Source: an uncultured Bacilli bacterium
Lineage (GTDB): Bacteria > Bacillota_I > Bacilli_A > RF39 > UBA660
DNA: 64,000 nt
NCBI GenBank assembly: GCA_947628535.1
Contig: CANRAF010000004.1
Location: forward strand, 8,566-72,565
Direction of reading: 5' to 3'
Part shown: positions 1-64,000 of the stretch, one piece after another
Position numbering within the stretch: the first letter of the stretch is position 1
Layout: each line of letters starts with the position of its first letter
Notes under the pieces: generated by a model
Database searches by the model: none
Seen by the model: the letters and a program-made list of their open reading frames with translations, nothing else
What the model was told of the DNA's origin: nothing
Position numbers and translations under genes: made by a program

Positions 1-139
1 CTTGAGATATTGTATCAAATTTTTTAAATATTATATAATCCTCTACTATGTTAAGCGGGAAAAATACAGTATTTATATCTTTGAGATCATCAAAGGTATT
101 ATATTCTTTTTTTATGAAAACTTCTTTTAATTTTGACAT
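1..139 (-). CDS. Hypothetical protein, N-terminal fragment. The gene starts at 139 and runs off the window start.
   Basis: Minus-strand ATG at 137-139 opens a reading frame (MSKLKEVFIKKEYNTFDDLKDINTVFFPLNIVEDYIIFKKFDTISQ...) that stays open to position 1. It is absent from the ORF track because it is truncated. No recognisable family. Confidence 0.3.
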   Translation of the reverse strand, partial: MSKLKEVFIKKEYNTFDDLKDINTVFFPLNIVEDYIIFKKFDTISQ

Positions 140-151
140 AGAAACACATCC

Positions 152-1267
152 TTATTCAATAAAATCTTTTAAAATGTAATTTGATATATATAAATCATCT
201 TCTGCTATATAAAAATTTTTCTCTGTCTCTTTTAATTTACTTACATCAAATATATCTTTTATTTCTTTGTTGTATCTTTTTTTAAAGTCATTTTTTTCTA
301 CCCCTTTTATCTTTCTAAGTCCTAAAATCATAAAATTTTCCATATCTATTTTTTTGGTTATTATCTCTTCATCTTTTTTATAGCTTCCTTTTAAATAGTT
401 AGTTAAACTTCTGGTATTTGTATATCTTATATTATTTATGTATCCTGAAGCGTTAAGACCAAAACCATAATATTTTTGATTATTCCAGTATGTTAGATTA
501 TGTCTTGATTCAAATCCATCTTTTGAAAAATTACTTATTTCATAATGATTATAGCCATGTTCTTTTAAAGTTTTTACTATTAAGTCATACATATCTCTTG
601 ATAAATCATCATCTATTTCCTGATAATTTTTAACTTTTAAAACTGTATTATTTTCTAAAATGAGTGAGTATATTGAGATATGATTTATATCTAAATCTAG
701 GAACTTTTTTAAATCTTTTTTTAGCATGGCTATGGTTTCTCCATTTATACCATATATTAAATCAATATTTATATTATTAAAGTATTTTTTGGCTAACTTT
801 ATTTTTTTTGTAACAGAGAAATTATAGTTTCTACCAAGGATAGAGAGAAGTTTTTTATTAAATGATTCTACTCCTATACTTAATCTGTTTACTTTACCCT
901 CTTTTAATATTTTTAAAAGATTTTCATTTATATTTTCTATATTACATTCAAAAGTAAATTCGGCATTTTCTGAAAGATTTAAACTATTTGTTATTTCAAA
1001 TAACTTTTTTAATTCATCATTTTTTAAAGAAGAAGGAGTCCCTCCGCCAATATATAAAGTTTCAAGCATTTCTCCTTGATAGAATTCATTTACTTCTTTT
1101 TCTAGCTCATTTAAATAACTTTTTACTAATTTTTCATTATAATACATTTTGCAAAAATCACAATAAGTACAAATTTTTTGACAAAATGGAATATGAATAT
1201 AACACGATTTAACCACGTCTTTTGTGACTTCCTTTAAATTGTCCTGTTTCATTTTTTTCAAAGTCAT
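152..1267 (-). CDS. hemW: Radical SAM heme chaperone HemW (HemN-like, oxygen-independent coproporphyrinogen-III oxidase family).
   Basis: CxxxCxxC radical-SAM motif in YIHIPFCQKICTYCDFC. Length of about 370 aa. Sits directly downstream of lepA, as in Bacillus and Clostridium. The true start may be an internal Met (about 1252). Confidence 0.85.
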   Translation of the reverse strand: MTLKKMKQDNLKEVTKDVVKSCYIHIPFCQKICTYCDFCKMYYNEKLVKSYLNELEKEVNEFYQGEMLETLYIGGGTPSSLKNDELKKLFEITNSLNLSENAEFTFECNIENINENLLKILKEGKVNRLSIGVESFNKKLLSILGRNYNFSVTKKIKLAKKYFNNINIDLIYGINGETIAMLKKDLKKFLDLDINHISIYSLILENNTVLKVKNYQEIDDDLSRDMYDLIVKTLKEHGYNHYEISNFSKDGFESRHNLTYWNNQKYYGFGLNASGYINNIRYTNTRSLTNYLKGSYKKDEEIITKKIDMENFMILGLRKIKGVEKNDFKKRYNKEIKDIFDVSKLKETEKNFYIAEDDLYISNYILKDFIE

Positions 1268-1544
1268 TATTTAAAGCGTAGTTTAAACCTCCTTTTTGGT
1301 TCCCTTTTAATTTATTTTTTTCTCTCATTTGCTTTATTTTTGCGACTTTTTCTTTGCCAATTAAATCTACTGCATAATCGGATGTCAAATCTCTTCCAAC
1401 AGTACTACTTGATGACTTTATATTTTGAAATGCTAGAAGCTGCGCTAGAGCTTCATCACTTATTTCTCCGTCATTTTCCATAAACAGTTCAATTGTCATT
1501 GCAACTCTTTTATATATTTTTTCTTTTTGATTTTCACTTATCAT
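1209..1544 (-). CDS. Hypothetical small protein (111 aa).
   Basis: ORF lying between lepA and hemW, overlapping the 5' end of hemW. No family recognised. Confidence 0.3.
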   Translation of the reverse strand: MISENQKEKIYKRVAMTIELFMENDGEISDEALAQLLAFQNIKSSSSTVGRDLTSDYAVDLIGKEKVAKIKQMREKNKLKGNQKGGLNYALNNDFEKNETGQFKGSHKRRG

Positions 1545-1562
1545 TTTATTTTACTCCTTTTC

Positions 1563-3371
1563 CTATTCATCTACTTTTAAAATTGATAAGAAGGCATCAC
1601 TTGGAAGTTCTACTGATCCTATCGTTTTCATTTTCTTTTTTCCTTCTTTTTGTTTTTCAAGAAGTTTTCTTTTTCTTGATACATCGCCACCATAACATTT
1701 TGCAAGAACATCTTTGCGCATTGCTTTTACTGTTTCACGAGCAATTATTTTTGATCCTATTGCTGCTTGAACTGGTACTTCAAACATTTGTCTTGGAATT
1801 ATTTTCTTTAGATTTTCAGTAATTGTTTTACCACGCTGATAGGCAAAATCTTTATGTACTATTATACTTAAAGCATCGATTACTTCGCCATTTAATAATA
1901 TATCCATTTTTACTAAATCACTTTCTTTGCTATCTATTATTTCGTAGTCAAATGAAGCATAACCTTTAGTTGCACTTTTTAATTTGTTAAAAAAGTCATA
2001 AACTATTTCTGATAAAGGAAGTTCATAGATGATATTTACCCTTGTTTTATCTATGTAATCAAGTCCTATGTAAGTTCCTCTTTTGTTTTGACAAAGTTCC
2101 ATAATTGGACCAATATAAGAGGAAGGTGCAAAAATAGATGCTTTTATATATGGTTCGGTTATTTTTTTGATATTTACTTTATCTGGCATTTTGGACGGAG
2201 AATCTATTTTTATTTTTTCGCCATTAGTTTTCTCAACTTCATAAATAACTGATGGTGATGTTGCAATTAAATCAATTTTAAACTCTCTTTCGATTCTTTC
2301 CTTTGTTATTTCCATATGAAGTAGTCCTAAAAAACCGCATCTGAAACCAAATCCTAATGCTTTTGATACTTCAGGAGTATACTCTAAAGAGGCATCATTT
2401 AATTTTAGTTTTTCTAAGGCTTCTTTTAAATCTTCATATTTTTTTGAATCAATTGGATATAGTCCGCAGTAAACAAATGGTTTTATTTCTTTATAACCTG
2501 ATAGAGCCATTTTACAAGGACTTGATTCGCTTGTTATTGTATCTCCTACCCTAACATCGCTAATACTTTTTATAGAAGCAGTTAAAAAACCAACTTCTCC
2601 TGTTTTTAATTCGTTTATTTCTTTTTCTTTAGGTGTATGGATGGAAAGTGAAACTACTTCGTATGTAGCACCAGTTTTCATCATTTTTATTTTATCTCCA
2701 ACTTTTACTTTCCCATTCATTACTCTTATTGATAGGACAACTCCGCGATATGGGTCAAAAAAACTATCAAAAATTAAAGCACTTAATTCTTCTTCTTGAC
2801 TAATCTTTTTTGGTGCGGGAATTTTTTCTACAACGGCATCTAAAAGCTCTTTTATACCAATTCCTTCTTTAGCAGAACAAAGAATTATATCTTCTTTTTC
2901 AAATCCAAGGGTTTCTGTTATTTCATTTATAACTCTATCTACTTCTGCATTTGGAAGATCAATTTTGTTAATTATAGGGATTATTTCAAGGTTATTATCA
3001 AGCGCTAGATAAAGATTCGCTAAAGTTTGGGCTTCTATTCCTTGCGATGCATCTACCACGAGTATTGCTCCCTCACAGGCTGCTAGAGAACGAGATACTT
3101 CATAAGTAAAATCTACATGTCCTGGAGTATCTATTAAGTTTAAAAGATATTCTTCATTATCATATTTATATTTTAAAGATACAGCATTTAACTTTATAGT
3201 GATTCCACGCTCTCTTTCAAGTTCCATTGTATCAAGAGCTTGGTTTTTCATCTCTCTTTTATCTACTGCATTAGTAATTTCTAAAATTCTATCGGCAATA
3301 GTACTTTTACCATGATCGATGTGAGCAATAATACTAAAATTTCTAATATGGGATAAATCCATTTTGATCAC
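1563..3371 (-). CDS. lepA: Elongation factor 4 (LepA), a translational GTPase.
   Basis: N-terminus [23 protein letters not shown] (G1 motif), DTPGHVDF (G3), and a LepA-specific C-terminal domain. 602 aa. Confidence 0.95.
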
Positions 3372-3495
3372 CTATCTAAATTTTATCATAATTTTTATTA
3401 CTTTACACAATATTTCTTATGGTTTAACATATTTTTACATTTTTTACTTGTTTTATTACTTTTTTTCTTTTATAATTTATTCTAGGAGGGAAGAT

Positions 3496-4200
3496 ATGAA
3501 AAGGGAAAAAAATTTTTATTATATTTTTGTAGCATTTTTATTTGTTACTTGTTATATAACATGCTACATTTTATCTAACAGAGTAATTGAATTTGGGGCT
3601 TTAACAGCAACTGCAAGTGCTCTTATTTATCCACTTACATATTTTATAGCAGTATTATTTTATGAAAGGTACGGAAAAAACAGAGTCTTTGAACTTATTA
3701 ATTTCTCAATCATTTCGCTTATATTCATGGGAATTATGATTGGATTTGCTTCGACATTTACTGTTTATGGCGGCTATGATGGATTAGAAAAAATATTTGA
3801 TATTGATTTTAGAATTCTTTTCTCATCTGTAATTGCCTTTATGGTAGGTCAATATGTAAATATAAAACTTTATGATTTTCTTGGACATAAAAAAGGTTTT
3901 GATTTCTTGGTATCTGGAGTAATTGCTATTACAATTGATAGTTTCTTATTTATTGGACTTTCATATTTTGGAGAGATGACATTTAAAGAATTATTTACTT
4001 TAGCAACTGGTCAATATTCATTAAGTGTAATTGCAATACTTATTTATGCACTTTGCTTTAATTCTCTTATTCCTACTTTAATTGAGACTAGAGATGATGA
4101 TTTAATTAGTGATTATGATTTTGATAAACCTAAAACAAAAAAGAGTACAAGTTCTAAGAAAATTACTAAAGAAGAAACTAAAACAAAAAAGGACCAATAA
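3496..4200 (+). CDS. Queuosine-precursor transporter, YhhQ/DUF165 (VUT) family membrane protein.
   Basis: Start re-assigned to ATG 3496, which is preceded by GGAGGG at 3485-3490. Polytopic membrane protein with the YhhQ-like N-terminus ...ALTATASALIYPLTYF... The basic C-terminal tail is not conserved. Confidence 0.65.
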   Translation: MKREKNFYYIFVAFLFVTCYITCYILSNRVIEFGALTATASALIYPLTYFIAVLFYERYGKNRVFELINFSIISLIFMGIMIGFASTFTVYGGYDGLEKIFDIDFRILFSSVIAFMVGQYVNIKLYDFLGHKKGFDFLVSGVIAITIDSFLFIGLSYFGEMTFKELFTLATGQYSLSVIAILIYALCFNSLIPTLIETRDDDLISDYDFDKPKTKKSTSSKKITKEETKTKKDQ

Positions 4201-4212
4201 TGGTTCTTTTTA
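4187..4212. terminator. Bidirectional rho-independent terminator between the yhhQ-like gene and the yneF-like gene.
   Basis: AAAAGGACCAATAATGGTTCTTTTT: a 7-bp stem (one G-U pair) with an A-run on one side and a T-run on the other. Confidence 0.5.
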
Positions 4213-4422
4213 TTTGTAATTTTTTTGCATTTGTTTCATAACTTGATTTACTTGTTTTTGACTTGGAGTTCTACCCATAGATGACATCATTACTTTTATC
4301 ATATTTTCATCTATAGGGGGATTCTTTTTTAAATACTTTTTCATAAATAATCTTGCACCGAAAAAGCCTATTATAAGACCTGCTACAAGGCCAATTACTA
4401 TCATTAATATATCATGTAACAT
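4210..4422 (-). CDS. UPF0154 (YneF) family small membrane protein.
   Basis: 70 aa with a single N-terminal TM (IVIGLVAGLIIGFFGARLF). The conserved tail KKYLKKNPPIDENMIKVMMSSMGRTPSQKQVNQ is typical of YneF. Confidence 0.8.
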   Translation of the reverse strand: MLHDILMIVIGLVAGLIIGFFGARLFMKKYLKKNPPIDENMIKVMMSSMGRTPSQKQVNQVMKQMQKNYK

Positions 4423-4549
4423 TTTATTACCTCCATATACTTATTGTATAAGATAATTTATGATATTGCAAGTATAAATATTATTAATAATTCTTTTATA
4501 TTTTTCTTTTTTATACCCACTATATTTAAATTAAAAAGTGATTTTATTA

Positions 4550-4981
4550 TTAATTAGATTGTTTTACTTTTTTTCTATCTAAAAAGAAAAAATTTTGCTC
4601 TTTAAAATTACATACAAAAAAATTGTCTTTCATTTCATTTAAAGTTTTAAAAAATGATGGATTTGTAGTATTACTTTCAATTTTTATATTAGAATTTTTA
4701 ACTGTTAATATGGATATTTCGTTTAAAAATAAATTATTTATAATATGTTCATTTCCACTTTTAGAATACATTATTTTGTCTTTATATTTATCTTTTATGT
4801 AACCACTTATTTCATCTTTATCTAAAAAATTACTTATTTGAGAAAATAAGCTATATCCATATTCTTTATCACTTGTTTTCATATTGTAAATTCTATTAAA
4901 AATAAAAAATAATTCACTTGGTTTGTCTTTATATAATTTATAAAACTCTTCTTTTACACTAAAAATATAGAAATTATTCAT
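4550..4981 (-). CDS. Hypothetical protein (143 aa).
   Basis: ORF with a typical codon profile. No family recognised. Confidence 0.35.
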   Translation of the reverse strand: MNNFYIFSVKEEFYKLYKDKPSELFFIFNRIYNMKTSDKEYGYSLFSQISNFLDKDEISGYIKDKYKDKIMYSKSGNEHIINNLFLNEISILTVKNSNIKIESNTTNPSFFKTLNEMKDNFFVCNFKEQNFFFLDRKKVKQSN

Positions 4982-5044
4982 TTATATCACCAAGAGTAGT
5001 ATACAAGGAAATATAATAATTTTTTGTCGAAAAAAGAAAGAGTT

Positions 5045-6403
5045 TTAAAATTTTACTCTTTCTTCAATGTAACTTTCTACTTCATCTAAATTTAAAGTAA
5101 TTTGCTTCATAGTATCTCTATCTCTAATTGTTACAGTATTATTTTTTAATGTTTCATCATCTACTGTTAGAGAAAATACTGTTCCGCTTGCATCTGCTCT
5201 TCTATATCTTTTACCTATTGATCCAGTTTCATCATAACTTGTCATAAATGATTTGGAAAGTTTTTCATAAATTTCTTTGGCTTTTTCACTGTGATATTTT
5301 TTTACAAGTGGTAAAACTGCGAGTTTATAAGGTGCGAGAAATGGGTGAAGTTTTAATACTTCTCTTGTGTCTTCTCCTACTTTTTCTACGTGATAAGCAT
5401 CAAAAAGGAGTGCGAGGACAGTTCTATCAAGACCATATGTTGATTCAATGACATAGGGAATATATTTTTCATTTGTTTCAGGATCTAAATATTCATGACT
5501 TGTTTTACTAAATTTGGTATGGTTTGAAAGATCAAAATCAGTACGATTATGAGTTCCATTAATTTCTCCCCAACCAAATGGAAATTTATATTCAATATCA
5601 GCGGCTTCTTTAGCATAATGAGCAAGTTTTTCGTGATCTTTAAATCTTAGTTTTTCTTTATCAAGTCCTAAATCTTCATAAAATTTAAGTCCATATTCTT
5701 TAAAGTAATTATATAGTTTTTCGTCTTCACCTTTTTTACAAAATGTTTGATATTCCATTTGCTCGAATTCAATTGTTCTAAAAGTAAAGTTACCTGGAGT
5801 TATTTCATTTCTAAAGGCTTTCCCTATTTGACCAATTGAAAATGGAAGTTTTGCTCGCATTGTTCTTTGTACGTTTAAAAAGTTTACGTACTCTCCTTGA
5901 GCGTTTTCTGGTCTTAAATAAATAACGTTTTTACTATCGTCTGTTACTCCACGATATGTTTCAAACATTAAATTAAATTCTCTTATTTTAGTAAAGTTTG
6001 ATTTACCACATTTAGGACAAGGAACTTTTTTTTCGCTTATAAACTTTTCCATTTCTTCTTTTGTCATAGCATCAGCATTAGTATTTTTATCAAAGTCATC
6101 AATTAAATTGTCTGCACGATGACGAGTTTTACATTCTTTGCAGTCTACAAGTGGATCGGAAAATGAAGCTACATGTCCAGATGCTTCCCATACTTTTGGG
6201 TGCATTAGTATATCTGCATCTACTTCATAAGCATTTGCTCTTTCCTGAATAAATCTTTTTCTCCAGGCATCTTTTACATTGTTTTTAAGTCTTGCACCAA
6301 GTGGTCCATAATCCCAAGTATTGGCAAGGCCTCCATATATTTCACTTCCGGGAAAAATAAAACCATAGTTTTTACAAAAATTTACCATTTTTTCCATATT
6401 CAT
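5045..6403 (-). CDS. glyQS: Glycine--tRNA ligase, homodimeric alpha2 type (GlyQS).
   Basis: Class II aaRS of the GlyRS2 type (...GFIFPGSEIYGGLANTWDYGPLG...). Start moved to the ATG at 6403 (MNMEK...), which has AGGAGG 9 nt upstream. The longer ORF in the track begins inside that RBS. Confidence 0.9.
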   Translation of the reverse strand: MNMEKMVNFCKNYGFIFPGSEIYGGLANTWDYGPLGARLKNNVKDAWRKRFIQERANAYEVDADILMHPKVWEASGHVASFSDPLVDCKECKTRHRADNLIDDFDKNTNADAMTKEEMEKFISEKKVPCPKCGKSNFTKIREFNLMFETYRGVTDDSKNVIYLRPENAQGEYVNFLNVQRTMRAKLPFSIGQIGKAFRNEITPGNFTFRTIEFEQMEYQTFCKKGEDEKLYNYFKEYGLKFYEDLGLDKEKLRFKDHEKLAHYAKEAADIEYKFPFGWGEINGTHNRTDFDLSNHTKFSKTSHEYLDPETNEKYIPYVIESTYGLDRTVLALLFDAYHVEKVGEDTREVLKLHPFLAPYKLAVLPLVKKYHSEKAKEIYEKLSKSFMTSYDETGSIGKRYRRADASGTVFSLTVDDETLKNNTVTIRDRDTMKQITLNLDEVESYIEERVKF

Positions 6404-6475
6404 TTTTATGTTCCTCCTTGACATAATTTACTATCTATATTTTATTATAAATTGTTTTTTTTGTAAATATCAATT

Positions 6476-7885
6476 TTAATACCACATAGCAGTATAATTT
6501 CCATCTTTTTTATAATAGCTATCCATTAAATTAACTGTTTCAAAATGTTTATAAAGTTCAGATTTTTTATAAGTATTTACATTTAGTCCAAGTGGCTCTA
6601 TCCATAAAGATTCCGCAACATAATAATTTTTTTCATCTACTCCAATTACAATAGCAGAATGTCCTTCGGAAACTGTTACTTCTCCAAGCAAATCACCTGC
6701 TTTTATTTTATTAGACATGGATAGTTCTTTTGTCAAAACTCTTTCTTCACCAATTCCATTTAAATCATTTGAATTTTCTCCGCCAGAATGTGCTCCAAGA
6801 TCCCCAGGATCAAAGCCACCATTAAAGAGTGCCCATGTAGTAAAACCACTACAGTCAAGACCATTTTTCCTCATACCTTTACTTGGTTTTGAATATATTG
6901 GACATCCCCATGGATTAGGGCCTTCCAAAGAATAACTGATATTATCAAATTTACTATCAGTAAGATATAAGCCTTTGTGATAATACCTTCCCTCTCCATC
7001 TACTTTGTTTTCATTAGAAAGTCTACCATTTTCAGAAAAATAACTTATTCTATATGGAAATTCTAAAGTTAAAAATCTAACAGCCTCTACGACTCCTGCT
7101 CTTGTTTTGTAACCTTTTTCATTAATTCTATATTCAAGTATTTCATCAAGTAATTTTTCTTCGTTATAACTAAACATGTTACATGTTAGATAATCTCGAT
7201 TATAATCATATTCTTTAGGAATTTTTGAAATTAAATCAGTTACTACTACTTTAATTTGTTCTTTGCTATTATAACCACTTAAACTTATAATTGATTTTCC
7301 TGGTTTAAGTCCTGTAATTTTATTATTATTTATTAAAACATTAGAATTATTTGCTTTTAAATTAATATTCTTACTTAAAATACTAGTAACTTTATATTTA
7401 ACAACACAACTATCTTTCAAAGCTAAATAGCATTTTTTTGTGTATAATTCTACATCTAAAATTTTACCTTCGTATTTAAAGTTTAACAATTTATTTTTAT
7501 ATTTTAAGTAAATTTTATAACTATTTCCTTTATCAATATCTGCACTACATTTATTGTTTTTTATCTTATTCCATATGCTTTTATTATTTATATCTATCTG
7601 AACATCTTTTTCGACAACAGAACATAAAACATCATCCTTTAACTCATTAAATGTGATATTTACTGTTCCGTTATCATATGTAATATTATTTACATAAATA
7701 TCTTTAATATCATTAGAATAATAATTATAATAAATATAATAACATCCCCCTAAGCATATAAGAATTGCAAGGGTTAGCAGGGAAATATAAAAAAACATTA
7801 TATTTTTGTCTTTATAATTGTTTCCACTATTTTTGCTTATATAATTACTATTAAATGATTTCGTCTTAAAAATTATTTTCTTCAC
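6476..7885 (-). CDS. Membrane-anchored protein with a C-terminal papain-fold (NlpC/P60- or CHAP-like) cysteine peptidase or amidase domain. Putative cell-wall hydrolase.
   Basis: N-terminal TM (FFYISLLTLAILICLGGCYYIYY). Near the C-terminus there is a Cys (GLDCSGFTTWALFNGG) followed about 65 aa later by a His (EGHSAIVIG), the arrangement typical of NlpC/P60 and CHAP enzymes. Divergent from lexA. Confidence 0.5.
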   Translation of the reverse strand: MKKIIFKTKSFNSNYISKNSGNNYKDKNIMFFYISLLTLAILICLGGCYYIYYNYYSNDIKDIYVNNITYDNGTVNITFNELKDDVLCSVVEKDVQIDINNKSIWNKIKNNKCSADIDKGNSYKIYLKYKNKLLNFKYEGKILDVELYTKKCYLALKDSCVVKYKVTSILSKNINLKANNSNVLINNNKITGLKPGKSIISLSGYNSKEQIKVVVTDLISKIPKEYDYNRDYLTCNMFSYNEEKLLDEILEYRINEKGYKTRAGVVEAVRFLTLEFPYRISYFSENGRLSNENKVDGEGRYYHKGLYLTDSKFDNISYSLEGPNPWGCPIYSKPSKGMRKNGLDCSGFTTWALFNGGFDPGDLGAHSGGENSNDLNGIGEERVLTKELSMSNKIKAGDLLGEVTVSEGHSAIVIGVDEKNYYVAESLWIEPLGLNVNTYKKSELYKHFETVNLMDSYYKKDGNYTAMWY

Positions 7886-7992
7886 TTAAATCACCGCTAC
7901 TGCCTTATTTTGACAATTTTAATTATAAACTAATACCATATTTTTTTCAATTATTTTGTTAAATTTGCTCTTTTGTAAATAGCCAAAATATA

Positions 7993-8004
7993 AAACATTT
8001 GTTT
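7993..8004. promoter_or_regulatory. Candidate LexA (SOS) box in the lexA / hydrolase divergent promoter region.
   Basis: AAACATTTGTTT matches the Firmicute consensus GAAC-N4-GTTC at 10 of 12 positions. It overlaps the TTGACA at 8003-8008 that looks like the lexA -35. Confidence 0.3.
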
Positions 8005-8050
8005 GACAATATATATCTTTTATGCTATTCTAAAATTGGAGGTATAATAT

Positions 8051-8671
8051 ATGGAAAAACTAACTGTTAAACAAGCAAGAGTTTTAGAAGAACTAAAAAA
8101 ATATATCGCTAAAAAGGGATATCCCCCTACTGTAAGAGAGTTATGTGCACTTACTAATTTGAATAGTACTGCAACAATTCATGTTCATCTAGACCATCTT
8201 GCAAGTAAAGGATATATCAAAAAAGATAAAGATAAAAATAGAACAATTGAACTTTTAGTACCTAACGAATATAACCTAAAAGATGAGGGAACTGTTGCTA
8301 TTCCTCTTTTAGGAAAAGTAACTGCTGGAAACCCTATTGAGGCAATTGAAAGACCTGACGAATACTTTGACGTTCCCGCAAGTTTAATTAATCCAAGAAA
8401 AGAAACTTTTTCACTTAATGTAAGTGGTGAGAGTATGATTAATGCCGGAATATACGATAATGATATAGTTCTCGTAGAAAGATTAAATACACCTCAAAAT
8501 GGCGATATTGTTGTTGCTATGAATGAAGATAATGAGGTTACTGTTAAAACTTTTTATAAAGAAAAAGATCATATTAGACTTCAACCTGAAAATGATTCTT
8601 TCGAGCCAATTATTTTAAATAATGTTACTATTTTAGGAAAAGTTGTAGGGTTATACAGAAAAATGAAATAA
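8051..8671 (+). CDS. lexA: LexA repressor (S24 peptidase).
   Basis: N-terminal winged HTH. Ala-Gly cleavage site (KVTAGNP). Catalytic Ser in GESMINAGI and Lys in the C-terminal part. 206 aa. GGAGGT RBS. Confidence 0.95.
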   Translation: MEKLTVKQARVLEELKKYIAKKGYPPTVRELCALTNLNSTATIHVHLDHLASKGYIKKDKDKNRTIELLVPNEYNLKDEGTVAIPLLGKVTAGNPIEAIERPDEYFDVPASLINPRKETFSLNVSGESMINAGIYDNDIVLVERLNTPQNGDIVVAMNEDNEVTVKTFYKEKDHIRLQPENDSFEPIILNNVTILGKVVGLYRKMK

Positions 8672-8674
8672 AAA

Positions 8675-8712
8675 ACAAAAGGAAAGTATTTAAACTTTCC
8701 TTTTTCTATTCC
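8675..8712. terminator. Bidirectional rho-independent terminator.
   Basis: AAAAAACAAAAGGAAAGTATTTAAACTTTCCTTTTT: GGAAAGT/ACTTTCC stem flanked by A- and T-runs. It lies between the convergent lexA and 8719..9153 genes. Confidence 0.6.
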
Positions 8713-8718
8713 CCTTTT

Positions 8719-9153
8719 TTATTCTTTATTATTAATTGCATTTAATAAATTTACTTTAAACATATCTTTTTCTTTATTTGTTTTAGAAATCATTACACCT
8801 TTGTAAGTACTTAATTCACTTCTATGACCTTCATCTAAAATTGAATCAGGTGTTATATTAGTAAGAAGTACTACTCTAGATGATTCATATACTGTATAAT
8901 GAAGAGTTAATTCACCATGCACTTTAGCAAATAAATTATCGGTTGGTAATTTAAGTTCAAATGTTTTGGTGTTTTCCTTTGAATCTGTTGAAACTAACTT
9001 ACCTAGAAATTTACCTTCTCTAATACTTGGATAGTATTCAAAAGTAAGTTTTTTGTAGGCAAGCATGTTGTATTTTCTTACAGATCTTTCTTTTTTTCTA
9101 AACTCATTTTCATTTACATATTCAAAGTGATAATGTAATTTCTTATTTTCCAT
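8719..9153 (-). CDS. Hypothetical protein (144 aa).
   Basis: ORF with no recognised family. Confidence 0.35.
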   Translation of the reverse strand: MENKKLHYHFEYVNENEFRKKERSVRKYNMLAYKKLTFEYYPSIREGKFLGKLVSTDSKENTKTFELKLPTDNLFAKVHGELTLHYTVYESSRVVLLTNITPDSILDEGHRSELSTYKGVMISKTNKEKDMFKVNLLNAINNKE

Positions 9154-9253
9154 ATTACCTAACCCCCTTATATTTTTGGTAATCTTTAATAAGTGCTTAA
9201 ATTATAGCATATTTTGAAAAAAATGTCAAATATTTTGGGAGTTTTTTAAATTT

Positions 9254-10360
9254 TTAAAGTAAATACCAAAGCTTTTTACCATCTTTTCTGACTTCTTTTA
9301 TTATTCCGCTTCCTATACATCTATCACCTATATATAGAGCACATACTTGTCCTGGTGTTACACTTTTTACGTTATTATATTTAATTAAAAGTTCTTTATC
9401 ATTTAAATATTCAATTTCTACAGGGACATCTTTACTTCGATATCTAAATTTGGCACTGCACTTTGTTATTTTTTCATCTGTATTTAAAACTAAGGTATCA
9501 ATTATGCAACTATCTGAGTATAAATATTCGTTATTTTCTCCTTCTGCAACATATAAGATGTTTTTATTTAAATCTTTACCTACTGCAAATAATCTTTCTT
9601 TGGTCCCTCCAATATTTAAGCCTTTTCTTTGTCCTATTGTATAGTGCATTAATCCTATATGCTGTCCTACTACTTTATTTGTTTTTATATTTATAATAGT
9701 TCCTGGTTGATTTGGAAGATAATTAGTTAGAAATTTTCTGAAATTTCTCTCTCCAATAAAGCATATTCCTGTTGAATCTTTTTTGTCTTTTGTTATTAGG
9801 TTATACTCTCTAGCAATTTTTCTAACCTCTTCTTTTTTCATATCCCCTAAAGGGAATAAAACGTTTTCTAATTGTTTTTTATCTAGTTGTGAAAGAAAAT
9901 ATGACTGATCTTTATTTTCATCTATTCCTTTATATAAATTGCCATCTTTTAATATTGCATAATGACCTGTTGCTATGTAGTCAGCATTTAATTTTTTTGC
10001 TTCTTTAATAAATAAATCGAATTTTATATATTTATTGCACATTACATCAGGATTAGGAGTTCTTCCTTTTTTTAGTTCCTCTAAAAAATAAGTGAAAACA
10101 TAGTCCCAATATTCTTTTACGAAATCTACTCTATGCAGTTTTACTCCTAACTTTTCACATACTTTTTTAGCGTCATTATAATCTTGTTCCTGAGTACATA
10201 TATCATTTTCTAGAGTTGGGTTACCATTTATATCATTGTTTATTAAACTATCCCAGTTACGCATGAATAATCCTTCTACTTCATATCCTTGATTTTTCAA
10301 AAGGATTAACGCTACTGATGAATCTACTCCTCCGGAAACTCCTACTATAACTTTTTTCAT
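9254..10360 (-). CDS. mnmA: tRNA-specific 2-thiouridylase MnmA.
   Basis: PP-loop SGGVDSS near the N-terminus. 368 aa. Conserved Cys residues of MnmA (CTQEQ..., ...GICFIGE...). Confidence 0.95.
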   Translation of the reverse strand: MKKVIVGVSGGVDSSVALILLKNQGYEVEGLFMRNWDSLINNDINGNPTLENDICTQEQDYNDAKKVCEKLGVKLHRVDFVKEYWDYVFTYFLEELKKGRTPNPDVMCNKYIKFDLFIKEAKKLNADYIATGHYAILKDGNLYKGIDENKDQSYFLSQLDKKQLENVLFPLGDMKKEEVRKIAREYNLITKDKKDSTGICFIGERNFRKFLTNYLPNQPGTIINIKTNKVVGQHIGLMHYTIGQRKGLNIGGTKERLFAVGKDLNKNILYVAEGENNEYLYSDSCIIDTLVLNTDEKITKCSAKFRYRSKDVPVEIEYLNDKELLIKYNNVKSVTPGQVCALYIGDRCIGSGIIKEVRKDGKKLWYLL

Positions 10361-10434
10361 AATATCACCAACTAACGCTTACATTATAGCATAAAGTTAG
10401 TTATTTGTAAAAATAAAAGGTCAATAATAACCTT

Positions 10435-11073
10435 TTATATCTTTCCAAATAGATTTATTAAAACAGGATCTATAAATACATTCATCATACTTATTGCTAT
10501 TACTGCTATAAAAGAATAAAGTAAAACTTTGAAATATTTTTTTATATTATTTTTAATATCTATTTCTTCTTTAGTGAAGCATAATTTGATTATTTTATAA
10601 GATATTTTTATTGCAAAAAAGGTTAAAATAAATAAAACTGTTATGTAACATATTTTAGTAGGTACAAGATAAAATAATGAACCAATTATACCTTTTGCGC
10701 TATAAGTATTAAAGATACTTGCTATTGAAAAACCAATACTAAATAGTTCACAAAAATAGATAAAAATACATGCTATAACTCCGATTACACTAATACCTAA
10801 AATCCAAATTAAAAAGGTATTAAATGTATTACTTAATATACTTTCTTTTAACAAATTTAAGTAATCATAACTTTCTTTTATCGTAAAATAATTAGTAATA
10901 GATTCATTTACTGTATTTTTATCTTGTCCATTCATTAAAAAGAAAAAAACTACCCCTAATAATAATGAAAAAATAGAAAAAGAAATGAGAAATATAAATA
11001 GATTTTTTGCATTAAATTTTACTTTTTTTAGACTAAATGATTTAATACTTTTATTTTTTAAATTCATTCTCAT
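10435..11073 (-). CDS. Polytopic membrane protein, possibly SpoIIM/DUF95-like.
   Basis: 212 aa with 4-5 predicted TM segments. Resemblance to stage II sporulation protein M is weak. A hairpin terminator overlaps its stop. Confidence 0.35.
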   Translation of the reverse strand: MRMNLKNKSIKSFSLKKVKFNAKNLFIFLISFSIFSLLLGVVFFFLMNGQDKNTVNESITNYFTIKESYDYLNLLKESILSNTFNTFLIWILGISVIGVIACIFIYFCELFSIGFSIASIFNTYSAKGIIGSLFYLVPTKICYITVLFILTFFAIKISYKIIKLCFTKEEIDIKNNIKKYFKVLLYSFIAVIAISMMNVFIDPVLINLFGKI

Positions 11074-11147
11074 ATTATCACCACTAAATTATATTTTTTT
11101 AAATATGTAAATAGTCTATTTTTTATTAGACAAATTTCTTATCATAA

Positions 11148-11176
11148 TTGACTAGAATTTTTCTCTTTGTTATAAT
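11148..11176 (+). promoter_or_regulatory. Sigma-A-type promoter for the small peptide gene.
   Basis: TTGACT, a 17-nt spacer, then TATAAT. The -10 ends 21 nt before the ATG at 11197. Confidence 0.45.
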
Positions 11177-11196
11177 TATTGTAGCGGAGGTGCTTT

Positions 11197-11307
11197 ATGA
11201 ATAAAAAATTTCAAAAAATAGTAATTTTCCTTATGCTTTTTGGACTTTTAGGGTCTTCAGTTGCTGTTTGTATTTATTATATTGTTTCAGCACATGTCTT
11301 AGGTTAA
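11197..11307 (+). CDS. Unannotated 36-aa hydrophobic peptide (MNKKFQKIVIFLMLFGLLGSSVAVCIYYIVSAHVLG).
   Basis: Not in the ORF track because it is too short. GGAGG RBS 7 nt upstream. It has its own consensus promoter and is followed immediately by a perfect-palindrome terminator. One TM helix with a basic N-terminus. Confidence 0.4.
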   Translation: MNKKFQKIVIFLMLFGLLGSSVAVCIYYIVSAHVLG

Positions 11308-11329
11308 GTTAATTAACTTAATTTTTTTT
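11304..11329 (+). terminator. Rho-independent terminator of the small peptide gene.
   Basis: Perfect 18-nt palindrome TTAAGTTAATTAACTTAA followed by T8. Confidence 0.5.
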
Positions 11330-11361
11330 ATAATTGCGGTCATAATAATAATGGTGATATT

Positions 11362-11883
11362 ATGAGCGTTTTATTTTTATGTATAAAAATTTTTCTAGTA
11401 AGAATTGTTGATGTTACTCTTGGTACTTTAAGAACAATTATTACTGTTAAAGATAAAATATTTTTAGCAAGTGTTATAGGTTTTTTTGAAACTTTAGTGT
11501 GGTTTTTAATTGTTAATGAGGCACTTGATACTACTTCTGATAGTGTTTTTATTGGAATATTTTATGCTCTTGGATTTGCCTGTGGAACTTATATTGGTGG
11601 TAAAATATCTGGTAGAGTTATAAAGGGGAATTTATCTGTTCAAGTTATTACTTCAAAGGCCACTAACGGATGGCTTAAAAATTTAAGAGATAATGGTTTT
11701 GCAGTATCAGTTATGGATATTAGACAAAAAGATGAAGATCCTGATAAATATATGTTTTTCTTGGAAATAAATAAAAATGATTTCGATAAATTACACAAAC
11801 TTATAAAAAAATTTGATAAAAATGCTTTTATTGTGGTTAATGAAAGTAAAACTGTTATCAATGGTTATTTTAGTCAAAAATAA
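11362..11883 (+). CDS. UPF0316/DUF2179 family membrane protein (YebE-like).
   Basis: N-terminal membrane domain with ...VDVTLGTLRTIITVKDKIFLASVIGFFETLVWFLIV..., and a C-terminal soluble DUF2179-like domain. 173 aa. Confidence 0.6.
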   Translation: MSVLFLCIKIFLVRIVDVTLGTLRTIITVKDKIFLASVIGFFETLVWFLIVNEALDTTSDSVFIGIFYALGFACGTYIGGKISGRVIKGNLSVQVITSKATNGWLKNLRDNGFAVSVMDIRQKDEDPDKYMFFLEINKNDFDKLHKLIKKFDKNAFIVVNESKTVINGYFSQK

Positions 11884-11889
11884 AAGAAC

Positions 11890-13278
11890 CTACTCTTTTA
11901 TTTTACATTTAAAGTAAAAGCAAGTTCCTTTATTTGTTTTTGACTCTATTCCATATTCAAAATGATGTTTTTCTAAAATTTCCTTTACTATTGAAAGGCC
12001 AAGTCCTGTTCCAACAGTTGTTCTTCGGTGCCTTTTATTAATTCTAAAATATTTATTCCAAACAAGTTTTTTATCTTCTTCGCTGATACCTTTACCAGTA
12101 TCAATTATTTTTACCTTTAAATAGTTATTTTCTTCTTCAAAAGCAACTTTTATTTTCTTATCATCTCCAGTATAATTTATTGCATTATTAATAAGATTAT
12201 ATATTACTCTTTCAATACCTTTTTTATCTGCTTCAATTATATAGTTTTTGGTTTCATTAAATTCAAAAGTGTATCCTTCATTTTTATAAATAGCAAATCT
12301 TTCTAAAATTATTTCTATTTCTTTTTTTATGTTTATTTTTTCAAGTTTTAATTTTGACGTTCCAGATTCCATTTTTGAAAGAAGCAAAATATCATTAACA
12401 AGAGTGTTTAATCTTTCTGCTTCATCTATTATAATATTTAAATCTCTTTCTCTTTTCTTTTTGTTATTATAGTTTAAATCTTTTGCAGATGATGCATATG
12501 CCTCTATCATGGTGAGTGGTGTTTTTAAATCATGGCTAATATTTGCAAGAAATTCTTTTCGAAGTTCTTCGGTTTTTTCAAGTTCTCTTGCAGCTTCATT
12601 TAAGGTACTTGCAAGTTCTTTAAGCTCTAAAACTTCACTATCACAAGTAAATTTTATTTTTTCTCCTTTTTTAGCAAGTTTTTTAGCCGTTAAATTAATT
12701 TTTAAAATTGGATCTGCAATTCTTCTTGAAAAGTAATAAGAGATAATAAGAGATAAAATTAAAACTATTATAGTTACTATAAACAGTTGTCCTTTTAAAA
12801 GATTTATACTTCTATCCATAGGTTTTAATGATAAATTTGCAAGCACATATGTATCATTATTTATTTTTTTACCATAAACTAATGACTTATTATTATATAC
12901 TGTATTTACAAACTCAAGTTTTAAGTATTTTTCATCACTATTTATAAAGTTGTTTCTTATTACTGAAATAGCAGTATTATCTTTACCAGCACAATTTTTA
13001 TAATAATCTGAATAGTATACAAGTTCATTATTTTCTATTATTTGAATGCAAACTTCATTATTTAATGAAATATCGTCAATTATATTTTTGGCATTTTCAT
13101 CTTCAATGTTTTTTTCTATTAAAGTAATAGTTTCTTTTAAAACTTTATTTTGATTCATTTTATAGTAAGTATTAAAAAATAGAACTTGAAAAAAATATAA
13201 AAATCCGAGGATTATAGCAGAGAATATTAGAAAATATATTAAAAGATTTGCTCTTAGACTTCTAGTCTTTAATTTCAA
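11890..13278 (-). CDS. Sensor histidine kinase (HisKA + HATPase_c) with an N-terminal double-TM sensor domain.
   Basis: H-box ISHDLKTPLT. G-boxes (GTGLGLSIVKEIL). Two TM segments flank an extracellular domain of about 130 aa. Its start overlaps the response regulator's stop. Confidence 0.85.
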   Translation of the reverse strand: MKLKTRSLRANLLIYFLIFSAIILGFLYFFQVLFFNTYYKMNQNKVLKETITLIEKNIEDENAKNIIDDISLNNEVCIQIIENNELVYYSDYYKNCAGKDNTAISVIRNNFINSDEKYLKLEFVNTVYNNKSLVYGKKINNDTYVLANLSLKPMDRSINLLKGQLFIVTIIVLILSLIISYYFSRRIADPILKINLTAKKLAKKGEKIKFTCDSEVLELKELASTLNEAARELEKTEELRKEFLANISHDLKTPLTMIEAYASSAKDLNYNNKKKRERDLNIIIDEAERLNTLVNDILLLSKMESGTSKLKLEKINIKKEIEIILERFAIYKNEGYTFEFNETKNYIIEADKKGIERVIYNLINNAINYTGDDKKIKVAFEEENNYLKVKIIDTGKGISEEDKKLVWNKYFRINKRHRRTTVGTGLGLSIVKEILEKHHFEYGIESKTNKGTCFYFKCKIKE

Positions 13279-13927
13279 ATTTATATCCTACTGCTCTTAC
13301 GGTTTTTATTAAATTTCTATATTCTCCAAGATTATTTCTAAGCATTTTTATGTGAGTATCTACTGTTCTATCATCTCCGAAAAAATCAAATCCCCATATT
13401 TTTTTTAAGAGTTGTTCTCTTGATAAGGCAACGTTTTTATTATCAATAAAATATAATAAAAGATTATATTCTTTGGGCGTTAATGCTATTTCTTTGTCAT
13501 TTATAGTTACGCTGTGTCCAATTTTATCTAATTTCAAACCTTTATAAGAAAAAACGTCAGTTTCTTCTTTTTTATTTCTTTTTAGCACTGCTTTTATACG
13601 GGCCATTAACTCTTTAGGAGAAAATGGTTTAGTCATATAATCATCTACCCCTAAATCAAATCCTAAAAGTTTGTCTGCTTCTTCACTTCTCGCCGATAAT
13701 ACTATAGTGGGAATATTTTTAATACTTTTTATTTCACGATATGAAGAATAACCATCAAGTTTTGGCATCATTAAATCAAGAATTATAATATCATAATCAC
13801 TTGTTTTTACTTTTTCAATTGCTTCAATACCATTTTCTGCTTCATCTGTCATATAGCCTTCATTTTGACAGTATTCTCTTATAATATTTCTTATTAGTTC
13901 TTCATCATCTACTATTAAAACTTTCAT
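13262..13927 (-). CDS. OmpR-family response regulator (REC + winged-helix Trans_reg_C).
   Basis: MKVLIVDDEELIRN..., the D-box DIIILDLMMP, and the C-terminal winged helix ...RTVDTHIKMLRNNLG...VRAVGYKF. Confidence 0.9.
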   Translation of the reverse strand: MKVLIVDDEELIRNIIREYCQNEGYMTDEAENGIEAIEKVKTSDYDIIILDLMMPKLDGYSSYREIKSIKNIPTIVLSARSEEADKLLGFDLGVDDYMTKPFSPKELMARIKAVLKRNKKEETDVFSYKGLKLDKIGHSVTINDKEIALTPKEYNLLLYFIDNKNVALSREQLLKKIWGFDFFGDDRTVDTHIKMLRNNLGEYRNLIKTVRAVGYKFEIKD

Positions 13928-14197
13928 ATAGTTTTCTCCTCTCAGGATCTATTATAACATTTATTAAAAAAGACCAAAAGTCTTTATATTTAAGTTTTGA
14001 AAGAGGCAAAGTAAATATATTGATATGGATTTGTTTAATACAGGTTAAGGTTTAAATAAACTAATAATTATAAAAAAATAAAGTGAAAACTAATTTTTTA
14101 ACCTCTTTCATTTTAAATATTAAAATACAACTGTGTAACTTGTTAGTGTAATTTATGAAAGTTTTGTGAAATATAAGAAAAGAGCAATTTAATGCTC

Positions 14198-15172
14198 TTA
14201 TTCAGACTCTTTTAACATATTTGTAATTAAAATACCAAATCCTTTATGTGGGTCATCAACAACTACGTGGGTTACTGCTCCTACTAATTTATTATTTTGA
14301 ATTATTGGAGAACCACTCATTCCTTGCACAATACCATTACCTGTGTTTAAAAGTTTTTCATCAGTTACTTCAAATAAAATATTTTTTGTTTCATGTGTTT
14401 TATCTATATTTAAAATATTTATTTCAAAGTTTTCTTTAGCTGATCCATTAATTACTGTTTTAATGTATGCCTTTCCTTTTTCTATATCATTTGATATTGG
14501 AATGAGGTCATTTTGATTATAACTTTTTTTATAGGTTCCATAAATTCCTGTTTTGTCATTTTTATCTATATTTCCGTATACAATATCATCATTATAGATG
14601 GCATTTTTCTCCCCTACTTGTCCACGATTGGCTTTTTCAATACCTGTTACATCTGATTTAAATATTTTACCATTTGCTATTTCAAATTTAACTCCTGTTG
14701 TAGATTCTAAAATTTCATGTCCTAAGGCTCCGAATCTCTTGGTTGTGGGATCAATAAATGTTAAAGTTCCTATTCCAATTATGCTGTCTTTTACATAAAG
14801 ACCTGTTTTATATATTTGACCATCTTTTTTAAGTTTTAAGGTAGTTGTTTTTTGGTTTTCACCACGTTTATAAGTAATTTTTAGGCTTTCATTGTTATTT
14901 GAATATTTTGATAGATCAGTTATCCCATGAATAACAGTATCATCTACCTTTAAAATAACATCTCCTATTTTAAGTCCGGCATCTCTTCCTGGAGATTTAC
15001 CATTTACGCTATAGAAACCTACAATAAGTACACCATTTGAATTAACTTCTATTCCTACATTTTCTCCTCCAATGATTACTTCATTTGAATAAGCATAAGC
15101 AGAAGTTGGTATAATAATAGTAGTTGCTAAAAGAATCATTAATAGTTTGTTTTTAAAATTTTTAAAAAACAT
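14198..15172 (-). CDS. spoIVB: SpoIVB-family serine peptidase (S55) with a PDZ domain.
   Basis: Signal/TM segment, a PDZ-like segment (GDVILKVDDTVIHGITDL), and the catalytic serine region GNGIVQGMSGSPIIQNNKLVGAVTHV typical of SpoIVB peptidase. Confidence 0.75.
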   Translation of the reverse strand: MFFKNFKNKLLMILLATTIIIPTSAYAYSNEVIIGGENVGIEVNSNGVLIVGFYSVNGKSPGRDAGLKIGDVILKVDDTVIHGITDLSKYSNNNESLKITYKRGENQKTTTLKLKKDGQIYKTGLYVKDSIIGIGTLTFIDPTTKRFGALGHEILESTTGVKFEIANGKIFKSDVTGIEKANRGQVGEKNAIYNDDIVYGNIDKNDKTGIYGTYKKSYNQNDLIPISNDIEKGKAYIKTVINGSAKENFEINILNIDKTHETKNILFEVTDEKLLNTGNGIVQGMSGSPIIQNNKLVGAVTHVVVDDPHKGFGILITNMLKESE

Positions 15173-15253
15173 TTAATCAACTCCTTAAACAAACTACCAT
15201 TATTATTATCTGCAGTGATGTAAAAAATATATGTTTCAATATTTACCAAATAT

Positions 15254-16360
15254 TTAATTCTTTATTATTTTAGTAATATCCTTCATTTTTAAATCATCAT
15301 TTTTTATTTCATAATATAGACTTTCAATTGGTTTTAATAAGAGCATTAATAAAATGAAAATTACTGCAATTGTTTGATATAAAGTTTTTTCTTTTAAATT
15401 TTTTAAAAGTTTGTTTATTAGAGTATTAAATAAATTATTAATTTTAGATGTGCTAAAAATAATTACTAGGATAAGCGTTAAAATTAATGCATATAATACA
15501 TAGATATCATCGTATGTTTTATAAGAAAAGATTTTTTGAAATATTAAAGTAAATGGTCTATGAATTAGATATATTAAAAGGCAGTATTTTCCAGCATTTG
15601 TAATAATTTTAAGTTTTTTATCAGGAATTATTATATAAAGAGTGAATATAGCAATTAAACTTATAATAATTAAACCAATCCTAATAAAGACATCTTCAAA
15701 ATCTTTGTAATGATAATATAAAAGTTTATTAGTAGAAATACCTAATTTTGTAGTTACTAAAAATGTTATTACTATAATGGAGCTTATAAGTAAGCAAATT
15801 AAAAATTTTTTAAAATTTTTAGTGTTTTGAAATTTAATTTTTAAATTTTTAAAATCATATTTGTAACCTATTAGGAAAAATGGAAAAAATGCTATTGTTC
15901 TTACTATTGATAATGTATTTCCAACATCACTCCAATAACCAATTAGTATAGAGATAAAAATACTAATTGGAAGAATGCCTTTTATTTTTGAAAGTGGTCT
16001 TATCATAAGACGCCAAGCTATTACTGAAAGCAAATACCAATATGAATATTGTGCTACTAAAAGATGAAATGAGTTTTCATGAAGATAAAATCTTGTAAAT
16101 AGCATTAAAAAGGTATTAAAAATTAAATATATTACTATTAATTTAGCATATGATTTTGCTTTGAAAACATTTTCACTTCTACTTAAATAACCTGTTGTAA
16201 AAATAAATGCTGGCATGTGAAAAAGATAGATAAATGTAGTTATATCACTTGCTAAAGTATTTGTAAGATGAGTTTTATATGTAAAAAGGAAATGAGCAAA
16301 GACTACAAGTATTATTAGTATTCCTTTATAATTATCCCAAAATGCACTTCTCTGTTTCAT
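15254..16360 (-). CDS. Acyltransferase family 3 (OafA/YrhL-like) membrane O-acyltransferase.
   Basis: N-terminus RSAFWDNYKGILIILVVFAHF matches the acyltransferase-3 signature. About 10 TM helices. First gene of the surface-polymer locus. Confidence 0.75.
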   Translation of the reverse strand: MKQRSAFWDNYKGILIILVVFAHFLFTYKTHLTNTLASDITTFIYLFHMPAFIFTTGYLSRSENVFKAKSYAKLIVIYLIFNTFLMLFTRFYLHENSFHLLVAQYSYWYLLSVIAWRLMIRPLSKIKGILPISIFISILIGYWSDVGNTLSIVRTIAFFPFFLIGYKYDFKNLKIKFQNTKNFKKFLICLLISSIIVITFLVTTKLGISTNKLLYYHYKDFEDVFIRIGLIIISLIAIFTLYIIIPDKKLKIITNAGKYCLLIYLIHRPFTLIFQKIFSYKTYDDIYVLYALILTLILVIIFSTSKINNLFNTLINKLLKNLKEKTLYQTIAVIFILLMLLLKPIESLYYEIKNDDLKMKDITKIIKN

Positions 16361-16420
16361 TTTTTATCCCCCTATGTTATTATAGCATTATTTTATTAAA
16401 TAAAAAAGACATGATTCTTA

Positions 16421-17716
16421 TTATTTTTTCATATCTTTTTCGTTTAACTCTTCAAGCTCTTTTATATATTTTTCATAAATATGGCGTCTTCCAATTTGGT
16501 CTGGGGCCTGTGTTAAATCAAAGTTTGGCATACTATTTCCTTCAATTAGTTCAATTTCTCCTTTTTCTGTTATTGCGATATCCCATCCAATATGCCTTAA
16601 CTCTGGAATAAGCCTACCACATTCTTCAATTGCTTTTATGATTTTATCAAAACATGGTACTTGAAAATCTTTAAATTTTACTTTGCTATCAGGGTGAATA
16701 TCAGAGTATCTGTGATACATATCTATAGCATCAGATATTATTTTTCCTGTTTTTGGATCTACTATAGCTCCCATTCCACCACAATGGAAATTATCTACAT
16801 CTTTTCCTTTTCTACCAAGTCTTGCGCATGCAATTAATATTCTTACTTTATCATCTGCACAACGAAGAGAATATACTCTAATAGTATTTAATGTTGTTCT
16901 ATTGAATTTTGCCATATCTTTATGTTGTTTTACTATTTCTTCAACAATAAAATTATGGTCTTTGCAGTATTCATAAAGTTCATTAGTACTATTAAAATTT
17001 TTAGAATCAATAATGCATGCTCCACCCCCCCCAGTACCTTCTATAGGTTTAGCAAAAAATTTAGGGAATTCTTTTACAAACTTACTAAATTCTTCTTGGG
17101 TCGCAGTATTAGCATTTAAAAATTTTCTTTTAACATATTTTTTAAATGTTTTATTAAATTGTTCTTTATCCTTTAATAAATAGATAAATTCTCTATTATT
17201 TGCGGCTTTATATACTTTATATACCCATCCTCTGTTTAAGAACTTTTCTGATTCTTCAAATGTTCTATTGTATAGTTCAAAATCAAAGAAATCATGATAC
17301 CAGTAACCATTTACTTTATAGGTATATAAAAATTTTATTAATAAATCCACCATGTCTTTATTAGTATTTTTAAAAAGATGGACTTGTCTTTTATAAATTT
17401 TTTTAAATCCTCTCATTTCAAATTTTATTTTATCTAAATACTCATTATCTTTAAAAACTATGTGTTTAACGTTTTTCTTTATGTCAGACTTAAACTCTAA
17501 ACTATCTAATATATAAGTCTTGTGAATAGGAATATTTTGTATTTCACGGTATTCCTCAGGAAGTTTTGTTTTAGTTATAAGACATATTTCTCTAACTGTA
17601 AAAAGAGGAACATTTTTATATACATATGTTTTTTTAGGATTAACTTTCTTATATATTTTCTTTAATTTTCTTTTTACTTTTCTCACTATTTTCATTTGAA
17701 ACCACTCCCTAGTCAA
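16421..17716 (-). CDS. ATP-grasp_ST (sugar-transfer-associated ATP-grasp) amidoligase paralogue A (431 aa). Contains an in-frame G8 tract.
   Basis: Family motifs FAKPIEGTGGGGACIID (Gly loop), VEEIVKQHKDMAKFNRTTLNTIRV, RLGRKGKDVDNFHCGGMGAIVDPKTGKI, HPDSKVKFKDFQVPCFDKI and IGWDIAITEKGEIELIEGN. Confidence 0.7.
   Translation of the reverse strand: MTREWFQMKIVRKVKRKLKKIYKKVNPKKTYVYKNVPLFTVREICLITKTKLPEEYREIQNIPIHKTYILDSLEFKSDIKKNVKHIVFKDNEYLDKIKFEMRGFKKIYKRQVHLFKNTNKDMVDLLIKFLYTYKVNGYWYHDFFDFELYNRTFEESEKFLNRGWVYKVYKAANNREFIYLLKDKEQFNKTFKKYVKRKFLNANTATQEEFSKFVKEFPKFFAKPIEGTGGGGACIIDSKNFNSTNELYEYCKDHNFIVEEIVKQHKDMAKFNRTTLNTIRVYSLRCADDKVRILIACARLGRKGKDVDNFHCGGMGAIVDPKTGKIISDAIDMYHRYSDIHPDSKVKFKDFQVPCFDKIIKAIEECGRLIPELRHIGWDIAITEKGEIELIEGNSMPNFDLTQAPDQIGRRHIYEKYIKELEELNEKDMKK
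17035..17042 (-). repeat. Homopolymeric G8 tract (C8 on the plus strand) encoding the Gly-rich loop of ATP-grasp paralogue A.
   Basis: Plus strand tccaCCCCCCCCagt. On the coding strand it reads GGT ACT GGG GGG GGT GGA = G T G G G G. Confidence 0.9.
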
Positions 17717-18452
17717 GATTTTTCATATATTCTTCATATTTATCTACTACTTCTTGGGCAGGCCCATCACCTTTTATTTCACCTTCGTTAAGCCAAATTA
17801 CTCTATCGCAAAGTGATTTTAAGGTTTTAGAACTATGTGATACTATAATTACTGTTCTATTTTCATCATTTATTAATTCTTTCATTTTGTTGTAACTTTT
17901 TTCTCTAAAATGAATATCTCCTACTGACAATACTTCATCAATTAACATAATATCTGTTTCCAAAATAGCTGTTATTGAAAAAGCAAGTTTTGAATACATT
18001 CCTGATGAATATGAGAGTACAGGTTTATAGATAAAATCCCCAAGTTCGGAAAATTCTATTATTTCGTCTAAACGTTTTTTTATTTCTTCTTCAGTATACC
18101 CGAGAAGAAGTCCTGATAGAAAAATATTTTCGTATCCAGATAATTTTCTTTGGAATCCTACTCCAATTGAAAGTAAAGAAATGCTGTTTCCATGAAGATC
18201 GATTTCTCCACTATCTGCTGAAAATATACCTGCTATTGCTCTTAAAAGAGTAGATTTCCCACTACCATTTTTCCCGCATATTCCTACTATTTCACCTTTA
18301 GGTATTTCAAAAGATACATTTTTTACAGCATGGAAATTGCGAGCATTTACTAAATTATTTAAACCAGATTTAGCTATAGAAAATCTTTTTATTTCCTTAT
18401 AGAAAATATTTAAATTTTTAACTGTTATTGCTATTTTTTCTTTTTTTGCCAT
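17709..18452 (-). CDS. ABC transporter ATP-binding protein, TagH/Wzt-like polysaccharide or teichoic-acid exporter.
   Basis: Walker A GKNGSGKST, ABC signature YSSGMYSKLAF, Walker B IMLIDEVLSVGD. Start overlaps the permease gene. Confidence 0.85.
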   Translation of the reverse strand: MAKKEKIAITVKNLNIFYKEIKRFSIAKSGLNNLVNARNFHAVKNVSFEIPKGEIVGICGKNGSGKSTLLRAIAGIFSADSGEIDLHGNSISLLSIGVGFQRKLSGYENIFLSGLLLGYTEEEIKKRLDEIIEFSELGDFIYKPVLSYSSGMYSKLAFSITAILETDIMLIDEVLSVGDIHFREKSYNKMKELINDENRTVIIVSHSSKTLKSLCDRVIWLNEGEIKGDGPAQEVVDKYEEYMKNLD

Positions 18453-19240
18453 TATCTCATCACCTTTACATAAGTATTTTCATATTTATAGATTGTTCTT
18501 ATTCCAAGTAGTGCAAGTAAAAGCCCAATAACGAACCATGCACCCATCAAGGTGAAATCCATACTCATGCCATATAATAAAACATCACGGCACTGCGTTA
18601 TGATCGCGGCTACTGGATTGGCTACTATTAATATCTCATTGTATGGCTCTGGGACTCTTTTATCTAAGGCAAAGAATACACCTGAAGCGTAAAATACAAG
18701 TCTTAAAGCAATTGTAGTAATGTTAGCTAAATCTTGAACAAATACTCCAAAATGCATAAATATAGCACAAATACCAAATGTAAATATAAATAGTATTATA
18801 AAAATTGGGAAAAAATATAGAACATTCCAAGTTATAGGTACTTGGTAAATAGCCATACAAATTATTACTAATAAGAATGAAATAAAGAATTTTACAGAAT
18901 TTATGGACATTCTAGTAAGTAAAAGAATAAATTTTGGGACATACACTTTTGTTACAGTATCTCTATTTGAAAGGACTAAACGAACACTTGCAAGTAAACT
19001 TTTTTGAAAGAAACTCCAAATTGTAAGTCCAATAAATACGAACACAGGGAAATATTCAACACTTGAATTGAATACAACAATTGCTATAAATGTATAAATA
19101 AGCATAAAGCAAATTGGTTCTAAGAAAAGCCAAATCCAGCTTAAATATGATCCTGCTATTTCAGCTTTTAATCCAGATTTTGTTGCATATGCTATGTATT
19201 TAGAATATTTCTTTAAATCCTTAAAAAATCTTTTTATCAT
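18452..19240 (-). CDS. ABC-2 type permease (TagG/Wzm-like).
   Basis: 262 aa, six TM segments, ABC-2 membrane-domain architecture. Immediately upstream of the ATPase gene. Confidence 0.8.
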   Translation of the reverse strand: MIKRFFKDLKKYSKYIAYATKSGLKAEIAGSYLSWIWLFLEPICFMLIYTFIAIVVFNSSVEYFPVFVFIGLTIWSFFQKSLLASVRLVLSNRDTVTKVYVPKFILLLTRMSINSVKFFISFLLVIICMAIYQVPITWNVLYFFPIFIILFIFTFGICAIFMHFGVFVQDLANITTIALRLVFYASGVFFALDKRVPEPYNEILIVANPVAAIITQCRDVLLYGMSMDFTLMGAWFVIGLLLALLGIRTIYKYENTYVKVMR

Positions 19241-19845
19241 TCTTTATCATCTTCCTTTTGTTTTTTAAAGCTTTCATATTCATCGGGTGTATTATAATCA
19301 ATAGTATTTTTATCTACTATTATAAATTTATCTTTTATTTGTTTTACATCAAATTCAAGGTTTTGAAATGATTGATATATTTGCCAGCCTTTACAGTTTC
19401 TTATTTTGCCTGAATTAAATAAATTTCTTACATTTTCAATGTGTTTTTTAAATAAAGATGAATCTTTTACTTTAATAGCAACAATTGATTTTTCATTTCC
19501 AAAGAATAAAATATCTTCAGGTTCTGTTTCAATTATTCTTTTTATATCTTTATCTGAATAATAAGTATCTCCATAAAGAAAACAAATATTGTTTTCAATA
19601 AGCTCAGCTGTAAATCTATCTAATTCAATTATATTTTGATTTGGTTCATATCTTGTTGCACCTTCAACTTCATATCTTTTGTCATGAGAAGTTATAATTA
19701 TTTCACTATTTTTATCAAACTTTTTAAGTTGTCTTACTATTCTCTCTAAAATAACTTCGCCATTTATTTTCATCAAATGTTTTGGTGTATCTTTATAGTT
19801 GTTCCATCTTTTGCCTTTCCCATCGGCCATTATTATATATTTCAT
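19237..19845 (-). CDS. MobA-like/LicC-like nucleotidyltransferase. Putative phospho-alcohol or sugar cytidylyltransferase.
   Basis: N-terminus MKYIIMADGKGKRW...TPKHLMKINGEVILERIVRQL matches the NTP_transf_3 G-x-G-x-R motif and the following PK(A/H)L motif. Confidence 0.55.
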   Translation of the reverse strand: MKYIIMADGKGKRWNNYKDTPKHLMKINGEVILERIVRQLKKFDKNSEIIITSHDKRYEVEGATRYEPNQNIIELDRFTAELIENNICFLYGDTYYSDKDIKRIIETEPEDILFFGNEKSIVAIKVKDSSLFKKHIENVRNLFNSGKIRNCKGWQIYQSFQNLEFDVKQIKDKFIIVDKNTIDYNTPDEYESFKKQKEDDKE

Positions 19846-19863
19846 AACATCACCTTGATATTT

Positions 19864-20991
19864 TTATTTTTCTTTCATTTTCTTAATAATGTAATCAGTT
19901 ATTAATTCAGTTGATTTACCAAGTTTTTTTGGTAAATATTTTTTTCTAAATTCTTGATAAGCTTTATTATCATAATTGTTCTTTCTTATTATTTCAATTA
20001 AATCTTTAACTCTTTTTGAAGAACATGTTGGAAGCACTTTATAAGCATCTAAGTTTATTCCATTATCTTTCATATATTTATCATAATCATATACGTAGAA
20101 TAACACTTTTTTATTTAAAATAGCAGCCTCTAAACAAATAGATGAGTAATCAGTTATTACGTAATCTGCTACTGTTAAAAGTTCAGTAGATTTAAATTCT
20201 GGGCATTCATATGCTTTACTTTTACTAATATCTATTTTTTGATTAGGATGCCCTCTTACTATTAAAATAAAATCTTCCTTTTCACATTCTTTAAGAAGTT
20301 TTTTAGGACCATCTACTTCATATGTTCTAAATGTTGGAGCGTAATAAACTATTTTTTTGTTTTTAAATTCAGGATATTTTTTATAAATTTCTTTTTTTAG
20401 ATTTTTTTCATTATCTAAAAGATAGTCTATCCTTGGAAGACCAAAATGTAATAAAATATCTTTTTTTACATTAAAGCCAGCCTCATAAAATTCATCAAAG
20501 GACTCTCCTCCTGCTAATATAGCATCATAGTTTTTATGCATACACATAAGATTAGCCATTTGTTTGCTTCTGCCAGATGTAGTATCTAAACTTTGATATC
20601 CTGACTTTTTAATTTTACCAATTGAATGCCATATTTGCAAGACAAATAGTGATTTTTTATGTTTTAGTATACATACTGGTATGCAATAGGAATCTATTAT
20701 AGCAATTTTTGAAGTTGCTAAATGATACATTTGTTTTAAAGTTAGAAAAAAGAATTTAATACTATTAATTATACCTTTTTTCATTCTTCTGCAGATAAAA
20801 ACCATTTTTATATTTTTATCCTTTTTTTCTAAACTTTCCTTTATTAAACGAAAATCAACGTTTATTTCATCAGTTTGTCTACTTATAAATACTACTTTTT
20901 TATTATTAGTAGGTAAAAGTTTTAAAAAGAAATATATTATTTTTAAAACGGCTTTAAATATGTGAATTAACAATACTTTCATAGTTATCAC
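19864..20991 (-). CDS. CDP-glycerol glycerophosphotransferase (TagB/TagF family).
   Basis: C-terminal half carries YYAPTFR, RGHPNQ, and ITDYSSICLEAAILNKKVLFYVYDYDKY, which are characteristic of the TagF-family catalytic domain. Confidence 0.8.
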   Translation of the reverse strand: MITMKVLLIHIFKAVLKIIYFFLKLLPTNNKKVVFISRQTDEINVDFRLIKESLEKKDKNIKMVFICRRMKKGIINSIKFFFLTLKQMYHLATSKIAIIDSYCIPVCILKHKKSLFVLQIWHSIGKIKKSGYQSLDTTSGRSKQMANLMCMHKNYDAILAGGESFDEFYEAGFNVKKDILLHFGLPRIDYLLDNEKNLKKEIYKKYPEFKNKKIVYYAPTFRTYEVDGPKKLLKECEKEDFILIVRGHPNQKIDISKSKAYECPEFKSTELLTVADYVITDYSSICLEAAILNKKVLFYVYDYDKYMKDNGINLDAYKVLPTCSSKRVKDLIEIIRKNNYDNKAYQEFRKKYLPKKLGKSTELITDYIIKKMKEK

Positions 20992-21041
20992 CTCATTAAC
21001 TATTAATAGTTTAATGCATTATTTTAGTGTTTTAAAATAAG

Positions 21042-22091
21042 TTATTTTATAATTTTTTCTTTTCTGTAAAAATCTCCTAAAACGTTATTTCTTTGCCCTC
21101 CAAAAACTTGGATTATATTTACTCCTGATGAATTATTTGCTTCAATTACATATATATCATCATCAGTTGGTAAAACATCCCAGGCTACAAATTTAAATTC
21201 AGGAAGATTTTCAGCAAGTTTAATCATTTTGTTTTTTATTTGATTCCAGTTTGGAACTTTTACTCCTTCTATTTTTTTATTGGAATCAGGATGTTTTGAA
21301 TATTCTTTTTTATTTTGAATTGATTTTGCTTTACTTAATATTCCTGTTTCTAAATCAATTTTTGCAACTAATCCACCTTTACTTCCATTATCCACTGGGA
21401 TAGTTTTTTTACATCCTATTCGCTGAACTGCAAAAGGTATTTTTATATCACCTTCATCTCTTATGGTTATAATGCGAATTGTATTTGATGCTTTGTTATA
21501 TATATTATCTAAATATTTTGCTTGCCTTATGCAAGTAGAAATAAAGTAATTATCATTTTCACTTAATATTTTTTTTATTTCTACTTCAGCCAACTTTTCA
21601 AAATTAACTGAAAATTCATTATTTGAAAAATCAATTCTGAATACCCCAATTCCTTTTCCTACAGAAATTGGTTTAAAAAATGTGCTCTTTTCTTTTTTTA
21701 ATAAGCTTATTGCTTCATCAATTGTTGTCTCTTTATCGTCTTTATTTCTTATAACACCTTTTTCGCATTTTATTATAGTTTTTGGAGTTTTTATAAATTT
21801 TTCAATCATTTTCTCACAAATTAATTTGTTATTTAACATATATGAATTTGGATAATTTATCTTTCTAGATTTATACCAGTCAAACTCTGATAAATACTCT
21901 TTTTGAGTTTGTTTATTTAAATCATACAATGCAATTTGATCGGCTGTAAAACCTCCATTAAAGGCATAATACAAACGTTTATTAAGTGGTACTTTGAAAT
22001 GTTTCTTAGAAAATAATATTCTTACTATAAAAACAGGGATAAGCCAAAGAAATCTTTTTATTTTAAAAATAATTAATCTTATTTTTTTCAC
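21042..22091 (-). CDS. ATP-grasp_ST amidoligase paralogue B (349 aa).
   Basis: KPISVGKGIGVFRID, NTIRIITIRDEGDIKIPFAVQRIGCKKTIPVDNGSKGGLVAKIDLETG, HPDSNKKIEGVKVPNWNQI, VAWDVLPTDDDIYVIEAN. Confidence 0.65.
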   Translation of the reverse strand: MKKIRLIIFKIKRFLWLIPVFIVRILFSKKHFKVPLNKRLYYAFNGGFTADQIALYDLNKQTQKEYLSEFDWYKSRKINYPNSYMLNNKLICEKMIEKFIKTPKTIIKCEKGVIRNKDDKETTIDEAISLLKKEKSTFFKPISVGKGIGVFRIDFSNNEFSVNFEKLAEVEIKKILSENDNYFISTCIRQAKYLDNIYNKASNTIRIITIRDEGDIKIPFAVQRIGCKKTIPVDNGSKGGLVAKIDLETGILSKAKSIQNKKEYSKHPDSNKKIEGVKVPNWNQIKNKMIKLAENLPEFKFVAWDVLPTDDDIYVIEANNSSGVNIIQVFGGQRNNVLGDFYRKEKIIK

Positions 22092-22100
22092 TGTATCACC

Positions 22101-23285
22101 TTACCATTTTAATATTTTAGCTAGGTGCATTACAATAAATCTAGAATAGTTTGCATTTTTTATTTTTCTTTTTAATCTTCTAAATTTTCTAACTATTATA
22201 TTACTACCTTCGAAAACTAATTTTTCGTCTAATCCATCAAAATGATATTTTTGAATTAAATCATCAAATGAAACTAAATTTTCACATTTTGCTTTTTCTA
22301 TTATTAGATTACTTATAGAAAACTGTCTTCTATATTCTTTTAATCTCGTTCTATTTTCTTTAATTTGTGATAATCTTCCTGCTTCTTTTTTCCATTCTTT
22401 TTTCCAAGTTTTTTTAATATCTTTAAAGTGATTGTTTATTGTCGCTACTTTTATTTTTTCTTCGTCTCGTACTATTTTTATTGGAAGAGAATCAAAAGAA
22501 TAATCATCTTTTGTAAATGTAATACTTAGACACATTCCTTCATCTGTCCCCTTTTGTACACGTTGAAACTCTGTATCAAAAATGAAGTTTCCAAGAGAAT
22601 AAAATACAAGTTTTTTATTTATTCTTTCATATCCTTGTACTGTATGGGTATGATGGGCTACTATTACATCAACTCCCCAGGAAAGAAATTTTTTTATTTT
22701 CTTTTTTGTATATGGCATTGGGCTGTTTAAAAACTCTTCCCCACCATGATATACAAGTAAAACCCAATCGGTTTTTTCTTTTAATTCTTTTATTTTTCTT
22801 TTTAGTATTTTTTTATATTTTTCATGGGCTGGTCCCGGTGTTTCCATAGTTGCACTTACTGCATCTTTATATTGAAATGATAAAACTCCTACTTTAACAT
22901 CTTTACCAAGAATTAGATAATCCGTTGCTTCATCAATGTTTTTTCCAGCACCAATATATTTTACATTAGCTTTTTTAGTGTTTTCTAGGGTATCTAATAT
23001 ACCTCTTTCTCCATAATCTAACATGTGATTATTGGCAAATGAAAGTACTGGATTATTTATATACTTTTTAAGAAAACTTATTGTTTCAATATCACTTTTA
23101 TGGGCAAGAGCAGATTTTTTAGTTTTTGAAAAATCAGTTATTGGAGACTCAAAATTTAAAATATTATAGTCATTGCTATTTAAAAAATCATAGATTTTTC
23201 TATCAATATTTTTAGGATTTTTATACAAGTCTTTGGTAAATTCACTAAAAGCTATATCCCCTGTAAAACCAATTGTTGTTTTCAT
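22101..23285 (-). CDS. CapA/PgsA-family protein (capsule or poly-gamma-glutamate biosynthesis, metallophosphatase fold).
   Basis: N-terminus TIGFTGDIAFSEF, ...LSFANNHMLDYGERG..., HGGEEF, and VIVAHHTHTVQGYE are conserved CapA (PGA_cap) motifs. Confidence 0.8.
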   Translation of the reverse strand: MKTTIGFTGDIAFSEFTKDLYKNPKNIDRKIYDFLNSNDYNILNFESPITDFSKTKKSALAHKSDIETISFLKKYINNPVLSFANNHMLDYGERGILDTLENTKKANVKYIGAGKNIDEATDYLILGKDVKVGVLSFQYKDAVSATMETPGPAHEKYKKILKRKIKELKEKTDWVLLVYHGGEEFLNSPMPYTKKKIKKFLSWGVDVIVAHHTHTVQGYERINKKLVFYSLGNFIFDTEFQRVQKGTDEGMCLSITFTKDDYSFDSLPIKIVRDEEKIKVATINNHFKDIKKTWKKEWKKEAGRLSQIKENRTRLKEYRRQFSISNLIIEKAKCENLVSFDDLIQKYHFDGLDEKLVFEGSNIIVRKFRRLKRKIKNANYSRFIVMHLAKILKW

Positions 23286-24388
23286 TAACTATTCGCCTCC
23301 TCTTCTTCTTTTTGTTTTTCAATTAACTTATACATTTTATCGAAATATGATCTATATCCTTTTTTAGTAAATGTTTGAATAGTTACACATTGTGGTCTTG
23401 CATTTCCTTCTACTAAAACCCAGCCATCATTTGTTAAGGCAAGATCCCAACCAACACAGTGCATTTCAGAAAGCTCTGATGCCAAGCTTTTTACTGTTAC
23501 TAAAAGTTCATTCCATTTTGGAATTTGAAATCCTTTAAAAGTAATATTTGAATCAGGATGTACTTTTTCTTTATCACCTTTCCAGTCGAATCCATCACTT
23601 ATTATTTTTCCTGTTTCACTATCTATTAAGGCTCCAAGTCCTGAAGCACCCATATTATCTACACTACTTCCACCTTGGCCTGTTCTAATAAATGCCCAGA
23701 GAATGGATACATCTTCTTTATACTGAAATGTAACAACTCTGATTGTGTTAACTGAATTTTTATGAAAACAACCTAATTCATTTGATTGTTTAATCAATTC
23801 CTCAGCAACATAAGGAGCTTTTTCGATTGTATAGTTAAATAACTCTTTTTTATTTTTAAAATCTTTTACATTTATAATTTCTATTCCTTCGCCACTATGA
23901 CCTGAAAATGGTTTTAAAATAAATTTATCTTTATCTTTAATAAAATTGTTAAATATTTTTTCTTCTGTTTCATCTTTGATACATATTAAATCTCTTTTAT
24001 AGTATTTTTTAAATACTTTGTATGATAAATTTTTCTTATCTAAAACCTTTCTAAATTTTCTAGTATTAATAACTCTGTAATACTTATTAGTTAATTGTCT
24101 AGTTATATATGTGTCTCTTTTATCATATGGAACCTTTTCAAAATCAAATAAATAATATTCGCCTGCACGCAGAAAATATATATATCTATAAACAATAAGT
24201 TTCATATACATTTTTTTAAATTTTAATTTTTTTATATCTTCTCCTTCAAAGTTATATATTTCTGTTATAGTATCTTCTTTTATATTTTTGTATTTGCCAA
24301 ATATTATAAAACAAACTTTTAAAAATAAATAAATTAGTACAACAGACTTATTGTTTTTTTCATATATTTTTCTTAAAGTATTTCTCAT
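23285..24388 (-). CDS. ATP-grasp_ST amidoligase paralogue C (367 aa).
   Basis: KPFSGHSGEGIEIIN, NTIRVVTFQYKEDVSILWAFIRTGQGGSSVDNMGASGLGALIDSETGKI, HPDSNITFKGFQIPKWNEL, VGWDLALTNDGWVLVEGN. Confidence 0.7.
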   Translation of the reverse strand: MRNTLRKIYEKNNKSVVLIYLFLKVCFIIFGKYKNIKEDTITEIYNFEGEDIKKLKFKKMYMKLIVYRYIYFLRAGEYYLFDFEKVPYDKRDTYITRQLTNKYYRVINTRKFRKVLDKKNLSYKVFKKYYKRDLICIKDETEEKIFNNFIKDKDKFILKPFSGHSGEGIEIINVKDFKNKKELFNYTIEKAPYVAEELIKQSNELGCFHKNSVNTIRVVTFQYKEDVSILWAFIRTGQGGSSVDNMGASGLGALIDSETGKIISDGFDWKGDKEKVHPDSNITFKGFQIPKWNELLVTVKSLASELSEMHCVGWDLALTNDGWVLVEGNARPQCVTIQTFTKKGYRSYFDKMYKLIEKQKEEEEANS

Positions 24389-24471
24389 TTTTTCACTCCT
24401 TTTTAATTTTCTATATAATTATATCATGCATAATATAATTTATAAAGAAAATTAGTTTATAAACACTATAA

Positions 24472-26487
24472 TTATTTAATAGGTTCAAATTTTATTTTTT
24501 TATCTTTCGCATATTTATGCGCATAAGAGTTTTTGTTTCCTTTTATAACTACATTATTACTTTTATAAAAAGCATAATTACTTATTTTTTGTACTGAATC
24601 AGGTATTGTTATTTCTTTTAAATTCTTACATTTTGCAAATGAATATTTTCCTATAGTTAGAAGTCCATCAGGTAATTCAATTTCTTTTAAGTTTTTACAA
24701 GAATAAAATGCTTCTTTTCCAATTGCTTTTAAATTTTTATTAAAGTTTATTTTTTCAATTGTACTACCATAAAAACATCTTTTAAAAATACGAGCCAAAT
24801 CATTATTTAAAGTTATTTCTTTTATTACTTTATTATCTTTAAATATTTCTGCTCCAATTTTTTCTACTGGTAAATTATTTATTTCATTAGGTAGTGTTTC
24901 TTTTTCTTCAATTTGCTTTACTTTAGTTATAGTAATCCAAGTTTTATATTGATTAAATGAGTATTTTTTATCTTTTTTAACTTTATATTCCTTATGAGAT
25001 GTTGCAAGTTGTTCTCCAATAATTGTTCCGAATTGTTTGTCTATAATGGCTGCAAAATTCATACCATGAGATGCTTTAAATAGAATAATGTCATCTTTTT
25101 GCAAGTTTTTATTTAAAGCATTTACCAGTTCCTCTTTATCTTTACAATAGATAGAATTTTTCCTTTTTTTACTATATTCTTCATATGCATATTTCATTTT
25201 TTCTCCATTAAATATGATAAGGTCGATATTATGCTCCAAGAGAAGTTTTCCAACATCACGGTGGATTTGTTCAGAAATATTTCCAAGTTCAAAGATATCT
25301 CCAAGTACTGCTACTCTTCTTGCGCTTTCTTTTATTTCTATTAGCTCAAATGTTTTTAAAATATTTTTAATAGCATCATAAGATGAGTTATAACAATCTG
25401 CTAAAATTTTATATTCACCAACATTTATTAAGTTTTGTCTAACGCCTTTTGTTTTATATTTAGTAATACCTCTTATTATTTTTTCTTCACTAATATTTAA
25501 ATATTTTCCAATTATATAAGCAGTTAAAGCATTTAATATATGATGTTCTCCTATTACTTTTAATTCAACTGGAATTTCTTTGTTTTCAATACTATCTACT
25601 ATAATAAATCTTGTTCCTTTGCTAGTTACTTTAATATATTTAGCATAATAGTCTGCTTTTTTATTATTTAAGGAAAAAGATAGTCTTTTTTGAACAAATT
25701 TATGTTTTCTTAAAATATCATCATCATAATTAATAATTGCAAGTCCATCTTTTTTGCCATAATCTGAAAGAGTAAATTTTTCTTTTGCTATATTTTCTCT
25801 TGACCCATACCATTCAATATGTGAATCTTTTATATTAGTATAAACTGCAATATCAGCTTCGAGAAGAAGCGCAGATCTTTTTACAATATCATAGGCTCCA
25901 TTTCCAGCTCCTGCTTCTTGGAGTAATATTTTGTCATTATAATTTAATTTTTTTACATTTTCAGCAGCTTTGAATGCAGAATTACTATTACCAGCAGATG
26001 CCACCATTTTGTTTTTATATTCTTCTTTTAAGCATGCTTCTATCATATCTTTAGTTGAAGTTTTACCAATAGAACCTGTTACTGCAATTACTTTTGCTTT
26101 TGATTGGTTTCTTATATAGTTTAAAGTTTTTAGTCCTGCGGATACCGGATCTTTACATATTAAACATCTCGCATTTTCTATTTTTTCGGGTGTTACAACA
26201 AACATGGCATTTTTACTAATTTTTTCTTTCATTTTGTCAGTTAAATTAAGATATCTAAATGTATAATAAATACATCCTGGTTTTATATTTTTGTATGATA
26301 TAGTTGGTTCTTTTATTTTTTTTCTTTTTAAAGATTCATATTCTTTTGGCACTTCTATTCCAGTTATTTCAGAAATTTTCTCTAAAGTTAATCTTTTTTT
26401 ATTTGCAAAAATTACTTTAAAAAATAATCTTTCTATTTTTCTATAAATTATTGCCAATTTTCTTATTATTTTTTTCATTTTTTTCAC
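24472..26487 (-). CDS. Mur-ligase-family protein (MurF-like amide ligase) fused to C-terminal BspA-type leucine-rich repeats (LRR_5).
   Basis: Mur ligase P-loop VIAVTGSIGKTSTKDMIEA. MurF-like NIKDSHIEWYGSRENIAKEK. C-terminal 120 aa carry repeats of the pattern IGKEAFYSCKNLKEIELP / IGKYSFAKCKNLKEITIP. The start abuts the xseB stop (RBS GGTGA inside xseB). Confidence 0.7.
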   Translation of the reverse strand: MKKMKKIIRKLAIIYRKIERLFFKVIFANKKRLTLEKISEITGIEVPKEYESLKRKKIKEPTISYKNIKPGCIYYTFRYLNLTDKMKEKISKNAMFVVTPEKIENARCLICKDPVSAGLKTLNYIRNQSKAKVIAVTGSIGKTSTKDMIEACLKEEYKNKMVASAGNSNSAFKAAENVKKLNYNDKILLQEAGAGNGAYDIVKRSALLLEADIAVYTNIKDSHIEWYGSRENIAKEKFTLSDYGKKDGLAIINYDDDILRKHKFVQKRLSFSLNNKKADYYAKYIKVTSKGTRFIIVDSIENKEIPVELKVIGEHHILNALTAYIIGKYLNISEEKIIRGITKYKTKGVRQNLINVGEYKILADCYNSSYDAIKNILKTFELIEIKESARRVAVLGDIFELGNISEQIHRDVGKLLLEHNIDLIIFNGEKMKYAYEEYSKKRKNSIYCKDKEELVNALNKNLQKDDIILFKASHGMNFAAIIDKQFGTIIGEQLATSHKEYKVKKDKKYSFNQYKTWITITKVKQIEEKETLPNEINNLPVEKIGAEIFKDNKVIKEITLNNDLARIFKRCFYGSTIEKINFNKNLKAIGKEAFYSCKNLKEIELPDGLLTIGKYSFAKCKNLKEITIPDSVQKISNYAFYKSNNVVIKGNKNSYAHKYAKDKKIKFEPIK

Positions 26488-26715
26488 CTATTCATCAATT
26501 TTAAAATCTTCTAAAGTATTGTCTTTATTTAGAGATTTAGTAATAGTTTCATTTGCATCTTCTAAAATTTTATTACATTTGTTTGCTAGAACCATTCCTT
26601 CGTTAAATTTTTCTATAGCATCATCTAAAGGAATGTCCCCATTTTCGAGTTTGGTTACAATATTTTCTAACTCTTCTAAATTTTCTTCAAAACTTTTTTC
26701 TTTTTTAGTTTCCAT
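26488..26715 (-). CDS. xseB: Exodeoxyribonuclease VII small subunit.
   Basis: 75 aa. FEENLEELENIVTKLENGDIPLDDAIEKFNEGMVLANKC is the canonical XseB sequence. Overlaps xseA. Confidence 0.9.
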   Translation of the reverse strand: METKKEKSFEENLEELENIVTKLENGDIPLDDAIEKFNEGMVLANKCNKILEDANETITKSLNKDNTLEDFKIDE

Positions 26716-27916
26716 CTTTTACCTCCATTACCTTTGAAATAATTTTTCCGTTTTCTAAACTTGTTTCAAGTATCATTTCTTTTTTTACATTTTTAACACT
26801 ATTTAAAACTTTTCCATTAAATCTAGTTATAGTATAACCTCTTTTTAATGTTTTTACAGGATTTAAGGCTTCTAGTTTATCTAAGACTGATGTGAATCTA
26901 AAACACTTTGCCTCAAAAAGGTTATTTATAATAAGTGAAAGTTTATCTATTTGAGTATCTAATTTTTGAGCTTTAACTTCATACATACTTTCGGGATTTT
27001 TAAAAATGTATGAATTAAGTAATTTTTTAAGTTTAGTTTTAGATAGATCTAATTTATTTAATACTTCTCTTCCTAAACGAATTTCAAGCTGTTTGATATT
27101 ATTTATTAAATCAATAGTATTTGGGACCGCAAGCTCTGCGGCTGCTGTTGGAGTTGGTGCACGAAGGTCAGATACAAAATCACTAATCGTAAAATCTATT
27201 TCATGCCCTACTGCACTTATAATTGGCGTTTTCATTTTAAATATTTGCTCTGCTACTATTTCTTCGTTAAAGGCCCATAAATCTTCGATTGAGCCTCCTC
27301 CTCTTCCAAGAATAATTACATCTAAATCAAGATCTTCTGCTCTTTGTAAATTTAAAACAATATCAGCTCCTGCTTTTTCTCCTTGAACAAGAGTTGGAAT
27401 TAATATTACTTCTGCGAGACGATAACGTCTATTTATTGTTGTAATTATATCTCTTATAGCAGCTCCTGTTGATGCTGTTATAACCCCTATTCGTTTTGGA
27501 AAACGTGGTATTGGTTTTTTATATTTTTCATCGAAATAGCCTTTCTCACCAAGTTTTTTCTTTAACTTTTCAAATTCAACATAGAGATTCCCAATACCAT
27601 CTTCTATCATTTCTTCAACATAGATTTGGTAGTTGCCATTTGCTTCGTAACAACTTATTCTCCCGACTACTAAAACGTTCATTCCATCTGTAGGTGTAAA
27701 ATTTATTTTTTGTGCCTCTCTTTTAAACATAACTGCAGAAATTCTAGATGTTTCATCTTTTAAAGTAAAATAAAAGTGCCCAGAAGTGTGATTTTTAAAG
27801 TTACTTATTTCTCCTCTTAAATAAACAACTCTTAAATTTTCGTCATTATCTATTTTATATTTTATATAGCGATTTATTTGGGTTACCGTTAGATATTTAT
27901 CATTCATGTTTTTCAC
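26705..27916 (-). CDS. xseA: Exodeoxyribonuclease VII large subunit.
   Basis: N-terminal OB fold (LRGEISNFKNHTSGHFYFTLKD), catalytic domain, C-terminal coiled-coil. 403 aa. Confidence 0.9.
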   Translation of the reverse strand: MKNMNDKYLTVTQINRYIKYKIDNDENLRVVYLRGEISNFKNHTSGHFYFTLKDETSRISAVMFKREAQKINFTPTDGMNVLVVGRISCYEANGNYQIYVEEMIEDGIGNLYVEFEKLKKKLGEKGYFDEKYKKPIPRFPKRIGVITASTGAAIRDIITTINRRYRLAEVILIPTLVQGEKAGADIVLNLQRAEDLDLDVIILGRGGGSIEDLWAFNEEIVAEQIFKMKTPIISAVGHEIDFTISDFVSDLRAPTPTAAAELAVPNTIDLINNIKQLEIRLGREVLNKLDLSKTKLKKLLNSYIFKNPESMYEVKAQKLDTQIDKLSLIINNLFEAKCFRFTSVLDKLEALNPVKTLKRGYTITRFNGKVLNSVKNVKKEMILETSLENGKIISKVMEVKDGN

Positions 27917-28301
27917 CTTTCATAATGCTATCTAACATCCCATTTATTAATTTTACTACTTTTTCATCACTATATTTTTTCGAAAGTTCTATTGCTTCAT
28001 TTATTGCAACAATATCTGGAGTATCAGTATAAAGAAGTTCATAAATAGCAAGTGAAATTATGGCCTTATCAACTTTACTTACTCTATCAATGCTCCAGTC
28101 TTTCATATATTTATTAGCTATACTGTTTAATTTTTCTTCACGCTTTATTACTTCTTTTATAGAAGTGGTTACAAATTCGTTTTCTGCCTCTAAATTTTCC
28201 TTAATAATATCTTTTAATTCATATGATAGGTTTTTTTCTTTATAAATATATACTTGATATAAAACTTTAATAATTATTTCTCTAAGGGCACTTCTATTCA
28301 T
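27900..28301 (-). CDS. nusB: Transcription antitermination factor NusB.
   Basis: 133 aa. NusB family helices (...AIISLAIYELLYTDTPDIVAINEAIELSKKY...). Overlaps the xseA start. Confidence 0.9.
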   Translation of the reverse strand: MNRSALREIIIKVLYQVYIYKEKNLSYELKDIIKENLEAENEFVTTSIKEVIKREEKLNSIANKYMKDWSIDRVSKVDKAIISLAIYELLYTDTPDIVAINEAIELSKKYSDEKVVKLINGMLDSIMKGEKHE

Positions 28302-28319
28302 AATAATTCCTCCTATTTA

Positions 28320-28348
28320 ATTATAAATGAAAAGGACTTTTTTGTAAA
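28320..28348 (-). promoter_or_regulatory. Sigma-A-type promoter for the nusB-xseAB operon.
   Basis: Minus strand reads TTTACA, a 17-nt spacer, then TATAAT. It ends about 18 nt upstream of the nusB ATG and sits just downstream of the sRNA terminator. Confidence 0.4.
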
Positions 28349-28349
28349 T

Positions 28350-28509
28350 AAAAAAGCCAGAGAATAAATAACGAAAACCTGTTTAAGTACAGGTGGTAAA
28401 TCACATAATGCTTTTAGGATTCTTAAAATAAAATTTTAAGCCTTCAACACGAGCATTAATTAGATCCCCTTATCGTTGCTTGTACGGTTTTAACTTAATA
28501 TTCTCTGAC
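28350..28509 (-). ncRNA. Candidate structured sRNA of about 160 nt with its own promoter and terminator. Family unknown (a 6S-like RNA is one possibility).
   Basis: Minus-strand transcript begins ...GUCAGAGAAUA and ends UAUUCUCUG-GC-UUUUUU, so the 5' and 3' ends form a perfect 9-bp closing helix followed by a U-run. Internal complementary segments (AAAACCGUAC with GUAC...GGUUUU; CCUGUACUUAAACAGG hairpin) are present. No ORF longer than 6 codons. Confidence 0.35.
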
Positions 28510-28515
28510 AATTAT

Positions 28516-28544
28516 ATTGTATCAAAATCTTTTTTTTATTTCAA
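28516..28544 (-). promoter_or_regulatory. Sigma-A-type promoter driving the candidate sRNA.
   Basis: Minus strand reads TTGAAA, a 17-nt spacer, then TACAAT. The predicted +1 falls at the start of the closing helix (about 28509). Confidence 0.4.
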
Positions 28545-28581
28545 TATTTTTACTACTTATTTTACAGATTAATTTACTAAT

Positions 28582-30168
28582 TTAAACTGTTTTTTCATCT
28601 TCATCAAACCAAATGTATTTATCTATTGTATCTCTTATTCCTTTTCCTTTAGCTATAGCCCAGTAGTATTGCTGTAAAGTTGCATCTCCATCATGATTTC
28701 CTTCAATTAGTTGAACGCTCCCATCTTCGTTTATTACAGCGTCCCAACCAACATATGAAACAGTTTTAACAACTTTTGCAGCCTCTTCAACCATTTTTAA
28801 TACTTTATCCCATGATGGAACTTGAAAGCCTTTAAACTTTACATTTGAAATTGGATGTTTTTCTACAAGCTCTCCAAATTTTGTACTACCATCACCTATT
28901 ATTTTACCAGTTTTAACATCAACTGGAGCAATTACTCCGCCGGCAGACCAATTATCAATAAAGCTTCCTCTTGAGGCGCCGAATCGCACTGTTGCATTTA
29001 TTATATCTACTTTGCCATCCTTATAATATGTATGAATTCTTATAGTGTTTACTGTTTCAGAGTTAAATTTTGCCATATCTTTATGCTGAATTATTATTTG
29101 TTCTACTATTCCCTTTTTATAATGTTTTATCTTTTTATATGTTATATAGTTGATAATTTCATATTTACTGACTTTATATTTTCTTATACCTACACCACAT
29201 GCAGTATCTAGTGGTTTAAATATAAATTCTTTTTCTCCGTTTATTAATTTTTTGTACTCATTATAATTTAATGTTTCTACAGAATACCACTTTCTTTTTA
29301 TCCATTTTTTAAATTTGTTATTAAATAAAATTTTTTTCTTGAAATATTTCCAAGTATCTGCATAATCAGTTGACCTTAAATATAGCTTTCTCCAAACTTC
29401 AGTTGTGATAAATTCTTTTTGTTTTTGAGGATTCATTTTATATAGGTTATATACATCAAATTCATGAAAATTGCTGCCACAATTTATTCTTGATTTTAAT
29501 ATTTCAAGATTAAGTTTAGCTTCGTTCCAATTCATTTCTTCCATTATTCTTCTTCTGTCTTTATCTTCTTGTTCATGAATTATCTTGTTTGCTAAAGGAA
29601 TTCTTTTTGATCTTATTTTTTTGTATTGTTCTATGTTTTTTAATTCTTTAGATGAAAGACTATATTTTCCGCTTACAATAAATTTTAATTCATTATAGTT
29701 TTTTTCTTTAGCAATTTTTAATCGTTCTTCTGCTTCCTCTTTAGAACAATTTGTTTTCTCACTTATGATGTTTATATACCATTTTTTATTTAAATTTCTT
29801 TTTTCAATTGATTTTTTAATAGTTTCTTTAAGTGATTCTTTATCTTTTTCAGTAAGGTCCCATACTTTATATTTATAATATTGCCATAATTTTAAATCAT
29901 ATTTTTTTGCATCATTTAAAATTTGTTTTTCGGATAAACTAGACTCTTTATTTATTTTTTTTATGTACTCTTTTTTCTTTTTTTCATTTTCTCCAATCAT
30001 TTTTAACTTATTTTTATTTAAACAATAGTATTTATACTTTACATAATCATTGATGCTTATTCCACATATTTTGGCATAAATTATTTTACTGGTTGATTTT
30101 ATAACTCCTTCTCCGGTATTTTTCTTAACTTTTCTTATACATCTTATTAGTTGTTTTAATTTTTTCAT
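28582..30168 (-). CDS. Long ATP-grasp_ST amidoligase paralogue P1 (528 aa). N-terminal triple-repeat domain plus C-terminal ATP-grasp.
   Basis: C-terminal motifs KPLDTACGVGIRKYK, NTIRIHTYYKDGKVDIINATVRFGASRGSFIDNWSAGGVIAPVDVKTGKI, HPISNVKFKGFQVPSWDKV, VGWDAVINEDGSVQLIEGN. The N-terminal 250 aa carry three repeats of about 30 aa (AKICGISINDYVKYKYY / AKKYDLKLWQYYKYKVW / AKEKNYNELKFIVSGKY). Confidence 0.7.
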   Translation of the reverse strand: MKKLKQLIRCIRKVKKNTGEGVIKSTSKIIYAKICGISINDYVKYKYYCLNKNKLKMIGENEKKKKEYIKKINKESSLSEKQILNDAKKYDLKLWQYYKYKVWDLTEKDKESLKETIKKSIEKRNLNKKWYINIISEKTNCSKEEAEERLKIAKEKNYNELKFIVSGKYSLSSKELKNIEQYKKIRSKRIPLANKIIHEQEDKDRRRIMEEMNWNEAKLNLEILKSRINCGSNFHEFDVYNLYKMNPQKQKEFITTEVWRKLYLRSTDYADTWKYFKKKILFNNKFKKWIKRKWYSVETLNYNEYKKLINGEKEFIFKPLDTACGVGIRKYKVSKYEIINYITYKKIKHYKKGIVEQIIIQHKDMAKFNSETVNTIRIHTYYKDGKVDIINATVRFGASRGSFIDNWSAGGVIAPVDVKTGKIIGDGSTKFGELVEKHPISNVKFKGFQVPSWDKVLKMVEEAAKVVKTVSYVGWDAVINEDGSVQLIEGNHDGDATLQQYYWAIAKGKGIRDTIDKYIWFDEDEKTV

Positions 30169-30181
30169 TATATACTTCCTT

Positions 30182-31756
30182 TCACTTGATATATGGCTTT
30201 ATTATATTTAAAATTCCTTTTTCTTCTGTGATTCCATAAATAGATTGGAATACACGCATTGCATGATTATGGTTTCCTTCGATTAATTCGATTTTGTTAT
30301 CATTAGTAATAGCGATATCCCATCCAACATATACTACATCTTCAATTTTTTTTGCTACCTCATTTATTGTTTTTATTACTTTATCCCAATTAGGTATTTG
30401 GAAACCTTTAAATTTTATATTTGAGATTGGATGAGTTTTATAAATATTTCCTTTTTTATCTGCACCATCAGTATCAATTTTACCTGTTTTAGTGTTGATG
30501 CCCGCGATTATTCCGCCTGCCGACCAGTTATCATAATTATTTTTTACACCTGTCCTAAAAACAGCTGCTAATATATTTACTTTCCCGTCAACTTTAATTG
30601 TTGCTATACGAATAGAATTACATGATTCTTCATGAAACTTTGCAGTGTCTTTATGTTGAATTATAAATTCTTCAATTAATCCGGGTCCGCTTTGCATTAT
30701 ACATTCGTAAACATTTCTATTTTTCTTTTCGTTTTCGTTTACCTTAAATTTTTGAAAACCCTTGCCTTCCTGCATATCTAATGGCTTATAGGCAATTAAA
30801 TTTAATCCTTTTATATTTTTTTCGAAATCTTCAAATGTTAGATTTTCTGTTAAAAACCATTTTCTATTTATCCATTTTTTAAAGGTTTTATTAAATAAAG
30901 ATTTGTCTTTAAAATATTTATACTTTTCTTTTGGAACCCAATACTTTATTTTCATTTTAAAATGATTATCTTCTGTCATGAATTTACGTTGTTCTTCTTT
31001 TGATTTATTATATAGTTTATAAAGATAATATTCATCTCCATTACAACCACAATTTATTCTGGCATTAATATAGTTTATACGATATCTTCCAATACTAATC
31101 CCCATTTCATTAGAAGCTTTTAATCTTTGATTTTGTTTTTCTTTTTGTTTTTCTTCAAAACTTTTTTCTTCCTCTTTTGAAAGAATTGGATTCTCTTTTT
31201 CTTTTAAATTTTCTAAGTCTTTTTTACTTAATAAATATAAATCTTCTGTTATGAATTTTTTGTATGAATATCCTTTTTTTCTAGCAATATCCATTCTTTC
31301 TATTGCTTCTTGCTCCTTTAAATTAGTTTTTTCCATTACAACTTTTGCATACCATAATTTGTTCTTTTCATTTTTTTCTTGTAACTTATCAAGTGCTTGT
31401 TTGTATTCCTTTAACTCCTCTAGTGTGAATTCCCACATCCTGTCTTTTATAAACATTTTATAAGTTATTCCAAGTTTTTGAGAAGTTTTAACTAGCTTTA
31501 TTGCTTCGCTTTTACTAACCCCCCCCCCAGCATATTTTTGGGTCTTTTTTATTGCTTCTTTTTTTAGTTTTAGTATTTCTCCAAGTTCAATCAATTCTTC
31601 TTTTTTCTTTTTATAACTTTTATTTTTTGCATAATCATTTAGACTTATTCCATATTTATGTGCCTTTATTAGCCTTTTTATTATTTTAAAACTATTCCAT
31701 CCTGTTTCTCGTTTTATCTTATTAAAGTTTTTTATCTTTTTCTTCATGTTTTTCAT
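30182..31756 (-). CDS. Long ATP-grasp_ST amidoligase paralogue P2 (524 aa). Contains an in-frame G10 tract.
   Basis: KPLDMQEGKGFQKFK, NSIRIATIKVDGKVNILAAVFRTGVKNNYDNWSAGGIIAGINTKTGKI, HPISNIKFKGFQIPNWDKV, VGWDIAITNDNKIELIEGN. N-terminal repeats AHKYGISLNDYAKNKSY / SQKLGITYKMFIKDRMW / ARKKGYSYKKFITEDLY. Confidence 0.7.
   Translation of the reverse strand: MKNMKKKIKNFNKIKRETGWNSFKIIKRLIKAHKYGISLNDYAKNKSYKKKKEELIELGEILKLKKEAIKKTQKYAGGGVSKSEAIKLVKTSQKLGITYKMFIKDRMWEFTLEELKEYKQALDKLQEKNEKNKLWYAKVVMEKTNLKEQEAIERMDIARKKGYSYKKFITEDLYLLSKKDLENLKEKENPILSKEEEKSFEEKQKEKQNQRLKASNEMGISIGRYRINYINARINCGCNGDEYYLYKLYNKSKEEQRKFMTEDNHFKMKIKYWVPKEKYKYFKDKSLFNKTFKKWINRKWFLTENLTFEDFEKNIKGLNLIAYKPLDMQEGKGFQKFKVNENEKKNRNVYECIMQSGPGLIEEFIIQHKDTAKFHEESCNSIRIATIKVDGKVNILAAVFRTGVKNNYDNWSAGGIIAGINTKTGKIDTDGADKKGNIYKTHPISNIKFKGFQIPNWDKVIKTINEVAKKIEDVVYVGWDIAITNDNKIELIEGNHNHAMRVFQSIYGITEEKGILNIIKPYIK
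31480..31640. repeat. Near-identical DNA segment of about 160 bp shared with 34780..34940 (paralogues P2 and P4).
   Basis: By eye the two stretches are almost identical, for example ...cttttactaaCCCCCCCCCCagcatatttttggg(t/c)ttttttattgcttctttttttagttttagtatttctccaagttcaatcaattctt... Confidence 0.7.
31519..31528 (-). repeat. Homopolymeric G10 tract (C10 on the plus strand) within paralogue P2 (codons about 76-79, ...KYAGGGVSKS...).
   Basis: Plus strand ctaaCCCCCCCCCCagc. The coding strand reads GCT GGG GGG GGG GTT = A G G G V. Confidence 0.9.
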
Positions 31757-31817
31757 ATCAAAATCTCTCCTTAATTATGTCTATATTTTAATTACAAATA
31801 TATTTTCTATATTAAGT

Positions 31818-33371
31818 CTATTTATCATTAAGATATTTTTCTACTAATGGCCTAACGCCTTTGTTTTCTATTACAGCATATGGATACTGAAATATTCTAA
31901 TTCCAGGATTATGATTTCCTTCAATTAATTCAATTTCACCATTTTTAGTTATTGCTATATCCCATCCTATATATGGCATTTTCGGCACTTCTTTTGATGC
32001 GTCTTTTAATTTTTTTATTATTTCATTCCATTTTGGAATTTGAAATCCTTTTATTTTTGTATTAGTATCTGGATGTAGCTCATAAATGTTCCCTTTTTTG
32101 TCTACTGCATCTGTTATAACGATTCCTGTTTTAGGATTAATTGATGCTACAAGACCTCCGGCAGTAAAATTATCTATGGTTTTTGTTTTATTACATCCCA
32201 TGCGAAGGGCTGCCATAATAATTTCAAATTTTCCATTTCTAATTATAGTCATAATTCTTATTGTATTTAAAGAGCCTGGATATATTTTACCTATATTTTC
32301 ATCTTGCTCTATAACTTCTTCTATTATATAATCTTTATTTTTAATTTTTTTATATGTAAAATAATCGCTAAAAATATTTCTATTTACTTTGTATATATTT
32401 ATTCCACTTCCACCATAATCATATAATGGTTTTACAATTATTTTATTAAGATTAGAAATTTTTTCTTTAAAATCATAATAATCTTCAAAATCTGATGCAA
32501 TAAACCATTTTCTATGTAAATAATTTTTAAATTTTTCATTGAATAGTGCTTTACTATCAAAAAATTTATAATTTCCTCCATAATCACAGTATTTTATACT
32601 CATTTTTAAACAAACTTCATTAGTCATAAATTCTTTTTGCTTATCCATATCATACTTGTATAACATTAATTGATAATAATCATTTAATTTCGCTTGGGAA
32701 ATTGCTCTTGATTTTAAAAATTCTATTTTAAATCTTGGCTCTGACCAATTCATTTCCTTTCTAATTTTTTGTTCATATTCTTTATTTTCTTTTTTTATCT
32801 GCTTAACATTTTTTTTCTTAAATACTGGTTTTGGATAAACTTTAATTTCTTCAACAGTTAATTTTTCTAATCCATTTAACATAAAATTAACTGTTGAATA
32901 TCCTCTTTCTCTAGCAATATTTAGTTTTTCAAGTACTTCATCTTTAGATTGGCCTGTTTTATCCATTGCTACTTTTATATACCATTCTTTGTCTTCTTTT
33001 GTTTTTTTATGTTTCTTGTTTAGTGCTTCACCATATTCAACTAGTTCATCTAAAGAAAAATTCCACATCTTGCCAAGTGTATACATTTTGTATGTTATTC
33101 CATATGATTGCGCTACATTCAATCGTTCCTTTCCCTCTTTTTTAGATAATTTTTGTTTCTTTATTGTTTTATTAAGGGCATTCTTTTTATATTTTAATGT
33201 TTTGCTAAGTTTTTTTAATTCTTTTATTGTCATATTATAACATCGATTTTTTATATATGGAGTCATAGTAATTCCATACATTTTAGCCATCATCAATTTT
33301 TTTATTATTTTAATATTGCTCCATTTTGTTGCTCTTTTTATTACCCTTAAATTTTTTCTAATTCGTTTCAT
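31818..33371 (-). CDS. Long ATP-grasp_ST amidoligase paralogue P3 (517 aa).
   Basis: KPLYDYGGSGINIYK, NTIRIMTIIRNGKFEIIMAALRMGCNKTKTIDNFTAGGLVASINPKTGIV, HPDTNTKIKGFQIPKWNEI, IGWDIAITKNGEIELIEGN. N-terminal repeats AKMYGITMTPYIKNRCY / AQSYGITYKMYTLGKMW / ARERGYSTVNFMLNGL. Confidence 0.7.
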   Translation of the reverse strand: MKRIRKNLRVIKRATKWSNIKIIKKLMMAKMYGITMTPYIKNRCYNMTIKELKKLSKTLKYKKNALNKTIKKQKLSKKEGKERLNVAQSYGITYKMYTLGKMWNFSLDELVEYGEALNKKHKKTKEDKEWYIKVAMDKTGQSKDEVLEKLNIARERGYSTVNFMLNGLEKLTVEEIKVYPKPVFKKKNVKQIKKENKEYEQKIRKEMNWSEPRFKIEFLKSRAISQAKLNDYYQLMLYKYDMDKQKEFMTNEVCLKMSIKYCDYGGNYKFFDSKALFNEKFKNYLHRKWFIASDFEDYYDFKEKISNLNKIIVKPLYDYGGSGINIYKVNRNIFSDYFTYKKIKNKDYIIEEVIEQDENIGKIYPGSLNTIRIMTIIRNGKFEIIMAALRMGCNKTKTIDNFTAGGLVASINPKTGIVITDAVDKKGNIYELHPDTNTKIKGFQIPKWNEIIKKLKDASKEVPKMPYIGWDIAITKNGEIELIEGNHNPGIRIFQYPYAVIENKGVRPLVEKYLNDK

Positions 33372-33486
33372 TTTTTACTCCTTAATTATTTTCACTATAT
33401 TCATTATAATTAGTTTTAAAAATATAGTCAAATAAAAAACATAGCATTTATCTCACAAAATATATGTATTACTATGTTTTTTTGTT

Positions 33487-35049
33487 TTATTTTAAATAGG
33501 GTTTTATGACATTACCTATACCTTTATCTTCTAAAAGAGCATACGCTGATTGAAAAACGCAGACATCATGATCATGATTTCCTTCAATTAGCTCAATATC
33601 GCCATTTTTGGTAATTGCAACATCCCAACCAATATATGGCATATTTTCTACAACAGTAGATGCTTCTTTTAATACTTTTACTATCTCTTTCCACTTAGAT
33701 ATTTGCTCGCCTTTAAATTTTTGATTTGTTATAGGGTGTTTTTTGTAGATATGTCCTTTTTTATCTGAAGCATCAGATATTATTTTTCCTGTTTTTGGAT
33801 CTATTATAGTTATTATTCCTCCAGTTGACCAATTATCATATTCATTATTTACTCCAATTCTAAGAACAGATCCAAGAATTGTAAATTTTCCATCTATATT
33901 CATAGTAGCAATTCTTAAAGTATTACAGGATTTATTATTAAATTTAGCAGTGTCTTTATGTTGAATTATAAACTCTTCAACAATTCCATTTGGTTGTTTT
34001 TTTATGTAATTATAAACTCTTTTATTTTGTTTTTTACTTTCATTTACTTCAAATTTTTTAAATCCTTTCCCCTGAAGACTACTAATTGGTTTATAAGCAA
34101 TTAAATTTAATCCCTTTATATTTTTTTCGAAATTTTCAAATGATAAATTTTCAGTTACAAACCATTTTCTTTTTACCCATTTCTCAAATGTCTTATTAAA
34201 CAATTCTTTATTTTTAAAATAAATATAATTTTTTTGATAATCACAATATGTAAATATCATTCTCCAATGCTTGTCTACAGTTATATAATTCCTTTGTTGT
34301 TTTTCGCTTTTATTATATAGTTTATATACTAAAAATTCTCGTTCACAACAACCACAGTTAAGCTTTGCCTTTTCACATTCAATTCTGTATCTGCTGTTAG
34401 TCCAGTTCATCTCTTCCATTACTTTTTTCTTATCTTGATTTATTCTTTTTCTTAGCTGCTTATTTTTTTTCTTATCAGTTTTTGATTTTGTATTGTCTTT
34501 TTTATTTAAACAATCTATTTCATTATTTGATAAAAGATACATATTTCGTATTATTATATCAGAATACGAATATCCTTTACTTGATAGTTTATTTATTGCT
34601 TCTAAAGCTTCTTCATTAGTAAGTTTAGATTTTTCACTAATTAATTTTACATAATATTCTTTTCTCTCTTTATAATTTATCTTTTTTAAATCTAATATTT
34701 CTTTATACTCTTTTAATTCTTCTTTAGTAAATTCAAAGCATTTATTATTTAAATATTTTTTATATGTTATACCAAGTTTCTGGGCAGTTTTAACTATTTC
34801 TATTGCTTTGCTTTTACTAACCCCCCCCCCAGCATATTTTTGGGCTTTTTTTATTGCTTCTTTTTTTAGTTTTAGTATTTCTCCAAGTTCAATCAATTCT
34901 TTATTTTTCTTTTTATAACCCTTGTTTTTTATATAATCGTCTAAATTTATTCCGTATTCTCTTGCTCTTACTAATCTTTTTATTATCTTTATATTATTCC
35001 ATTTTGTTTGTTTTTTTAGCTCTTTTAGATTTTCTGATGTCCTTCTCAT
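33487..35049 (-). CDS. Long ATP-grasp_ST amidoligase paralogue P4 (520 aa). Contains an in-frame G10 tract. Closest paralogue of P2.
   Basis: KPISSLQGKGFKKFE, NTLRIATMNIDGKFTILGSVLRIGVNNEYDNWSTGGIITIIDPKTGKI, HPITNQKFKGEQISKWKEI, IGWDVAITKNGDIELIEGN. N-terminal repeats AREYGINLDDYIKNKGY / AQKLGITYKKYLNNKCF / SSKGYSYSDIIIRNMY. Confidence 0.7.
   Translation of the reverse strand: MRRTSENLKELKKQTKWNNIKIIKRLVRAREYGINLDDYIKNKGYKKKNKELIELGEILKLKKEAIKKAQKYAGGGVSKSKAIEIVKTAQKLGITYKKYLNNKCFEFTKEELKEYKEILDLKKINYKERKEYYVKLISEKSKLTNEEALEAINKLSSKGYSYSDIIIRNMYLLSNNEIDCLNKKDNTKSKTDKKKNKQLRKRINQDKKKVMEEMNWTNSRYRIECEKAKLNCGCCEREFLVYKLYNKSEKQQRNYITVDKHWRMIFTYCDYQKNYIYFKNKELFNKTFEKWVKRKWFVTENLSFENFEKNIKGLNLIAYKPISSLQGKGFKKFEVNESKKQNKRVYNYIKKQPNGIVEEFIIQHKDTAKFNNKSCNTLRIATMNIDGKFTILGSVLRIGVNNEYDNWSTGGIITIIDPKTGKIISDASDKKGHIYKKHPITNQKFKGEQISKWKEIVKVLKEASTVVENMPYIGWDVAITKNGDIELIEGNHDHDVCVFQSAYALLEDKGIGNVIKPYLK
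34780..34940. repeat. Near-identical DNA segment of about 160 bp shared with 31480..31640 (paralogues P4 and P2).
   Basis: See the partner repeat. It includes the poly-G tract and encodes ELIELGEILKLKKEAIKK(A/T)QKYAGGGVSKS...QKLGITYK. Confidence 0.7.
34821..34830 (-). repeat. Homopolymeric G10 tract (C10 on the plus strand) within paralogue P4 (...KYAGGGVSKS...).
   Basis: Plus strand ctaaCCCCCCCCCCagc. Same codon context as the P2 tract. Confidence 0.9.
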
Positions 35050-35121
35050 TTATATTCACTCCTTAACTATTTTCACTTTACATCTATTATAGTTTTTTCT
35101 ACAAATATAGTCAAATTGCTC

Positions 35122-35150
35122 CATAAAAAAATTATGCTTTTTAGCATAAC
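35122..35150 (-). terminator. Rho-independent terminator after the ttcA-like gene.
   Basis: Minus strand reads UUAUGCU-AAAAA-AGCAUAA followed by UUUUUUU. Confidence 0.5.
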
Positions 35151-35151
35151 T

Positions 35152-35946
35152 TTAATATTTATCTAAAAATGTATATGTTTTATTTTCGTCTTTGTATCCA
35201 AGTACTTGTTGAAGTATTACATTTTCACTACTTTTCATTATATGAATATCTATGTTTTTATCAATTTTTCTTAAAGATTCTATTAATTCTTTTATCTCTT
35301 TTCTTTTTCCTTCTTCTTTTTTTGTAACTGTACAGGCACAATCTAAAAATGATAAGTTACAGTAGTTTTTAAAGGCAATTATATCTTTTTCTTTTACAAA
35401 ATAAAGTGGTCTTATAAGTTCCATGTTATGAAAGTTAACACTTTTTAATTTTGGCATCATTGTTTTATATTCACCAGTATAAAATATATTTAGTAGAATT
35501 GTTTCTATTACATCATCAAAGTGATGTCCAAGGGCAATCTTATTACATCCAAGTTCTTGGGCTTTTGCATATAAAGATCCTCTTCTTTTTCTGGCACATA
35601 AATAACACATTGATTTTTGATTTTCTATTTCTTTAAAAATATTACTTTCATATATTGTTGCATTTATATTTAATTTTTTTAAATTTTCTTTTATTTTTTC
35701 TAGATTTTCTTTTTTATACCCTGGATCCATTACTATAAATTTTAAACTGAATTTAAATTTGCTATGTTTTTCTAATTCCTGCATACATTTTGCTAAGATG
35801 AATGAATCTTTTCCCCCAGAGATACAAACTGCTATTTTATCTCCATCTTCTACTAAAGAATATTCTTTAACTGCCCTTAAAAACTTGGAATATATTTTTC
35901 TTTTAAATGTTTTAATTAGACATCTTTCAATTTCATTTGCTTCCAC
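35152..35946 (-). CDS. ttcA: TtcA-family PP-loop ATPase (tRNA 2-thiocytidine synthase-like tRNA thiolation enzyme).
   Basis: PP-loop CISGGKDS. Conserved cysteine pairs (CYLC ... CACT). 264 aa. Confidence 0.7.
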   Translation of the reverse strand: MEANEIERCLIKTFKRKIYSKFLRAVKEYSLVEDGDKIAVCISGGKDSFILAKCMQELEKHSKFKFSLKFIVMDPGYKKENLEKIKENLKKLNINATIYESNIFKEIENQKSMCYLCARKRRGSLYAKAQELGCNKIALGHHFDDVIETILLNIFYTGEYKTMMPKLKSVNFHNMELIRPLYFVKEKDIIAFKNYCNLSFLDCACTVTKKEEGKRKEIKELIESLRKIDKNIDIHIMKSSENVILQQVLGYKDENKTYTFLDKY

Positions 35947-35999
35947 TTATACCACCTTGTTTTATTATACTATTTTTAAAAGTAAAAACAAGATTTAAA

Positions 36000-37322
36000 T
36001 TAATCTCGTTTCAGATCTTCGACTATCTTTTCAATACTTTTTGTGGTCTGCTCTCCAGTTTCCATATTTTTTATAGTTACCTCATTTTGCTTCTCTTCAT
36101 TTTCTCCGATTATACATACATAAGGTATTTTTGCTCTATTAGCATATTTTAATTTTGATTTAAAACTTTTGTCTTCAAGGAAAGTATCAGTATTTATTTC
36201 ATTTTCTCTTAAAATTTTAGCAACTTTTAAAGAATATGGAATATTTTCAATACTAAATGGAACTACTAAAACTTTAGTTAATGTTTTTACTTTAGAATTT
36301 ATTATTCCTGCTTCTTTTAGTTTATAAAATAATCTGGTAATTCCTATTGAAATACCTATACCACTTAAATTTTCATCAAGATAGTATTTGGTTAAATTAT
36401 CATATCTTCCTCCAGAACAAATACTTCCAAGTTCTGGATAATCATCAAGTACTGTTTCGTATACTGTTCCTGTATAATAATCAAGTCCACGTGCTATAGT
36501 TAAATCAATTTTATAAAAAGTGTTATCACTGTTAAATTTTCCAATATTACTTATTACATATTCAAGTTCATTTACTCCACTATTAAAATTTTCATTTTCT
36601 ATATTTAGTTTCTTTAGCTTTGATATTATTTCTTCGTTTGTTCCAGTAATAGTAATGAAGTTTAATATTTCTTCTATTTTTTCGTTATCGATATTAATTT
36701 TTCTTAACTCTTCTATTATTTTTTCTTTTCCTATTTTTTCAAGTTTATCAATTATTCTTAAAATATCACTTGTTTTATCAGAAATAGAAAGTTCATTAAA
36801 AAATCCTAAGAGAATTTTTCTATTATTTATTTTTATTGTAAATTTACCAAAGTTTAACTTTTTAAATATTTCATAGATAATTGAAGGAACTTCTACATCA
36901 TAATTTAAACTTAAATTTTCATCTATAACATCTATGTCACATTGATAAAACTCTCTATACCTTCCCTTTTGAGGCCTTTCACCGCGATATACTTTTCCTA
37001 TTTGATATCTTTTAAATGGGAATGCTAAATTATAATAATTTTTAGATACATATCTTGCAAATGGAACAGTCAAATCAAATCTTAAAGATATATCGTTTTC
37101 ACCTTTTTTAAATCTATATATTTGTTTTTCAGTTTCACCTTTAGCTTTCGCCAAGAGAATAGATGAATACTCAAGTAATGGTGTATCAATTGGTAAAAAT
37201 CCGAAACTTTCATAAGTTTTTCTAATTGTATCAATCATTTCATTAAATAATATTTGGTCTTCTGGGAGAAGTTCCATAAAACCTGGCATTATTTTTGGAG
37301 TTATTTTATCCATTGTAATCAC
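36000..37322 (-). CDS. hisS: Histidine--tRNA ligase.
   Basis: Class II aaRS with HisRS motifs (...RFDLTVPFARYV..., YRGERPQKGRYREFYQCD) and a C-terminal anticodon-binding domain. 440 aa. Confidence 0.85.
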   Translation of the reverse strand: MITMDKITPKIMPGFMELLPEDQILFNEMIDTIRKTYESFGFLPIDTPLLEYSSILLAKAKGETEKQIYRFKKGENDISLRFDLTVPFARYVSKNYYNLAFPFKRYQIGKVYRGERPQKGRYREFYQCDIDVIDENLSLNYDVEVPSIIYEIFKKLNFGKFTIKINNRKILLGFFNELSISDKTSDILRIIDKLEKIGKEKIIEELRKINIDNEKIEEILNFITITGTNEEIISKLKKLNIENENFNSGVNELEYVISNIGKFNSDNTFYKIDLTIARGLDYYTGTVYETVLDDYPELGSICSGGRYDNLTKYYLDENLSGIGISIGITRLFYKLKEAGIINSKVKTLTKVLVVPFSIENIPYSLKVAKILRENEINTDTFLEDKSFKSKLKYANRAKIPYVCIIGENEEKQNEVTIKNMETGEQTTKSIEKIVEDLKRD

Positions 37323-37376
37323 TCTCCTTATTTTAATTGTAGCATTTTTACTTTAATAATAAAAGTAAAAGTATGA

Positions 37377-37943
37377 TTAATTATCATACTTTATTCTTGT
37401 TCTTTGACGTTTTCCATCATAAGGTTCTTCTACCATTTTAATTGTTTCTTTTACAGCATTTTCTACACTTAATGGTACAAATCTTTCATTTTCATTTTCT
37501 TTTGAAGATTTTAAATAATTGTAATCTTCTATATAAGATATTTCTGGCTTTTTATCAAAACTTTTTCTTATATCATTATAATCAATAATTGCTTCCACTA
37601 AAGTATTTCTATATCCGTCAATTACTGGTTTTTTCGGATCTTGATTAGTACTAAGTTTATTATTAATTTGATTAAATTTCTCACAAGTTTCATTTATTTT
37701 TGGATCTAATCCTTGCAATGAAGTTAAGTGCAAAAATGCATCATGAGAAAATTTATGTAAAGCTTTCTTTTCATCTAAACCATGAATTTCTACAAACATA
37801 TCAGCACTGAAAACTACTGGATCAGTTTTATCATAGTAAACATTATATATAGGTGCTTTGCTTTTATCAACTTTACCCTCTACTAAATAATGTTCGATAT
37901 CGTTTCTGTTTAAAACAAATGTACTTGGTCTTTGTGTTTTCAT
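37377..37943 (-). CDS. Hypothetical protein (188 aa).
   Basis: ORF preceded by GGGGGA RBS. No recognised family. Sits downstream of the palindromic promoter region. Confidence 0.4.
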   Translation of the reverse strand: MKTQRPSTFVLNRNDIEHYLVEGKVDKSKAPIYNVYYDKTDPVVFSADMFVEIHGLDEKKALHKFSHDAFLHLTSLQGLDPKINETCEKFNQINNKLSTNQDPKKPVIDGYRNTLVEAIIDYNDIRKSFDKKPEISYIEDYNYLKSSKENENERFVPLSVENAVKETIKMVEEPYDGKRQRTRIKYDN

Positions 37944-38009
37944 ATTAATTCCCCCAGTCGTAAACGCATTTCTTTAACTGCTTTTGTATTTTATCACTTT
38001 TTTACTAAT

Positions 38010-38026
38010 TTGTCAATATTTGACAA
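38010..38026. promoter_or_regulatory. Perfect inverted repeat TTGTCAA-N3-TTGACAA overlapping the -35 of the promoter for 37377..37943 (and hisS).
   Basis: Plus strand TTGTCAATATTTGACAA. Reading the minus strand, the TTGACA within the repeat, a 17-nt spacer and TAAAAT (37988-37993) form a near-consensus promoter. Confidence 0.4.
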
Positions 38027-38116
38027 TATATTGTGATTTAAACGGCAGAATAAAGTTGTTACGAAGGGAACAAAATAGTAATTTTTTAATTTATTTTGTA
38101 TAAAACAAATATATAA

Positions 38117-39628
38117 TTATTTTCTTACAAATTTAGCAATGTATGTAAATGATTGAGTCTTACATGGTGCAATATGAGAATATTTACTTATTCTTTTACC
38201 ATTTACGTACCAACCTTTAAATTTATATCCTTTTTTAGCTACTGCTTTCATATCGTGTTTATATTTTCCAGCAGTAGTTTTGCCATAACGAACTGAAACT
38301 GTACCACCTGTTCCCGCTTTTATTAGAGCGGTTCTTTTGGTTTTACCAAAGTTATATTTTACATATGTTGCTGGATTATTTTGAACTTGGAGCAATGTAA
38401 ATTGTGCGCTCCCTGTAACAATTATTTTAGTCATTTTATTTCCTGATGCGTTAACTGTTGCGATAGATGAACAATTTTGCAAGTATAAACTTGACACTTT
38501 ATTATTCGGTAAATATAGATTTTGCAGTTTTGTGAACCCACTAAGGTCAAGATTCCCATATAAACTATTTTTAGGCCAGTAAATTTTATAAAATTTACCT
38601 TCTCCATCTCCTAAAGATCTTGTTTCTCCTTTAGCAAAAAATGTTGCTGGACTAATTTTGTTATAAGATGAATTTACTCTTTTTCCATTGGTTTTTTTAG
38701 CATAAATTTTATTTAAAAATGTATACATTTTTTTGAGTTCTGTTTGGTCAGATATGTATTTTACTTCTCTTGAACCTGGTCTAAATTTAAATATTATATG
38801 AGTGTTTGATAAATCTTCTGCAGAAATATCAAAATATTTCATTTCCATATTAGCTTCTTTTTCAATTTCTGCTATTGTTTTGCCTTTTACATATGTTTTT
38901 CTGCAGTCAGCATTTGGATCAAGAGTTATCCATCTTTTTTCATCTTTTATGTATGCTTGAGCCCAAACGTGAGTTACATTTGAACTTGTTACTTTTGATC
39001 CCCATTGTAAATCATTTCTATCACGAGCAGCAGGATAATAGTATCCTGAGATTGCTCTTGCTGCAATGCCTTCATTTCTTGCTAAAGCTACAAACATTGA
39101 TGTAAATCCATTACATCTAGCAATTGTATAATTGGAAGCTGTACCATTAACAGTTTTCCCTTTGTGATTGTTGTAATAAAGCAATATATAATATGGATTA
39201 TCACTATTTTGACCATAACCTGAATGAGAGGTTACACTGGCATCGTAATAAAACTTTTGTCTTATCCAGTCATTAAATGCTTGTAATTTTTCATAATCTG
39301 TTAAATCAGTTACTTCCTTTTCATTTGTTAAAGCATAATCACTTAAAATAGTACTTGCAAGATTAGCTATTTTCTTTTGCTGAGTTGTGGTCATTCCCTT
39401 ATAATTAGTTTCGAACATATCTTTTAAATATTTATCATAATATCTAGATAATGATGATGCGGGCATATCATTTGTTTTTTGATACATTTTCTCATTTTGC
39501 TCTATTCTATTTTCTTTTAATCCATAATTTGGAGAGGCTGCTTTAACTGCTTGCAGGGGCATACAAATTGTTATAATTAAAATTATTCCTATCAATATTT
39601 TTAATTTTCTTTTCATTTTTTTATTCAC
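38117..39628 (-). CDS. Secreted transglutaminase-like cysteine peptidase-fold protein with C-terminal LRR and Listeria-Bacteroides-type repeat.
   Basis: Signal peptide (KLKILIGIILIITICMPLQAVKA). Transglutaminase-core Cys in ARCNGFTSMFVALARNEG, with downstream His/Asp (HVWAQAY... WITLDPN). C-terminal LRR-like segment and KGYKFKGWYVNGKRI. Confidence 0.55.
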   Translation of the reverse strand: MNKKMKRKLKILIGIILIITICMPLQAVKAASPNYGLKENRIEQNEKMYQKTNDMPASSLSRYYDKYLKDMFETNYKGMTTTQQKKIANLASTILSDYALTNEKEVTDLTDYEKLQAFNDWIRQKFYYDASVTSHSGYGQNSDNPYYILLYYNNHKGKTVNGTASNYTIARCNGFTSMFVALARNEGIAARAISGYYYPAARDRNDLQWGSKVTSSNVTHVWAQAYIKDEKRWITLDPNADCRKTYVKGKTIAEIEKEANMEMKYFDISAEDLSNTHIIFKFRPGSREVKYISDQTELKKMYTFLNKIYAKKTNGKRVNSSYNKISPATFFAKGETRSLGDGEGKFYKIYWPKNSLYGNLDLSGFTKLQNLYLPNNKVSSLYLQNCSSIATVNASGNKMTKIIVTGSAQFTLLQVQNNPATYVKYNFGKTKRTALIKAGTGGTVSVRYGKTTAGKYKHDMKAVAKKGYKFKGWYVNGKRISKYSHIAPCKTQSFTYIAKFVRK

Positions 39629-39714
39629 TTCCTATTATAAATATAACACTTATTATGTTTTATATAAATATATTTAATATGTGTTATACAAAAACTTGAC
39701 ATTATTTAGTAATT

Positions 39715-41394
39715 TTAGCGGCCTCCGCCACCGCCGAAGCCTCCGCCTCCGAATGAGCCAAAACCTCCGCCACCAGAAGAGAATCCTCCTCCACCAGAGT
39801 TATAACTTTCAGCTTTTGTTTTCGCAGATGATGCACTGTTCATGCCACTATAAGAAACAAAATAGATGAAAGAAAAATCATTTAAATATTCTTCTTCTAT
39901 AACATCTGGATAAATATCTTTAAAATCTTTAGCGACTTTTTCTGCAATTCCAAACATTTGTGCAAATACTAGATACTCTTTCCATAAATGAACTTCTAAA
40001 GGTTCCTTTTCATATATTCTTGAAAAATCTAACAAATATTTTTTCAAACCTTTAAGTTCTATTGCATCGTTATAAATACTTTCAGTTGTTTCATATTTTG
40101 TTGATGATATTTTAGTTAATTTATTTTCTTTTGCTAAAGATTCTGTTATGAAATCTAAAACTTTTTCATACCAGTTATAAATCTCAGTATAATTTTCACT
40201 TGCCCAGTATTTAAATTCAGTGGCCTCTAAAACACCATCAATGCTTGCCTCATATAGCATTGAATATAAATCTTTTTCAAAATTATAATCAAAGGTTAAA
40301 TCATTTTTTAATATAAGTTTTGATTTTTCTTTTTTGAATACCCCATTTTTTATTTCTTTTTCGACTTCTATCTTATTTTCATTTATCCATTTTAGGAGAA
40401 TTGCTCCGAGAAAATCTGTATCTTTTTTATTAATTTTATACGTTTTAGATATCCAGTAAGCTTTATATAAGTCTTTATTACATGGAATATCTCTTATATA
40501 ATGTATTTCTTTTGGGATACGATTAGTACCTTTTTTAAATTTTATTTTATAGCTACCTGTTATATTTATTTTTCTTTTTATTGTTATAAATGAACTAATT
40601 ACTATTGCTAAAAATATTATTATAGGAAATATTTGATTAAAGCTAAAATCACTTTCATTATAATCAGTTGCACCTTGTTCCGCTAAATCATAATAATAAT
40701 CAAAATCTTCATCAAGAACATTTTCATCTATGTTAAATGTTCCAAGAGGAAATTTAACTAAAACAGTCATATATTCATCGCTTTGTAGTGTTCCATTTGA
40801 TTTTAGAGAAATAACACCATCAGATACATAAGCATATCCTCCGTAATTTCCATAACCCCAAACAGGAAGTTCATCATTGTAATTAAAGTTACTATATATT
40901 TTTATATCAACATTTTCTGGTTCATCATTTAAATTGTGTGGAATTAGGGTCCAATAAACCATATCTGCATCTTCTACTCTATAGACAAAATTTGTTATAT
41001 CGTAACTCATTTTATAAGTATTTTCTTTACCTTTTTCACTTATTCCAAAGCATAGTTCAATACCATCATCAATTTTATGAAAACCATTTTTATAACTTTT
41101 CCATTCGAATGATTCATTTATATTCCAATTATTAGTAAAGGTATAATTTTTACCATTTAAACTTACTTTAAAGTTTTCAAATGATGAATTTTCATAGTTA
41201 TAGTATGGTTTATATACTTCTGTTAAATCTTCATTTTCTTCAAAGAAAATAGTCCAATATTCTGTAATATGGGCAGTACCATTTTCATCAATATTTATAT
41301 CCATACTTATATTTTTTATATCTTGAGCATTTACATTTAAGGTAAGAAAAAATGAAAACGATAATGCTATTACAAAAAGAAATATTTTTTTCAT
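39715..41394 (-). CDS. DUF2207-family membrane protein with a C-terminal glycine-rich tail.
   Basis: Signal peptide, large extracellular domain, a TM segment (FPIIIFLAIVISSFITI), a cytoplasmic domain, and the tail GGGGFSSGGGGFGSFGGGGFGGGGGR. Paired with LemA upstream, as is typical. Confidence 0.6.
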   Translation of the reverse strand: MKKIFLFVIALSFSFFLTLNVNAQDIKNISMDINIDENGTAHITEYWTIFFEENEDLTEVYKPYYNYENSSFENFKVSLNGKNYTFTNNWNINESFEWKSYKNGFHKIDDGIELCFGISEKGKENTYKMSYDITNFVYRVEDADMVYWTLIPHNLNDEPENVDIKIYSNFNYNDELPVWGYGNYGGYAYVSDGVISLKSNGTLQSDEYMTVLVKFPLGTFNIDENVLDEDFDYYYDLAEQGATDYNESDFSFNQIFPIIIFLAIVISSFITIKRKINITGSYKIKFKKGTNRIPKEIHYIRDIPCNKDLYKAYWISKTYKINKKDTDFLGAILLKWINENKIEVEKEIKNGVFKKEKSKLILKNDLTFDYNFEKDLYSMLYEASIDGVLEATEFKYWASENYTEIYNWYEKVLDFITESLAKENKLTKISSTKYETTESIYNDAIELKGLKKYLLDFSRIYEKEPLEVHLWKEYLVFAQMFGIAEKVAKDFKDIYPDVIEEEYLNDFSFIYFVSYSGMNSASSAKTKAESYNSGGGGFSSGGGGFGSFGGGGFGGGGGR

Positions 41395-41439
41395 ATTTAC
41401 CTCCTTATTTCAAAAAAGACTTACAAACTAGTAAGTCTT

Positions 41440-42000
41440 TTAAAAACTAACTTTTGGCGCTTCTTTATCTTTTTCTTCTGTCTCAAAGAAAACTGCTTTT
41501 TCAAATTTAAACATGCTTGCAACGATGTTTGAGGGCACCATTTGTATTTTATTGTTATAACTAAGTACTGAATCATTATAGAACTGTCTAGCATATGAAA
41601 TTTTATCTTCAGTTTCTTTTAAATCATTTTGAAGTGATAAGAAATTTTCATTTGCTTTTAACTCAGGATAATTTTCTGCTAAAGCAAAAAGTTTTGATAA
41701 TGCTTCAGTCATTAATCCACTTGCTTTCATTTCATCTTCTACAGATTTTGAAGATGTATAAGCACTTCTTGCTTTTATTACTTCTTCAAATGTTTCCTTT
41801 TCATGTTTAGCATAACCTTTTACTGTTTCTACCAAATTAGGTATTAAATCTGCTCTTCTTTTTAGTTGTACTTCTATTTGAGACCATTGTTCATCTTTTT
41901 TATTTCTTAAATTAACAAGTCCGTTATAAGTTCCTATTAGCCAAATAACTAATATTAAAATTATGGCAATTATAATTCCTACTATAATACCTGCATTCAT
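41440..42000 (-). CDS. lemA: LemA family protein.
   Basis: N-terminal TM, then [54 protein letters not shown], which is the canonical LemA sequence. Confidence 0.85.
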
Positions 42001-42057
42001 TTTATCATCTCCTATAATAAAAGTATACTATAGCTAAAAGTTTAATTCAATATTTTT

Positions 42058-42086
42058 GTATAATTTTAAATTTTTTTTTCATAATA
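42058..42086 (+). promoter_or_regulatory. Putative forespore sigma-G/F-type promoter of sspI.
   Basis: GTATA, a 17-nt spacer, then CATAATA. This matches the sigma-G consensus: -35 G-H-A-T-R, -10 CAT-NN-TA. Confidence 0.3.
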
Positions 42087-42101
42087 ATAAGGGTGATAAA
42101 A

Positions 42102-42311
42102 ATGGATTTAGATATAAGACGTAATGTCATTGAGAAAATTAAGAATGACGATGAAAAAACAATTGTTGACACAATAAATGAGTCTGTTGTTACGGGAGAT
42201 GAACTTGTTTTACCAGGCCTTGGAGTGCTTTTGGAACTATGCTGGAATGGCCTTAGTGAAAATGAAAAGATGAATATTGCCAATATTATAAAAAATAATA
42301 TACATAAATAA
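42102..42311 (+). CDS. sspI: Small acid-soluble spore protein SspI.
   Basis: MDLDIRRNVIEKIKN...TIVDTINESVVTGDELVLPGLGVLLELCWNGLSENEKMNIANII closely parallels B. subtilis SspI (MDLNLRHAV...MLPGLGVLFEVIW...SEKNEM). Start set at ATG 42102 (the track ORF begins at an upstream GTG). RBS AGGGTGA. Confidence 0.8.
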   Translation: MDLDIRRNVIEKIKNDDEKTIVDTINESVVTGDELVLPGLGVLLELCWNGLSENEKMNIANIIKNNIHK

Positions 42312-42328
42312 AAGAAAGTAAATTTAAT

Positions 42329-42607
42329 CTAATTTTTACTTTCTTTTTTTATAAGTTCAACTATAGTTGCACCTTTATTATACATATCAATTTTATAATC
42401 TATTACTTCTTTTTTGGTCTTTAAATATTTATGTATTTCTTTTTTTAATATACCTTCTCCAATGCCATGAACTATTATAATTAAATTATTACCAAGTTTT
42501 AAATTATCATTTATGAATTCATCTGTTAAAATAATGGCACTAAATCTGTCCTCGCCATGTAAATCTAAAGTGGGTAAATTTTTATAAAGAATATAATTTG
42601 AAATCAT
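42329..42607 (-). CDS. Smr-domain-like small protein.
   Basis: 92 aa. LDLHGEDRFSAI resembles the Smr LDLHG motif. Overlaps the nrdG stop. Confidence 0.4.
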   Translation of the reverse strand: MISNYILYKNLPTLDLHGEDRFSAIILTDEFINDNLKLGNNLIIIVHGIGEGILKKEIHKYLKTKKEVIDYKIDMYNKGATIVELIKKESKN

Positions 42608-43137
42608 ATAACTGATTTTTTTACTTCTTTCTTTTTATAATCATATTTTTTAATTTGTCTTACTTTGCCATCTTTTAAAGATTTAGCAACATTAATGATA
42701 CGTTGATTAGATGATCCACGAAATTTTAAATTTAAACTTTTCTTTTCAAGTTCAAATTTTCCATCCACTAAAACATCAATTTGTTTTAAAAGTTCTACAG
42801 CATCTTTATTTTTTAAAAGATCTTCAAAAGTAAATCCTGTATAGGCCCAGACATTTAAACCTTGCTTTTTAGCAAACTTTGCTATTTCAAGACATGGTTT
42901 TATTTGGAAAAAAGGATCTCCTCCTGATAAGGTTATGCCATCTTGTAAATTTAGATTTTTTATTTTTTCTTTCACAAACTCTACATCTTTTAAAACTCCT
43001 TTATTGAAATCATGAGTTTCAGGATTATGGCAGCCTTTACAGTTGTGAGAACAGCCTTGAGTCCAAATTACTGATCTTAAGCCTTCTCCATCTACTATGC
43101 TATCGGTTAGAATATCATCTGCTAATCTAATCTTCAT
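42604..43137 (-). CDS. nrdG: Anaerobic ribonucleoside-triphosphate reductase activating protein (radical SAM).
   Basis: CSHNCKGCHNPETHDF cluster. 177 aa. Immediately downstream of nrdD, overlapping it. Confidence 0.85.
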   Translation of the reverse strand: MKIRLADDILTDSIVDGEGLRSVIWTQGCSHNCKGCHNPETHDFNKGVLKDVEFVKEKIKNLNLQDGITLSGGDPFFQIKPCLEIAKFAKKQGLNVWAYTGFTFEDLLKNKDAVELLKQIDVLVDGKFELEKKSLNLKFRGSSNQRIINVAKSLKDGKVRQIKKYDYKKKEVKKSVI

Positions 43138-45484
43138 GAACTTTATTATGTTTTATTCTATCTTTTTCTTCTGCACGTTTACTATCGTTAAAGCGATCAA
43201 TTGTTCCAACCAAATAACCTGTTATTCTTCTGATTCTTTCAAAATTTACTCCATCTTTTTCAGTTCTTCCACATCCTGGGCAAATATCGTTTATAACCCC
43301 TGTGAAACCACAGACTGGATCTCTATCTACTGGATGGTTTATAGCACCATACCCTATTCCTTCTTCCTTCATTTTTCTAACTATTTTTTCAAAGGCTTTA
43401 ACATTAGTTGTTGGATCACCATCTAATTCAACATATGTTATATGGCCTGCATTTGTTAGAGCATGGAAAGGTGCTTCAAGTTTTATTTTCTTATCAATAG
43501 TTATTTTATAATAAACAGGGATATGGAATGAATTAGTGTAATATTTTCTATCAGTAATTCCTTTTAATTTCCCATAAATACTTCTATCAATGCTAGTAAA
43601 TCTTCCAGATAGTCCTTCAGCAGGAGTTGCAAGAAGAGTGAAATTTAATTTGTATTCTTTTGAGTATTCATCACATTTATCACGCATGAATTTAATTATT
43701 TCATAACCTTTATCCCAAGCTTTTTTACTTTCTCCGTGATGTTCGCCAATTAAAGCTTTTAAGCATTCTGCAAGTCCTATAAAACCAATACTTAAAGTAC
43801 CATGTTTTAATACTCTTTTTATTCGGTCATTTGTTTTAAGAGATTTAGAATCTATCCAAACACCTTGTCCTAAAAGGAAAGGAAAGTTATAAATCTTTTT
43901 CTTGCATTGTAAATCAAATCTTTCTAAAAGTTGATCTTTTACTAAATCCATAGCACTACTAAGTTCTTTATAGAATCCATCAAAATCTGGTTTTGCTGAT
44001 TTTAATATTCCGTGTTTTATTCCTAATCTAACTAGGTTAATAGATGTAAATGAAAGATTACCTCTACCTGGTGTAATTGCTTTGTTTTCATCAACTACGT
44101 TTCCAAGAACCCTAGTACGGCATCCCATATAACCAACTTCAGTTTTATAATCTCCTTGTTTATAATAGGCTTTATTAAATGGAGCATCAATAAAAGAGAA
44201 GTTTGGAAATAACCTTTTGGCAGATACTTCACATGCTAAATGAAATAAATCATAGTTAGGGTCTCCTTTATTAAAGTTTACTCCTTCTTTTACTTTAAAT
44301 ATTGATACAGGGAAAATTGGAGTTTCTCCCTTTCCTAAACCGGCATTTATTGAATTAAGTAAATTTTTTGTAACCATTCTACCTTCACTTGAAGTGTCAG
44401 TTCCAAAATTTATTGAAGAAAATGGAACTTGAGCTCCAGCACGAGAATGCATAGTATTTAAATTATGAATAAAACTTTCCATAGCTTGATAAGTTAATCT
44501 ATCAGTTTTTTTAATTGCTTTTTGGTTAGCAAGTCTAAATATTTTTAATAGTTTTTCTTCCTCTTTAGCATATTTATCTAAAACACTTATATCAAAATCA
44601 ATAGTTGTTATTTTGTCAATATCTTTTTCTATTTGATTAAATTTTATGAAACTTTTAAAACCTTCGAGTTCTAAGTAATCATAAATTGTTTGTTTTAATT
44701 CTTTCTTATATGTTTTTACAACTCCAGGAGCCATGTAATAGTCAAAAGCTGGTATTGATTGCCCCCCATGTTGATCATTTTGATTTGACTGAATTGCTAT
44801 GGCTGCTAAAGCGGCATAAGACATAATGCTATTTGGAGTTCTCAAATGACCATGTCCTGTTGAAAAACCATCTTTGAATAACTCAAGCAAGTCAATTTGA
44901 CAACAAGTTGTTGTACCCATAGGTAAAAAATCCATATCATGAATATGAATTAAACCTTTATCATGAGCTTCTGCAAATTTTGGATTCATTAAGTAACTTT
45001 TAGCAAATTCCTTAGTTAACGTACTACCAAATTGTAACATTGTCCCCATGGCAGTATCACCATCAACATTAGCATTTTCTCTTTTGGCATCATTATCTTT
45101 AGCATCACTCATTCCAAGAGCTTCAATTGATTTTAAAAATTTGTGTTCTTTTGAGCGAAATACTTCTCTAGATTTATTACGTGAAGCACGGTAACTAGAA
45201 AAATTATCATAGACATCCATATATTCATATCTTTTTAACTTATCTTCAATTAAGTCCTGAATATCCTCAATTTTTATTGCAGGTTTACCTTGATAATTTT
45301 TAGTTATATCATTTATAACTGCTTCATAAATTTTAGTTATGTCTTTGGCAGTATATGGGGAATTTTCTACACTGTCAAATCCTTTTTTGATAGCTATTGC
45401 TATTTTTTCTTCTTCGAAATCTACTTTTTTGCCATCTCTTTTGATGACTTTTAATTTAGCGATTTCTTCACTTAAAGTGATCAT
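43127..45484 (-). CDS. nrdD: Anaerobic ribonucleoside-triphosphate reductase (class III RNR).
   Basis: N-terminal ATP-cone (KVIKRDGKKVDFEEEKIAIAIKKG). C-terminal glycyl-radical and Zn-ribbon region (RITGYLVG..., CPGCG). Start set at the ATG at 45482-45484 (MITLSEE), which has GGGAGG 7 nt upstream. Confidence 0.9.
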   Translation of the reverse strand: MITLSEEIAKLKVIKRDGKKVDFEEEKIAIAIKKGFDSVENSPYTAKDITKIYEAVINDITKNYQGKPAIKIEDIQDLIEDKLKRYEYMDVYDNFSSYRASRNKSREVFRSKEHKFLKSIEALGMSDAKDNDAKRENANVDGDTAMGTMLQFGSTLTKEFAKSYLMNPKFAEAHDKGLIHIHDMDFLPMGTTTCCQIDLLELFKDGFSTGHGHLRTPNSIMSYAALAAIAIQSNQNDQHGGQSIPAFDYYMAPGVVKTYKKELKQTIYDYLELEGFKSFIKFNQIEKDIDKITTIDFDISVLDKYAKEEEKLLKIFRLANQKAIKKTDRLTYQAMESFIHNLNTMHSRAGAQVPFSSINFGTDTSSEGRMVTKNLLNSINAGLGKGETPIFPVSIFKVKEGVNFNKGDPNYDLFHLACEVSAKRLFPNFSFIDAPFNKAYYKQGDYKTEVGYMGCRTRVLGNVVDENKAITPGRGNLSFTSINLVRLGIKHGILKSAKPDFDGFYKELSSAMDLVKDQLLERFDLQCKKKIYNFPFLLGQGVWIDSKSLKTNDRIKRVLKHGTLSIGFIGLAECLKALIGEHHGESKKAWDKGYEIIKFMRDKCDEYSKEYKLNFTLLATPAEGLSGRFTSIDRSIYGKLKGITDRKYYTNSFHIPVYYKITIDKKIKLEAPFHALTNAGHITYVELDGDPTTNVKAFEKIVRKMKEEGIGYGAINHPVDRDPVCGFTGVINDICPGCGRTEKDGVNFERIRRITGYLVGTIDRFNDSKRAEEKDRIKHNKVHED

Positions 45485-45572
45485 TAATTTTACCTCCCTT
45501 TTACCTTTAATAGTTTCCAACTTGATATTACTACTTGAACTTATAAAAAGTCAATATAGGAAGATGGGAAAA

Positions 45573-45603
45573 TAAACAAAAAAAGAACATTTTGTGTTCT
45601 TTT
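45573..45603 (-). terminator. Rho-independent terminator of the 45604..46425 gene.
   Basis: Minus strand reads AGAACACAAAAUGUUCU followed by UUUUUUU. Confidence 0.55.
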
Positions 45604-46425
45604 CTATTCTTTTTCTATATTTTTCGCAAGAATATAACCCCAGAGAAAAGTTAAAATTGATGTAAATACATTTACAAAATTAAATGTAAACTCTCCTACT
45701 TGTAATAAAATGATTATAATGTTTGAAATTATTAAACTGGATATTACTGTAAATGATATATCCTTATATTTTTTTAGAAGCCTATAAATTATTTTAGCAC
45801 CAAATATTAAAACTATTAGAAAACTTATAACAAATATTAAAATCATTAATACTTCTTTAAATACACTCATAGCAGCTATTTTTTCAATTATATAACTTGG
45901 TGTATTAAAAATTAAACTTAAATTTGATAAAGAAACAAATGGAATTAATAGAGAAAGTGCTCCTAAAACGCCATATGATATAGAACCAAAAATAGTTACT
46001 TCAGTTAGACTTTCTATGTTTTGTAAAAAGATTGTATAACAAATAGTTACAGCTATAACTACTAATAAAAATAGAAGTGTTTTTCCTTTAGTAGCTTTTA
46101 ATTTTTGCTTTCTAATAATTAAAGTATAACCTCCTGTAATTATTCCTATAAATAGCATAACTGTTTGAATTTTAAATTTAGGATAAATATAATTTATTAA
46201 AGGAACTCCTGTTATTAAACCAATAATTATACCAATTATGATAGGAATACTTACTAAAATTAGGGCTTTATTTTTCTTTTTGAAAATGTCTGCTAGCCCT
46301 TTAATAAAATTATCATATGCAGAAAGTGAAAGAATAAGGGCTCCAGAACTTATTCCCGAAATTAATGAAGCAATTCCAGTTATTACTCCCTTTATAAGCG
46401 ATAAAAAACCATCTTTTGCCTTCAT
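45604..46425 (-). CDS. Polytopic membrane protein, possibly DUF368 family (PopT-like putative undecaprenyl-phosphate translocase).
   Basis: 273 aa with about 8 TM segments. The N-terminal segment KGVITGIASLISGISSGALILSLSAYDNFI resembles the DUF368 G-x-AD-x-IPGVSGG-T-x-A-lil-G-x-Y motif. Assignment is tentative. Confidence 0.35.
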   Translation of the reverse strand: MKAKDGFLSLIKGVITGIASLISGISSGALILSLSAYDNFIKGLADIFKKKNKALILVSIPIIIGIIIGLITGVPLINYIYPKFKIQTVMLFIGIITGGYTLIIRKQKLKATKGKTLLFLLVVIAVTICYTIFLQNIESLTEVTIFGSISYGVLGALSLLIPFVSLSNLSLIFNTPSYIIEKIAAMSVFKEVLMILIFVISFLIVLIFGAKIIYRLLKKYKDISFTVISSLIISNIIIILLQVGEFTFNFVNVFTSILTFLWGYILAKNIEKE

Positions 46426-46428
46426 AAA

Positions 46429-46701
46429 TTACTTAACATCTTCCATAAACCAGAGTTTCATACTATATGAAATGTTTTGATCTGGTATTTCATATTCTAC
46501 AATTTTATATAGTGTATAGTTATGAACAGTTACTGTTCCATTACCTCTTTCATATGATGTGTCTTTTCCTTCAAAAATTGGTTTTTGTTCTCTACTTATT
46601 TTAAAGAAATTAAGATAACCAATGATAAAATAAATAACTATTAGTACTATTATTACGTCAATTATTAGCCAAATAATATTTTTTTTCTTGCTTTTTTTCA
46701 T
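46429..46701 (-). CDS. Small membrane-anchored hypothetical protein (90 aa).
   Basis: N-terminal TM (IIWLIIDVIIVLIVIYFIIGYL) followed by a soluble domain of about 60 aa. Confidence 0.35.
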   Translation of the reverse strand: MKKSKKKNIIWLIIDVIIVLIVIYFIIGYLNFFKISREQKPIFEGKDTSYERGNGTVTVHNYTLYKIVEYEIPDQNISYSMKLWFMEDVK

Positions 46702-46776
46702 TTTACAATTCCTCCTATAGTAACATTATATAATAATATATAAATTTTTCAAAGTTTTTTTGCAAAATAAAAGAGG

Positions 46777-47037
46777 TTATCTAGCCTCTACTATAAGTTT
46801 GATAGCAGTCCTTTCTTCGCCATCAATAGTTATATCACTAAATGCAGGAATACATACAAGGTTTTTCCCACTTGGAGCTACAAACCCTCTTGATATTGCA
46901 ATAGCCTTTATAGCTTGATTTAATGCTCCAGCTCCTATTGCTTGTATTTCCACTGTTCCTTTATCTCTAAATACGTTAGTTAAAGCTCCTGCTACTTTAT
47001 TGGGATTTGATTTAGATGATACTTTTAATATATCCAT
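46777..47037 (-). CDS. spoVS: Stage V sporulation protein S.
   Basis: MDILKVSSKSNPNKVAGALTNVFRDKGTVEIQAIGAGALNQAIKAIAISRGFVAPSGKNLVCIPAFSDITIDGEERTAIKLIVEAR is nearly co-linear with B. subtilis SpoVS. Start set at the ATG at 47037 (the track ORF begins at an upstream GTG). Confidence 0.85.
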   Translation of the reverse strand: MDILKVSSKSNPNKVAGALTNVFRDKGTVEIQAIGAGALNQAIKAIAISRGFVAPSGKNLVCIPAFSDITIDGEERTAIKLIVEAR

Positions 47038-47094
47038 AATTTTTATCACTTTCCTTCCTACAATTAATTATACTTATAAGCAAATAAAAAAGAA

Positions 47095-47859
47095 CTATAA
47101 AAGTTCTATTTCTTCCTCTTCTTCTTTTTTTATTTGATCTATAAATGATGTTTCTGGTTCTTTTTTTGGCTCAGGTTCACTTTCTCTTAATTTATCAAAT
47201 ATATTATTTTTATAACTATTTGTCACTGTATGTTTTGGTGATTCTTCTAAATATGGTCTATCATAAATAACATTGCTTTTTGGCGTTTCGTCTTTATATG
47301 GTCCAAATTCTTGTTCAAATACATCTATGGTTGGTTCGGTTTCTTCTTCTTTTTCCATAAAGTTTTGTTTTGGCATATTTTGATTTATATCTTGTTTATT
47401 ATAATTATTATGAATTGGGGATTCTACATAATTTGAGTTGAAATTTGGAATAGTTCTATTATAAACACTATTTACATCATTATTTAAATTATTGGCATTG
47501 TTATCTAGATTATTAAATATAGTATTGTTATTTATATTACTATTTTCATTTCTATTACCATAATTATTTATACCAGAAATTACATTATTAACATTTTTAT
47601 TTTCAGAGTTTGTATTAGTATTTACAGGTGCTTGATAATCATTAAGTCCTACATCAAAATTATTTGTTAAAGTAGGTCCATTATTCCCAGTTATATCGGT
47701 TTTAACATTATTATTTTTTCCTTTTTTACTTGCCTTTATTACAACTTTTTTATCTGCAGTTGCATAAGCAATAATAACAATAATTATTGATAAAAGAAGT
47801 AATGCTACACCAATTGTTATAAGCACCCCAGGAAATTCTAAAAACATACTAAGTTCCAT
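47095..47859 (-). CDS. Membrane-anchored hypothetical protein with an Asn-rich low-complexity region.
   Basis: N-terminal TM (VLITIGVALLLLSIIIVIIAYA). The central part is Asn-rich (NNVNSVYN..., NINNNTIFNNLDNNANNLNN). The C-terminus is acidic. Confidence 0.4.
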   Translation of the reverse strand: MELSMFLEFPGVLITIGVALLLLSIIIVIIAYATADKKVVIKASKKGKNNNVKTDITGNNGPTLTNNFDVGLNDYQAPVNTNTNSENKNVNNVISGINNYGNRNENSNINNNTIFNNLDNNANNLNNDVNSVYNRTIPNFNSNYVESPIHNNYNKQDINQNMPKQNFMEKEEETEPTIDVFEQEFGPYKDETPKSNVIYDRPYLEESPKHTVTNSYKNNIFDKLRESEPEPKKEPETSFIDQIKKEEEEEIELL

Positions 47860-47941
47860 TACAACCCACTCCTTACTCTACTTAATAATATCAAAAAAAA
47901 AATAGATATGCAAGAAAATTTTTAAGTTTTCTTATAATCTA

Positions 47942-49219
47942 TCATTTTTTATTTGGAAGTATTTTAACAATTGCTTCATTTTCAAACAGATTTTTTGCTT
48001 TTAATTTTTCTAATATTTGAAAATCAAGGCTTTTTATTTTACTTATTTTATCAGTTATATAATCACCATAATCTAATACATCATCTAAAATAGAATATAA
48101 AATGTTTAATGGGCTATCAACTAATTTTACTTCTCCTGCTATCCATAGTTTTTTCTCTCTTTCAAACGAATCTTCATCTATTTGTAAATCTTTTAAATAT
48201 GCCTCTAAATTTTTAATTAGTTCTTTTTCTTTGTTAGTTGTTGCATAAAACTCTATTGTATAATGAGATTCTGTTTCAGAAATACGATAAAAACTACTGG
48301 TAAATAATCCTTTTTTTAGCCACTTTTCTCTTATTTTAGAAGTAGACCCAAGACTTATATTTATTAAACTATGAAGATAGACATCTAATTCAAAAGAAGA
48401 AATATTTAAATCTTTAAATTTATTTTTATTTATTTTATAAGATACTGCAACTTTTGGTGTTTCAACATTCATTCTTATCTCTTCATACTCTTTAGCTACT
48501 TCATCTGGTTCTTTTTCAGTAACTTTTTCTACCTTGTTTTTATTTTTTTTAAGTTTTGATAAATTTTCTTTTGCTATTTCAAAAACTTTTTTAGGCTTTA
48601 CATTACCTGTCACAATTAAAGTCATATTATCAGGTGTATAAAAATTATTAAAACATAATTCTAAATCATCTTTACTAATTGTTTTTATATCCTCATCTGT
48701 TCCAATTACCTTGTTTTTATATGGATCTACTTTAAATGTATTTTCTTTTACTTTATTATATAAAACTCTATCAGGATTATCTTTATACATACTTGCTTCT
48801 TCTAAAATTATACCGCGTTCTTTTTCTACTTGTTTATCGTTAATATCTAATGTTTCTATCCAGTTCAGAAGATACTTTAAACTTTTTTCAAAACTTTTAT
48901 TACCTATAAAATAGTACCCTGTATAATCATTTGATGTTGAAGCGTTAACATCTGTTCCAAATTTTTGATAGAATTTAAATGGATCATCTTTTCTTTCAAA
49001 CATTTTATGTTCAAGAAAATGAGCAATTCCTGTTTTTAATTTGTATTCTTTATTATTTATTTTTACTTTTTCAAAACAACCTCCAAATTTTACTGAAAGC
49101 ATTGCAGAGAAATTATGTTTATTTTTTACTTCAACTACATATATTTTTAGACCATTTTTAAGTTTTTCATAGTAAACATTTTCTTTAAAATTATTAATTT
49201 GATATTTCTTCATTTCCAT
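47942..49219 (-). CDS. M16-family zinc peptidase (insulinase-like), catalytic type.
   Basis: Inverted zinc motif HxxEH in GIAHFLEHKMFE. 425 aa. Paired with a second M16 gene upstream. Confidence 0.8.
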   Translation of the reverse strand: MEMKKYQINNFKENVYYEKLKNGLKIYVVEVKNKHNFSAMLSVKFGGCFEKVKINNKEYKLKTGIAHFLEHKMFERKDDPFKFYQKFGTDVNASTSNDYTGYYFIGNKSFEKSLKYLLNWIETLDINDKQVEKERGIILEEASMYKDNPDRVLYNKVKENTFKVDPYKNKVIGTDEDIKTISKDDLELCFNNFYTPDNMTLIVTGNVKPKKVFEIAKENLSKLKKNKNKVEKVTEKEPDEVAKEYEEIRMNVETPKVAVSYKINKNKFKDLNISSFELDVYLHSLINISLGSTSKIREKWLKKGLFTSSFYRISETESHYTIEFYATTNKEKELIKNLEAYLKDLQIDEDSFEREKKLWIAGEVKLVDSPLNILYSILDDVLDYGDYITDKISKIKSLDFQILEKLKAKNLFENEAIVKILPNKK

Positions 49220-50462
49220 CTTCCTTTAATAAAAATATTGTATCTATATTTATTTTTTTAGCTAGCTTTATTATATCTTCTTTGGTTACTTTTTTTATTT
49301 CCTCTTTTTGTACTTTTAAAGTTTCATTTCCTAAATATAGATGATTAAAATAATGGTCTAAAATTGCTCTAGGGAAGTCTTCTACTTCTTTTATAACACT
49401 TAATACTACTTCTTTAGCATCTTTTACTTCTTTTTTTGTAAATTTTCCTTTTTTCATATTTTCTATTTGCTTTAAAATTTCTTCTTTGGTTTTTTCATAG
49501 TTTTTTAAAGATATTCCTGCATGTATTACAAACATTCCATCTAATCTATTAATACTTGATGAAATGCTATAAGCAAAAGAATTTTTCTCTCTTACATTTT
49601 GAAATAATTTTGAGTTTGGAGAATTTCCTAAAATTATGTTATAAATTATTCCTTCATAAAGTTTTTCATGATTAGTTAATTTTTTTATACTAGCACCCAT
49701 AATCAGTTTACTTTGATTAAATTTAGACTCTTCGCTTTTTTCGTTAAATTCTTTTTCATATGATGAAGATGCCTCAGGAAAATTAGAAATATTACTTTTA
49801 GGATTAAAACAAGAACTTATTTGATTTTCTATTTGTTGATTATTAATATCTCCAATTACAAAAATATCAATTTTATTATTTTTGAAAAAATTCTTATAAT
49901 AAGTATATAAATTATCTCTAGTTATTTTATTTAACATCTCTTCTGTTCCCATGATAGATGTAGTAAATATTTTATCTTTTCCAATTAATTCTTTAAATTT
50001 ACTATAACAGACAAAGTTTGGATCTTCTTTTTCACTTATGATTGCAGTCTTTAAATTTTCATAATTTATTTTAAATGCAGATTTATCAAACATATTATTT
50101 TCAACATTAGGATTTGTTAAAACATCAAATAAAAATTTTATTGATTCGTTTATTATTCCCTTTTCAGAAAATTTATCATGAACTGTTACTAAATTTACTT
50201 CTGTTATAATGGCTTTTCCGCGTCTATAATTTCTGCTGTATAGTTCTGCACTAAAAAGTTCTTCTTTTTTTATTGCCATTTCTCTAGCAGTTTTATAATT
50301 TTTAGATGAAAAAAGAAGATTATTTATTAGCATGTTTCTAATTGCCAATTCTTCTTCTTTTATTTTACTTGAAAAAACGACTTTCACTAAAACAGTCTTA
50401 AATTTTGTAGTATTAATTAAATGAAGTGTGTAGTAGTTTTTATTTATTCTCTTTAGTTCCAT
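49194..50462 (-). CDS. M16-family peptidase-like protein, probably the non-catalytic partner.
   Basis: M16 fold length (422 aa) and position. No HxxEH motif seen near the N-terminus. Overlaps the downstream M16 gene by 26 nt. Confidence 0.6.
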   Translation of the reverse strand: MELKRINKNYYTLHLINTTKFKTVLVKVVFSSKIKEEELAIRNMLINNLLFSSKNYKTAREMAIKKEELFSAELYSRNYRRGKAIITEVNLVTVHDKFSEKGIINESIKFLFDVLTNPNVENNMFDKSAFKINYENLKTAIISEKEDPNFVCYSKFKELIGKDKIFTTSIMGTEEMLNKITRDNLYTYYKNFFKNNKIDIFVIGDINNQQIENQISSCFNPKSNISNFPEASSSYEKEFNEKSEESKFNQSKLIMGASIKKLTNHEKLYEGIIYNIILGNSPNSKLFQNVREKNSFAYSISSSINRLDGMFVIHAGISLKNYEKTKEEILKQIENMKKGKFTKKEVKDAKEVVLSVIKEVEDFPRAILDHYFNHLYLGNETLKVQKEEIKKVTKEDIIKLAKKINIDTIFLLKEDGNEEISN

Positions 50463-50499
50463 AGGCCCTCCCTTTATATTATAAGCTGTTTTTTATATT

Positions 50500-51189
50500 T
50501 TATAACGTTTCTAATGCAAGGTTAATGGCCATATCTAAATTTTTTTCTCTTTCAATGGCGCTGATACTTTCATTTGTTATTATATTATCACTTACTGTTA
50601 GAATAGAAGTCGCATTTTTACCAAAGTGATTTGCTAGATAGAAAAGAGCAAAACTTTCCATTTCTACTGCGAGAAGATCATATTTATCACTTGATAACTT
50701 TTTTTCCTTATAAAATAAATCACTTGTGTTTATTGTACCAATAGTTAAATCTATGTCAAGTTTTTTTGCAGCTTCTTTTACTTTTTCGTTTAAATTTGGC
50801 GATGAATATTCTATATCTTTATATTTTCCATTAAACTCTTTAGAGAAGTTTGATAAAGTATAAGAAGAAGATGCAAGAATTATTTTTTTTATAGGTATTT
50901 CTTTTTTTAAAGATCCACATGTTCCTATACGGATAATATTATCTACATCGTAAAAATTAAATAGTTCATAAGCATATATACCCATGCTGGGCATTCCCAT
51001 TCCTGAGGGCATAATTGTTACTTCTTTTCCCTTATATGTTCCGGTATAAGTATTCATACCACGAACATCATTAACTAGTTTTACATTTTCTAGAAATTTG
51101 TCTGCTATATATTTTGCCCTTTTAGGATCTCCCGGCATAATTACTGTTTTCTTTATATTCTCTTTTTTAGCACTATTATGAGGTGTCAT
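50500..51189 (-). CDS. deoD: Purine nucleoside phosphorylase, DeoD type.
   Basis: VIMPGDPKRAKYIADKFL, ...RIGTCGSL..., and ...LAVEMES... are conserved PNP/UDP-1 family motifs. 229 aa. Confidence 0.85.
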   Translation of the reverse strand: MTPHNSAKKENIKKTVIMPGDPKRAKYIADKFLENVKLVNDVRGMNTYTGTYKGKEVTIMPSGMGMPSMGIYAYELFNFYDVDNIIRIGTCGSLKKEIPIKKIILASSSYTLSNFSKEFNGKYKDIEYSSPNLNEKVKEAAKKLDIDLTIGTINTSDLFYKEKKLSSDKYDLLAVEMESFALFYLANHFGKNATSILTVSDNIITNESISAIEREKNLDMAINLALETL

Positions 51190-51200
51190 TTTATCACTCC

Positions 51201-53423
51201 TTATTCATCACTATCTTCAAGTTTTACTAATACTTCACGTGGTTTTGAACCATTTTGTGGTCCTACTATACCACGTTCTTCTAAAAGATCAATTATTCTC
51301 GCAGCTCTGTTATAACCAAGTTTGAATCTTCTTTGAAGTAGTGAAGCGCTTGCTTTTCCCTGCTCGATAACAAACTCTACTATATCATTATATAGTGGAT
51401 CGTCATATTCTTCTTTATCATGAGAAATAGTATTTTCTTTTGCTTCTGCATCAACGTTTTCTAAATTAGCAAAGTTAGGGTCAAATGATGCTTTTTGTTG
51501 TGATACAGTATAATCTACTACTTTTTTAATTTCTTGTTCTGTTACGAAAGCTCCTTGAATTCTCTCAGGTTGATTTTCACCCATTGGTAAGAATAACATA
51601 TCTCCTTTTCCAAGAAGCTTTTCAGCTCCAACCATATCAAGGATAGTACGTGAATCAATACTTGATGATACAGCAAATGAAATTCTCGAAGGAATATTTG
51701 CTTTTATTAAACCTGTTATAACGTCTGTTGATGGACGTTGTGTTGCAATTATTAAATGAATACCTGCTGCACGAGCCATTTGGGTTATACGCATAATTGA
51801 ATCTTCTACTTCTTTCCCAGCAACTAACATAAGGTCTGCAAGTTCATCTACAATGACTACAATGTAAGGCATTCTTGGAAGTTTATCTTCATCTTTTAAT
51901 TTAGCGTTCTTATCATCAATCATTTTATTGTAACCTGCTATATTTTTAGTTTTAGATTCTTCAAATAAATCATATCTTCTTTCCATTTCAGATACGGCAC
52001 GTTTTAAAGCAATAGATGCCTTTTTAGGATCTGTTACTACAGGTGTTAAAAGATGAGGTATTCCATTGTAGATAGAAAGTTCTACTTTTTTAGGGTCTAC
52101 TAAAACAAGTTTTACTTCATCTGGTCTTGCTTTCATTAAAATTGAAATTATAATGTCATTTATACAAACTGATTTACCAGAACCAGTTGCTCCTGCTACT
52201 AAAAGATGAGGAGTTCTATCTATCTCACACCATTTTACTTTTCCCATAATATCTTTACCAAGGGCAACTGCTAAAGGCTCTTGGTTTGTTTTTTTAGGCA
52301 TAAGTTCTAATGTTTCTTTTAAAGTTACCATTTGAGGAGTTTCATTTGGCATTTCAATTCCTACTGTACTTTTACCAGGAATTGGAGCCTGTATACGAAC
52401 ATCTTTTTTAGCTAAGGCTAAAGAGATTTCTTTATTAATTGTAAGAAGTTTTGATACCCTGGTACCTGATGAAAGTGATAATTCATATTGAGTTACGGTT
52501 GGCCCAATATTTACTTCAACTACTTTTCCATTTATACCAAAATCTTTTAAAACTTGTTCAAGAATATCAATATTTTTTTCAATTAAAGTATGATCTGTAC
52601 CCTTTTTGCCTTTCTTACCTTCTTCAAGTAAATCCATTGGTGGAAGAATATAATTAAAATTAACTGCATTTTTTACTGGTTCTTCTTTTGGCTTTGTTTC
52701 GTTTACACTTGTTAATTCTTTTATATCGTGAACTACTAATTTATCATCGTTATGATCAACAATTTTAAATTTAGATTCAGGCTCATCTTCTTTAGCTTCT
52801 TTTTCTTTTGAATTCCTCTTCTTAATATTTTTAGCAGCACTTTTTCCTTTATCAAGAACATCTTTAATAGATAAACCAGTGAAAATCATAAATCCTGCAA
52901 TTATTAAAATTGGTGTTACAACTTTTGTACCTTGAATATCAAAAAGAGAATAGAAAAGTGATGCAAAAATAGCTCCTAAAAGTCCTCCTCCAGTATTAGA
53001 AAGAGCACTATTAAATATTCCAACTTGAACACTTTTATTCATTATTTTTTCTATTCCAAGCATTATATAATCAATTGTTTCAGTAAAGATTTTATCAGTT
53101 TTAATATTATCAAGTACATAATTTTGATGCATAAGTACAACAACACCTATAGTAAACAGGTAAACTCCTACCATTTTTGAAGATAAAAGATTTACCCCTT
53201 TTCTTTTTATAATAATGTAACATCCTACTATTAAAACTATTAAAAGTAAGATGACATATAAATTACCTACTAAAAATAGTGCAAATGAGGCTATACTTCT
53301 TCCAAATATCCCGTATTTACCAATACCTAAAATTGATATTAAAATTAATGCAAATCCATATAATTCTACTAAATAAGTTGGTTTTTCTTTTGTCCCTTTT
53401 CCGCGTGATTTTTTCTTAGCCAC
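51201..53423 (-). CDS. ftsK: DNA translocase FtsK/SpoIIIE.
   Basis: N-terminal 4-TM domain, linker, motor domain with Walker A GATGSGKS and Walker B VIVVDELADL, and a C-terminal gamma winged-helix domain. 740 aa. Confidence 0.9.
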   Translation of the reverse strand: MAKKKSRGKGTKEKPTYLVELYGFALILISILGIGKYGIFGRSIASFALFLVGNLYVILLLIVLIVGCYIIIKRKGVNLLSSKMVGVYLFTIGVVVLMHQNYVLDNIKTDKIFTETIDYIMLGIEKIMNKSVQVGIFNSALSNTGGGLLGAIFASLFYSLFDIQGTKVVTPILIIAGFMIFTGLSIKDVLDKGKSAAKNIKKRNSKEKEAKEDEPESKFKIVDHNDDKLVVHDIKELTSVNETKPKEEPVKNAVNFNYILPPMDLLEEGKKGKKGTDHTLIEKNIDILEQVLKDFGINGKVVEVNIGPTVTQYELSLSSGTRVSKLLTINKEISLALAKKDVRIQAPIPGKSTVGIEMPNETPQMVTLKETLELMPKKTNQEPLAVALGKDIMGKVKWCEIDRTPHLLVAGATGSGKSVCINDIIISILMKARPDEVKLVLVDPKKVELSIYNGIPHLLTPVVTDPKKASIALKRAVSEMERRYDLFEESKTKNIAGYNKMIDDKNAKLKDEDKLPRMPYIVVIVDELADLMLVAGKEVEDSIMRITQMARAAGIHLIIATQRPSTDVITGLIKANIPSRISFAVSSSIDSRTILDMVGAEKLLGKGDMLFLPMGENQPERIQGAFVTEQEIKKVVDYTVSQQKASFDPNFANLENVDAEAKENTISHDKEEYDDPLYNDIVEFVIEQGKASASLLQRRFKLGYNRAARIIDLLEERGIVGPQNGSKPREVLVKLEDSDE

Positions 53424-53547
53424 ATTATCACTCCTACTCTAAAAATTATTATAACACAACTAAAACTAGTAAACAATTTTTTTAATTTTATTTTACTAAA
53501 CTTTTACAAAAAAGAAAAAGAAGTTTTATTTATCTTTATTCTTCCTC

Positions 53548-55299
53548 TTAATCATTTTCCTTTAAAAACTTTAATAAACTTTCTGCTACTTCTCTTGGTA
53601 TTACTTCTGCAAGTTCATCTATACTTGCACTTTTTATTTTATTTAAAGATGTATATTTTTTTAAGAGAATTTTTCTTCTTTTTTCTCCAATACCAGGAAC
53701 ATCTTCTAAAACACTTCTTAACATTCCTTTATTTTTTATATTTCTATGATAAGTAATGGCAAAACGGTGTACTTCTTCTTGCATTTTATATAAGTAAACA
53801 AATAGATTTTTATTTTTTATATCTATTTCCATTAAATTTTCTAAAACAAGTTTTGAAGTTTTATGACTTTTATCTTTTTTTAAACCTATTAAAGGAATAT
53901 CTAATTTTAAACTATTTAATATTTCTTTTGTAGCATTAATTTGTAGGATTCCACCATCTACAATTATTAAGTCTGGCAAAACAGTTTTTTCAACCAAGGC
54001 TTTTTGATATCTTCTATAAATTACTTCTTTCATGGCTGTTAAATCATCTTTAGTTTTAGCATCTATTTTGTATTTACGATACTCATTTTTATCAGGTAAA
54101 AAGTCTTTAAATACAACCATAGCACCAACATAATATGTTCCAAAAAGATGAGAGTTATCAAATAGTTCTATTCTTTCTAATTTATTAAGTCCAAGAATAT
54201 TTTTAAGTTCATTTATACTTTCCATTCTAATATTATCATCTTTTCTTATGCGTTCTATTTTTTCTTTAGAAGATACCTCAGCATTAACATTAGCCATATT
54301 AAGAATTTTTTTTATGTCCCCTTTCTGTGGAACTTGAACTGGTACTGATAAAATGTTTTCTAATCCATCAATTCCCTCGATATCATTAGTTATAATCTTT
54401 TTGGGAAGAGGAAATTTGTCATAAAAATCAATTATATATCTTAAATAAGTATCATTTTTATCTACATAATCAGTTATTATTTTATTCATCTGTCCAATTA
54501 CTACACCATCACGAATAAAGACTGTTTCAATTGCTAAAAAGTTTTCTTTTTCATAGAAACCAAATACATCAAAATTATATTTTATGTTAGATACAATAAT
54601 TTGTTTACTTATTGTATTTTCAATATCACTTATTAAATTTTTAAATTCAAGTGCTTTTTCATATTCAAGATTTTGACTAGCAATATTCATTTTTTCTTCA
54701 AGTTCTTTAGTTAAAAATTTATAATCACCATTTAAAATTTTAGTTATATCGGTAATCATTTCATCTATTTGTGCATTACTAATTTCTTTTTCACAATATC
54801 CAAGACATTCCCCAATATGATAGTATAAGCATACCTTCTTTTTTAATTTTTCACACTTTTTAAGTGGATAAATTCTATTTATTAAGTTAACTGTATTTTT
54901 AGCACTATAGACTCCGGGGAAGGGACCAAATACTTTACCTTTTATTTTTTTTCTCGATTTACTTCTTATTATTTTTAAACTAGGATATTTATCGTTTGTT
55001 AAAACTATATAAGGATAGGTTTTATCGTCTTTTAAGAGAATATTATATTTAGGGTTATATCTTTTTATTAAATTTATTTCAAGTATTAAAGATTCTGTTT
55101 CGCTATTAGTTATCATATATTCAAAATCAGTTATTTGACTTACTAAAACTTTTGTTTTTCCTGTATGGATTTTATTAAAATAAGAATTTACTCTTCTTTT
55201 TAAGTTTTTAGCTTTTCCAACGTAGATTATTACTCCATCTTTGTTTTTCATAAGATAGCACCCTGGTTTATCTGGCAAAAGTTTAAGTTTCTCCTTCAT
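53548..55299 (-). CDS. uvrC: Excinuclease ABC subunit C.
   Basis: N-terminal GIY-YIG (GCYLMKNKDGVIIYVGKAKNLKRRVNSY), UvrBC-interaction, EndoV-like and C-terminal HhH domains (...GIGEKRRKILLKKYTS...). Confidence 0.9.
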   Translation of the reverse strand: MKEKLKLLPDKPGCYLMKNKDGVIIYVGKAKNLKRRVNSYFNKIHTGKTKVLVSQITDFEYMITNSETESLILEINLIKRYNPKYNILLKDDKTYPYIVLTNDKYPSLKIIRSKSRKKIKGKVFGPFPGVYSAKNTVNLINRIYPLKKCEKLKKKVCLYYHIGECLGYCEKEISNAQIDEMITDITKILNGDYKFLTKELEEKMNIASQNLEYEKALEFKNLISDIENTISKQIIVSNIKYNFDVFGFYEKENFLAIETVFIRDGVVIGQMNKIITDYVDKNDTYLRYIIDFYDKFPLPKKIITNDIEGIDGLENILSVPVQVPQKGDIKKILNMANVNAEVSSKEKIERIRKDDNIRMESINELKNILGLNKLERIELFDNSHLFGTYYVGAMVVFKDFLPDKNEYRKYKIDAKTKDDLTAMKEVIYRRYQKALVEKTVLPDLIIVDGGILQINATKEILNSLKLDIPLIGLKKDKSHKTSKLVLENLMEIDIKNKNLFVYLYKMQEEVHRFAITYHRNIKNKGMLRSVLEDVPGIGEKRRKILLKKYTSLNKIKSASIDELAEVIPREVAESLLKFLKEND

Positions 55300-55387
55300 A
55301 ATATTTCTCCTTTTTAAGATTTATCTATATTTATTATACCTAATCTTTAATTTGTTGTAAAATATTTAGAATAAGTTTATAATTAAA

Positions 55388-55975
55388 GTGGTGATTATCT
55401 TGAATATTATTGAAAATAGTGTTAGTAACGAAATTGTTATTAAAAATTCTAGATTTATTTGTTATTTATATAACGTTGAAAGTGAAGATGACGTAAAAAA
55501 ATATTTAAATGATATTTCTATAAAACACAAAGACTCAACTCATGTTACTTATGCTTATAGACTTCTTAATAAACAAAAATATTTTGATGATGGAGAGCCT
55601 GGTGGAACTGCTGGTGCTCCAATTATGGAAGTTATTTTAAAAAATGATTTAGTAAATGTTTTAGCTGTTGTTGTTAGATATTTTGGAGGCATAAAGCTTG
55701 GAGCTGGTGGCCTTATTAGAGCTTATTCTAAAGCTGTGAAAGAAGCTTTAATTCTTACTAATATTAAACTTTATGAAATTTATAATTTGTATGAAATAAA
55801 AGCAAATTATGAAAACTTAAAACTTTTAAATAATATGACTAGTAAATATAAAATAAAAAGTAAAGATTTTAGTGATGATATTGTTTATGTTATTGAAGTG
55901 AAAAATGAAGATGATGATGTTTTAGAAACATTTAAAAATACTTCATTAAATGTAAAAAAAACTATAAAGATTTAA
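55388..55975 (+). CDS. IMPACT/YigZ family protein (UPF0029).
   Basis: ...VIKNSRFICYL...HVTYAYRL...DDGEPGGTAGAPIMEVI... matches the YigZ N-terminal domain signature. 195 aa. Confidence 0.8.
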   Translation: MVIILNIIENSVSNEIVIKNSRFICYLYNVESEDDVKKYLNDISIKHKDSTHVTYAYRLLNKQKYFDDGEPGGTAGAPIMEVILKNDLVNVLAVVVRYFGGIKLGAGGLIRAYSKAVKEALILTNIKLYEIYNLYEIKANYENLKLLNNMTSKYKIKSKDFSDDIVYVIEVKNEDDDVLETFKNTSLNVKKTIKI

Positions 55976-56008
55976 TTCCTTATAGTTTTTTTGTATAAAG
56001 TATGAATA

Positions 56009-56039
56009 AAAAAACAATAACGTTTTTGTTATTGTTTAA
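56009..56039. terminator. Bidirectional rho-independent terminator between the convergent yigZ-like and 56040..56666 genes.
   Basis: AAAAAAACAATAACGTTTTTGTTATTGTTT: 9-bp stem AACAATAAC/GTTATTGTT flanked by A- and T-runs. Confidence 0.55.
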
Positions 56040-56666
56040 TTACTTCATTGAATAAATTTCAAGTTTCTTATCTGTATGAAGAAGTTTAATTTCTACTTCA
56101 TTAGGATATCCTAAATCTTTTTTATATTCTAGATTTACTATTACTTTATAAGCATCATCATCTTTAATATTTTTATAGCTATAAGGTTCTTTTGTTATTT
56201 CTTTTACTTCAGATTTAGTAACTACAGGAAGTTTTTGATCTCTTTTTTTATATATATCTTGCTCAATATATTTATAAACTGTTTCTGATGCTTCGAGAAC
56301 AAAGTTTTGAGCATTTTTTGCTCTTATAAACTGTACTCCTCCAACATCATTTTTTGATACTTTATTGTCTAAATTATAAAAATCTATAGCAGCCATTTGT
56401 GATATAAGTCTTGCATATTCTTCTTCATTAACATTTTCTTCTTTTAAAACACTAACTAATTTTTTAAATAAGTCTTTATATATTTTAGGTTGATCTGCCT
56501 CTAAAGTATAACCATATTCAGGAATTTCATCTATAATTTTTGATTTATTATCATCGCTTTTAAAATATGTTTTATAAACGATAAAACCAGAAACTGCTAA
56601 AGCTAAAACTATTATTAGAATTATTAATATTACTACTTTCTTTTTTAGTTTTTTTCTTTTTCTCAT
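56040..56666 (-). CDS. Membrane-anchored hypothetical protein (208 aa), co-transcribed with ltaS.
   Basis: Lys-rich N-terminus, then a TM (VVILIILIIVLALAVSGFIVY) and an extracytoplasmic domain. Its start overlaps the ltaS stop by 4 nt. Confidence 0.4.
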   Translation of the reverse strand: MRKRKKLKKKVVILIILIIVLALAVSGFIVYKTYFKSDDNKSKIIDEIPEYGYTLEADQPKIYKDLFKKLVSVLKEENVNEEEYARLISQMAAIDFYNLDNKVSKNDVGGVQFIRAKNAQNFVLEASETVYKYIEQDIYKKRDQKLPVVTKSEVKEITKEPYSYKNIKDDDAYKVIVNLEYKKDLGYPNEVEIKLLHTDKKLEIYSMK

Positions 56667-58717
56667 TTTTCCTCCTTATAATTGGTTGAAAATTTATTAC
56701 CAAAATAATCATAGACAATTATATCATTTGAAATATCAATATATTCTTCTGTTTTTAATTTGTTTTTTTCTATATAATTTTCTGAAAGTGGTACATTTTT
56801 TAATAATTTATATTCTTCTTTATTGTCATTATAATAGACATAATTTGTAACGAAATTACCATTTGGGAATGCTACTAAATTATCTTTTTTATTCATGATG
56901 TCACTACCTAAAGCATATTTATTTTTAATTCCAAGCATATTGGAAATAGTTGGCCCTACATCATACATTCCCATTGCAGTAGATATAGTTTTACTATATT
57001 TTTCTTGAAACTCATCATCGCTTGACCAGATTATTAATGGCACTTTTCTATTTAATTCTTGCCAGTAATAATCAAGCTCTTTATATCTTGGATCATCTTC
57101 TGAATAAACATCATCAGTTAAATAATTATAATTATAAAATCTGTTCCACTGTGAAGTAGATATTCTGGCATCATGATCTCCATATATCATAATTACTGTG
57201 TCTTTTAACATTCCTTTTTCTTTTAATAGTTTTACTAAAAGTCCAAGTTGTTTATCAGCATAGTGCGCTGAAACTATATAATTACCAAGTTTAGTATCTT
57301 TTAAATATGGATAAACTACTCCATTTTTCTTTAAAGTAACATCAAATTTTCCAAATAAATCATTATAATCAAATGGTGTATGATTACTTAAAGTTATTAA
57401 AGTGCCATAAAATTTATCGTGTTCTTTATTTATTTCACTTATATAATCGACAGACTGAGTAATAAAAGATCTATCACTAAGGCCAAATCCTATTTCTTCA
57501 TCAATTTTATAAGTGGATTTGTCATAAAATTTATCATAACCTAAATTTTTATGCATTATATTTCTATTCCAAAAATCCCCAGTGTTAGCATGCATACTAA
57601 AAGTATAATAGCCTTTTTCTTTTAATTTTTGATAGAAAGAAACATATTTTTTATCAGAGTGATTAATAAATACTGTTCCACTTGATACTGGGAGAAGTGA
57701 AGTTGCTAAAGTAAATTCTGTGTCACTACTGGTACCAAAACTTACTTGAGAATAAAAATTGTCAAAATAAAGTCCTTCTTTTGTTAATTTATTTAAATTT
57801 GGTGTAACCTCTTTACCATTTATTTTCATTCCTATCAGTACTTGTTGCATACTTTCAGCATGAATTGCTATAACATTTTTATCTTTTAAAATATTGGTGT
57901 AGTCATTTTTAATAGATTTGTCATTTTTTTCTTTTTGATCATAAAAATCATTTATTTCTTTATAAGCTTTATCTTTACCAAATAATGTTGCCATTTTTGG
58001 TTCAATACTTTTTACAATGTCATTAATTTGATATAGATATACTCCAAATCTTGAAACTAAGTATTCCCTATTCCACTGACTATAAAGTCTTGAATAGTCT
58101 ACTGGTTTTAGAGTTGCTAAAAATACTACTAAAATTACTATAAGCCAAGCATAAATTGTATGAATAGTTATTTTTTTTGTTAAATGAATATGTTCTTCTT
58201 TCTTTTTTAATTTTCTACTTGCAATATAAATTGCAATTGGAAGCCAAATGAGGATTAAAAATTTTGGAGATAATAAATTACCTACTACATTAGCTTCACC
58301 AGTGTCATGATTTGCAAGAGCAAATGAGAAAAATGTAATTGAAATAAATGAACTATAGTAAAAATAATATATTGCATTAGCGAAGCATACAAGAACACTT
58401 ATAATCGAAATTAAGATTAAATAAAAAGTTCTATATTTCTTCTTAACAAAGAAATAAAAGGATGCAAAAAGTAAAGAAACTACTAAATCAGCGAGAATTG
58501 GCCTAATGCTAAAAGGATTCCCAATAGTAAATCCTCTTAAAATCATACCATTTATTACTGCTCCAAACACATATATAAATACAATTATATTGTCACATAC
58601 TATATATTTAGAGCTAATAAGTGCTTTTTTAGTGTTTTCTCTAATATTTTCTTTAGTCAGTTGTTCCTTTAGTTTCTTTTTTAATGATTTCTTTTTTTTG
58701 TTTTTTGTCTTTTTCAT
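56663..58717 (-). CDS. ltaS: LTA synthase family protein (LtaS-like phosphoglycerol transferase, sulfatase fold).
   Basis: Five N-terminal TM helices followed by an extracellular sulfatase-like domain (...HAESMQQV..., ...TSDTEF..., ...GDHD...). 684 aa. Confidence 0.85.
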   Translation of the reverse strand: MKKTKNKKKKSLKKKLKEQLTKENIRENTKKALISSKYIVCDNIIVFIYVFGAVINGMILRGFTIGNPFSIRPILADLVVSLLFASFYFFVKKKYRTFYLILISIISVLVCFANAIYYFYYSSFISITFFSFALANHDTGEANVVGNLLSPKFLILIWLPIAIYIASRKLKKKEEHIHLTKKITIHTIYAWLIVILVVFLATLKPVDYSRLYSQWNREYLVSRFGVYLYQINDIVKSIEPKMATLFGKDKAYKEINDFYDQKEKNDKSIKNDYTNILKDKNVIAIHAESMQQVLIGMKINGKEVTPNLNKLTKEGLYFDNFYSQVSFGTSSDTEFTLATSLLPVSSGTVFINHSDKKYVSFYQKLKEKGYYTFSMHANTGDFWNRNIMHKNLGYDKFYDKSTYKIDEEIGFGLSDRSFITQSVDYISEINKEHDKFYGTLITLSNHTPFDYNDLFGKFDVTLKKNGVVYPYLKDTKLGNYIVSAHYADKQLGLLVKLLKEKGMLKDTVIMIYGDHDARISTSQWNRFYNYNYLTDDVYSEDDPRYKELDYYWQELNRKVPLIIWSSDDEFQEKYSKTISTAMGMYDVGPTISNMLGIKNKYALGSDIMNKKDNLVAFPNGNFVTNYVYYNDNKEEYKLLKNVPLSENYIEKNKLKTEEYIDISNDIIVYDYFGNKFSTNYKEEK

Positions 58718-59537
58718 CAGTTACACACCTGCCTTGTTTTTGATAATTATCAACATTTAAAGCAATGCCTACAACGAATAGATATGCTAGAATATATACC
58801 CAAAGTAGTAAAATTAATATGTTTGCAAAGTTTCCATATAATACATCATAAGATGCAATTTTGGTTATATAAAAAGCAAATATATAAGTTGCAGTAACCC
58901 ATCCAATTGTTGTAAATATTGCCCCCTTACTAGTAGTTTTTCTATCTATTTTTTTACTTGGTGCTGTAGTATATATAAGTTTTATAATAAAGTACATTAT
59001 AAGGAATGATGCTAATACTTTAACTACTATATAAATTAGTTTGTAATTGTATAAAAATTTGGCATTTAATATTTCTATTGAATATTTTACAATTGTATCT
59101 CCAAGAAGTGGAATGAATACTACAAAAAGAAGTAAAATAACAATCATAAATGTCATTAAAAATGATTTAAGTTTTAATTTGATATAACTTGGTTGTTTTA
59201 TATCATAAAGCATATTTGATGCTGTTATGATTGATGTTGGAGCATTGGAACCAAGTAAAAGGTATAATATAAGGACAAATGCAACTCCATGGAATTTAAT
59301 ATCTGTTGTAAAAGATGTAAGAATGTTTCCAAGAACATTTGGAAGAACTGATGTTATTCTATCTATAAAATCAAAGTTTTTAGTAATTAAGGATGTTAAA
59401 ATTGCTCCTATAGCGGCAATTGGTACAATTGACATTATGAAATAGAAAGCAATTTGTCCAGGAAGAATTTGCATCTCTGGTTTATTTAGAATACCTAAAA
59501 AACCATTTAATATTTTTTTAGCTTTTGTCTTAGGCAT
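58653..59537 (-). CDS. YihY/BrkB family membrane protein.
   Basis: ...QILPGQIAFYFIMSIVPIAAIGAIL... signature with six TM helices. Overlaps the 5' end of ltaS by 65 nt. Confidence 0.7.
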   Translation of the reverse strand: MPKTKAKKILNGFLGILNKPEMQILPGQIAFYFIMSIVPIAAIGAILTSLITKNFDFIDRITSVLPNVLGNILTSFTTDIKFHGVAFVLILYLLLGSNAPTSIITASNMLYDIKQPSYIKLKLKSFLMTFMIVILLLFVVFIPLLGDTIVKYSIEILNAKFLYNYKLIYIVVKVLASFLIMYFIIKLIYTTAPSKKIDRKTTSKGAIFTTIGWVTATYIFAFYITKIASYDVLYGNFANILILLLWVYILAYLFVVGIALNVDNYQKQGRCVTDEKDKKQKKEIIKKETKGTTD

Positions 59538-61606
59538 TATTTATAATTTTGCTCCTTGTCCATACGCATTTCAATACTTGCTTCATTGATTGCATCATCA
59601 ATTGTTTTTATGTCATCTTCAATCATACTATATCCTATGGCTGCTCCAAAACCATGAGGAAGTTTCTCAAATTCACGAGAAAGTTTATTAATATAAGTAT
59701 TTACTTGAGTTTTATTATAGCCGATTAAGTAAATTAAGAATTCATTACCATCTGTTCTTATAATTTCACTTTTTTCAAGTTGGTTATTAATTAAAATTGC
59801 TGCAGCTTTTTTTATTAAATTATTTCCCTCTTCTTGACCATAATTATCATTTATATATTTTAAATTATTAAGATCAGTTATAATTACTGTTCTAGGATTA
59901 ACTTTTACTTCATCCCATTTATCTATATTGGCATTTAAATAATTTCTGTTTTTTAAAGATGTCAACATATCATTATATTTAAGAACATCTTCCTTATGAA
60001 GTAATTTTATATTTTTTCTATTTCTAGAAAGGGCAATTAAAGCAAATAGAATTATTACAGGAATTATTATGATTAATATTACCATTAAATATAGACTCGC
60101 AAAACCTACTTTATTGGCAGATGTTTCAAGTAAAGTATCAATTCCTTTTATTTTTACATCACTACTATCAGTGTACATAAGCATGAAGTTAATAAAGTTG
60201 TACATTACATCTTCATCATTTTTTACAAAGAATTTGTACTCACCACTGTAACTATCTTTTAATAATAAATAGTAATCTTCAAAATTCTTATCATTTTTAT
60301 AATAGTAATAATCTGCTTCATCTAATACTAGAACTCCATCATCAGCTATTTTATCAGTTACATCTTTTATAGGTTTTACAACTGATTTAAAATTATCTTT
60401 TAAATAACTATCAAGGTATGTATTTTCTTTTGTATAAAGTTTTCTATTTTCTAATCCCTCTTTATTTGTTATACGATAATTTGTATTACTAAGGGCTACT
60501 AATTGAGGATTTAAAGCACTTATTGTATATAAACCTTTTTCATTTTTATAATCAAAGTCTATAAATGCTATATCTACTTCGCCTTTTTTAATAGCGTCAT
60601 CTAATCTTTTACTTGAGGAATATTCTTTATATTCTAAATCAATATTAGCCATGTCTGAAAGTAAATTTATATATTCACCAGCATAACCAAATAAATTCTT
60701 TTTATTTAAAATGTTATAGGTACTTCCTTTGACAAATCCATACGTATAAACTTTACTTGATAGAGATGTTACTTCAAGATCTGTAGCATCTGTATTAGCA
60801 AGATAAAATTCCATGAATTCATCTTCATAACTATTCATATAATTATTTTTCTTGAATAAATTTAAATATTTTTTCATAATACTAGATAATCTTGAGTTAT
60901 CTGAAGGACGAAGAACTATTTTATTAGATAAATTATTAAAGTCATAATTTATATATATATCATTATTTACAACTTCCTCTAAAGTATAGTATCTAGGTAC
61001 TATGGCATAACTTACGTCATTTTTATTAATTGCACTAATAAGACGTGATACATTTTCGTATTCTTTATAATTATAGTTTGAATTTATATAATTACTTACT
61101 TTTTCTTTATCAGATTCTAAAACTGCTATATTTTTTGTGTATAAATCATTAAGATTTGTTTTATATCCTTCCTTTTTACTTATTAAAACATAATCATCTT
61201 CTGTAATTAATACATCATTTTCATTTAATTTATCTTCATTTGATAAAACCATTATTGAAAGTCCAGTAAGACTACTATTTTTCTCACCATAATTATAGGA
61301 CTTTTTATTAAAATCAAGGTCAGTATCTTTTTCTATTTTATTTAAATAATCAAAGACTACTCCTTCTCCATTGTCCGCTAAAATACTAAGATTATTTGGT
61401 ACATTTATATCAATTAAAGTCTTTTTATTTCTAGCAATCCATTGTTTTTCTAAGATAGTAAGGTCTGTTTTATTATCTGGAGCTGTTAAAAAGAAGTAAA
61501 TACCTGTTATAATGGCAATTACAATAATTATTATAATAGCATATTTTAAATAATTAGTTTTGCTGTTCTTTTTTTTATTTTTTCTTTTTTTATCTTTTTT
61601 CATCAT
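59537..61606 (-). CDS. Membrane sensor protein with a tandem periplasmic solute-binding-like domain and a C-terminal degenerate GGDEF domain.
   Basis: N-terminal TM, an extracytoplasmic domain of about 480 aa, a second TM (ASLYLMVILIIIIPVIILFALIAL), then a GGDEF fold in which the signature reads RTDGNEF instead of RxGG(D/E)EF. Confidence 0.7.
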   Translation of the reverse strand: MMKKDKKRKNKKKNSKTNYLKYAIIIIIVIAIITGIYFFLTAPDNKTDLTILEKQWIARNKKTLIDINVPNNLSILADNGEGVVFDYLNKIEKDTDLDFNKKSYNYGEKNSSLTGLSIMVLSNEDKLNENDVLITEDDYVLISKKEGYKTNLNDLYTKNIAVLESDKEKVSNYINSNYNYKEYENVSRLISAINKNDVSYAIVPRYYTLEEVVNNDIYINYDFNNLSNKIVLRPSDNSRLSSIMKKYLNLFKKNNYMNSYEDEFMEFYLANTDATDLEVTSLSSKVYTYGFVKGSTYNILNKKNLFGYAGEYINLLSDMANIDLEYKEYSSSKRLDDAIKKGEVDIAFIDFDYKNEKGLYTISALNPQLVALSNTNYRITNKEGLENRKLYTKENTYLDSYLKDNFKSVVKPIKDVTDKIADDGVLVLDEADYYYYKNDKNFEDYYLLLKDSYSGEYKFFVKNDEDVMYNFINFMLMYTDSSDVKIKGIDTLLETSANKVGFASLYLMVILIIIIPVIILFALIALSRNRKNIKLLHKEDVLKYNDMLTSLKNRNYLNANIDKWDEVKVNPRTVIITDLNNLKYINDNYGQEEGNNLIKKAAAILINNQLEKSEIIRTDGNEFLIYLIGYNKTQVNTYINKLSREFEKLPHGFGAAIGYSMIEDDIKTIDDAINEASIEMRMDKEQNYK

Positions 61607-61612
61607 TTTCTC

Positions 61613-62080
61613 CTAAAAAGTAAAATTATTATCATTTGAATTTTTATAACCAATTGCTGGGTATCCTTTAGCGGTACTTATTTCATTTGTTAAAAATAAT
61701 TGAATGTCATAAAAGCTTAATTGATCTTTAGAAAAGCCTTCTAAAACAACTTTTTTTAACGTTTTAGCAGTACCTACTTTAGTACCATTTGTTGTTTCTA
61801 CTAGTACGTTTATTATTTTACCATTAACATGAACACTTGCTTTATTTACATATTTACGTTTTTCAAGTTCTGTTACAAGTTTATCCTTTTCATCATTTGT
61901 TACTTTTACTTCTTCAATTCCATCTAAACGATTACCATAAACTGGTTCTCCATTTTTTGGCATTACAAGTCCAAAAATTAACCACCCTATTAAAAATAGA
62001 AATAAAAATATGAAAAATACAATTGTTGTGTATTTGTTTTGTTTAAGTTCATTTACAAGTTTATTAAACACACTAATCAC
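61613..62080 (-). CDS. Membrane-anchored hypothetical protein (155 aa).
   Basis: N-terminal TM (IVFFIFLFLFLIGWLIFGLV). No recognised family. Confidence 0.35.
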   Translation of the reverse strand: MISVFNKLVNELKQNKYTTIVFFIFLFLFLIGWLIFGLVMPKNGEPVYGNRLDGIEEVKVTNDEKDKLVTELEKRKYVNKASVHVNGKIINVLVETTNGTKVGTAKTLKKVVLEGFSKDQLSFYDIQLFLTNEISTAKGYPAIGYKNSNDNNFTF

Positions 62081-62120
62081 TCCTTATCTTAATTAATTAT
62101 AACTTATATTATTGTAATAA

Positions 62121-63548
62121 TCAATTACTATTATCTAAAAAATCTTTTAAAATTTCTGAGGCAATTTTAGGATTTATTTTACCTTTTGACTCTTTCATAA
62201 CCATTCCCATTAAAAATTTGAAGTTTCCTTCTTTTCCTTTTTTATATTCTTCAAAAGATTCTTTATATGTTTCTGTAACTTTCTTTATTATTTTTAATAT
62301 TTCATCTTTAGAAGATATTTGTTTAGTGTTTTCTAAAAGGTTATTAAGGTCTATATCTTTTGTTAAAACATCTTCTATTATATCTTTAAATATTTTTGAA
62401 GAAATTTCTTCATTTTTTAGACTATTTACTAAAGTAATAAATTTATCTTTAGTAAGTTTAGTTTCAAAAATGCTTACTTTCTCTTTATTTAAATAAGATG
62501 CAATATCTCCGAGTAAAATGTTACTAGCAATTTGAAAATCAATATCATCATCTAAAAACTGATTAAGATAATCTGATAGTTCTTTATGAGAAATTAATTT
62601 ATCAATATTTATATTAGAGATGTTTTTACTTTTATAAATATTTCTTCTTTCATTTGGAAGAAGTTCTAAAGAATTTTCTATTTCTTTAATTAAATCATCA
62701 GTAAGGTAAAGATATGGAAGGTCTGGTTCAGGAAAATAGCGATAGTCTTTATCTGGTTCTTTTCTTCGCATAAATACTGTTTCTTTTTTTGTTTCATCGT
62801 ATTTTCTAGTATCTTCTTTTAATATTTCACCATTTTCTAAAGCGTTTATTTGTCTTTTTACTTCATAATCTATAGCATCTTTAATATTAGAAATTGAACC
62901 GATGTTTTTTATTTCCGATCTTACTCCTAAAGTGTTATCTTTACTTACAGAAACGTTTACATCAAAACGCATTCTTCCCTCTTCTATTTTGCAATCTGAA
63001 ACTCCAAGATAAACCATTAATTCACGAAGTCTTGATGCGTATTCGGCAGCTTCTTCTTTACTTTTCATGTCAGGTTTTGAAACTATTTCAATTAAAGGTA
63101 CGCCACTTCTATTGTAATTAAGTAATGTTTTTCCTGAGTGGTGAAGACTTTTACAAGTATCTTCTTCTATATGAATATCGGATATACCAATTTTTTTGCT
63201 TTTTGTTTCTCCCTCTATTTCAAGATAACCATCTCTTCCAATTGGTGTTTTTGCTTGGGTTATTTGATAGCCTTTTGCTAAATCAGGATAGTAATAATTT
63301 TTACGATCAAAATGCATTTTTTTTGTTATATTCATATTTAATCCAAGACAAGCTGCTATTGCTTTTTCTACTACTTCTTTATTTAAGGCTGGAAGAGTTC
63401 CAGGATATCCTAAATCGATTTCATTAATATTGGTATTTGCTATTTTAGTAGGGCCATTTAAAGATTTAGAAAATACTTTGGCATTTGTTTTTAACTCTAA
63501 ATGAACTTCAATACCAATTGTTGGAGTGTAATTATTCATCTTTTTCAC
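62121..63548 (-). CDS. gatB: Aspartyl/glutamyl-tRNA(Asn/Gln) amidotransferase subunit B.
   Basis: N-terminus PTIGIEVHLELKTNAKVFS plus a C-terminal GatB/YqeY domain. 475 aa. Confidence 0.9.
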   Translation of the reverse strand: MKKMNNYTPTIGIEVHLELKTNAKVFSKSLNGPTKIANTNINEIDLGYPGTLPALNKEVVEKAIAACLGLNMNITKKMHFDRKNYYYPDLAKGYQITQAKTPIGRDGYLEIEGETKSKKIGISDIHIEEDTCKSLHHSGKTLLNYNRSGVPLIEIVSKPDMKSKEEAAEYASRLRELMVYLGVSDCKIEEGRMRFDVNVSVSKDNTLGVRSEIKNIGSISNIKDAIDYEVKRQINALENGEILKEDTRKYDETKKETVFMRRKEPDKDYRYFPEPDLPYLYLTDDLIKEIENSLELLPNERRNIYKSKNISNINIDKLISHKELSDYLNQFLDDDIDFQIASNILLGDIASYLNKEKVSIFETKLTKDKFITLVNSLKNEEISSKIFKDIIEDVLTKDIDLNNLLENTKQISSKDEILKIIKKVTETYKESFEEYKKGKEGNFKFLMGMVMKESKGKINPKIASEILKDFLDNSN

Positions 63549-64000
63549 CTCCAGGATTAAGGTCTAAATTTAATTTATTTTCAATAAATGATGCTAATCT
63601 GTAAATGTTTTTTTCATCCCATTTTTTCCCTATTATTTGCATACCTATAGGAAGATTAGTTTTAGAAAAACCTATAGGAAGTGAAAGACTTGGAAGACCA
63701 GACATGTTTACAGGAATACTTAAGATATCGTCGATGAATGATTTATTAGGATCATCTAAATTGCTATCTATTTCATAAGGAAGACAGGTAGTTGTAGGCC
63801 CAATTATTAAATCGTATTTTTCAAATGCTTTTTCAAACTCTAAAGTCATACTTTTTCTTATTTTAAGAGCTTTTTCATAATATTCTTTAGCATTTTCTCC
63901 ACTTAGCATAAATGAACCAACCATAATACGACGTTTTACTTCATCTCCAAAACCTTCACTTCTAGTTTTGTAGTAAAGTTCATCAATATTTTTAACATTA
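63532..64000 (-). CDS. gatA: Glutamyl-tRNA(Gln) amidotransferase subunit A, C-terminal part. The gene continues beyond the window end.
   Basis: The frame stays open to position 64000 (...NVKNIDELYYKTRSEGFGDEVKRRIMVGSFMLSGENAKEYY...). The GatA amidase C-terminus (...GLPSLSLPIGF...) overlaps the gatB start. Confidence 0.85.
   Translation of the reverse strand, partial: NVKNIDELYYKTRSEGFGDEVKRRIMVGSFMLSGENAKEYYEKALKIRKSMTLEFEKAFEKYDLIIGPTTTCLPYEIDSNLDDPNKSFIDDILSIPVNMSGLPSLSLPIGFSKTNLPIGMQIIGKKWDEKNIYRLASFIENKLNLDLNPGGEKDE

Follow-up and report, generated by a model that had tools for sequence, protein, structure and literature searches.

A variable gene island that may build a peptide-bearing surface polymer from a teichoic-acid-type export core and eight amide-bond ligases

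In the window analyzed here, a stretch of 64,000 nucleotides, a teichoic-acid-type export core lies together with eight amide-bond ligases and a likely epimerase, a combination that suggests a peptide-bearing surface polymer, probably built without ribosomes or NRPS enzymes. We tentatively read the locus as a surface-polymer island of variable content, seen here in one of its alleles, in which a ligase assembly line feeds an ABC-transporter-dependent route, and give this reading as a whole a probability of about 0.45. No description of such an island was found in the published literature.

Results

All genes named in an earlier, sequence-only reading of this DNA lie on the minus strand (Table 1), and profile searches supported their families, placing the ORFs in ATPgrasp_ST, CapA and TagF alike. 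The carrier of the island is an uncultured low-GC gut bacterium. Gene packing is tight, with stop and start codons that overlap or abut: the G3 stop overlaps the start of the PGA_cap gene, and the xseB ORF abuts the start of Mur-LRR. The housekeeping genes nusB, xseA and xseB, which the earlier reading did not mention, are outside the pathway, yet head the second gene run, and separate the four long ATP-grasp genes (G4-G7) from the remaining island genes. Their presence splits the interval into two operon-like units, probably two transcription units. The single cluster proposed between 15.2 and 35.0 kb thus holds as a set of functionally linked genes, though not as an uninterrupted one.

Table 1. 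Features of the island and their supporting matches.
Feature	Position	Strand	Evidence or remark
Acyltransferase-3 family integral membrane protein	15254-16360	-	Pfam PF01757 Acyl_transf_3, 1.4e-17
G1, ATPgrasp_ST ligase	16421-17716	-	PF14397, 1.2e-52
ABC transporter ATPase, TagH/Wzt-like short form	17709-18452	-	ABC_tran 6.1e-21
ABC-2 type permease, TagG/Wzm-like	18452-19240	-	weak ABC2_membrane, 22.7 bits
NT, small nucleotidyltransferase	19237-19845	-	weak NTP_transf_3/IspD, below gathering score
TagF-family CDP-alcohol phosphotransferase, single domain	19864-20991	-	PF04464 Glyphos_transf, 4.6e-54
G2, ATPgrasp_ST ligase	21042-22091	-	PF14397, 1.8e-42
PGA_cap (CapA/PgsA/MslH family) protein	22101-23285	-	PF09587, 2.2e-52
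G3, ATPgrasp_ST ligase	23285-24388	-	PF14397, 5.4e-48
Mur-LRR, MurF-like ligase + LRR_5	24472-26487	-	Mur_ligase_M 2.4e-33, Mur_ligase_C 8.2e-15, LRR_5 3e-28
nusB, xseA, xseB block	26488-28301	-	housekeeping genes embedded in island
xseB	26488-26715	-	75-aa ORF; L085 homologue matches Exonuc_VII_S
xseA	26705-27916	-	Pfam Exonuc_VII_L 3.5e-89
nusB	27900-28301	-	Pfam NusB 1.3e-30
Promoter-like site upstream of nusB	28320-28348	-	TTTACA-17-TATAAT, 11/12 matches, consensus match only
Terminator-like hairpin after G4	28377-28394	-	consensus match only
G4, ATPgrasp_ST ligase with N-terminal extension	28582-30168	-	PF14397, 1.4e-45
G5, ATPgrasp_ST ligase with N-terminal extension	30182-31756	-	PF14397
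G6, ATPgrasp_ST ligase with N-terminal extension	31818-33371	-	PF14397, 2.7e-51
G7, ATPgrasp_ST ligase with ~265-aa N-terminal helical-repeat extension	33487-35049	-	PF14397, 9.1e-42
Promoter-like site upstream of G7, ttcA-G7 intergenic	35086-35114	-	TTGACT-17-TATAAT, 11/12, consensus match only

All seven ATP-grasp paralogues match ATPgrasp_ST (PF14397; E ~1e-42 to ~1e-52, 144-179 bits, gathering score 31.4 bits). In the alignment the motifs K-P..G.G, N(T/S)(I/L)R, DN, HP, WD and E.N are invariant, and the ATP/Mg and catalytic residues are kept in all seven; the motifs noticed earlier are present, except that three of the paralogues have HPI(S/T) in place of HPD(S/T). Pairwise identity is 26-54%, the upper value being that of G7 and G5. 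G2 is the most divergent, and its sister clade 'G2b' is a long, or nucleotidyltransferase-fused, form. In a neighbor-joining tree the enzymes group in discrete orthogroups common to different genera, and those of the window come from at least four of them. Conserved orthogroups with intact catalytic residues suggest ordered, dedicated steps, and make the 'combinatorial' decoration proposed before unlikely. In the syntenic locus L003, G3 and G4 have orthologues (78 and 53% identical), while none was found there for G6. The true start of G1 is likely the ATG at 17695; P0001 is the 424-aa form of this protein. We know of no ATPgrasp_ST member with a demonstrated activity, so we infer only from fold and residues that these enzymes would ligate amino acids.

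The N-termini of these proteins are strongly basic or hydrophobic. Net charge over the first 40 residues is +10 to +13 in G1, G2, Mur-LRR, G4, G5 and G6, and G2, G3 (a Kyte-Doolittle segment at residue 15, in a hydrophobic helix) and TagF are hydrophobic at this end; signal peptides were not found on these enzymes (G1-G6, Mur-LRR, TagF). The first ~60 residues of G1 resemble the N-terminus of Mur-LRR (hhalign, 96.5%).

The assignments of exporter, cytidylyltransferase, TagF and acyltransferase-3 were correct by profile, with the matches of NT and the permease below gathering scores. With 375 aa, the TagF-family enzyme consists of one domain and begins with a hydrophobic helix. Among NCBIfam models it scores highest with the TarB primase (128.7 bits, cut-off 500), it matches TarL in the PDB at 1.1e-22, and from its sequence it looks more like a primase than a polymerase. 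NT, with a GxGxR-type motif at its N-terminus (MADGKGKRW), is presumed to be a CTP:alcohol-phosphate cytidylyltransferase; it has more than 1000 homologue clusters, and identity is 59-74% among the 120 listed. In L084 a TagD-type CTP_transf_like gene takes its place beside TagF, which points to CDP-glycerol. The permease has ~7 hydrophobic segments and, at 22.7 bits, falls below the ABC2_membrane gathering score (26.9 bits); the best matches of the ATPase are TagH NCBIfam models (200-218 bits, below equivalog cut-offs). ATPase, permease and TagF are 87, 77 and 76% identical in L003.

Neither a glycosyltransferase nor a TagO/TagA-type priming enzyme was found in the island or the 64,000-nt window. 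The 'glycopolymer' backbone suggested by the sequence-only reading is therefore unproven, this allele having no glycosyltransferase and a primase-like single TagF-family enzyme. An LtaS-like gene at 56.7 kb had been taken as a sign of a glycerol-phosphate backbone. LtaS polymerizes glycerol-phosphate from phosphatidylglycerol outside the cell, and is thus irrelevant to a CDP-alcohol/TagF pathway.

The acyltransferase-3 protein, with seven hydrophobic segments, adjoins G1-type modules both here and in L007, L008, L010 and L012, and a DltB-family MBOAT occupies its position in L001. This arrangement, like the LtaS-like gene, would suit a Dlt-like aminoacylation, in which the ATP-grasps activate amino acids or short peptides and a membrane acyltransferase passes them across, giving esters on previously exported teichoic or lipoteichoic acid. 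We consider this very unlikely. Both a carrier protein and an adenylating enzyme are absent, Acyl_transf_3 enzymes normally use acyl-CoA, and ATP-grasp acyl-phosphates are enzyme-bound intermediates for which we know of no hand-off to membrane acyltransferases; TagF, NT, exporter, PGA_cap and Mur ligase would also be left unexplained.

The PGA_cap, Mur_ligase and LRR_5 profiles bore out the proposed CapA homologue and the MurF-like ligase fused to leucine-rich repeats. Mur-LRR is a three-domain MurF-like amide ligase with a C-terminal BspA-type LRR_5 and no signal peptide. It scores 230.8 bits against TIGR01143 murF (cut-off 288.6), carries the MurF-type motifs GSIGKTS (P-loop), DSH and GDIFELG, and shares 30-39% identity with canonical MurF proteins among the matches listed. 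The N-terminal domain is homologous to that of MurF (hhalign, 98%), with the PF01225 match and the TDSR motif both absent. The same architecture occurs in at least 65 clusters, and distant members stand alone among housekeeping genes in L080 and L082.

Of the PDB structures, MslH (8gq9) matches the PGA_cap protein best, and the catalytic motifs NNHxxD and H..H of the two align; hydropathy revealed no transmembrane segment or membrane anchor. MslH and CapA have been described as epimerases (PMC10406935, PMC8179263). The alignment to MslH and the missing anchor fit an epimerase better than capsule export, and the protein is likely a cytoplasmic peptide C-terminal epimerase, although its catalytic residues are common to metallophosphoesterases and so equally compatible with a phosphoesterase role.

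A poly-amino-acid capsule is a possible, if unlikely, alternative. Here the G1-type ATP-grasp and/or Mur ligase, PGA_cap and a membrane protein would act as a PgsB/PgsA-like synthetase that polymerizes one amino acid (e.g., glutamate) and epimerizes it from L to D, with TagF and NT providing a glycerol-phosphate anchor only and TagGH exporting the product. PgsB is a member of the Mur-ligase superfamily and PGA_cap belongs to the PgsA/CapA family; in addition, PGA_cap is fused to Mur ligase and to ATP-grasp in other genomes, the acyltransferase-3/PGA_cap-LRR/G1 module of L008 has a Na+/glutamate symporter next to it, and CapA is a proposed PGA epimerase (PMC8179263). Against this, a homopolymer needs no seven ATP-grasps of such divergence in separate conserved orthogroups, the Mur enzyme has MurF motifs and is not PgsB-like, PGA_cap is without the membrane anchor of PgsA, and L085 has seven ATP-grasps with neither PGA_cap nor Mur ligase. 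There is also no PgsC-like gene, as all island ORFs of at least 100 aa are otherwise assigned and none matches a CapC model.

Synteny extends to at least 10 related loci, whose carriers belong to different genera and phyla. In relatives the island occupies one and the same place on the chromosome, marked by some or all of hisS, ttcA, nusB-xseAB and spoIVB, and TagF, cytidylyltransferase and exporter are always present where the contig extends far enough; these three form the fixed core. The number of ATP-grasps varies from two to seven (window 7, L003 5, L081 3, L084 2, L085 7). Mur-LRR, PGA_cap and glycosyltransferases are variably present, and genes shift between two slots flanking ttcA-nusB-xseAB; nusB-xseA-xseB is embedded likewise in L003, L081, L083 and L085. 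In L085 the ATP-grasps accompany TagF/NT/TagGH while Mur-LRR and PGA_cap are missing, and L081 has no PGA_cap, indicating that these two components are accessory rather than core. In the distant loci L001, L004 and L005, TagF, NT and TagGH are accompanied by PGA_cap, by G1, G2 and G3 and by one more ATP-grasp, whereas L011 shows the ATP-grasp/PGA_cap part only. TagF, G2 and NT form a trio that is found again in L007 and in L048 (Anaerofustis butyriciformans HA2171), and L006 has the G2-NT pair without TagF. In L008, L009 and L010, G1 occurs with PGA_cap-LRR without TagF or exporter, so this module may function independently.

Several fusion proteins join the components: Mur ligase-LRR_5-ATPgrasp_ST in L003 (a G1-type ATP-grasp joined to Mur-LRR), PGA_cap-LRR_5-ATPgrasp_ST (G1-type) in L006, L007, L009, L010 and L048, PGA_cap-Mur ligase in L010, PGA_cap-Mur-LRR in P0185, and ATPgrasp_ST-GT2 in L083. 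A 995-aa protein of L006 has an NT-like N-terminus (BLAST, 28% identity) and an ATP-grasp at its end. Together with the synteny, these proteins, which between them unite ATPgrasp_ST with Mur ligase, LRR_5, PGA_cap, nucleotidyltransferase and GT2, support a functional link among the genes.

Rather than lying scattered in relatives, the genes thus recur together. That an expanded paralogue family with unrelated roles merely lies near teichoic-acid genes has a negligible chance of being true, despite the interruption by nusB, xseA and xseB and the finding that most short ATPgrasp_ST homologues retrieved elsewhere lack any homologue of TagF, PGA_cap or Mur ligase closer than 10 kb. Seven paralogues, recurring synteny and fusions are far more than chance would give, and the tight packing also contradicts it.

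It is quite unlikely, too, that two systems adjoin here, an ordinary teichoic-acid primer/export set (NT, TagF, TagGH, acyltransferase) and one for peptidoglycan-precursor variation. The ATP-grasps would then make unusual di- or oligopeptides like Ddl/VanA, PGA_cap would supply D-residues in a racemase-like manner, and the MurF-like enzyme would attach the product to UDP-MurNAc-peptide or to a cross-bridge. The three MurF domains, motifs and identity of Mur-LRR are consistent with this, as are the G1/PGA_cap-LRR modules without TagF, and among known NCBIfam models are MurF-alanine racemase and MurC-Ddl proteins, comparable to the fusions of Mur ligase with PGA_cap and with ATP-grasp. However, ATP-grasps are fused to nucleotidyltransferase and GT2, TagF, G2 and NT keep together as a trio in different families, and the ATP-grasps of L085 stay with TagF/NT/TagGH though Mur-LRR and PGA_cap are gone. 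Mur-LRR also falls short of MurF in score and N-domain, and other mur, mraY and fem genes are absent from the island and from every relative.

Discussion

In the assembly line that we favor, cytoplasmic, membrane-associated ligases would build a peptide containing D-residues on an alditol-phosphate lipid-linked unit. NT would supply an alcohol phosphate in CDP-activated form, CDP-glycerol or a near relative of it being the most likely product, from which the TagF-family enzyme would transfer the phosphate-linked unit to a lipid-linked acceptor at the inner membrane face. Held at the membrane by their basic or hydrophobic N-termini, the seven ATPgrasp_ST ligases and the MurF-like ligase would add amino acids stepwise, giving an oligopeptide or short poly-amino-acid, while PGA_cap, acting like MslH, would invert the C-terminal residue to D as the chain grows. 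LRR_5 could serve as an intracellular docking site or scaffold that couples a G1-type ATP-grasp to Mur ligase or PGA_cap. The TagG/TagH-like transporter would export the completed lipid-linked product, to be modified outside the cell by the acyltransferase-3 protein. Domain families, intact catalytic residues, linkage and fusions are observed, and from them we infer substrates, step order and the roles of epimerase and scaffold.

Several observations count against this scheme. Glycerol phosphate has neither a carboxylate nor an amine on which to start a peptide, priming enzyme and glycosyltransferase are missing, and NT and permease score below gathering thresholds. The phosphoesterase option for PGA_cap, the accessory nature of Mur-LRR and PGA_cap, the G1/PGA_cap-LRR modules that lack TagF and exporter, and the stand-alone Mur-LRR proteins point the same way. 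Of the peptide- or amino acid-decorated polymer first proposed, the domains and linkage stand, whereas the glycan backbone is unproven, combinatorial use unlikely and the LtaS link irrelevant.

A characterized precedent exists for the proposed cytoplasmic ligase route, in a capsule exported by an ABC transporter. There Cj1438, in which a GT2 is joined to an ATP-grasp, carries out the amidation of capsule chains in the cytoplasm as they grow (PMC11800379).

Organization of the island

The window is AT-rich (~25% GC), carries nearly all its genes on the minus strand and has a GC profile with no anomaly suggestive of recent horizontal transfer. Every gene that the sequence-only reading had named between 15,254 and 35,049 (the island) lies where it was placed, and profile searches confirmed the families ATPgrasp_ST, PGA_cap, TagF, Mur ligase and LRR_5.

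Features of the island and the basis of their assignment
Feature	Coordinates	Strand	Basis or remark
acyltransferase-3	15254-16360	-	Pfam
G1 ATPgrasp_ST	16421-17716	-	Pfam
ABC ATPase (TagH)	17709-18452	-	best NCBIfam matches are TagH models
ABC-2 permease (TagG)	18452-19240	-	Pfam below gathering threshold; membrane topology
small nucleotidyltransferase (NT)	19237-19845	-	Pfam below gathering threshold; motif MADGKGKRW
TagF-family Glyphos_transf	19864-20991	-	Pfam
G2 ATPgrasp_ST	21042-22091	-	Pfam
PGA_cap/CapA	22101-23285	-	Pfam
G3 ATPgrasp_ST	23285-24388	-	Pfam
Mur ligase (middle and C-terminal domains) with BspA-type LRR_5 (Mur-LRR)	24472-26487	-	Pfam
xseB	26488-26715	-	75 aa; overlaps end of xseA; stop abuts Mur-LRR start
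xseA	26705-27916	-	inside island interval
nusB	27900-28301	-	inside island interval
promoter-like site before nusB, near-consensus	28348-28320	-	consensus match only
terminator-like hairpin after G4	28394-28377	-	consensus match only
G4-G7 ATPgrasp_ST (long forms)	28582-35049	-	Pfam
promoter-like site before G7, near-consensus	35114-35086	-	consensus match only

The contact of xseB with both its neighbors means that nusB-xseA-xseB head the biosynthetic gene run, in which the genes downstream of xseB mostly overlap or nearly touch. The 280-nt spacer between G4 and nusB (28302-28581) holds the predicted hairpin and a near-consensus promoter and has no Rfam match; nor did Rfam reveal any RNA element between 13 and 38 kb. 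Based on the housekeeping genes, the gene packing, the hairpin and the promoter-like sites, we therefore predict two operon-like runs, G7-G6-G5-G4 and nusB-xseA-xseB-MurLRR-G3-PGA_cap-G2-TagF-NT-TagG-TagH-G1-acyltransferase. Within the window no priming enzyme and no glycosyltransferase was found, TagO/TagA and a polymerase-sized TagF are likewise absent, and a 188-aa ORF (37377-37943) has no family match.

Related loci and fusion proteins

A scan with G1, taking one genome per species, yielded 277 relatives, for which 78 loci were fetched. The closest are metagenome-assembled genomes (MAGs) labelled "uncultured Tenericutes" or "Bacilli", and the landmarks hisS/ttcA, nusB-xseAB or spoIVB are common to the window and most of the five loci listed below.

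Gene content of five related loci
Locus	Content
L003	hisS-ttcA-two long ATP-grasps-nusB-xseA-fused Mur ligase-LRR_5-G1 (1027 aa)-G3-PGA_cap-G2-two ORFs without family match-TagF-NT-TagG-TagH-acyltransferase
L081	PIG-L and glycosyltransferase in place of long ATP-grasps; three ATP-grasps, Mur-LRR, extra GT2 genes
L083	PIG-L and glycosyltransferase in place of long ATP-grasps; ATPgrasp_ST-GT2 fusion; contig ends before TagF/exporter position
L084	adjoins spoIVB; Mur-LRR, two ATP-grasps and two PGA_cap; TagF has a TagD-type cytidylyltransferase as neighbor
L085	tandem array of seven ATP-grasps upstream of ttcA; xseB followed immediately by TagF-NT-TagG-TagH; Mur-LRR and PGA_cap lacking

From these loci it follows that TagF, the cytidylyltransferase and the exporter are the fixed core of the island, and nusB-xseA-xseB are embedded in it in all close relatives. 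The synteny comparison proposed in the sequence-only reading shows that the ATP-grasp copy number varies from 2 to 7 and that the genes stay linked. As genes move between the slots on either side of ttcA-nusB-xseAB, both halves of the interval noted earlier belong to one variable island. That interval (15.2-35.0 kb) is not an unbroken cluster, with nusB, xseA and xseB inside it. More distant genomes (L001, L004, L005) combine G1, G2, G3, PGA_cap and a further ATP-grasp with TagF, NT and TagGH, and one (L011) has the ATP-grasp/PGA_cap part only. Identity between the window and L003 is 73-87% for the core proteins and G3, ~70% for the flanking housekeeping proteins, ~53% for G1, G4 and G5/G7, and only 28% for Mur-LRR. 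Such uneven identity is as expected of a surface-antigen locus.

The strongest evidence that the island enzymes would act in a common pathway is the occurrence of fusion proteins. Besides the Mur ligase-LRR_5-ATPgrasp_ST protein of L003, PGA_cap-LRR_5-ATPgrasp_ST fusions are found in L006, L007, L010, L048 (Anaerofustis) and L009 (here with a second ATP-grasp), a PGA_cap-Mur ligase fusion in L010, a PGA_cap-Mur-LRR protein in the Mur-LRR family (P0185) and the ATPgrasp_ST-GT2 fusion in L083. PGA_cap-LRR_5 adjoins a G1-type gene in L008, L013 and L018, as does a PGA_cap gene in L012. The first ~190 residues of a 995-aa protein of L006 are NT-like by BLAST (28% identity), Pfam finding only its C-terminal ATP-grasp. 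Synteny and fusions together contradict a chance juxtaposition of these genes, which is scarcely credible. Pfam scans flanking G1 modules in other genomes revealed no consistent partner beyond acyltransferase-3. The stand-alone G1/PGA_cap modules and the MurF-likeness of Mur-LRR would also fit a pair of neighboring systems, of which one varies peptidoglycan precursors; this is distinctly unlikely, being hard to square with L085 and with the fusions to NT and GT2.

Other ligase-rich loci were encountered among the relatives. In a Selenomonadaceae MAG (L014, 2943-11710), two phosphoglucomutase/phosphomannomutase genes and the gene of an RTX-repeat protein flank five tandem ATPgrasp_ST paralogues of ~585 aa, whose ATP-grasp domain is N-terminal and whose last ~200 aa have no assigned family. 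A Vescimonas MAG (L016, 2777-13988) encodes two TagF-family proteins, one ATPgrasp_ST and three large multidomain ligases of Ddl-like/ATPgrasp_Ter type, and is by its predicted content another ligase-rich teichoic-type locus. A Lachnospiraceae MAG has a gene for a Na+/glutamate symporter (L008, 5226-6620) next to an acyltransferase-3/PGA_cap-LRR_5/G1 module, which hints weakly at glutamate as a substrate.

The ATP-grasp proteins

All seven ATP-grasp proteins match ATPgrasp_ST (Pfam PF14397) with E-values of 1e-42 to 1e-52 and 144-179 bits (gathering score 31.4), and their Pfam matches are to ATPgrasp_ST/YheCD only. The motifs recognized earlier by eye are real: K-P..G.G, N(T/S)(I/L)R, DN, HP, WD and E.N form an invariant core in 7/7 paralogues. 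With the nucleotide- and Mg-binding residues (Lys, Gly-rich loop, Asp, Glu-x-Asn) intact as in ATP-grasp enzymes, all seven look catalytically competent. A single-sequence PDB search with G1 gave no match, and no characterized PF14397 member was found in the literature.

The paralogues, at 26-54% identity, are old duplicates. In a neighbor-joining tree with their relatives they fall into discrete orthogroups common to several genera, namely G1, G2, a long "G2b", G3, a fourth short group and a G4-G7 group. Conservation of these orthogroups across genera argues for dedicated, non-redundant steps and not for interchangeable decoration; the "combinatorial" decoration suggested before is therefore unlikely. 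G2 accompanies NT and usually TagF (window, L007 and L048; L006 has G2 and NT only), so that it may act on or near the CDP-activated unit. The N-terminal extension of G4-G7 (~265 aa, four three-helix repeats) has no Pfam match and is rare, with 47 cluster representatives among 1.84 billion proteins. N-termini of the island proteins are mostly strongly basic, and hydrophobic in G2, G3 and TagF; this would suit enzymes bound peripherally to the membrane and working on a lipid-linked substrate, yet is only suggestive because the proteome is AT-rich and lysine-rich. In a profile comparison the first ~55 residues of Mur-LRR resemble G1-type ATP-grasp N-termini (96.5%). The G1 N-terminus was also considered as a MurF N-domain and rejected, as it matches only those ~55 residues of the Mur-LRR family and not canonical MurF.

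Mur-LRR and PGA_cap

Mur-LRR has a three-domain Mur architecture with the P-loop GSIGKTS (Mur_ligase_M and Mur_ligase_C by Pfam), an N-domain homologous to that of canonical MurF (hhalign, 98%) and a C-domain with MurF-type motifs. It stays below the MurF cut-offs (TIGR01143, 230.8 vs 288.6; PRK10773, 143 vs 551) and far below that of cyanophycin synthetase (TIGR02068, 49 bits, cut-off 850), and unlike canonical MurF homologues it has no PF01225 match. The architecture represents an unnamed family of at least 65 clusters. LRR_5 (98.7 bits in Mur-LRR) is best known from secreted BspA-type proteins. The N-terminus of the window protein is basic and non-hydrophobic and shows no signal peptide or anchor of the kind seen in BspA-type surface proteins, and in other genomes LRR_5 recurs between two cytoplasmic ATP- or metal-dependent enzymes. 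The domain must thus function inside the cell here, and we infer that it is a docking or scaffold module. Distant Mur-LRR proteins (L080, 10001-12118; L082, 6951-8954; ~35% identity; one cluster of 750 member sequences) are encoded in Clostridia by isolated genes next to rpsT, gpr and spoIIP (in L080 also lepA and hemN), with no ATP-grasp nearby, so the family is not restricted to the island and may have a second, sporulation-linked role.

PGA_cap scores 178.5 bits against PF09587 (gathering score 27). It has no hydrophobic segment and hence no N-terminal membrane anchor, and is soluble. Its best solved-structure match is MslH (PDB 8gq9), aligned over two short stretches only (E 1e-7); against the NCBIfam MslH model it reaches 43 bits (cut-off 700). 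MslH has a calcineurin-like fold with two His/Asp dyads (His88/Asp91 and His295/Asp11) and the metal ligands Glu44, Asn87, His259 and His261 (PMC10406935). Equivalents of Asn-His..Asp, His259 and His295 align in PGA_cap, His261 is aligned with Gly, and those of Asp11 and Glu44 were judged by eye only. The discoverers of MslH proposed CapA as the epimerase of poly-gamma-glutamate synthesis (PMC8179263). For PGA_cap an epimerase role is likely, and not more than that because the same residues occur in phosphoesterases; with MslH as best match and a soluble protein, it fits better than the capsule-protein role first assigned. A poly-amino-acid capsule of the PgsBCA type on a glycerol-phosphate anchor would account for the PGA_cap, Mur and RimK-like signals. 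We consider it unlikely, given seven diverged ATP-grasp orthogroups and a survey by ORF and Pfam that found no PgsC-like ORF in the island, the ligase partner being MurF-like.

TagF, nucleotidyltransferase and exporter

The single-domain TagF protein (375 aa) scores 184.2 bits against PF04464 (gathering score 22.1) and matches TarL (1.1e-22) and TagF (1.9e-11) in the PDB, remaining below the teichoic equivalog cut-offs for TarB (128.7; 500), TarL (100.7; 1000) and TarF (74.6; 550). The ATPase likewise scores 199.8 and 218.3 against TagH models (cut-offs 320 and 538), galactan Wzt following closely at 183.8, and the permease 22.7 bits (gathering score 26.9). The gene pair and its predicted topology would fit any O-antigen/teichoic-type exporter. 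NT belongs to a distinct small family, neither TagD nor TarI of wall teichoic acid synthesis, with marginal matches only to solved structures (PDB); the long NT-ATP-grasp fusion gave nothing useful against the PDB. The putative permease and NT assignments are supported by topology and motif, respectively, and by strong conservation alongside their neighbors.

Neighboring genes

A secreted transglutaminase-core protein with Flg_new repeats (38117-39628, minus strand) is encoded 3 kb upstream of the island, and its homologues in L001 (11405-12973) and L002 (1614-3206) directly adjoin G1-type ATP-grasp genes; it may be an extracellular partner, for example in peptide transfer or cross-linking. 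A VCA0040/DUF368-type undecaprenyl-phosphate translocase-like membrane protein (45604-46425, minus strand) suggests that polyprenol-phosphate-dependent envelope synthesis is present in the organism. LemA is paired with a DUF2207 membrane protein whose C-terminal tail is glycine-rich (39715-42000, minus strand), and the pair is conserved beside hisS in L083. The LtaS-like protein, a membrane protein of the sulfatase family (56663-58717), is encoded in a stretch at 56040-61606 (minus strand) together with an overlapping 208-aa ORF, a BrkB-family protein and a GGDEF protein of the membrane. This stretch lies 21 kb from the island and is unrelated to the CDP-alcohol route; LtaS, cited earlier as support for the backbone, is irrelevant to this pathway.

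A proposed pathway

With a probability of roughly 0.45, somewhat short of even odds, we read the island as an ABC-transporter-dependent pathway for an exported polymer bearing amino acids or peptides. In this pathway NT would make a CDP-alcohol, probably CDP-glycerol, since a TagD-type enzyme takes its place in L084, and the primase-sized TagF enzyme would load a lipid-linked acceptor with a phosphate-linked unit. Amino acids would be added stepwise by the ATP-grasps and the MurF-like ligase, PGA_cap would bring in D-residues and LRR_5 would couple partner enzymes; TagGH would export the product, to be modified outside the cell by the acyltransferase. This logic would mirror that of Alr-Ddl-MurF in peptidoglycan synthesis and of the ATP-grasp and Mur-like domains of cyanophycin synthetase. 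Weak points are that Mur-LRR and PGA_cap are dispensable in some relatives, that the window encodes neither a priming enzyme nor a glycosyltransferase, and that no characterized ATPgrasp_ST member was found. Of the "glycopolymer" first envisaged, the exported polymer with amino acids or peptides is the best reading; the glyco part is unproven, there being no glycosyltransferase in this allele.

A bolder version, which we put forward as doubtful, is a peptide assembly line that needs neither ribosomes nor NRPS enzymes. In it an MslH-like epimerase and eight or more stand-alone amide ligases (ATP-grasp or Mur type), held by cytoplasmic LRR_5 scaffolds, would make a D/L-oligopeptide of defined sequence for ABC export, starting from a lipid-linked glycerol-phosphate primer. 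The result, a teichoic peptide, would form a second "stem-peptide-like" component of the wall, separate from peptidoglycan, and its sequence would differ by strain through ligase gain and loss, much as O-antigens do through glycosyltransferases.

Should the model hold, abundant yet uncultured gut Bacilli and Clostridia would have an envelope polymer of a new, peptide-bearing class, and PF14397, the Mur-LRR_5 family and soluble PGA_cap proteins would gain their first functions. The model would also give BspA-type LRR domains a cytoplasmic role and offer a simple ligase-by-ligase system for D/L peptide synthesis. The variation between alleles suggests diversifying pressure on the product from phage or host immunity, in the manner of a surface antigen. 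One carrier, Anaerofustis butyriciformans HA2171 (L048), is listed as a named strain and not as a MAG, and may thus allow a direct test of the idea.

Comparison with known systems

The capsule pathway of Campylobacter jejuni HS:2 is ABC-transporter-dependent. Its enzyme Cj1438 (GT2 plus a TupA-like ATP-grasp), which amidates the growing capsule chain in the cytoplasm before its export (PMC11800379), is the closest characterized precedent: an ATP-grasp amide ligase in a surface-polymer locus, fused to GT2 as is ATPgrasp_ST in L083. In contrast to the island, where the family is PF14397, eight ligases are present and a uronic-acid pathway and glycosyltransferase are lacking, Cj1438 is TupA-like (PF14305) and is a single ligase through which glucuronate gains one amine (serinol or ethanolamine phosphate) (PMC11800379).

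With wall teichoic acid synthesis in Bacillus and Staphylococcus (TagD/TarI, TagB/TagF/TarL, TagGH) the island shares a TagF-family transferase, an adjacent cytidylyltransferase, a two-component ABC-2 exporter and the predicted location of all enzymes at the cytoplasmic membrane face. Unlike that system, every island match falls below the NCBIfam equivalog cut-offs, and TagO/TagA, a polymerase-sized TagF and a glycosyltransferase are missing. To our knowledge, ATP-grasp, Mur-type and PGA_cap enzymes occur in no known teichoic acid pathway. D-alanylation by Dlt uses the adenylating enzyme DltA, the carrier protein DltC, the MBOAT DltB and DltD. A comparable aminoacylation through acyltransferase-3 or an MBOAT adjoining G1 is very improbable: the adjacency is real in six loci, yet carrier and adenylating enzyme are lacking, no island protein matches a Dlt family, and an MBOAT is found only in the related L001.

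PgsBCA/CapBCA resembles the island in having a PGA_cap-family protein and a Mur-superfamily amide ligase. It differs from it by PgsC/CapC, absent here, and by a PgsB-like Mur enzyme, here MurF-like; the PGA_cap protein here is soluble instead of membrane-anchored, and the island adds seven ATP-grasp ligases and the TagF/ABC exporter set. Similarly, Alr-Ddl-MurF and cyanophycin synthetase join an ATP-grasp to a Mur-type ligase, with a supplier of D-residues in the Alr branch, and the Mur-LRR-G1 (L003) and PGA_cap-Mur (L010) fusions parallel the known MurF-Alr, MurC-Ddl and CphA proteins. Here the ATP-grasp family is another one, LRR_5 is extra and the context is teichoic-type export instead of dcw genes; in contrast to cyanophycin synthetase, the ligases are separate in the window, and LRR_5 lies between them in the L003 fusion. 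PGA_cap shares its aligned motifs and solubility with MslH, whereas the island substrate cannot be a lasso-peptide precursor. Literature on Lipocone, CA_C2195 and PC-esterase was consulted and is not relevant to the island.

No description of the system emerged from searches of the literature on PF14397/ATPgrasp_ST, or on ATP-grasp with teichoic acid, glycerophosphotransferase or PGA_cap, in line with the earlier view that this is not a described pathway; Iyer et al. (2009) lies outside this coverage. TupA/teichuronopeptide and WemR-type amidoligases are predicted to attach amino acids to polymers (Iyer et al. 2009, cited in PMC13419641). As far as PMC13419641 presents them, they are likewise ATP-grasp enzymes of surface-polysaccharide loci, of another Pfam family, and act as single enzymes without a link to a Mur ligase, PGA_cap or LRR_5. 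Polysaccharide loci with a single ATP-grasp amidoligase (Cj1438, TupA, WemR) are thus already known or predicted, whereas there appears to be no earlier description of a teichoic-type core that combines up to seven ATPgrasp_ST proteins with a MurF-like enzyme, a soluble PGA_cap and LRR_5 connectors in the cytoplasm.

Follow-up and report, generated by a model that had tools for sequence, protein, structure and literature searches.

The window, i.e., the whole 64-kb stretch of DNA that was analysed, has a GC content of 25.8% and belongs to an uncultured anaerobic Firmicute from gut metagenomes, which carries the sporulation genes SpoIVB, SpoIIM and SirA together with NrdDG. It encodes seven paralogues of the PF14397 (ATPgrasp_ST) family, which are given in Table 1 along with the other features of the locus. 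The Pfam context comprises a TagF-like protein, an ABC-2 permease and an ABC ATPase of TagGH-like character, PGA_cap, a Mur-ligase-LRR protein and Acyl_transf_3. From this gene context, the ligases would be expected to act on a teichoic-acid-like polymer of the cell wall. The paralogue on which this study was centred, referred to as gene A, is located downstream of an operon-like string of genes and is itself followed by an acyltransferase gene, while four long paralogues are arranged in tandem further along the window.

Table 1. Genes, homopolymeric tracts and related features of the ATP-grasp locus (positions in the window).
Feature	Position	Strand	Basis or remark
ATPgrasp_ST ligase, paralogue A (gene A)	16421..17716	-	PF14397, E=1.2e-52; ATP-grasp fold
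G8 homopolymer (C8 on the plus strand)	17025..17032	-	codons Gly229-Gly231 of the 431-aa ORF
Loop codons K-P-I-E-G-T-G-G-G-G-A (end of the Lys-Pro strand and Gly-rich hairpin of the ATP-grasp nucleotide site)	17018..17050	-	alignment, AF2
Acyl_transf_3 gene, downstream of gene A	15254..16360	-	own TGCTATAAT box and AGGGGGA Shine-Dalgarno in the 60-nt spacer
Operon-like string upstream of gene A	17709..20991	-	Pfam; gene order kept in relatives L084, L089, L091 and L092
ABC ATPase	17709-18452	-	Pfam
ABC-2 permease	18452-19240	-	Pfam
Nucleotidyltransferase	19237-19845	-	Pfam
TagF-like glycerophosphotransferase	19864-20991	-	Pfam
Tract-free ATPgrasp_ST paralogues	21042-22091 and 23285-24388	-	flank the PGA_cap gene
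PGA_cap gene	22101-23285	-	Pfam
528-aa ATPgrasp_ST paralogue, no tract	28582-30168	-	one of four tandem long paralogues
524-aa ATPgrasp_ST paralogue, with G10	30182-31756	-	between the 528-aa and 517-aa genes
517-aa ATPgrasp_ST paralogue, no tract	31818-33371	-	one of four tandem long paralogues
520-aa ATPgrasp_ST paralogue, with G10	33487-35049	-	one of four tandem long paralogues
G10 tract (GGG GGG GGG G), codes AGGGV	31519..31528	-	run scan; codons 77-79 of the 524-aa paralogue
G10 tract	34821..34830	-	run scan; codons 74-76 of the 520-aa paralogue
Patch of about 105 nt around the G10 of the 524-aa gene	31496..31600	-	at least 97% identical to 34798-34902
Partner copy of the patch in the 520-aa gene	34798..34902	-	two contigs (L094, L095) break off 55 nt into it

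The maximal open reading frame of gene A starts at the TTG at 17716 and comprises 431 aa. Its real start, however, is almost certainly the ATG at 17695, which gives a protein of 424 aa, because this codon is preceded by an AGGGAG Shine-Dalgarno sequence and the 424-aa protein deposited at NCBI (P0001) agrees with it; the stop codon of the upstream ABC-ATPase gene (TAG, 17709) comes before the Shine-Dalgarno sequence, which is in turn followed by the ATG. Inside gene A, a run of eight C on the plus strand (CCCCCCCC) is read as G8 on the coding strand. The first-pass annotation had located this run at 17035-17042, and the run does exist, but ten nucleotides away from those coordinates, while its placement within the 431-aa paralogue and the peptide FAKPIEGTGGGGACIID are correct. 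The coding strand of the loop reads AAA CCT ATA GAA GGT ACT GGG GGG GGT GGA GCA (KPIEGTGGGGA), and the tract contributes GGG GGG GG(T), i.e., Gly229, Gly230 and two bases of Gly231 in the 431-aa numbering, which correspond to Gly222-224 in the 424-aa numbering. Three of the four loop glycines are covered by the tract, and the fourth is encoded by GGA.

The product of gene A matched PF14397 over residues 168-411 with a score of 179.3 bits compared with the cut-off of 31.4 (E=1.2e-52). Because a sequence search of the PDB with gene A gave nothing significant, the fold was assigned using an AF2 model that was built on 20 homologues (mean pLDDT 92.8) and Foldseek, the top matches of which were all ATP-grasp ligases (Ddl, PsnB, YwfE/BacD, RimK and LysX, probability 1.00) among 554 PDB chains at E<=1e-3. 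In the model, a β-strand (212-217) ends in K216-P217 and is followed by the loop 218-226 (EGTGGGGA), in which the local pLDDT dips to 83, and then by a second β-strand (227-230). An alignment of 26 sequences, i.e., 20 orthologues and the six paralogues, showed that K216, P217, G223, W371, D372, E385 and N387 are invariant and that G386 is nearly so. Moreover, in HMM alignments that were below the threshold and hence weak, the loop segment fell on the K/Gly-loop of GshB (144-174) and of the TTL-family proteins. The alignment, the model and the Foldseek matches support the view, which had been put forward from the sequence at first reading, that the G8 codes for the conserved Gly-rich nucleotide-binding loop that follows the invariant Lys-Pro of the predicted ATP-grasp domain. 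The consensus of this loop among the orthologues is KPxxGTGGxGA, and its length (GTGGxGA) is constant in 20/20 of them. Two of the loop Gly positions are conserved in the family, while the fifth position, which is Gly in the protein of gene A only, is taken by Y, E, Q, N, A or T elsewhere. The first-pass annotation had also stressed that the other six paralogues encode the loop with mixed codons, which is true but calls for a qualification, because their loops are only G-x-G and a tract could not form there.

A scan of the window for homopolymers showed that only the G/C runs are exceptional. Three G/C runs of at least 8 nt were found, i.e., the C8 of gene A and the two C10 runs of the 524-aa and 520-aa paralogues, and the next longest was one C6, at 44762-44767. 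All three lie within PF14397 genes, a family that fills about 15% of the window, and this run scan, together with the set of seven PF14397 paralogues, confirmed the initial count of three out of seven ATP-grasp genes, and nothing else in the 64 kb, carrying G tracts of 8 nt or more. Dinucleotide-preserving shuffles gave 0.12 expected C8/G8 matches compared with the seven overlapping matches that were observed. In a stricter null model, in which each protein sequence was held fixed and the codons were redrawn according to the window's own usage, 0.11 runs of at least 8 nt were expected per window, while three were observed, and three or more were obtained in 0/500 shuffles. The G8 tract is non-random; for gene A taken alone, a run of at least 8 nt appeared in 1.2% of the synonymous-codon shuffles, and this chance probability is modest and not astronomically small. 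GGG makes up 8% of the 990 Gly codons of the window, and five of the six GGG-GGG codon pairs are found inside the three tracts. The seven other Gly runs of at least three residues in the window use mixed codons, including four in the Gly-rich tail of a 559-aa DUF2207 protein. By chance, the gene of this DUF2207 protein is the likeliest in the window to yield a G run. Horizontal transfer as a source of the G-rich codons was ruled out, as the GC content of gene A (26.8%) is close to that of all of the ORFs (26.1%). An Rfam scan of the window gave no matches, and no further contingency-type repeats were detected in it using TRF.

These numbers bear on the main alternative to a switch as an explanation of the tract, namely, that the four loop glycines happen to use two rare GGG codons and that the resulting run is unselected and too stable to switch in a host that is presumably a repair-proficient Firmicute. 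This explanation is possible, though on the doubtful side. It is favoured by the abundance of other homopolymers, as essential genes in this window often contain A8 runs: of the 24 A/T runs of at least 8 nt, 18 lie inside ORFs, including the tRNA synthetase, UvrC and GatB genes. The shuffling results stand against it, both for gene A and for the window, as does the restriction of the other long G runs in the window to paralogues of the same family. With regard to whether homopolymers of this length are common elsewhere, which had been named at the outset as grounds for rejecting any special selection at this locus, the answer differs between the bases, i.e., G/C runs this long are absent from the rest of the window and from the relatives, while A/T runs are frequent.

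The two G10 tracts share with the G8 the gene family, the strand and the composition of GGG codons, and all three are in frame. They differ from it in that they occupy codons 74-79 of their genes within a non-conserved N-terminal linker, where they look inserted in the alignment when compared with the 528-aa and 517-aa paralogues, and in that either frameshift meets a stop codon within 1-9 codons, whereas the G8 is shorter and is located near the middle of its gene (codon 229 of 431), in a catalytic loop that is conserved. Additionally, both G10 tracts are embedded in a patch in which the 524-aa and 520-aa genes share at least 97% identity, compared with 68% outside of it. Because of this difference in identity, the comparison indicates that the patch was probably spread by gene conversion and that the two G10 tracts have one origin. 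The evidence of the three tracts is therefore that of two origins and not of three, which weakens the original idea of independent phase switches that would give up to eight ON/OFF combinations.

The nearest relatives of the gene A protein are at most 54% identical to it, but their contigs are syntenic and carry, in this order, PGA_cap, ATP-grasp, TagF-like, nucleotidyltransferase, ABC-2, ABC ATPase, ATP-grasp A, SpoIVB and two-component system genes at a GC content of 25-27%. In 6/6 distinct positional orthologues, the two conserved loop glycines are encoded by GGT or GGA and never by GGG, and the fifth loop residue is E, Y or Q. An interrupted tract, which the first reading of the sequence had suggested looking for in orthologues, was found in these six in the form of GGT GGT GAA GGA and similar sequences. 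No G/C run of at least 7 nt was present in the loci of the six positional orthologues or in the 40 loci with a GC content below 30% (541 kb) from a set of 80 GTDB loci with ATPgrasp_ST genes, and none of at least 8 nt was present in the complete set (1.25 Mb). Because orthologues of equal GC content use GGT/GGA and a non-Gly fifth residue, the comparison shows that the G8 is derived in the host lineage. From the orthologue state, it required one replacement to Gly and two synonymous T/A>G changes, both of which led to a rare codon, and every one of these changes lengthens the run in a genome that strongly prefers AT. Such a series of changes fits selection for the run better than drift. The avoidance of GGG by the orthologues, the fifth Gly that is unique to gene A and the lack of runs in the related low-GC loci likewise count against an incidental run.

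By analogy with known contingency genes, we propose that the G8 is a lineage-specific, slippage-prone tract that would switch the predicted ATP-grasp amidoligase ON and OFF, a reading that we prefer to the others, with our confidence in it evenly balanced. In the G8 state, gene A is read through (424/431 aa), which would represent the ON state. Slipped-strand mispairing at replication would add or remove one G and thereby shift the frame inside the ATP-binding loop. In silico, G9 gives a product of 236 aa and G7 one of 260 aa, and both end before residues 262-431, so that the invariant W371-D372 and E385/N387 and the ELIEGN Mg/ATP motif are missing; such products would lack the C-terminal catalytic half and thus represent the OFF state. 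A frameshift in gene A would probably not silence the downstream acyltransferase gene, and polarity would be small, because a separate TGCTATAAT box and Shine-Dalgarno sequence precede this gene. Combined with the G10 tracts that two of the four long paralogues in tandem carry, the G8 could allow the population to vary the amino-acid or peptide decorations of the wall polymer, for which phage or host immunity would be a likely selective pressure. In this proposal, we infer a useful rate of change in tract length, selection for that change and the substrate that the enzyme ligates.

Several features of the tract agree with switching. It is intragenic and longer than the seven nucleotides that PhasomeIt uses as its cut-off for G/C tracts (PMC6321876), and it shows the structural characteristics of contingency genes, i.e., an in-frame run of at least 7 nt, truncation of the product by ±1 nt and over-representation. 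Moreover, the G is on the coding strand, as it is in 95% of the intragenic tracts of Campylobacter (PMC6321876), a parallel that may favour the switch. On the other side, the G8 is near the low end of the tract lengths that are used for switching, and its length of just 8 nt also fits an incidental run, as do the two Gly positions that are conserved for catalysis. According to the authors of PhasomeIt, tracts near the cut-off may mutate at rates <1e-5 (PMC6321876). Additionally, because Gly is required in the catalytic loop anyway, the protein sequence explains part of the run, and the 18 A8 runs that are tolerated in ORFs indicate that 8-nt homopolymers are not obviously dangerous.

The tract could also have an in-frame or translational role, i.e., tuning of the loop length in steps of ±3 nt or pausing on rare codons at the ATP loop rather than ON/OFF switching. 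The frame is kept in silico by G5 (430 aa) and G11 (432 aa), and members of the family differ at the fifth loop position. Nevertheless, we consider such a role very improbable in view of the constant length of the loop in all of the orthologues and of the G10 tracts of the paralogues, which are located in a linker with stops directly after them in both other frames and fit the logic of an ON/OFF switch. Furthermore, slippage of a homopolymer by one base is far commoner than slippage by three.

For the ON/OFF switch, the variation in tract length among other copies of the locus is of direct interest. No second copy of gene A was found in a collection of 15 billion proteins, in which the clusters of gene A and of both its neighbours had one member each, and scans of the JGI metagenomes for the flanks of its tract with a variable gap gave 0 matches, as did scans of the same kind for the flanks of the G10. 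The species is present in three ENA assemblies (ERZ27249519, ERZ27249283 and ERZ27249530) at about 2x coverage. The G10 of the 524-aa gene was spanned in two of these, L001, which represents a slightly different strain, and L093, which is identical to the window, and, with the window counted in, it was G10 in three out of three assemblies from three samples. This invariance of a sister tract is consistent with an incidental and stable run. It is also relevant to the question of whether an assembly or sequencing error in the MAG produced the homopolymer or altered its length, which is an explanation that would be helped by the origin of the tract from a single MAG contig with no second copy of gene A for comparison. 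However, the exact reproduction of the sister G10 in two independent ENA assemblies, the intact frame through the G8 and the alignment of the downstream protein with its orthologues to the end are contrary to such an artefact, and the polyG artefacts of two-colour sequencing occur at read ends and not as in-frame internal runs. A miscall is therefore, like in-frame tuning, unlikely, and we find it scarcely credible.

Three candidates for tract heterogeneity or for fragments of the paralogues were rejected. When N-terminal fragments of the long paralogues that a frameshift could have truncated were sought, P0058 was the only match; this 174-aa protein of L001 owes its truncation to a 17-nt indel, and the G10 upstream of the indel is intact. 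L094 and L095 are contigs that terminate in the 520-aa gene, 17 nt short of its G10, which was attributed to a k=55 repeat break instead of tract heterogeneity, because the break is exactly 55 nt into the patch that is shared with the 524-aa gene. P0049, which had 73% identity over 15% of the query and was considered as a fragment of gene A, is a gene-call fusion in another organism, in which the C-terminus of an orthologue runs into a Mur-ligase-LRR gene. In the long paralogues of L001/L002, a 17-nt indel, a nonsense change (TGG>TGA) and a 21-nt insertion were observed, which are uncertain at 2x coverage; if they are real, the loss of long paralogues is tolerated.

Most of the known polyG contingency loci are those of Campylobacter, Helicobacter, Neisseria and Haemophilus, and the contingency genes of Campylobacter are the nearest counterparts of gene A. 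The C. jejuni genes for the capsule, LOS and flagellar glycan (cj1139/wlaN with G8 and the MeOPN transferases) share with gene A an intragenic G run of at least 8 nt on the coding strand in an AT-rich genome, in which slippage by ±1 nt truncates the enzyme. In both cases, the enzymes decorate surface glycans, a role that is inferred here, and several paralogues in a locus carry tracts. In strain NCTC 11168, every tract of at least 8 nt varies (PMC6321876), and the G8 of cj1139 switches at high rates, with a tenfold increase in mutability at G11 (PMC3401435). Phase-variable decoration of the Campylobacter capsule is reported to aid phage avoidance. The systems differ in that C. jejuni is an epsilonproteobacterium without MutS/MutL, whereas the host studied here is an uncultured low-GC Bacilli-like Firmicute with sporulation genes, and in that the switching of a G8 was demonstrated there, while a switch is proposed here. 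Moreover, the enzyme family is PF14397, the polymer is presumably teichoic-acid-like and the tract occupies the catalytic ATP loop, not a linker. The core phasome of C. fetus includes an ATP-grasp gene with a G(9-10) tract, the length of which differs among genomes (PMC6321876). It resembles gene A in the ATP-grasp enzyme, the region for surface structures and the intragenic polyG; unlike for gene A, length variation is documented for it.

A broader interpretation, to which we give tentative and somewhat less than even credence, is that a polyG phasome of the Campylobacter style evolved independently in a very AT-rich, spore-forming lineage of gut Bacilli. It would be confined to an expanded set of predicted ATP-grasp amidoligases that decorate a teichoic-acid or peptide wall polymer, with the G8 having arisen by recoding of the loop and the G10 having been copied by gene conversion, and it would produce combinatorial surface variation. 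If the tracts do switch, the known range of polyG contingency loci would grow to include a Gram-positive, low-GC lineage of uncultured gut bacteria and the amidoligases of wall polymers, and scans of MAGs for homopolymers could expose hidden systems of surface variation that are relevant to interactions with phages and hosts. The locus would then also illustrate two ways in which such tracts originate, i.e., synonymous recoding of a Gly loop and spread between paralogues by gene conversion. If the G8 is static, it is a curiosity of codon usage only. The main interest of the G8 thus lies in the host lineage and in how such a tract could be built and not in a categorically new class.

A further comparison can be made with Bacillus subtilis, a repair-proficient Firmicute whose swrA gene is switched reversibly by frameshifts in an intragenic poly-A8/A9. 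Both swrA and gene A have an 8-nt intragenic homopolymer in a Firmicute, but the tract of swrA is poly-A and governs swarming, not wall decoration. In the present window, A8 runs are abundant and apparently neutral.

The G10 tracts of the 524-aa and 520-aa ATPgrasp_ST paralogues are each enclosed by a patch of approximately 105 nt over which the two genes share at least 97% identity, compared with a nucleotide identity of 68% elsewhere. The 'AGG' insertion at the G10 site is absent from the 528-aa and 517-aa paralogues. Gene conversion between the 524-aa and 520-aa paralogues appears to have transferred the segment bearing the G10 from one to the other. The N-terminal approximately 260 aa of the four long paralogues, the 517-528-aa proteins (28582-35049), form a Lys-rich extension, for which a search of 5.8 billion proteins revealed no homologue outside the species of the window; its sole match was a fragment from L001.

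L001 and L002, two low-coverage (2x) ENA contigs of the same species with 99% identity to the window, differ from it in these genes. At this 2x coverage, the 524-aa gene of L001 has a frameshifting 17-nt indel, and the 520-aa gene of L002 has a TGG>TGA nonsense change and an in-frame 21-nt insertion. Either the paralogues are truly inactivated in these strains, or the disruptions are errors of the 2x coverage. The contig ends of the low-coverage ENA assemblies should be read cautiously, as the first 55 nt of L093, another contig of this species, repeat part of the window in inverted orientation, a hairpin artefact that SPAdes left at the end of the contig with k=55.

Besides the three long tracts (the two G10 and the G8 of the ATP-grasp A gene), the longest intragenic G run in the window was the G6 in nrdD, and some of the coding-strand G5 runs (C5 on the plus strand) are Shine-Dalgarno sequences. 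A8 runs (T8 on the plus strand) were found 18 times within ORFs across the window, among others in the class II tRNA-synthetase, UvrC and GatB genes, and the housekeeping genes of this genome tolerate 8-nt homopolymers when these are A/T. A related species carries a G6 within the ATPgrasp_ST paralogue that comes next after its orthologue of ATP-grasp A. In the three syntenic loci no other G/C run reaches 6 nt, and this G6 is below the length that counts as a tract.

The Mur-ligase-LRR gene, in which BspA-type leucine-rich repeats are fused to a CapB-like Mur-ligase domain, adjoins a PGA_cap (CapA-like) gene within a TagF/TagGH-type locus, and this combination suggests that the polymer of the locus is a teichoic-acid/peptide hybrid. 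The Mur-ligase-LRR protein and ATP-grasp A have a short N-terminal motif in common, (F/L)(S/T)(I/V/L)xxIxEIxGIxVPK(E/K)Y, which may be a docking or recognition module of both proteins. The motif is also kept in the orthologues, in which P46 is invariant and C38 nearly invariant.

Coordinates of the described features (in the window unless a contig is named)
Feature	Position	Remark
Patch, 524-aa gene	31496-31600	
Patch, 520-aa gene	34798-34902	
17-nt indel (L001)	~31288	
TGG>TGA (L002)	34177	
21-nt insertion (L002)	33672	
Inverted copy	L093 1-55	window 33827-33881
G6, nrdD	44762-44767	
G6, related species	L088 12114-12119; L089 5519-5524; L090 2654-2659	
A8 runs, examples	6026-6033; 54306-54313; 54945-54952; 63317-63324	
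C5, AGGGGGA Shine-Dalgarno	16368-16372	before acyltransferase ATG at 16360
C5, AAGGGGG, possible Shine-Dalgarno	9163-9167	before ORF starting 9153
PGA_cap gene	22101-23285	
Mur-ligase-LRR gene	24472-26487	motif at N-terminus, residues ~30-55
Motif, ATP-grasp A gene	17560-17630	residues ~32-55

Follow-up and report, generated by a model that had tools for sequence, protein, structure and literature searches.

Which role is played by a MurF-like ligase that ends in leucine-rich repeats and lies directly behind the housekeeping genes nusB, xseA and xseB? The question is raised by a gene on the minus strand of the window, that is, the whole 64-kb stretch of DNA analysed here. MurF is a textbook essential enzyme and antibiotic target, and the protein described below, MurF-LRR, is a real, conserved and unstudied cousin of it. 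A literature search returned nothing relevant on the MurF-LRR fusion, on PF14397/ATPgrasp_ST or on the combination of ATP-grasp enzymes with teichoic acid.

The minus-strand open reading frame extends over 24472..26487 and encodes 671 aa if read from GTG. The ATG at 26478 is the more probable start; it defines a gene at 24472..26478 (stop codon 24472-24474) and a 668-aa product that is 100% identical to the database protein P0001. The genes nusB (27900-28301), xseA (26705-27916) and xseB (26488-26715, Pfam Exonuc_VII_S) are placed directly upstream on the same strand and overlap or abut one another. At the junction (26479..26490, minus strand) the xseB stop codon TAG (26488-26490) is followed by GTGAAAAAA and then by the ATG, the whole reading GAT GAA TAG GTG AAA AAA ATG. 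The first-pass annotation had set the ATG directly against the xseB stop, but the abutting codon is GTG and the ATG sits 9 nt further on. The ribosome-binding site had been located inside xseB; the Shine-Dalgarno AGGTG does overlap the end of that gene, lying across its stop codon and not within it. The intergenic gap of 9 nt leaves no room for a terminator, and therefore the co-transcription with nusB-xseA-xseB proposed earlier is plausible from the gene arrangement. No terminator-like site is present at the junction (26479..26490), and the L090 orthologue is also found 12 nt downstream of xseB. A promoter-like site (28348-28320) and a terminator-like hairpin (28394-28377) precede nusB, and a candidate internal promoter is placed at 24418-24446; the promoter scan of the window, at 26% GC, is uninformative (148 sites found versus 139 expected). 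The Rfam search gave no match in the 64-kb window. The adjacency to xseB does not hold for the family in general: two ATP-grasp genes are placed in between in L086, and the relatives in L081, L084, L082, L089 and L002 have neighbours other than xseB.

The complete Mur-ligase core with a leucine-rich tail, described from the letters alone, is borne out by the Pfam models. In the 671-aa numbering, Mur_ligase_M (PF08245) covers residues 136-325 (E=2.4e-33, 116.3 bits versus a gathering threshold of 24), Mur_ligase_C (PF02875) residues 352-473 (E=8e-15, 56.2 bits versus a gathering threshold of 28.4) and LRR_5 (PF13306) residues 540-645 (E=3e-28, 98.7 bits versus a cut-off of 27.7). The first two matches place the protein in the Mur ligase superfamily, and the isolated tail scores 102 bits on LRR_5. 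All the motifs quoted previously, GSIGKTSTKDM, NIKDSHIEWYGSRENIAKEK and two IGK..F..CKNLKEI..P repeats, are found.

From the N-terminus onwards, and always on the minus strand, the gene encodes six segments. Residues 1-28 (26395..26478) contain a polybasic helix, predicted by AlphaFold2 (AF2) at residues 2-28; the computed charge and hydrophobic moment give a net charge of +10 across the first 32 residues. This helix is missing from canonical MurF and, within the family, is present only in the clade located in gene clusters. A diverged MurF N-terminal domain follows (residues about 29-125, 26104..26394), in which the fold is kept and nearly all the conserved columns are lost. The central ATP-binding domain (25489..26103, Pfam Mur_ligase_M) carries the P-loop GSIGKTST together with E188, T214/N215, H220, K234, N250/D252 and H312/N316; these residues and the GKTST part of the loop are kept in both MurF-LRR and canonical MurF. 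The same is true of R347, D361/Y363/N364, D394..G399, H406 and K468/S470 in the C-terminal ligase domain (25030..25488, Pfam Mur_ligase_C), which reads D361-x-Y-N, GD..ELG and FKASH at the corresponding motifs. A beta-rich linker specific to the family and conserved across it (residues 484-536, 24871..25029; AF2 strands at residues 499-541) connects the ligase to a BspA-type LRR_5 domain (24553..24870) of about five repeats of 22-23 residues. The AF2 strands of this tail recur with the same 22-23-residue period, and its sequence matches the PDB entries 4fs7, 4gt6, 6mlx and 4cp6. Neither a signal peptide nor a transmembrane segment is found in MurF-LRR, in agreement with the cytoplasmic location assumed at first.

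A frameshift or mis-assembly joining two genes would also give such an unusual architecture, and the first-pass annotation had asked for the same fusion in other genomes. The Mur_ligase and LRR_5 architecture is present, continuous, in about 65 protein clusters from independent assemblies of uncultured Bacilli and Clostridia, down to 28% identity. The AF2 model (mean pLDDT 92, pTM 0.85, no low-confidence segment) is confident across the ligase/LRR junction, and the linker at that junction is conserved in the family. The shared architecture and the confident model thus indicate one gene, and an artefact is excluded for practical purposes.

The relationship to MurF is close in fold and more distant in sequence. 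A Foldseek search of the PDB returns MurF 4qf5_A as the best match (E=1.3e-31, TM(target) 0.84), and the top ten are all MurF. On TIGR01143, the curated murF model, the window protein scores 230.8 bits, under the cut-off of 288.6, and eight further family members score 229-245 bits, whereas two canonical MurFs of low-GC Bacilli/Tenericutes reach 364 and 367. The columns conserved in canonical MurF are kept very unevenly by the family: 18/29 in the C domain, 33/63 in the central domain and only 1/15 in the N domain. The N-terminal domain of MurF contains the uridine-ribose pocket (PMC11569785). The signature lost by the MurF-LRR family comprises the D-x-R, F-x-A-x-x-G-E-x-x-D-G and G-A motifs of this uridine-binding domain, and Pfam PF01225 is detected in none of the family members. 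In neighbour-joining trees the family is monophyletic with respect to 18 canonical MurFs in 100/100 bootstraps. The motifs 'KASH' and 'YNSS' were considered as family-specific substitutions and rejected, because the canonical MurFs of low-GC Bacilli carry both. A profile search of the genome contigs with the family alignment returns, among the matches listed, mostly canonical MurFs and only L001-L003 from the family, since the patterns TGS[IV]GKTST and D[IL][IV]LFK[AG]SH are common to both groups.

The genes around MurF-LRR, all on the minus strand, are those of a wall-teichoic-acid-type locus, with a TagF-family glycerophosphotransferase and a TagG/TagH-type ABC-2 exporter. The immediate downstream neighbour encodes a 367-aa ATPgrasp_ST protein with an N-terminal hydrophobic helix (23285..24388, Pfam E=5e-48), 67% identical to the colinear L090 gene. 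Next is a 394-aa PGA_cap protein of the CapA/MslH-like calcineurin fold (22101..23285, Pfam PF09587 E=2e-52, 178 bits), in which hydropathy reveals no hydrophobic segment or membrane anchor. The CapA homologue noted earlier is thus present, but it is one gene removed from the ligase and not adjacent, with the ATPgrasp_ST gene in between. It is followed by a 349-aa ATPgrasp_ST protein with an N-terminal hydrophobic helix (21042..22091, Pfam and hydropathy) and by the TagF/TarB-like CDP-glycerol glycerophosphotransferase (19864..20991, Pfam Glyphos_transf E=5e-54, 184 bits). The latter scores 128.7 bits on the NCBIfam TarB model, under its cut-off, and the equivalog cut-offs of TarB, TarF and TarL are all unreached. 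Profile matches identify a small IspD/MobA-like nucleotidyltransferase (19237..19845). The exporter consists of a TagG-like ABC-2 permease with six to seven hydrophobic segments (18452-19240) and a TagH-like ATPase (17709-18452), whose orthologues in L086 and L090 are ABC2_membrane and ABC_tran proteins, 66-85% identical. A seventh ATPgrasp_ST (16421-17716) and an Acyl_transf_3 O-acyltransferase (15254-16360) complete this side. Four tandem long ATPgrasp_ST paralogues of 517-528 aa (28582..35049), each carrying an N-terminal domain of ~250 aa without assignment, are placed on the other side of MurF-LRR. TagO, TagA and an LCP ligase are not among the annotated ORFs of the cluster and window.

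The same partners recur across the relatives, designated here by their L numbers. ATPgrasp_ST adjoins the ligase in the window, L081, L084/85, L086, L087, L090 and L002, and Ddl, passing the Ddl cut-offs, adjoins it in the distant members L002, L088 and L089. The window, L081, L090 and L002 each have PGA_cap in the ligase cluster, and three arrangements fuse it to the ligase: C-terminal in P0065, N-terminal in L002a, and within a 1384-aa L090 protein. TagF-like genes with ABC-2/ABC genes are found in the window, L081, L086, L090 and L002, and L088 has the ABC-2/ABC pair only. L090 further encodes an ATPgrasp_ST-GT2 fusion, and a TupA-type ATP-grasp gene adjoins the family member in L088. The functional link to the CapA homologue and the ATP-grasp enzymes suggested by the first-pass annotation gains support from the synteny in the window, L081, L086, L090 and L002 and from the PGA_cap fusions, which are independent of each other. 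In L084 and L087 the ATP-grasp and ligase module occurs without adjacent tag genes. The members of the solo clade (L001, L003, L082) are flanked by rpsT or gpr/spoIIP on one side and by unrelated genes, for example an SCFA transporter, on the other, with no ATP-grasp, PGA_cap or tag genes nearby, which suggests that the enzyme can do without the module or relies on genes in another part of the genome.

The ligases diverge faster than the backbone of the locus. Housekeeping and backbone genes share 65-85% identity with those of L086 and L090 and the ligases 30-57%, MurF-LRR itself being 35-49% identical. The ATP-grasp genes are mostly 30-48% identical to those of L086/L090, with the exception of two colinear short ones in L090 (62-67%).

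The only PDB relatives of the PGA_cap protein are the MslH entries 8gq9/8gqa. MslH acts as the epimerase of a C-terminal residue, and an epimerase function has also been proposed for CapA (PMC10406935, PMC8179263). The window protein keeps the N-H-x-x-D motif and the equivalents of H259, E262, H292 and H295, with Gly at the position of H261. On the MslH model it scores 43 bits versus a cut-off of 700, and the equivalents of D11 and E44 fall outside the alignment. By analogy with MslH, the CapA/MslH-like PGA_cap proteins are probably peptide epimerases.

From these observations, there is about an even chance that MurF-LRR is an accessory MurF paralogue belonging to a variable module for the peptide decoration of a wall polymer. 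MurF-LRR would be an active Mur-family amide ligase, ATP-dependent and cytoplasmic. It keeps the MurF catalytic core and the donor-side C-terminal domain, has lost the UDP-binding signature and has gained LRR_5. The TagF-like transferase and the small nucleotidyltransferase would build a glycerol-phosphate-type polymer at the inner face of the membrane. The ATPgrasp_ST enzymes (seven here), one or two PGA_cap proteins and MurF-LRR would then put a short peptide on the polymer, possibly with D-amino acids, and the TagGH-like ABC transporter would subsequently export the decorated product. Following the Ddl/MurF pair, MurF-LRR would most likely activate a carboxylate on the growing decoration and couple it to an amino acid or dipeptide. 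The donor dipeptide may be made by an ATP-grasp enzyme, ATPgrasp_ST in the window and Ddl in the distant members. In place of UDP recognition, the LRR tail and the basic helix would hold the enzyme on PGA_cap or on a polyanionic membrane-bound substrate; the first-pass annotation had likewise suggested that the LRR may dock the ligase, onto CapA or the ATP-grasp enzymes. We infer the acceptor and the donor of MurF-LRR, the function of its LRR and an epimerase activity of PGA_cap. A carboxylate is lacking in poly(glycerol phosphate) itself, which counts against the decoration model. A bolder extension, which we consider improbable, is a so far undescribed hybrid wall polymer: a glycerol-phosphate (glyco)polymer of the TagF/TagGH type would bear a short stem-like peptide, made in the cytoplasm by the ATP-grasp ligases, epimerised in place by the CapA/MslH-like enzymes and capped by MurF-LRR with a D-Ala-D-Ala-type dipeptide. 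PBP transpeptidases could cross-link such a polymer to peptidoglycan via the peptide, replacing LCP attachment, and the fast-diverging ligase cassette would constitute a serotype-like variable region.

The accessory role has to be weighed against that of the housekeeping enzyme, in which MurF-LRR would add D-Ala-D-Ala onto UDP-MurNAc-tripeptide and the LRR tail would be an acquisition, for example for localisation. This is unlikely, even with MurF as the best match in sequence and fold and with every catalytic residue retained. It would also suit the ddl genes directly adjoining the ligase in L089, L002 and L088, the ordinary chromosomal contexts of the solo members and the window itself, in which neither a second Mur ligase nor a ddl gene is found within 64 kb. 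Nevertheless, the whole family remains under the curated cut-off that canonical MurFs of low-GC Bacilli pass easily, the N-domain signature survives at a single one of 15 positions and the separate clade has full bootstrap support. L002 and L090 each encode two MurF-LRR paralogues per cluster, and the ligase reaches only 35-49% identity between relatives in which housekeeping proteins share 68-81%. The genomic context points in the same direction: at 11 canonical murF loci a second, weaker Mur-ligase match, read as murE, is located just upstream, whereas MurF-LRR is not in a dcw/murE-murF tandem and the murE/mraY-or-ddl context is absent from the window. Judged on its sequence and context, MurF-LRR is probably not the housekeeping MurF.

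Peptidoglycan may still be the target in another way, if MurF-LRR, the ATP-grasp enzymes and PGA_cap build or lengthen the side branches or cross-bridges of UDP-MurNAc-pentapeptide or lipid II, like MurT/GatD or the enterococcal ATP-grasp D-aspartate ligase. Stem peptides supply carboxylate groups, which Mur and RimK-like ligases alike require, and this reading would accommodate the modules without tag genes beside them (L084, L085, L087), the solo members and the linkage to Ddl in distant members. It is doubtful, though somewhat less so than the housekeeping role: TagF-like and TagGH-like genes are interspersed with the module in five independent loci, a sugar polymer is suggested by the ATPgrasp_ST-GT2 fusion, and the peptidoglycan-synthesis genes mraY, murG, fem and pbp are seen in none of the clusters. 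The remaining candidate, raised by the first-pass annotation, is a divergent synthetase of the PgsB/CapB type, which would polymerise amino acids with CapA into a poly-gamma-glutamate-like capsule. PgsB is itself a member of the Mur-ligase superfamily, the cluster contains PGA_cap, which is repeatedly fused to the ligase, and L088 contributes its TupA-type ATP-grasp gene. However, the ligase is MurF-like by sequence and fold; the 20 NCBIfam matches at E<=0.01 include no PgsB/CapB model and every top one is MurF. CapC/PgsC and CapD are not found among the annotated ORFs of the locus, PGA_cap is here without a membrane anchor, and the TagGH-type exporter with the TagF-like transferase implies a lipid-linked glycopolymer route. 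The synthetase is accordingly a very improbable assignment. The decoration of a wall polymer by an accessory MurF paralogue is thus the reading retained here.

A conserved paralogue with the same predicted chemistry and swapped substrate-recognition parts would show that the Mur scaffold can be redirected. The pairing of the ligase with a CapA-like protein, including the three independent fusions, bears on what CapA/PgsA does, and fits the proposal that the CapA-like family epimerises the residue that the ligase then extends. The locus predicts ligase-made peptides on a teichoic-acid-type polymer in common uncultured gut Bacilli and Clostridia; if true, such polymers would form a new class of structure on the cell surface and would matter for recognition by phages and the immune system. 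At present the value lies in a well-defined, testable family and locus, the wider significance being read from sequence.

Compared with known systems, MurF-LRR resembles MurF (TIGR01143; PDB 4qf5, 1gg4, 2am1) in the three-domain Mur-ligase fold (TM 0.84 to 4qf5), the P-loop, the Mg and ATP residues, the lysine at the carbamylated-lysine position, the C-domain motifs and the ATP-grasp gene neighbour, which is Ddl in distant members. It differs in its scores (about 229-245 versus 288.6 bits), in the lost D-x-R / G-E-x-x-D-G-H of the N domain, in the added beta-rich linker and LRR_5, joined in the window's clade by the polybasic N-terminal helix, and in forming a separate clade outside the dcw/murE context with several paralogues per cluster. 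The PGA_cap protein shares with MslH, the lasso-peptide C-terminal epimerase (8gq9), the calcineurin-like fold family, the N-H-x-x-D dyad and the H259/H292/H295 equivalents, whereas its score is only 43 bits versus 700, the H261 equivalent is Gly and the predicted substrate is not a ribosomal peptide. The PgsB/CapB-PgsC-PgsA(CapA) system likewise combines a Mur-superfamily ligase with PGA_cap, with an extension chemistry at the C-terminus plausibly coupled to epimerisation. Here, in contrast, the ligase is MurF-like, CapC/CapD are missing, PGA_cap is soluble or fused to the ligase and export is of the TagGH-like ABC type. ATP-grasp ligases in surface-polysaccharide loci are also a feature of the sugar-associated ATP-grasp amidoligases and of the TupA/teichuronopeptide system of alkaliphilic Bacillus, and they are predicted to put amino acids on glycopolymers; to our knowledge, no MurF-like ligase or LRR domain has been described in those systems. 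The wall teichoic acid loci (TagF/TarB, TagD/TarI, TagGH) share with this one the conserved backbone of Glyphos_transf, small nucleotidyltransferase and ABC-2 permease/ATPase. The present locus differs from them in its eight ATP-dependent amide ligases and its CapA-like protein, which are outside the known wall teichoic acid pathways, and D-alanylation in those pathways is conducted by DltABCD outside the cell, whereas the ligases here are cytoplasmic.

The MurF-LRR proteins form an uncharacterised family of probable MurF paralogues that end in LRR repeats and are placed inside a putative peptide-decorating wall-polymer pathway. The window member is a single minus-strand ORF at 24472-26487, in which the ATG at 26478 is the likely start codon and yields a protein of 668 aa identical to the database protein P0001. 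The domain search of the 671-aa translation recovers Mur_ligase_M (residues 136-325, Pfam E=2.4e-33), Mur_ligase_C (residues 352-473, E=8e-15) and LRR_5 (residues 540-645, E=3e-28, well over the gathering score) in this one ORF, which bears out the Mur-ligase core with LRR_5 tail described in the first-pass annotation; every sequence motif cited there is present as well. The hydropathy and signal check of the protein found neither a signal peptide nor a hydrophobic segment, and the protein, LRR included, is consequently regarded as cytoplasmic. The AlphaFold2 model, computed from the 23-sequence family alignment (mean pLDDT 92, pTM 0.85, 0 segments <50), is confident along its whole length and begins with a helix (residues 2-28), continues with three Mur-type domains and a linker rich in beta strands, and ends in a solenoid. 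The solenoid has a strand every 22-23 residues, and the sequence of the LRR tail matches solved BspA-type LRR proteins (4fs7, 4gt6, TpLRR 6mlx and PcpA 4cp6). The top ten Foldseek PDB matches to the model are all MurF (best 4qf5, TM 0.84 over the target).

The same fusion was looked for in other genomes, and the Mur_ligase_M, Mur_ligase_C and LRR_5 architecture is shared by ~65 protein clusters, the most distant at 28% identity. All of them derive from assemblies of uncultured Bacilli, Bacillota or Clostridia, and their names go no further than 'Mur ligase family protein' or 'leucine-rich repeat protein'. A frameshift or mis-assembly as the origin of the fusion is ruled out because so many clusters share the architecture. 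The 553-aa proteins P0066-P0074 carry LRR_5 and Mur_ligase_M with no Mur_ligase_C match. They align to the window protein at 38% identity across 41% of the query, and may represent a relative of the family that has been truncated or rearranged. Literature searches turned up no publication on either the fusion or this set of genes.

The ligase core could belong to a PgsB/CapB-type enzyme, as initially suggested, or to the housekeeping MurF. The curated model closest to MurF-LRR is murF (TIGR01143, cut-off 288.6 bits), and together with the fold this makes the protein MurF-like and speaks against the PgsB/CapB reading. On this model the family and the canonical MurFs score cleanly apart: the window protein reaches 230.8 bits and eight other members, from all clades, 229-245 bits, all under the cut-off, whereas two canonical MurFs from low-GC Bacilli/Tenericutes MAGs reach 364 and 367 bits. 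In an alignment of 23 family members with 15 canonical MurFs, the columns with >=85% conservation among the canonical sequences are kept in the family at 1/15 in the N-terminal domain, 33/63 in the central domain and 18/29 in the C-terminal domain. MurF-LRR retains the P-loop, E188, H220, K234, N250/D252, R347, D-x-Y-N, GD..ELG and H406. Among the positions lost are the D-x-R and G-E-x-x-D-G-H signature in the N-terminal domain, the domain that in MurF contains the uridine-ribose pocket (PMC11569785), and two loops in the central domain, N-N-x-I-G-x-P and G-E-I. In a neighbour-joining tree built on the central plus C-terminal domains, the family stands apart from 18 canonical MurFs in 100/100 bootstraps. 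Each of two genomes (L002 and L090) has two MurF-LRR paralogues inside one cluster, and the 64-kb window holds no second Mur ligase. Together with the uneven divergence from two relatives (below), these results suggest an active ligase that keeps the chemistry of MurF and uses a different acceptor; since the predicted acceptor differs, MurF-LRR would not be the essential MurF. The unusual 'FKASH' and 'YNSS' variants are common to the family and to the canonical MurFs of two low-GC Bacilli/Tenericutes MAGs (L076 and L024), which suggests that the MurF of a low-GC Firmicute was duplicated to give rise to MurF-LRR.

All genes between 35049 and 15254 lie on the minus strand. Four long ATPgrasp_ST (ATP-grasp family) paralogues at 28582-35049 are followed by nusB, xseA and xseB (26488-28301), MurF-LRR (24472-26478), an ATPgrasp_ST (23285-24388), the CapA/MslH-like PGA_cap (22101-23285) and another ATPgrasp_ST (21042-22091). 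Then come a TagF/TarB-like glycerophosphotransferase (19864-20991), a small nucleotidyltransferase (19237-19845), an ABC-2 permease (18452-19240), an ABC ATPase (17709-18452), a seventh ATPgrasp_ST (16421-17716) and an Acyl_transf_3 protein (15254-16360). The next gene after the locus is SpoIVB (14198-15172), and for this reason the organism is likely a spore former. The organism belongs to an uncultured low-GC Bacilli lineage: the window GC is 25.8%, that of the polymer locus being the same as in the flanks, and the best non-self match of its HisRS is 71% identical and labelled 'Bacilli bacterium'. The long ATPgrasp_ST paralogues are 517-528 aa tandem proteins with 35-55% mutual identity, each with an N-terminal helical region of ~250 aa containing three 'K-x-G-I-S/T-x-x-x-Y'-like units. 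No Pfam family matches this region, even with the threshold relaxed to E<=1, and it may represent a domain not yet described. Outside the locus, a protein with a transglutaminase core and Listeria-Bacteroides repeats (38117-39628, minus strand) adjoins a DUF2207 membrane protein (39715-41394, minus strand).

The minus-strand junction between xseB and MurF-LRR reads GAT GAA TAG GTG AAA AAA ATG. The codon abutting the xseB stop is therefore GTG and not the ATG first reported; a good Shine-Dalgarno (AGGTG, of which this GTG is part) does exist, and it overlaps the xseB stop codon instead of lying inside the gene. Co-transcription with nusB-xseA-xseB, as proposed earlier, is likely on sequence grounds: the genes overlap or abut, the gap ahead of MurF-LRR is 9 nt, and the scan of the window found no terminator-like site between xseB and MurF-LRR. 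Immediately upstream of nusB, the sequence has a terminator-like hairpin (28394-28377) followed by a promoter-like site that scores 11/12 (28348-28320). The 83-nt gap after the ligase (24389-24471) is AT-rich and may be an internal promoter: it holds an extended -10-like TGATATAAT (site 24446-24418), and the next ATP-grasp gene has its strong Shine-Dalgarno (AAAGGAGTG) there. The xseB-ligase arrangement recurs in L090, is one step removed in L086 and is absent from the rest of the family. It is read as a lineage-specific outcome of the polymer locus growing around nusB-xseAB and not as a functional link to exonuclease VII.

The L090 locus lies at the same chromosomal site (HisRS P0166, on the same contig, is 68% identical to that of the window) and runs hisS, PP-loop gene, deacetylase, nusB, xseA, xseB, a 1384-aa fusion, a second MurF-LRR and an 864-aa ATPgrasp_ST-GT2 fusion. 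The 1384-aa protein (5830-9984; LRR_5, PGA_cap, MurF, LRR_5) begins 12 nt past xseB and shares 49% identity with the window ligase in its C-terminal part. Seven genes colinear with the window follow the GT2 fusion: ATPgrasp (67% identical), PGA_cap (59%), ATPgrasp (62%), TagF-like (75%), nucleotidyltransferase (65%), ABC-2 (76%) and ABC ATPase (85%). L086 occupies the same site, with two ATP-grasp genes between xseB and the ligase; in these three related genomes (window 15254-35049, L086 and L090) nusB-xseA-xseB sit within the wall-polymer locus. The housekeeping neighbours (PP-loop protein, NusB, XseA, XseB) are 68-81% identical between the window and these two relatives, whereas MurF-LRR is only 35-49% identical. 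Likewise, the backbone genes (TagF-like, nucleotidyltransferase, ABC-2, ABC) are 65-85% identical and the ligase genes between them mostly only 30-57%. The conserved backbone with fast-diverging ligases is read as a putative variable surface-structure cassette, serotype-like in look.

More distant loci repeat the association. L081 carries TagD-like, TagF-like, a 607-aa gene, MurF-LRR, PGA_cap, ATP-grasp, PGA_cap, ATP-grasp and ABC-2. L002, from a Clostridia MAG, carries a 991-aa PGA_cap-like-MurF-LRR protein, Ddl, ABC-2, ABC, TagF-like, ATP-grasp, nucleotidyltransferase-like, PGA_cap, ATP-grasp and the second MurF-LRR. In L088 a TupA-type ATP-grasp and Ddl precede a MurF-LRR-PGA_cap fusion, ABC-2 and ABC, and in L089 Ddl directly follows MurF-LRR; the cluster Ddl proteins (3/3) are over the D-Ala-D-Ala ligase cut-offs. 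L084, L085 and L087 have two ATP-grasp genes, MurF-LRR and then an ATP-grasp or 614-aa gene, with no tag genes nearby. The 607-aa (L081, 8145-9968) and 614-aa (L087, 12004-13848) proteins have similar N-termini, each directly adjoin MurF-LRR, and give a weak DUF6395 as sole family match. From this gene content, the recurring partner is an ATP-grasp ligase (ATPgrasp_ST or Ddl); the second most frequent is PGA_cap, with three independent fusions. MurF-LRR is thus tightly linked, by genetics and fusion, to CapA-like proteins and ATP-grasp ligases, and its usual setting is a TagF/TagGH-type export pathway. A 'solo' clade (L001, L003, L082/83), whose genes have rpsT or gpr/spoIIP on one side and unrelated genes, for example an SCFA transporter, on the other, shows that the predicted enzyme can work without adjacent partners.

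In the proposed pathway, the TagF-like enzyme and the nucleotidyltransferase would build a glycerol-phosphate-type polymer on the cytoplasmic membrane face, GT2 enzymes (in L086 and L090) would add sugars, and ATPgrasp_ST ligases would add amino acids. The ATP-grasp-GT2 fusion of L090 suggests a sugar substituent as the attachment point. The PGA_cap proteins would then epimerise the residue at the growing end, because their sole solved relative, MslH, uses metal-dependent acid/base chemistry to epimerise a C-terminal residue (PMC10406935) and CapA has been proposed to be an epimerase (PMC8179263). MurF-LRR, whose C-terminal (donor-side) domain is better conserved than the acceptor side, is predicted from its residues and MurF fold to be catalytically competent. 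It would activate a carboxylate of the decoration and join an amino acid or an ATP-grasp-made dipeptide; ligation after epimerisation would trap the D-form, and the TagGH-like transporter would export the product. With the UDP handle lost, the LRR tail would hold the enzyme on its substrate or partner, helped in the window clade by the N-terminal helix, which is polybasic (net charge +6 to +14). The ATP-grasp proteins and the TagF-like enzyme have similar basic or hydrophobic N-termini, in keeping with a membrane- or polyanion-associated complex. Most locus enzymes (16421-24388 and 28582-35049) begin with such a strongly basic or hydrophobic helix, for example MKKIIRKLAIIYRKIERLFFKV in the ligase, MKKIRLIIFKIKRFLWLIPVF in one ATP-grasp protein and MITMKVLLIHIFKAVLKIIYFF in the TagF-like enzyme, which may be a shared signal for membrane or polyanion association.

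Among known systems, wall-teichoic-acid loci have only their backbone in common with this locus. MurF-LRR is not PgsB-like; by predicted chemistry it works like MurF, but it falls outside MurF on three tests of membership: its curated score, the signature of the N domain and its genomic context. The proposed step of an ATP-grasp enzyme followed by MurF-LRR would mirror the Ddl-MurF pair.
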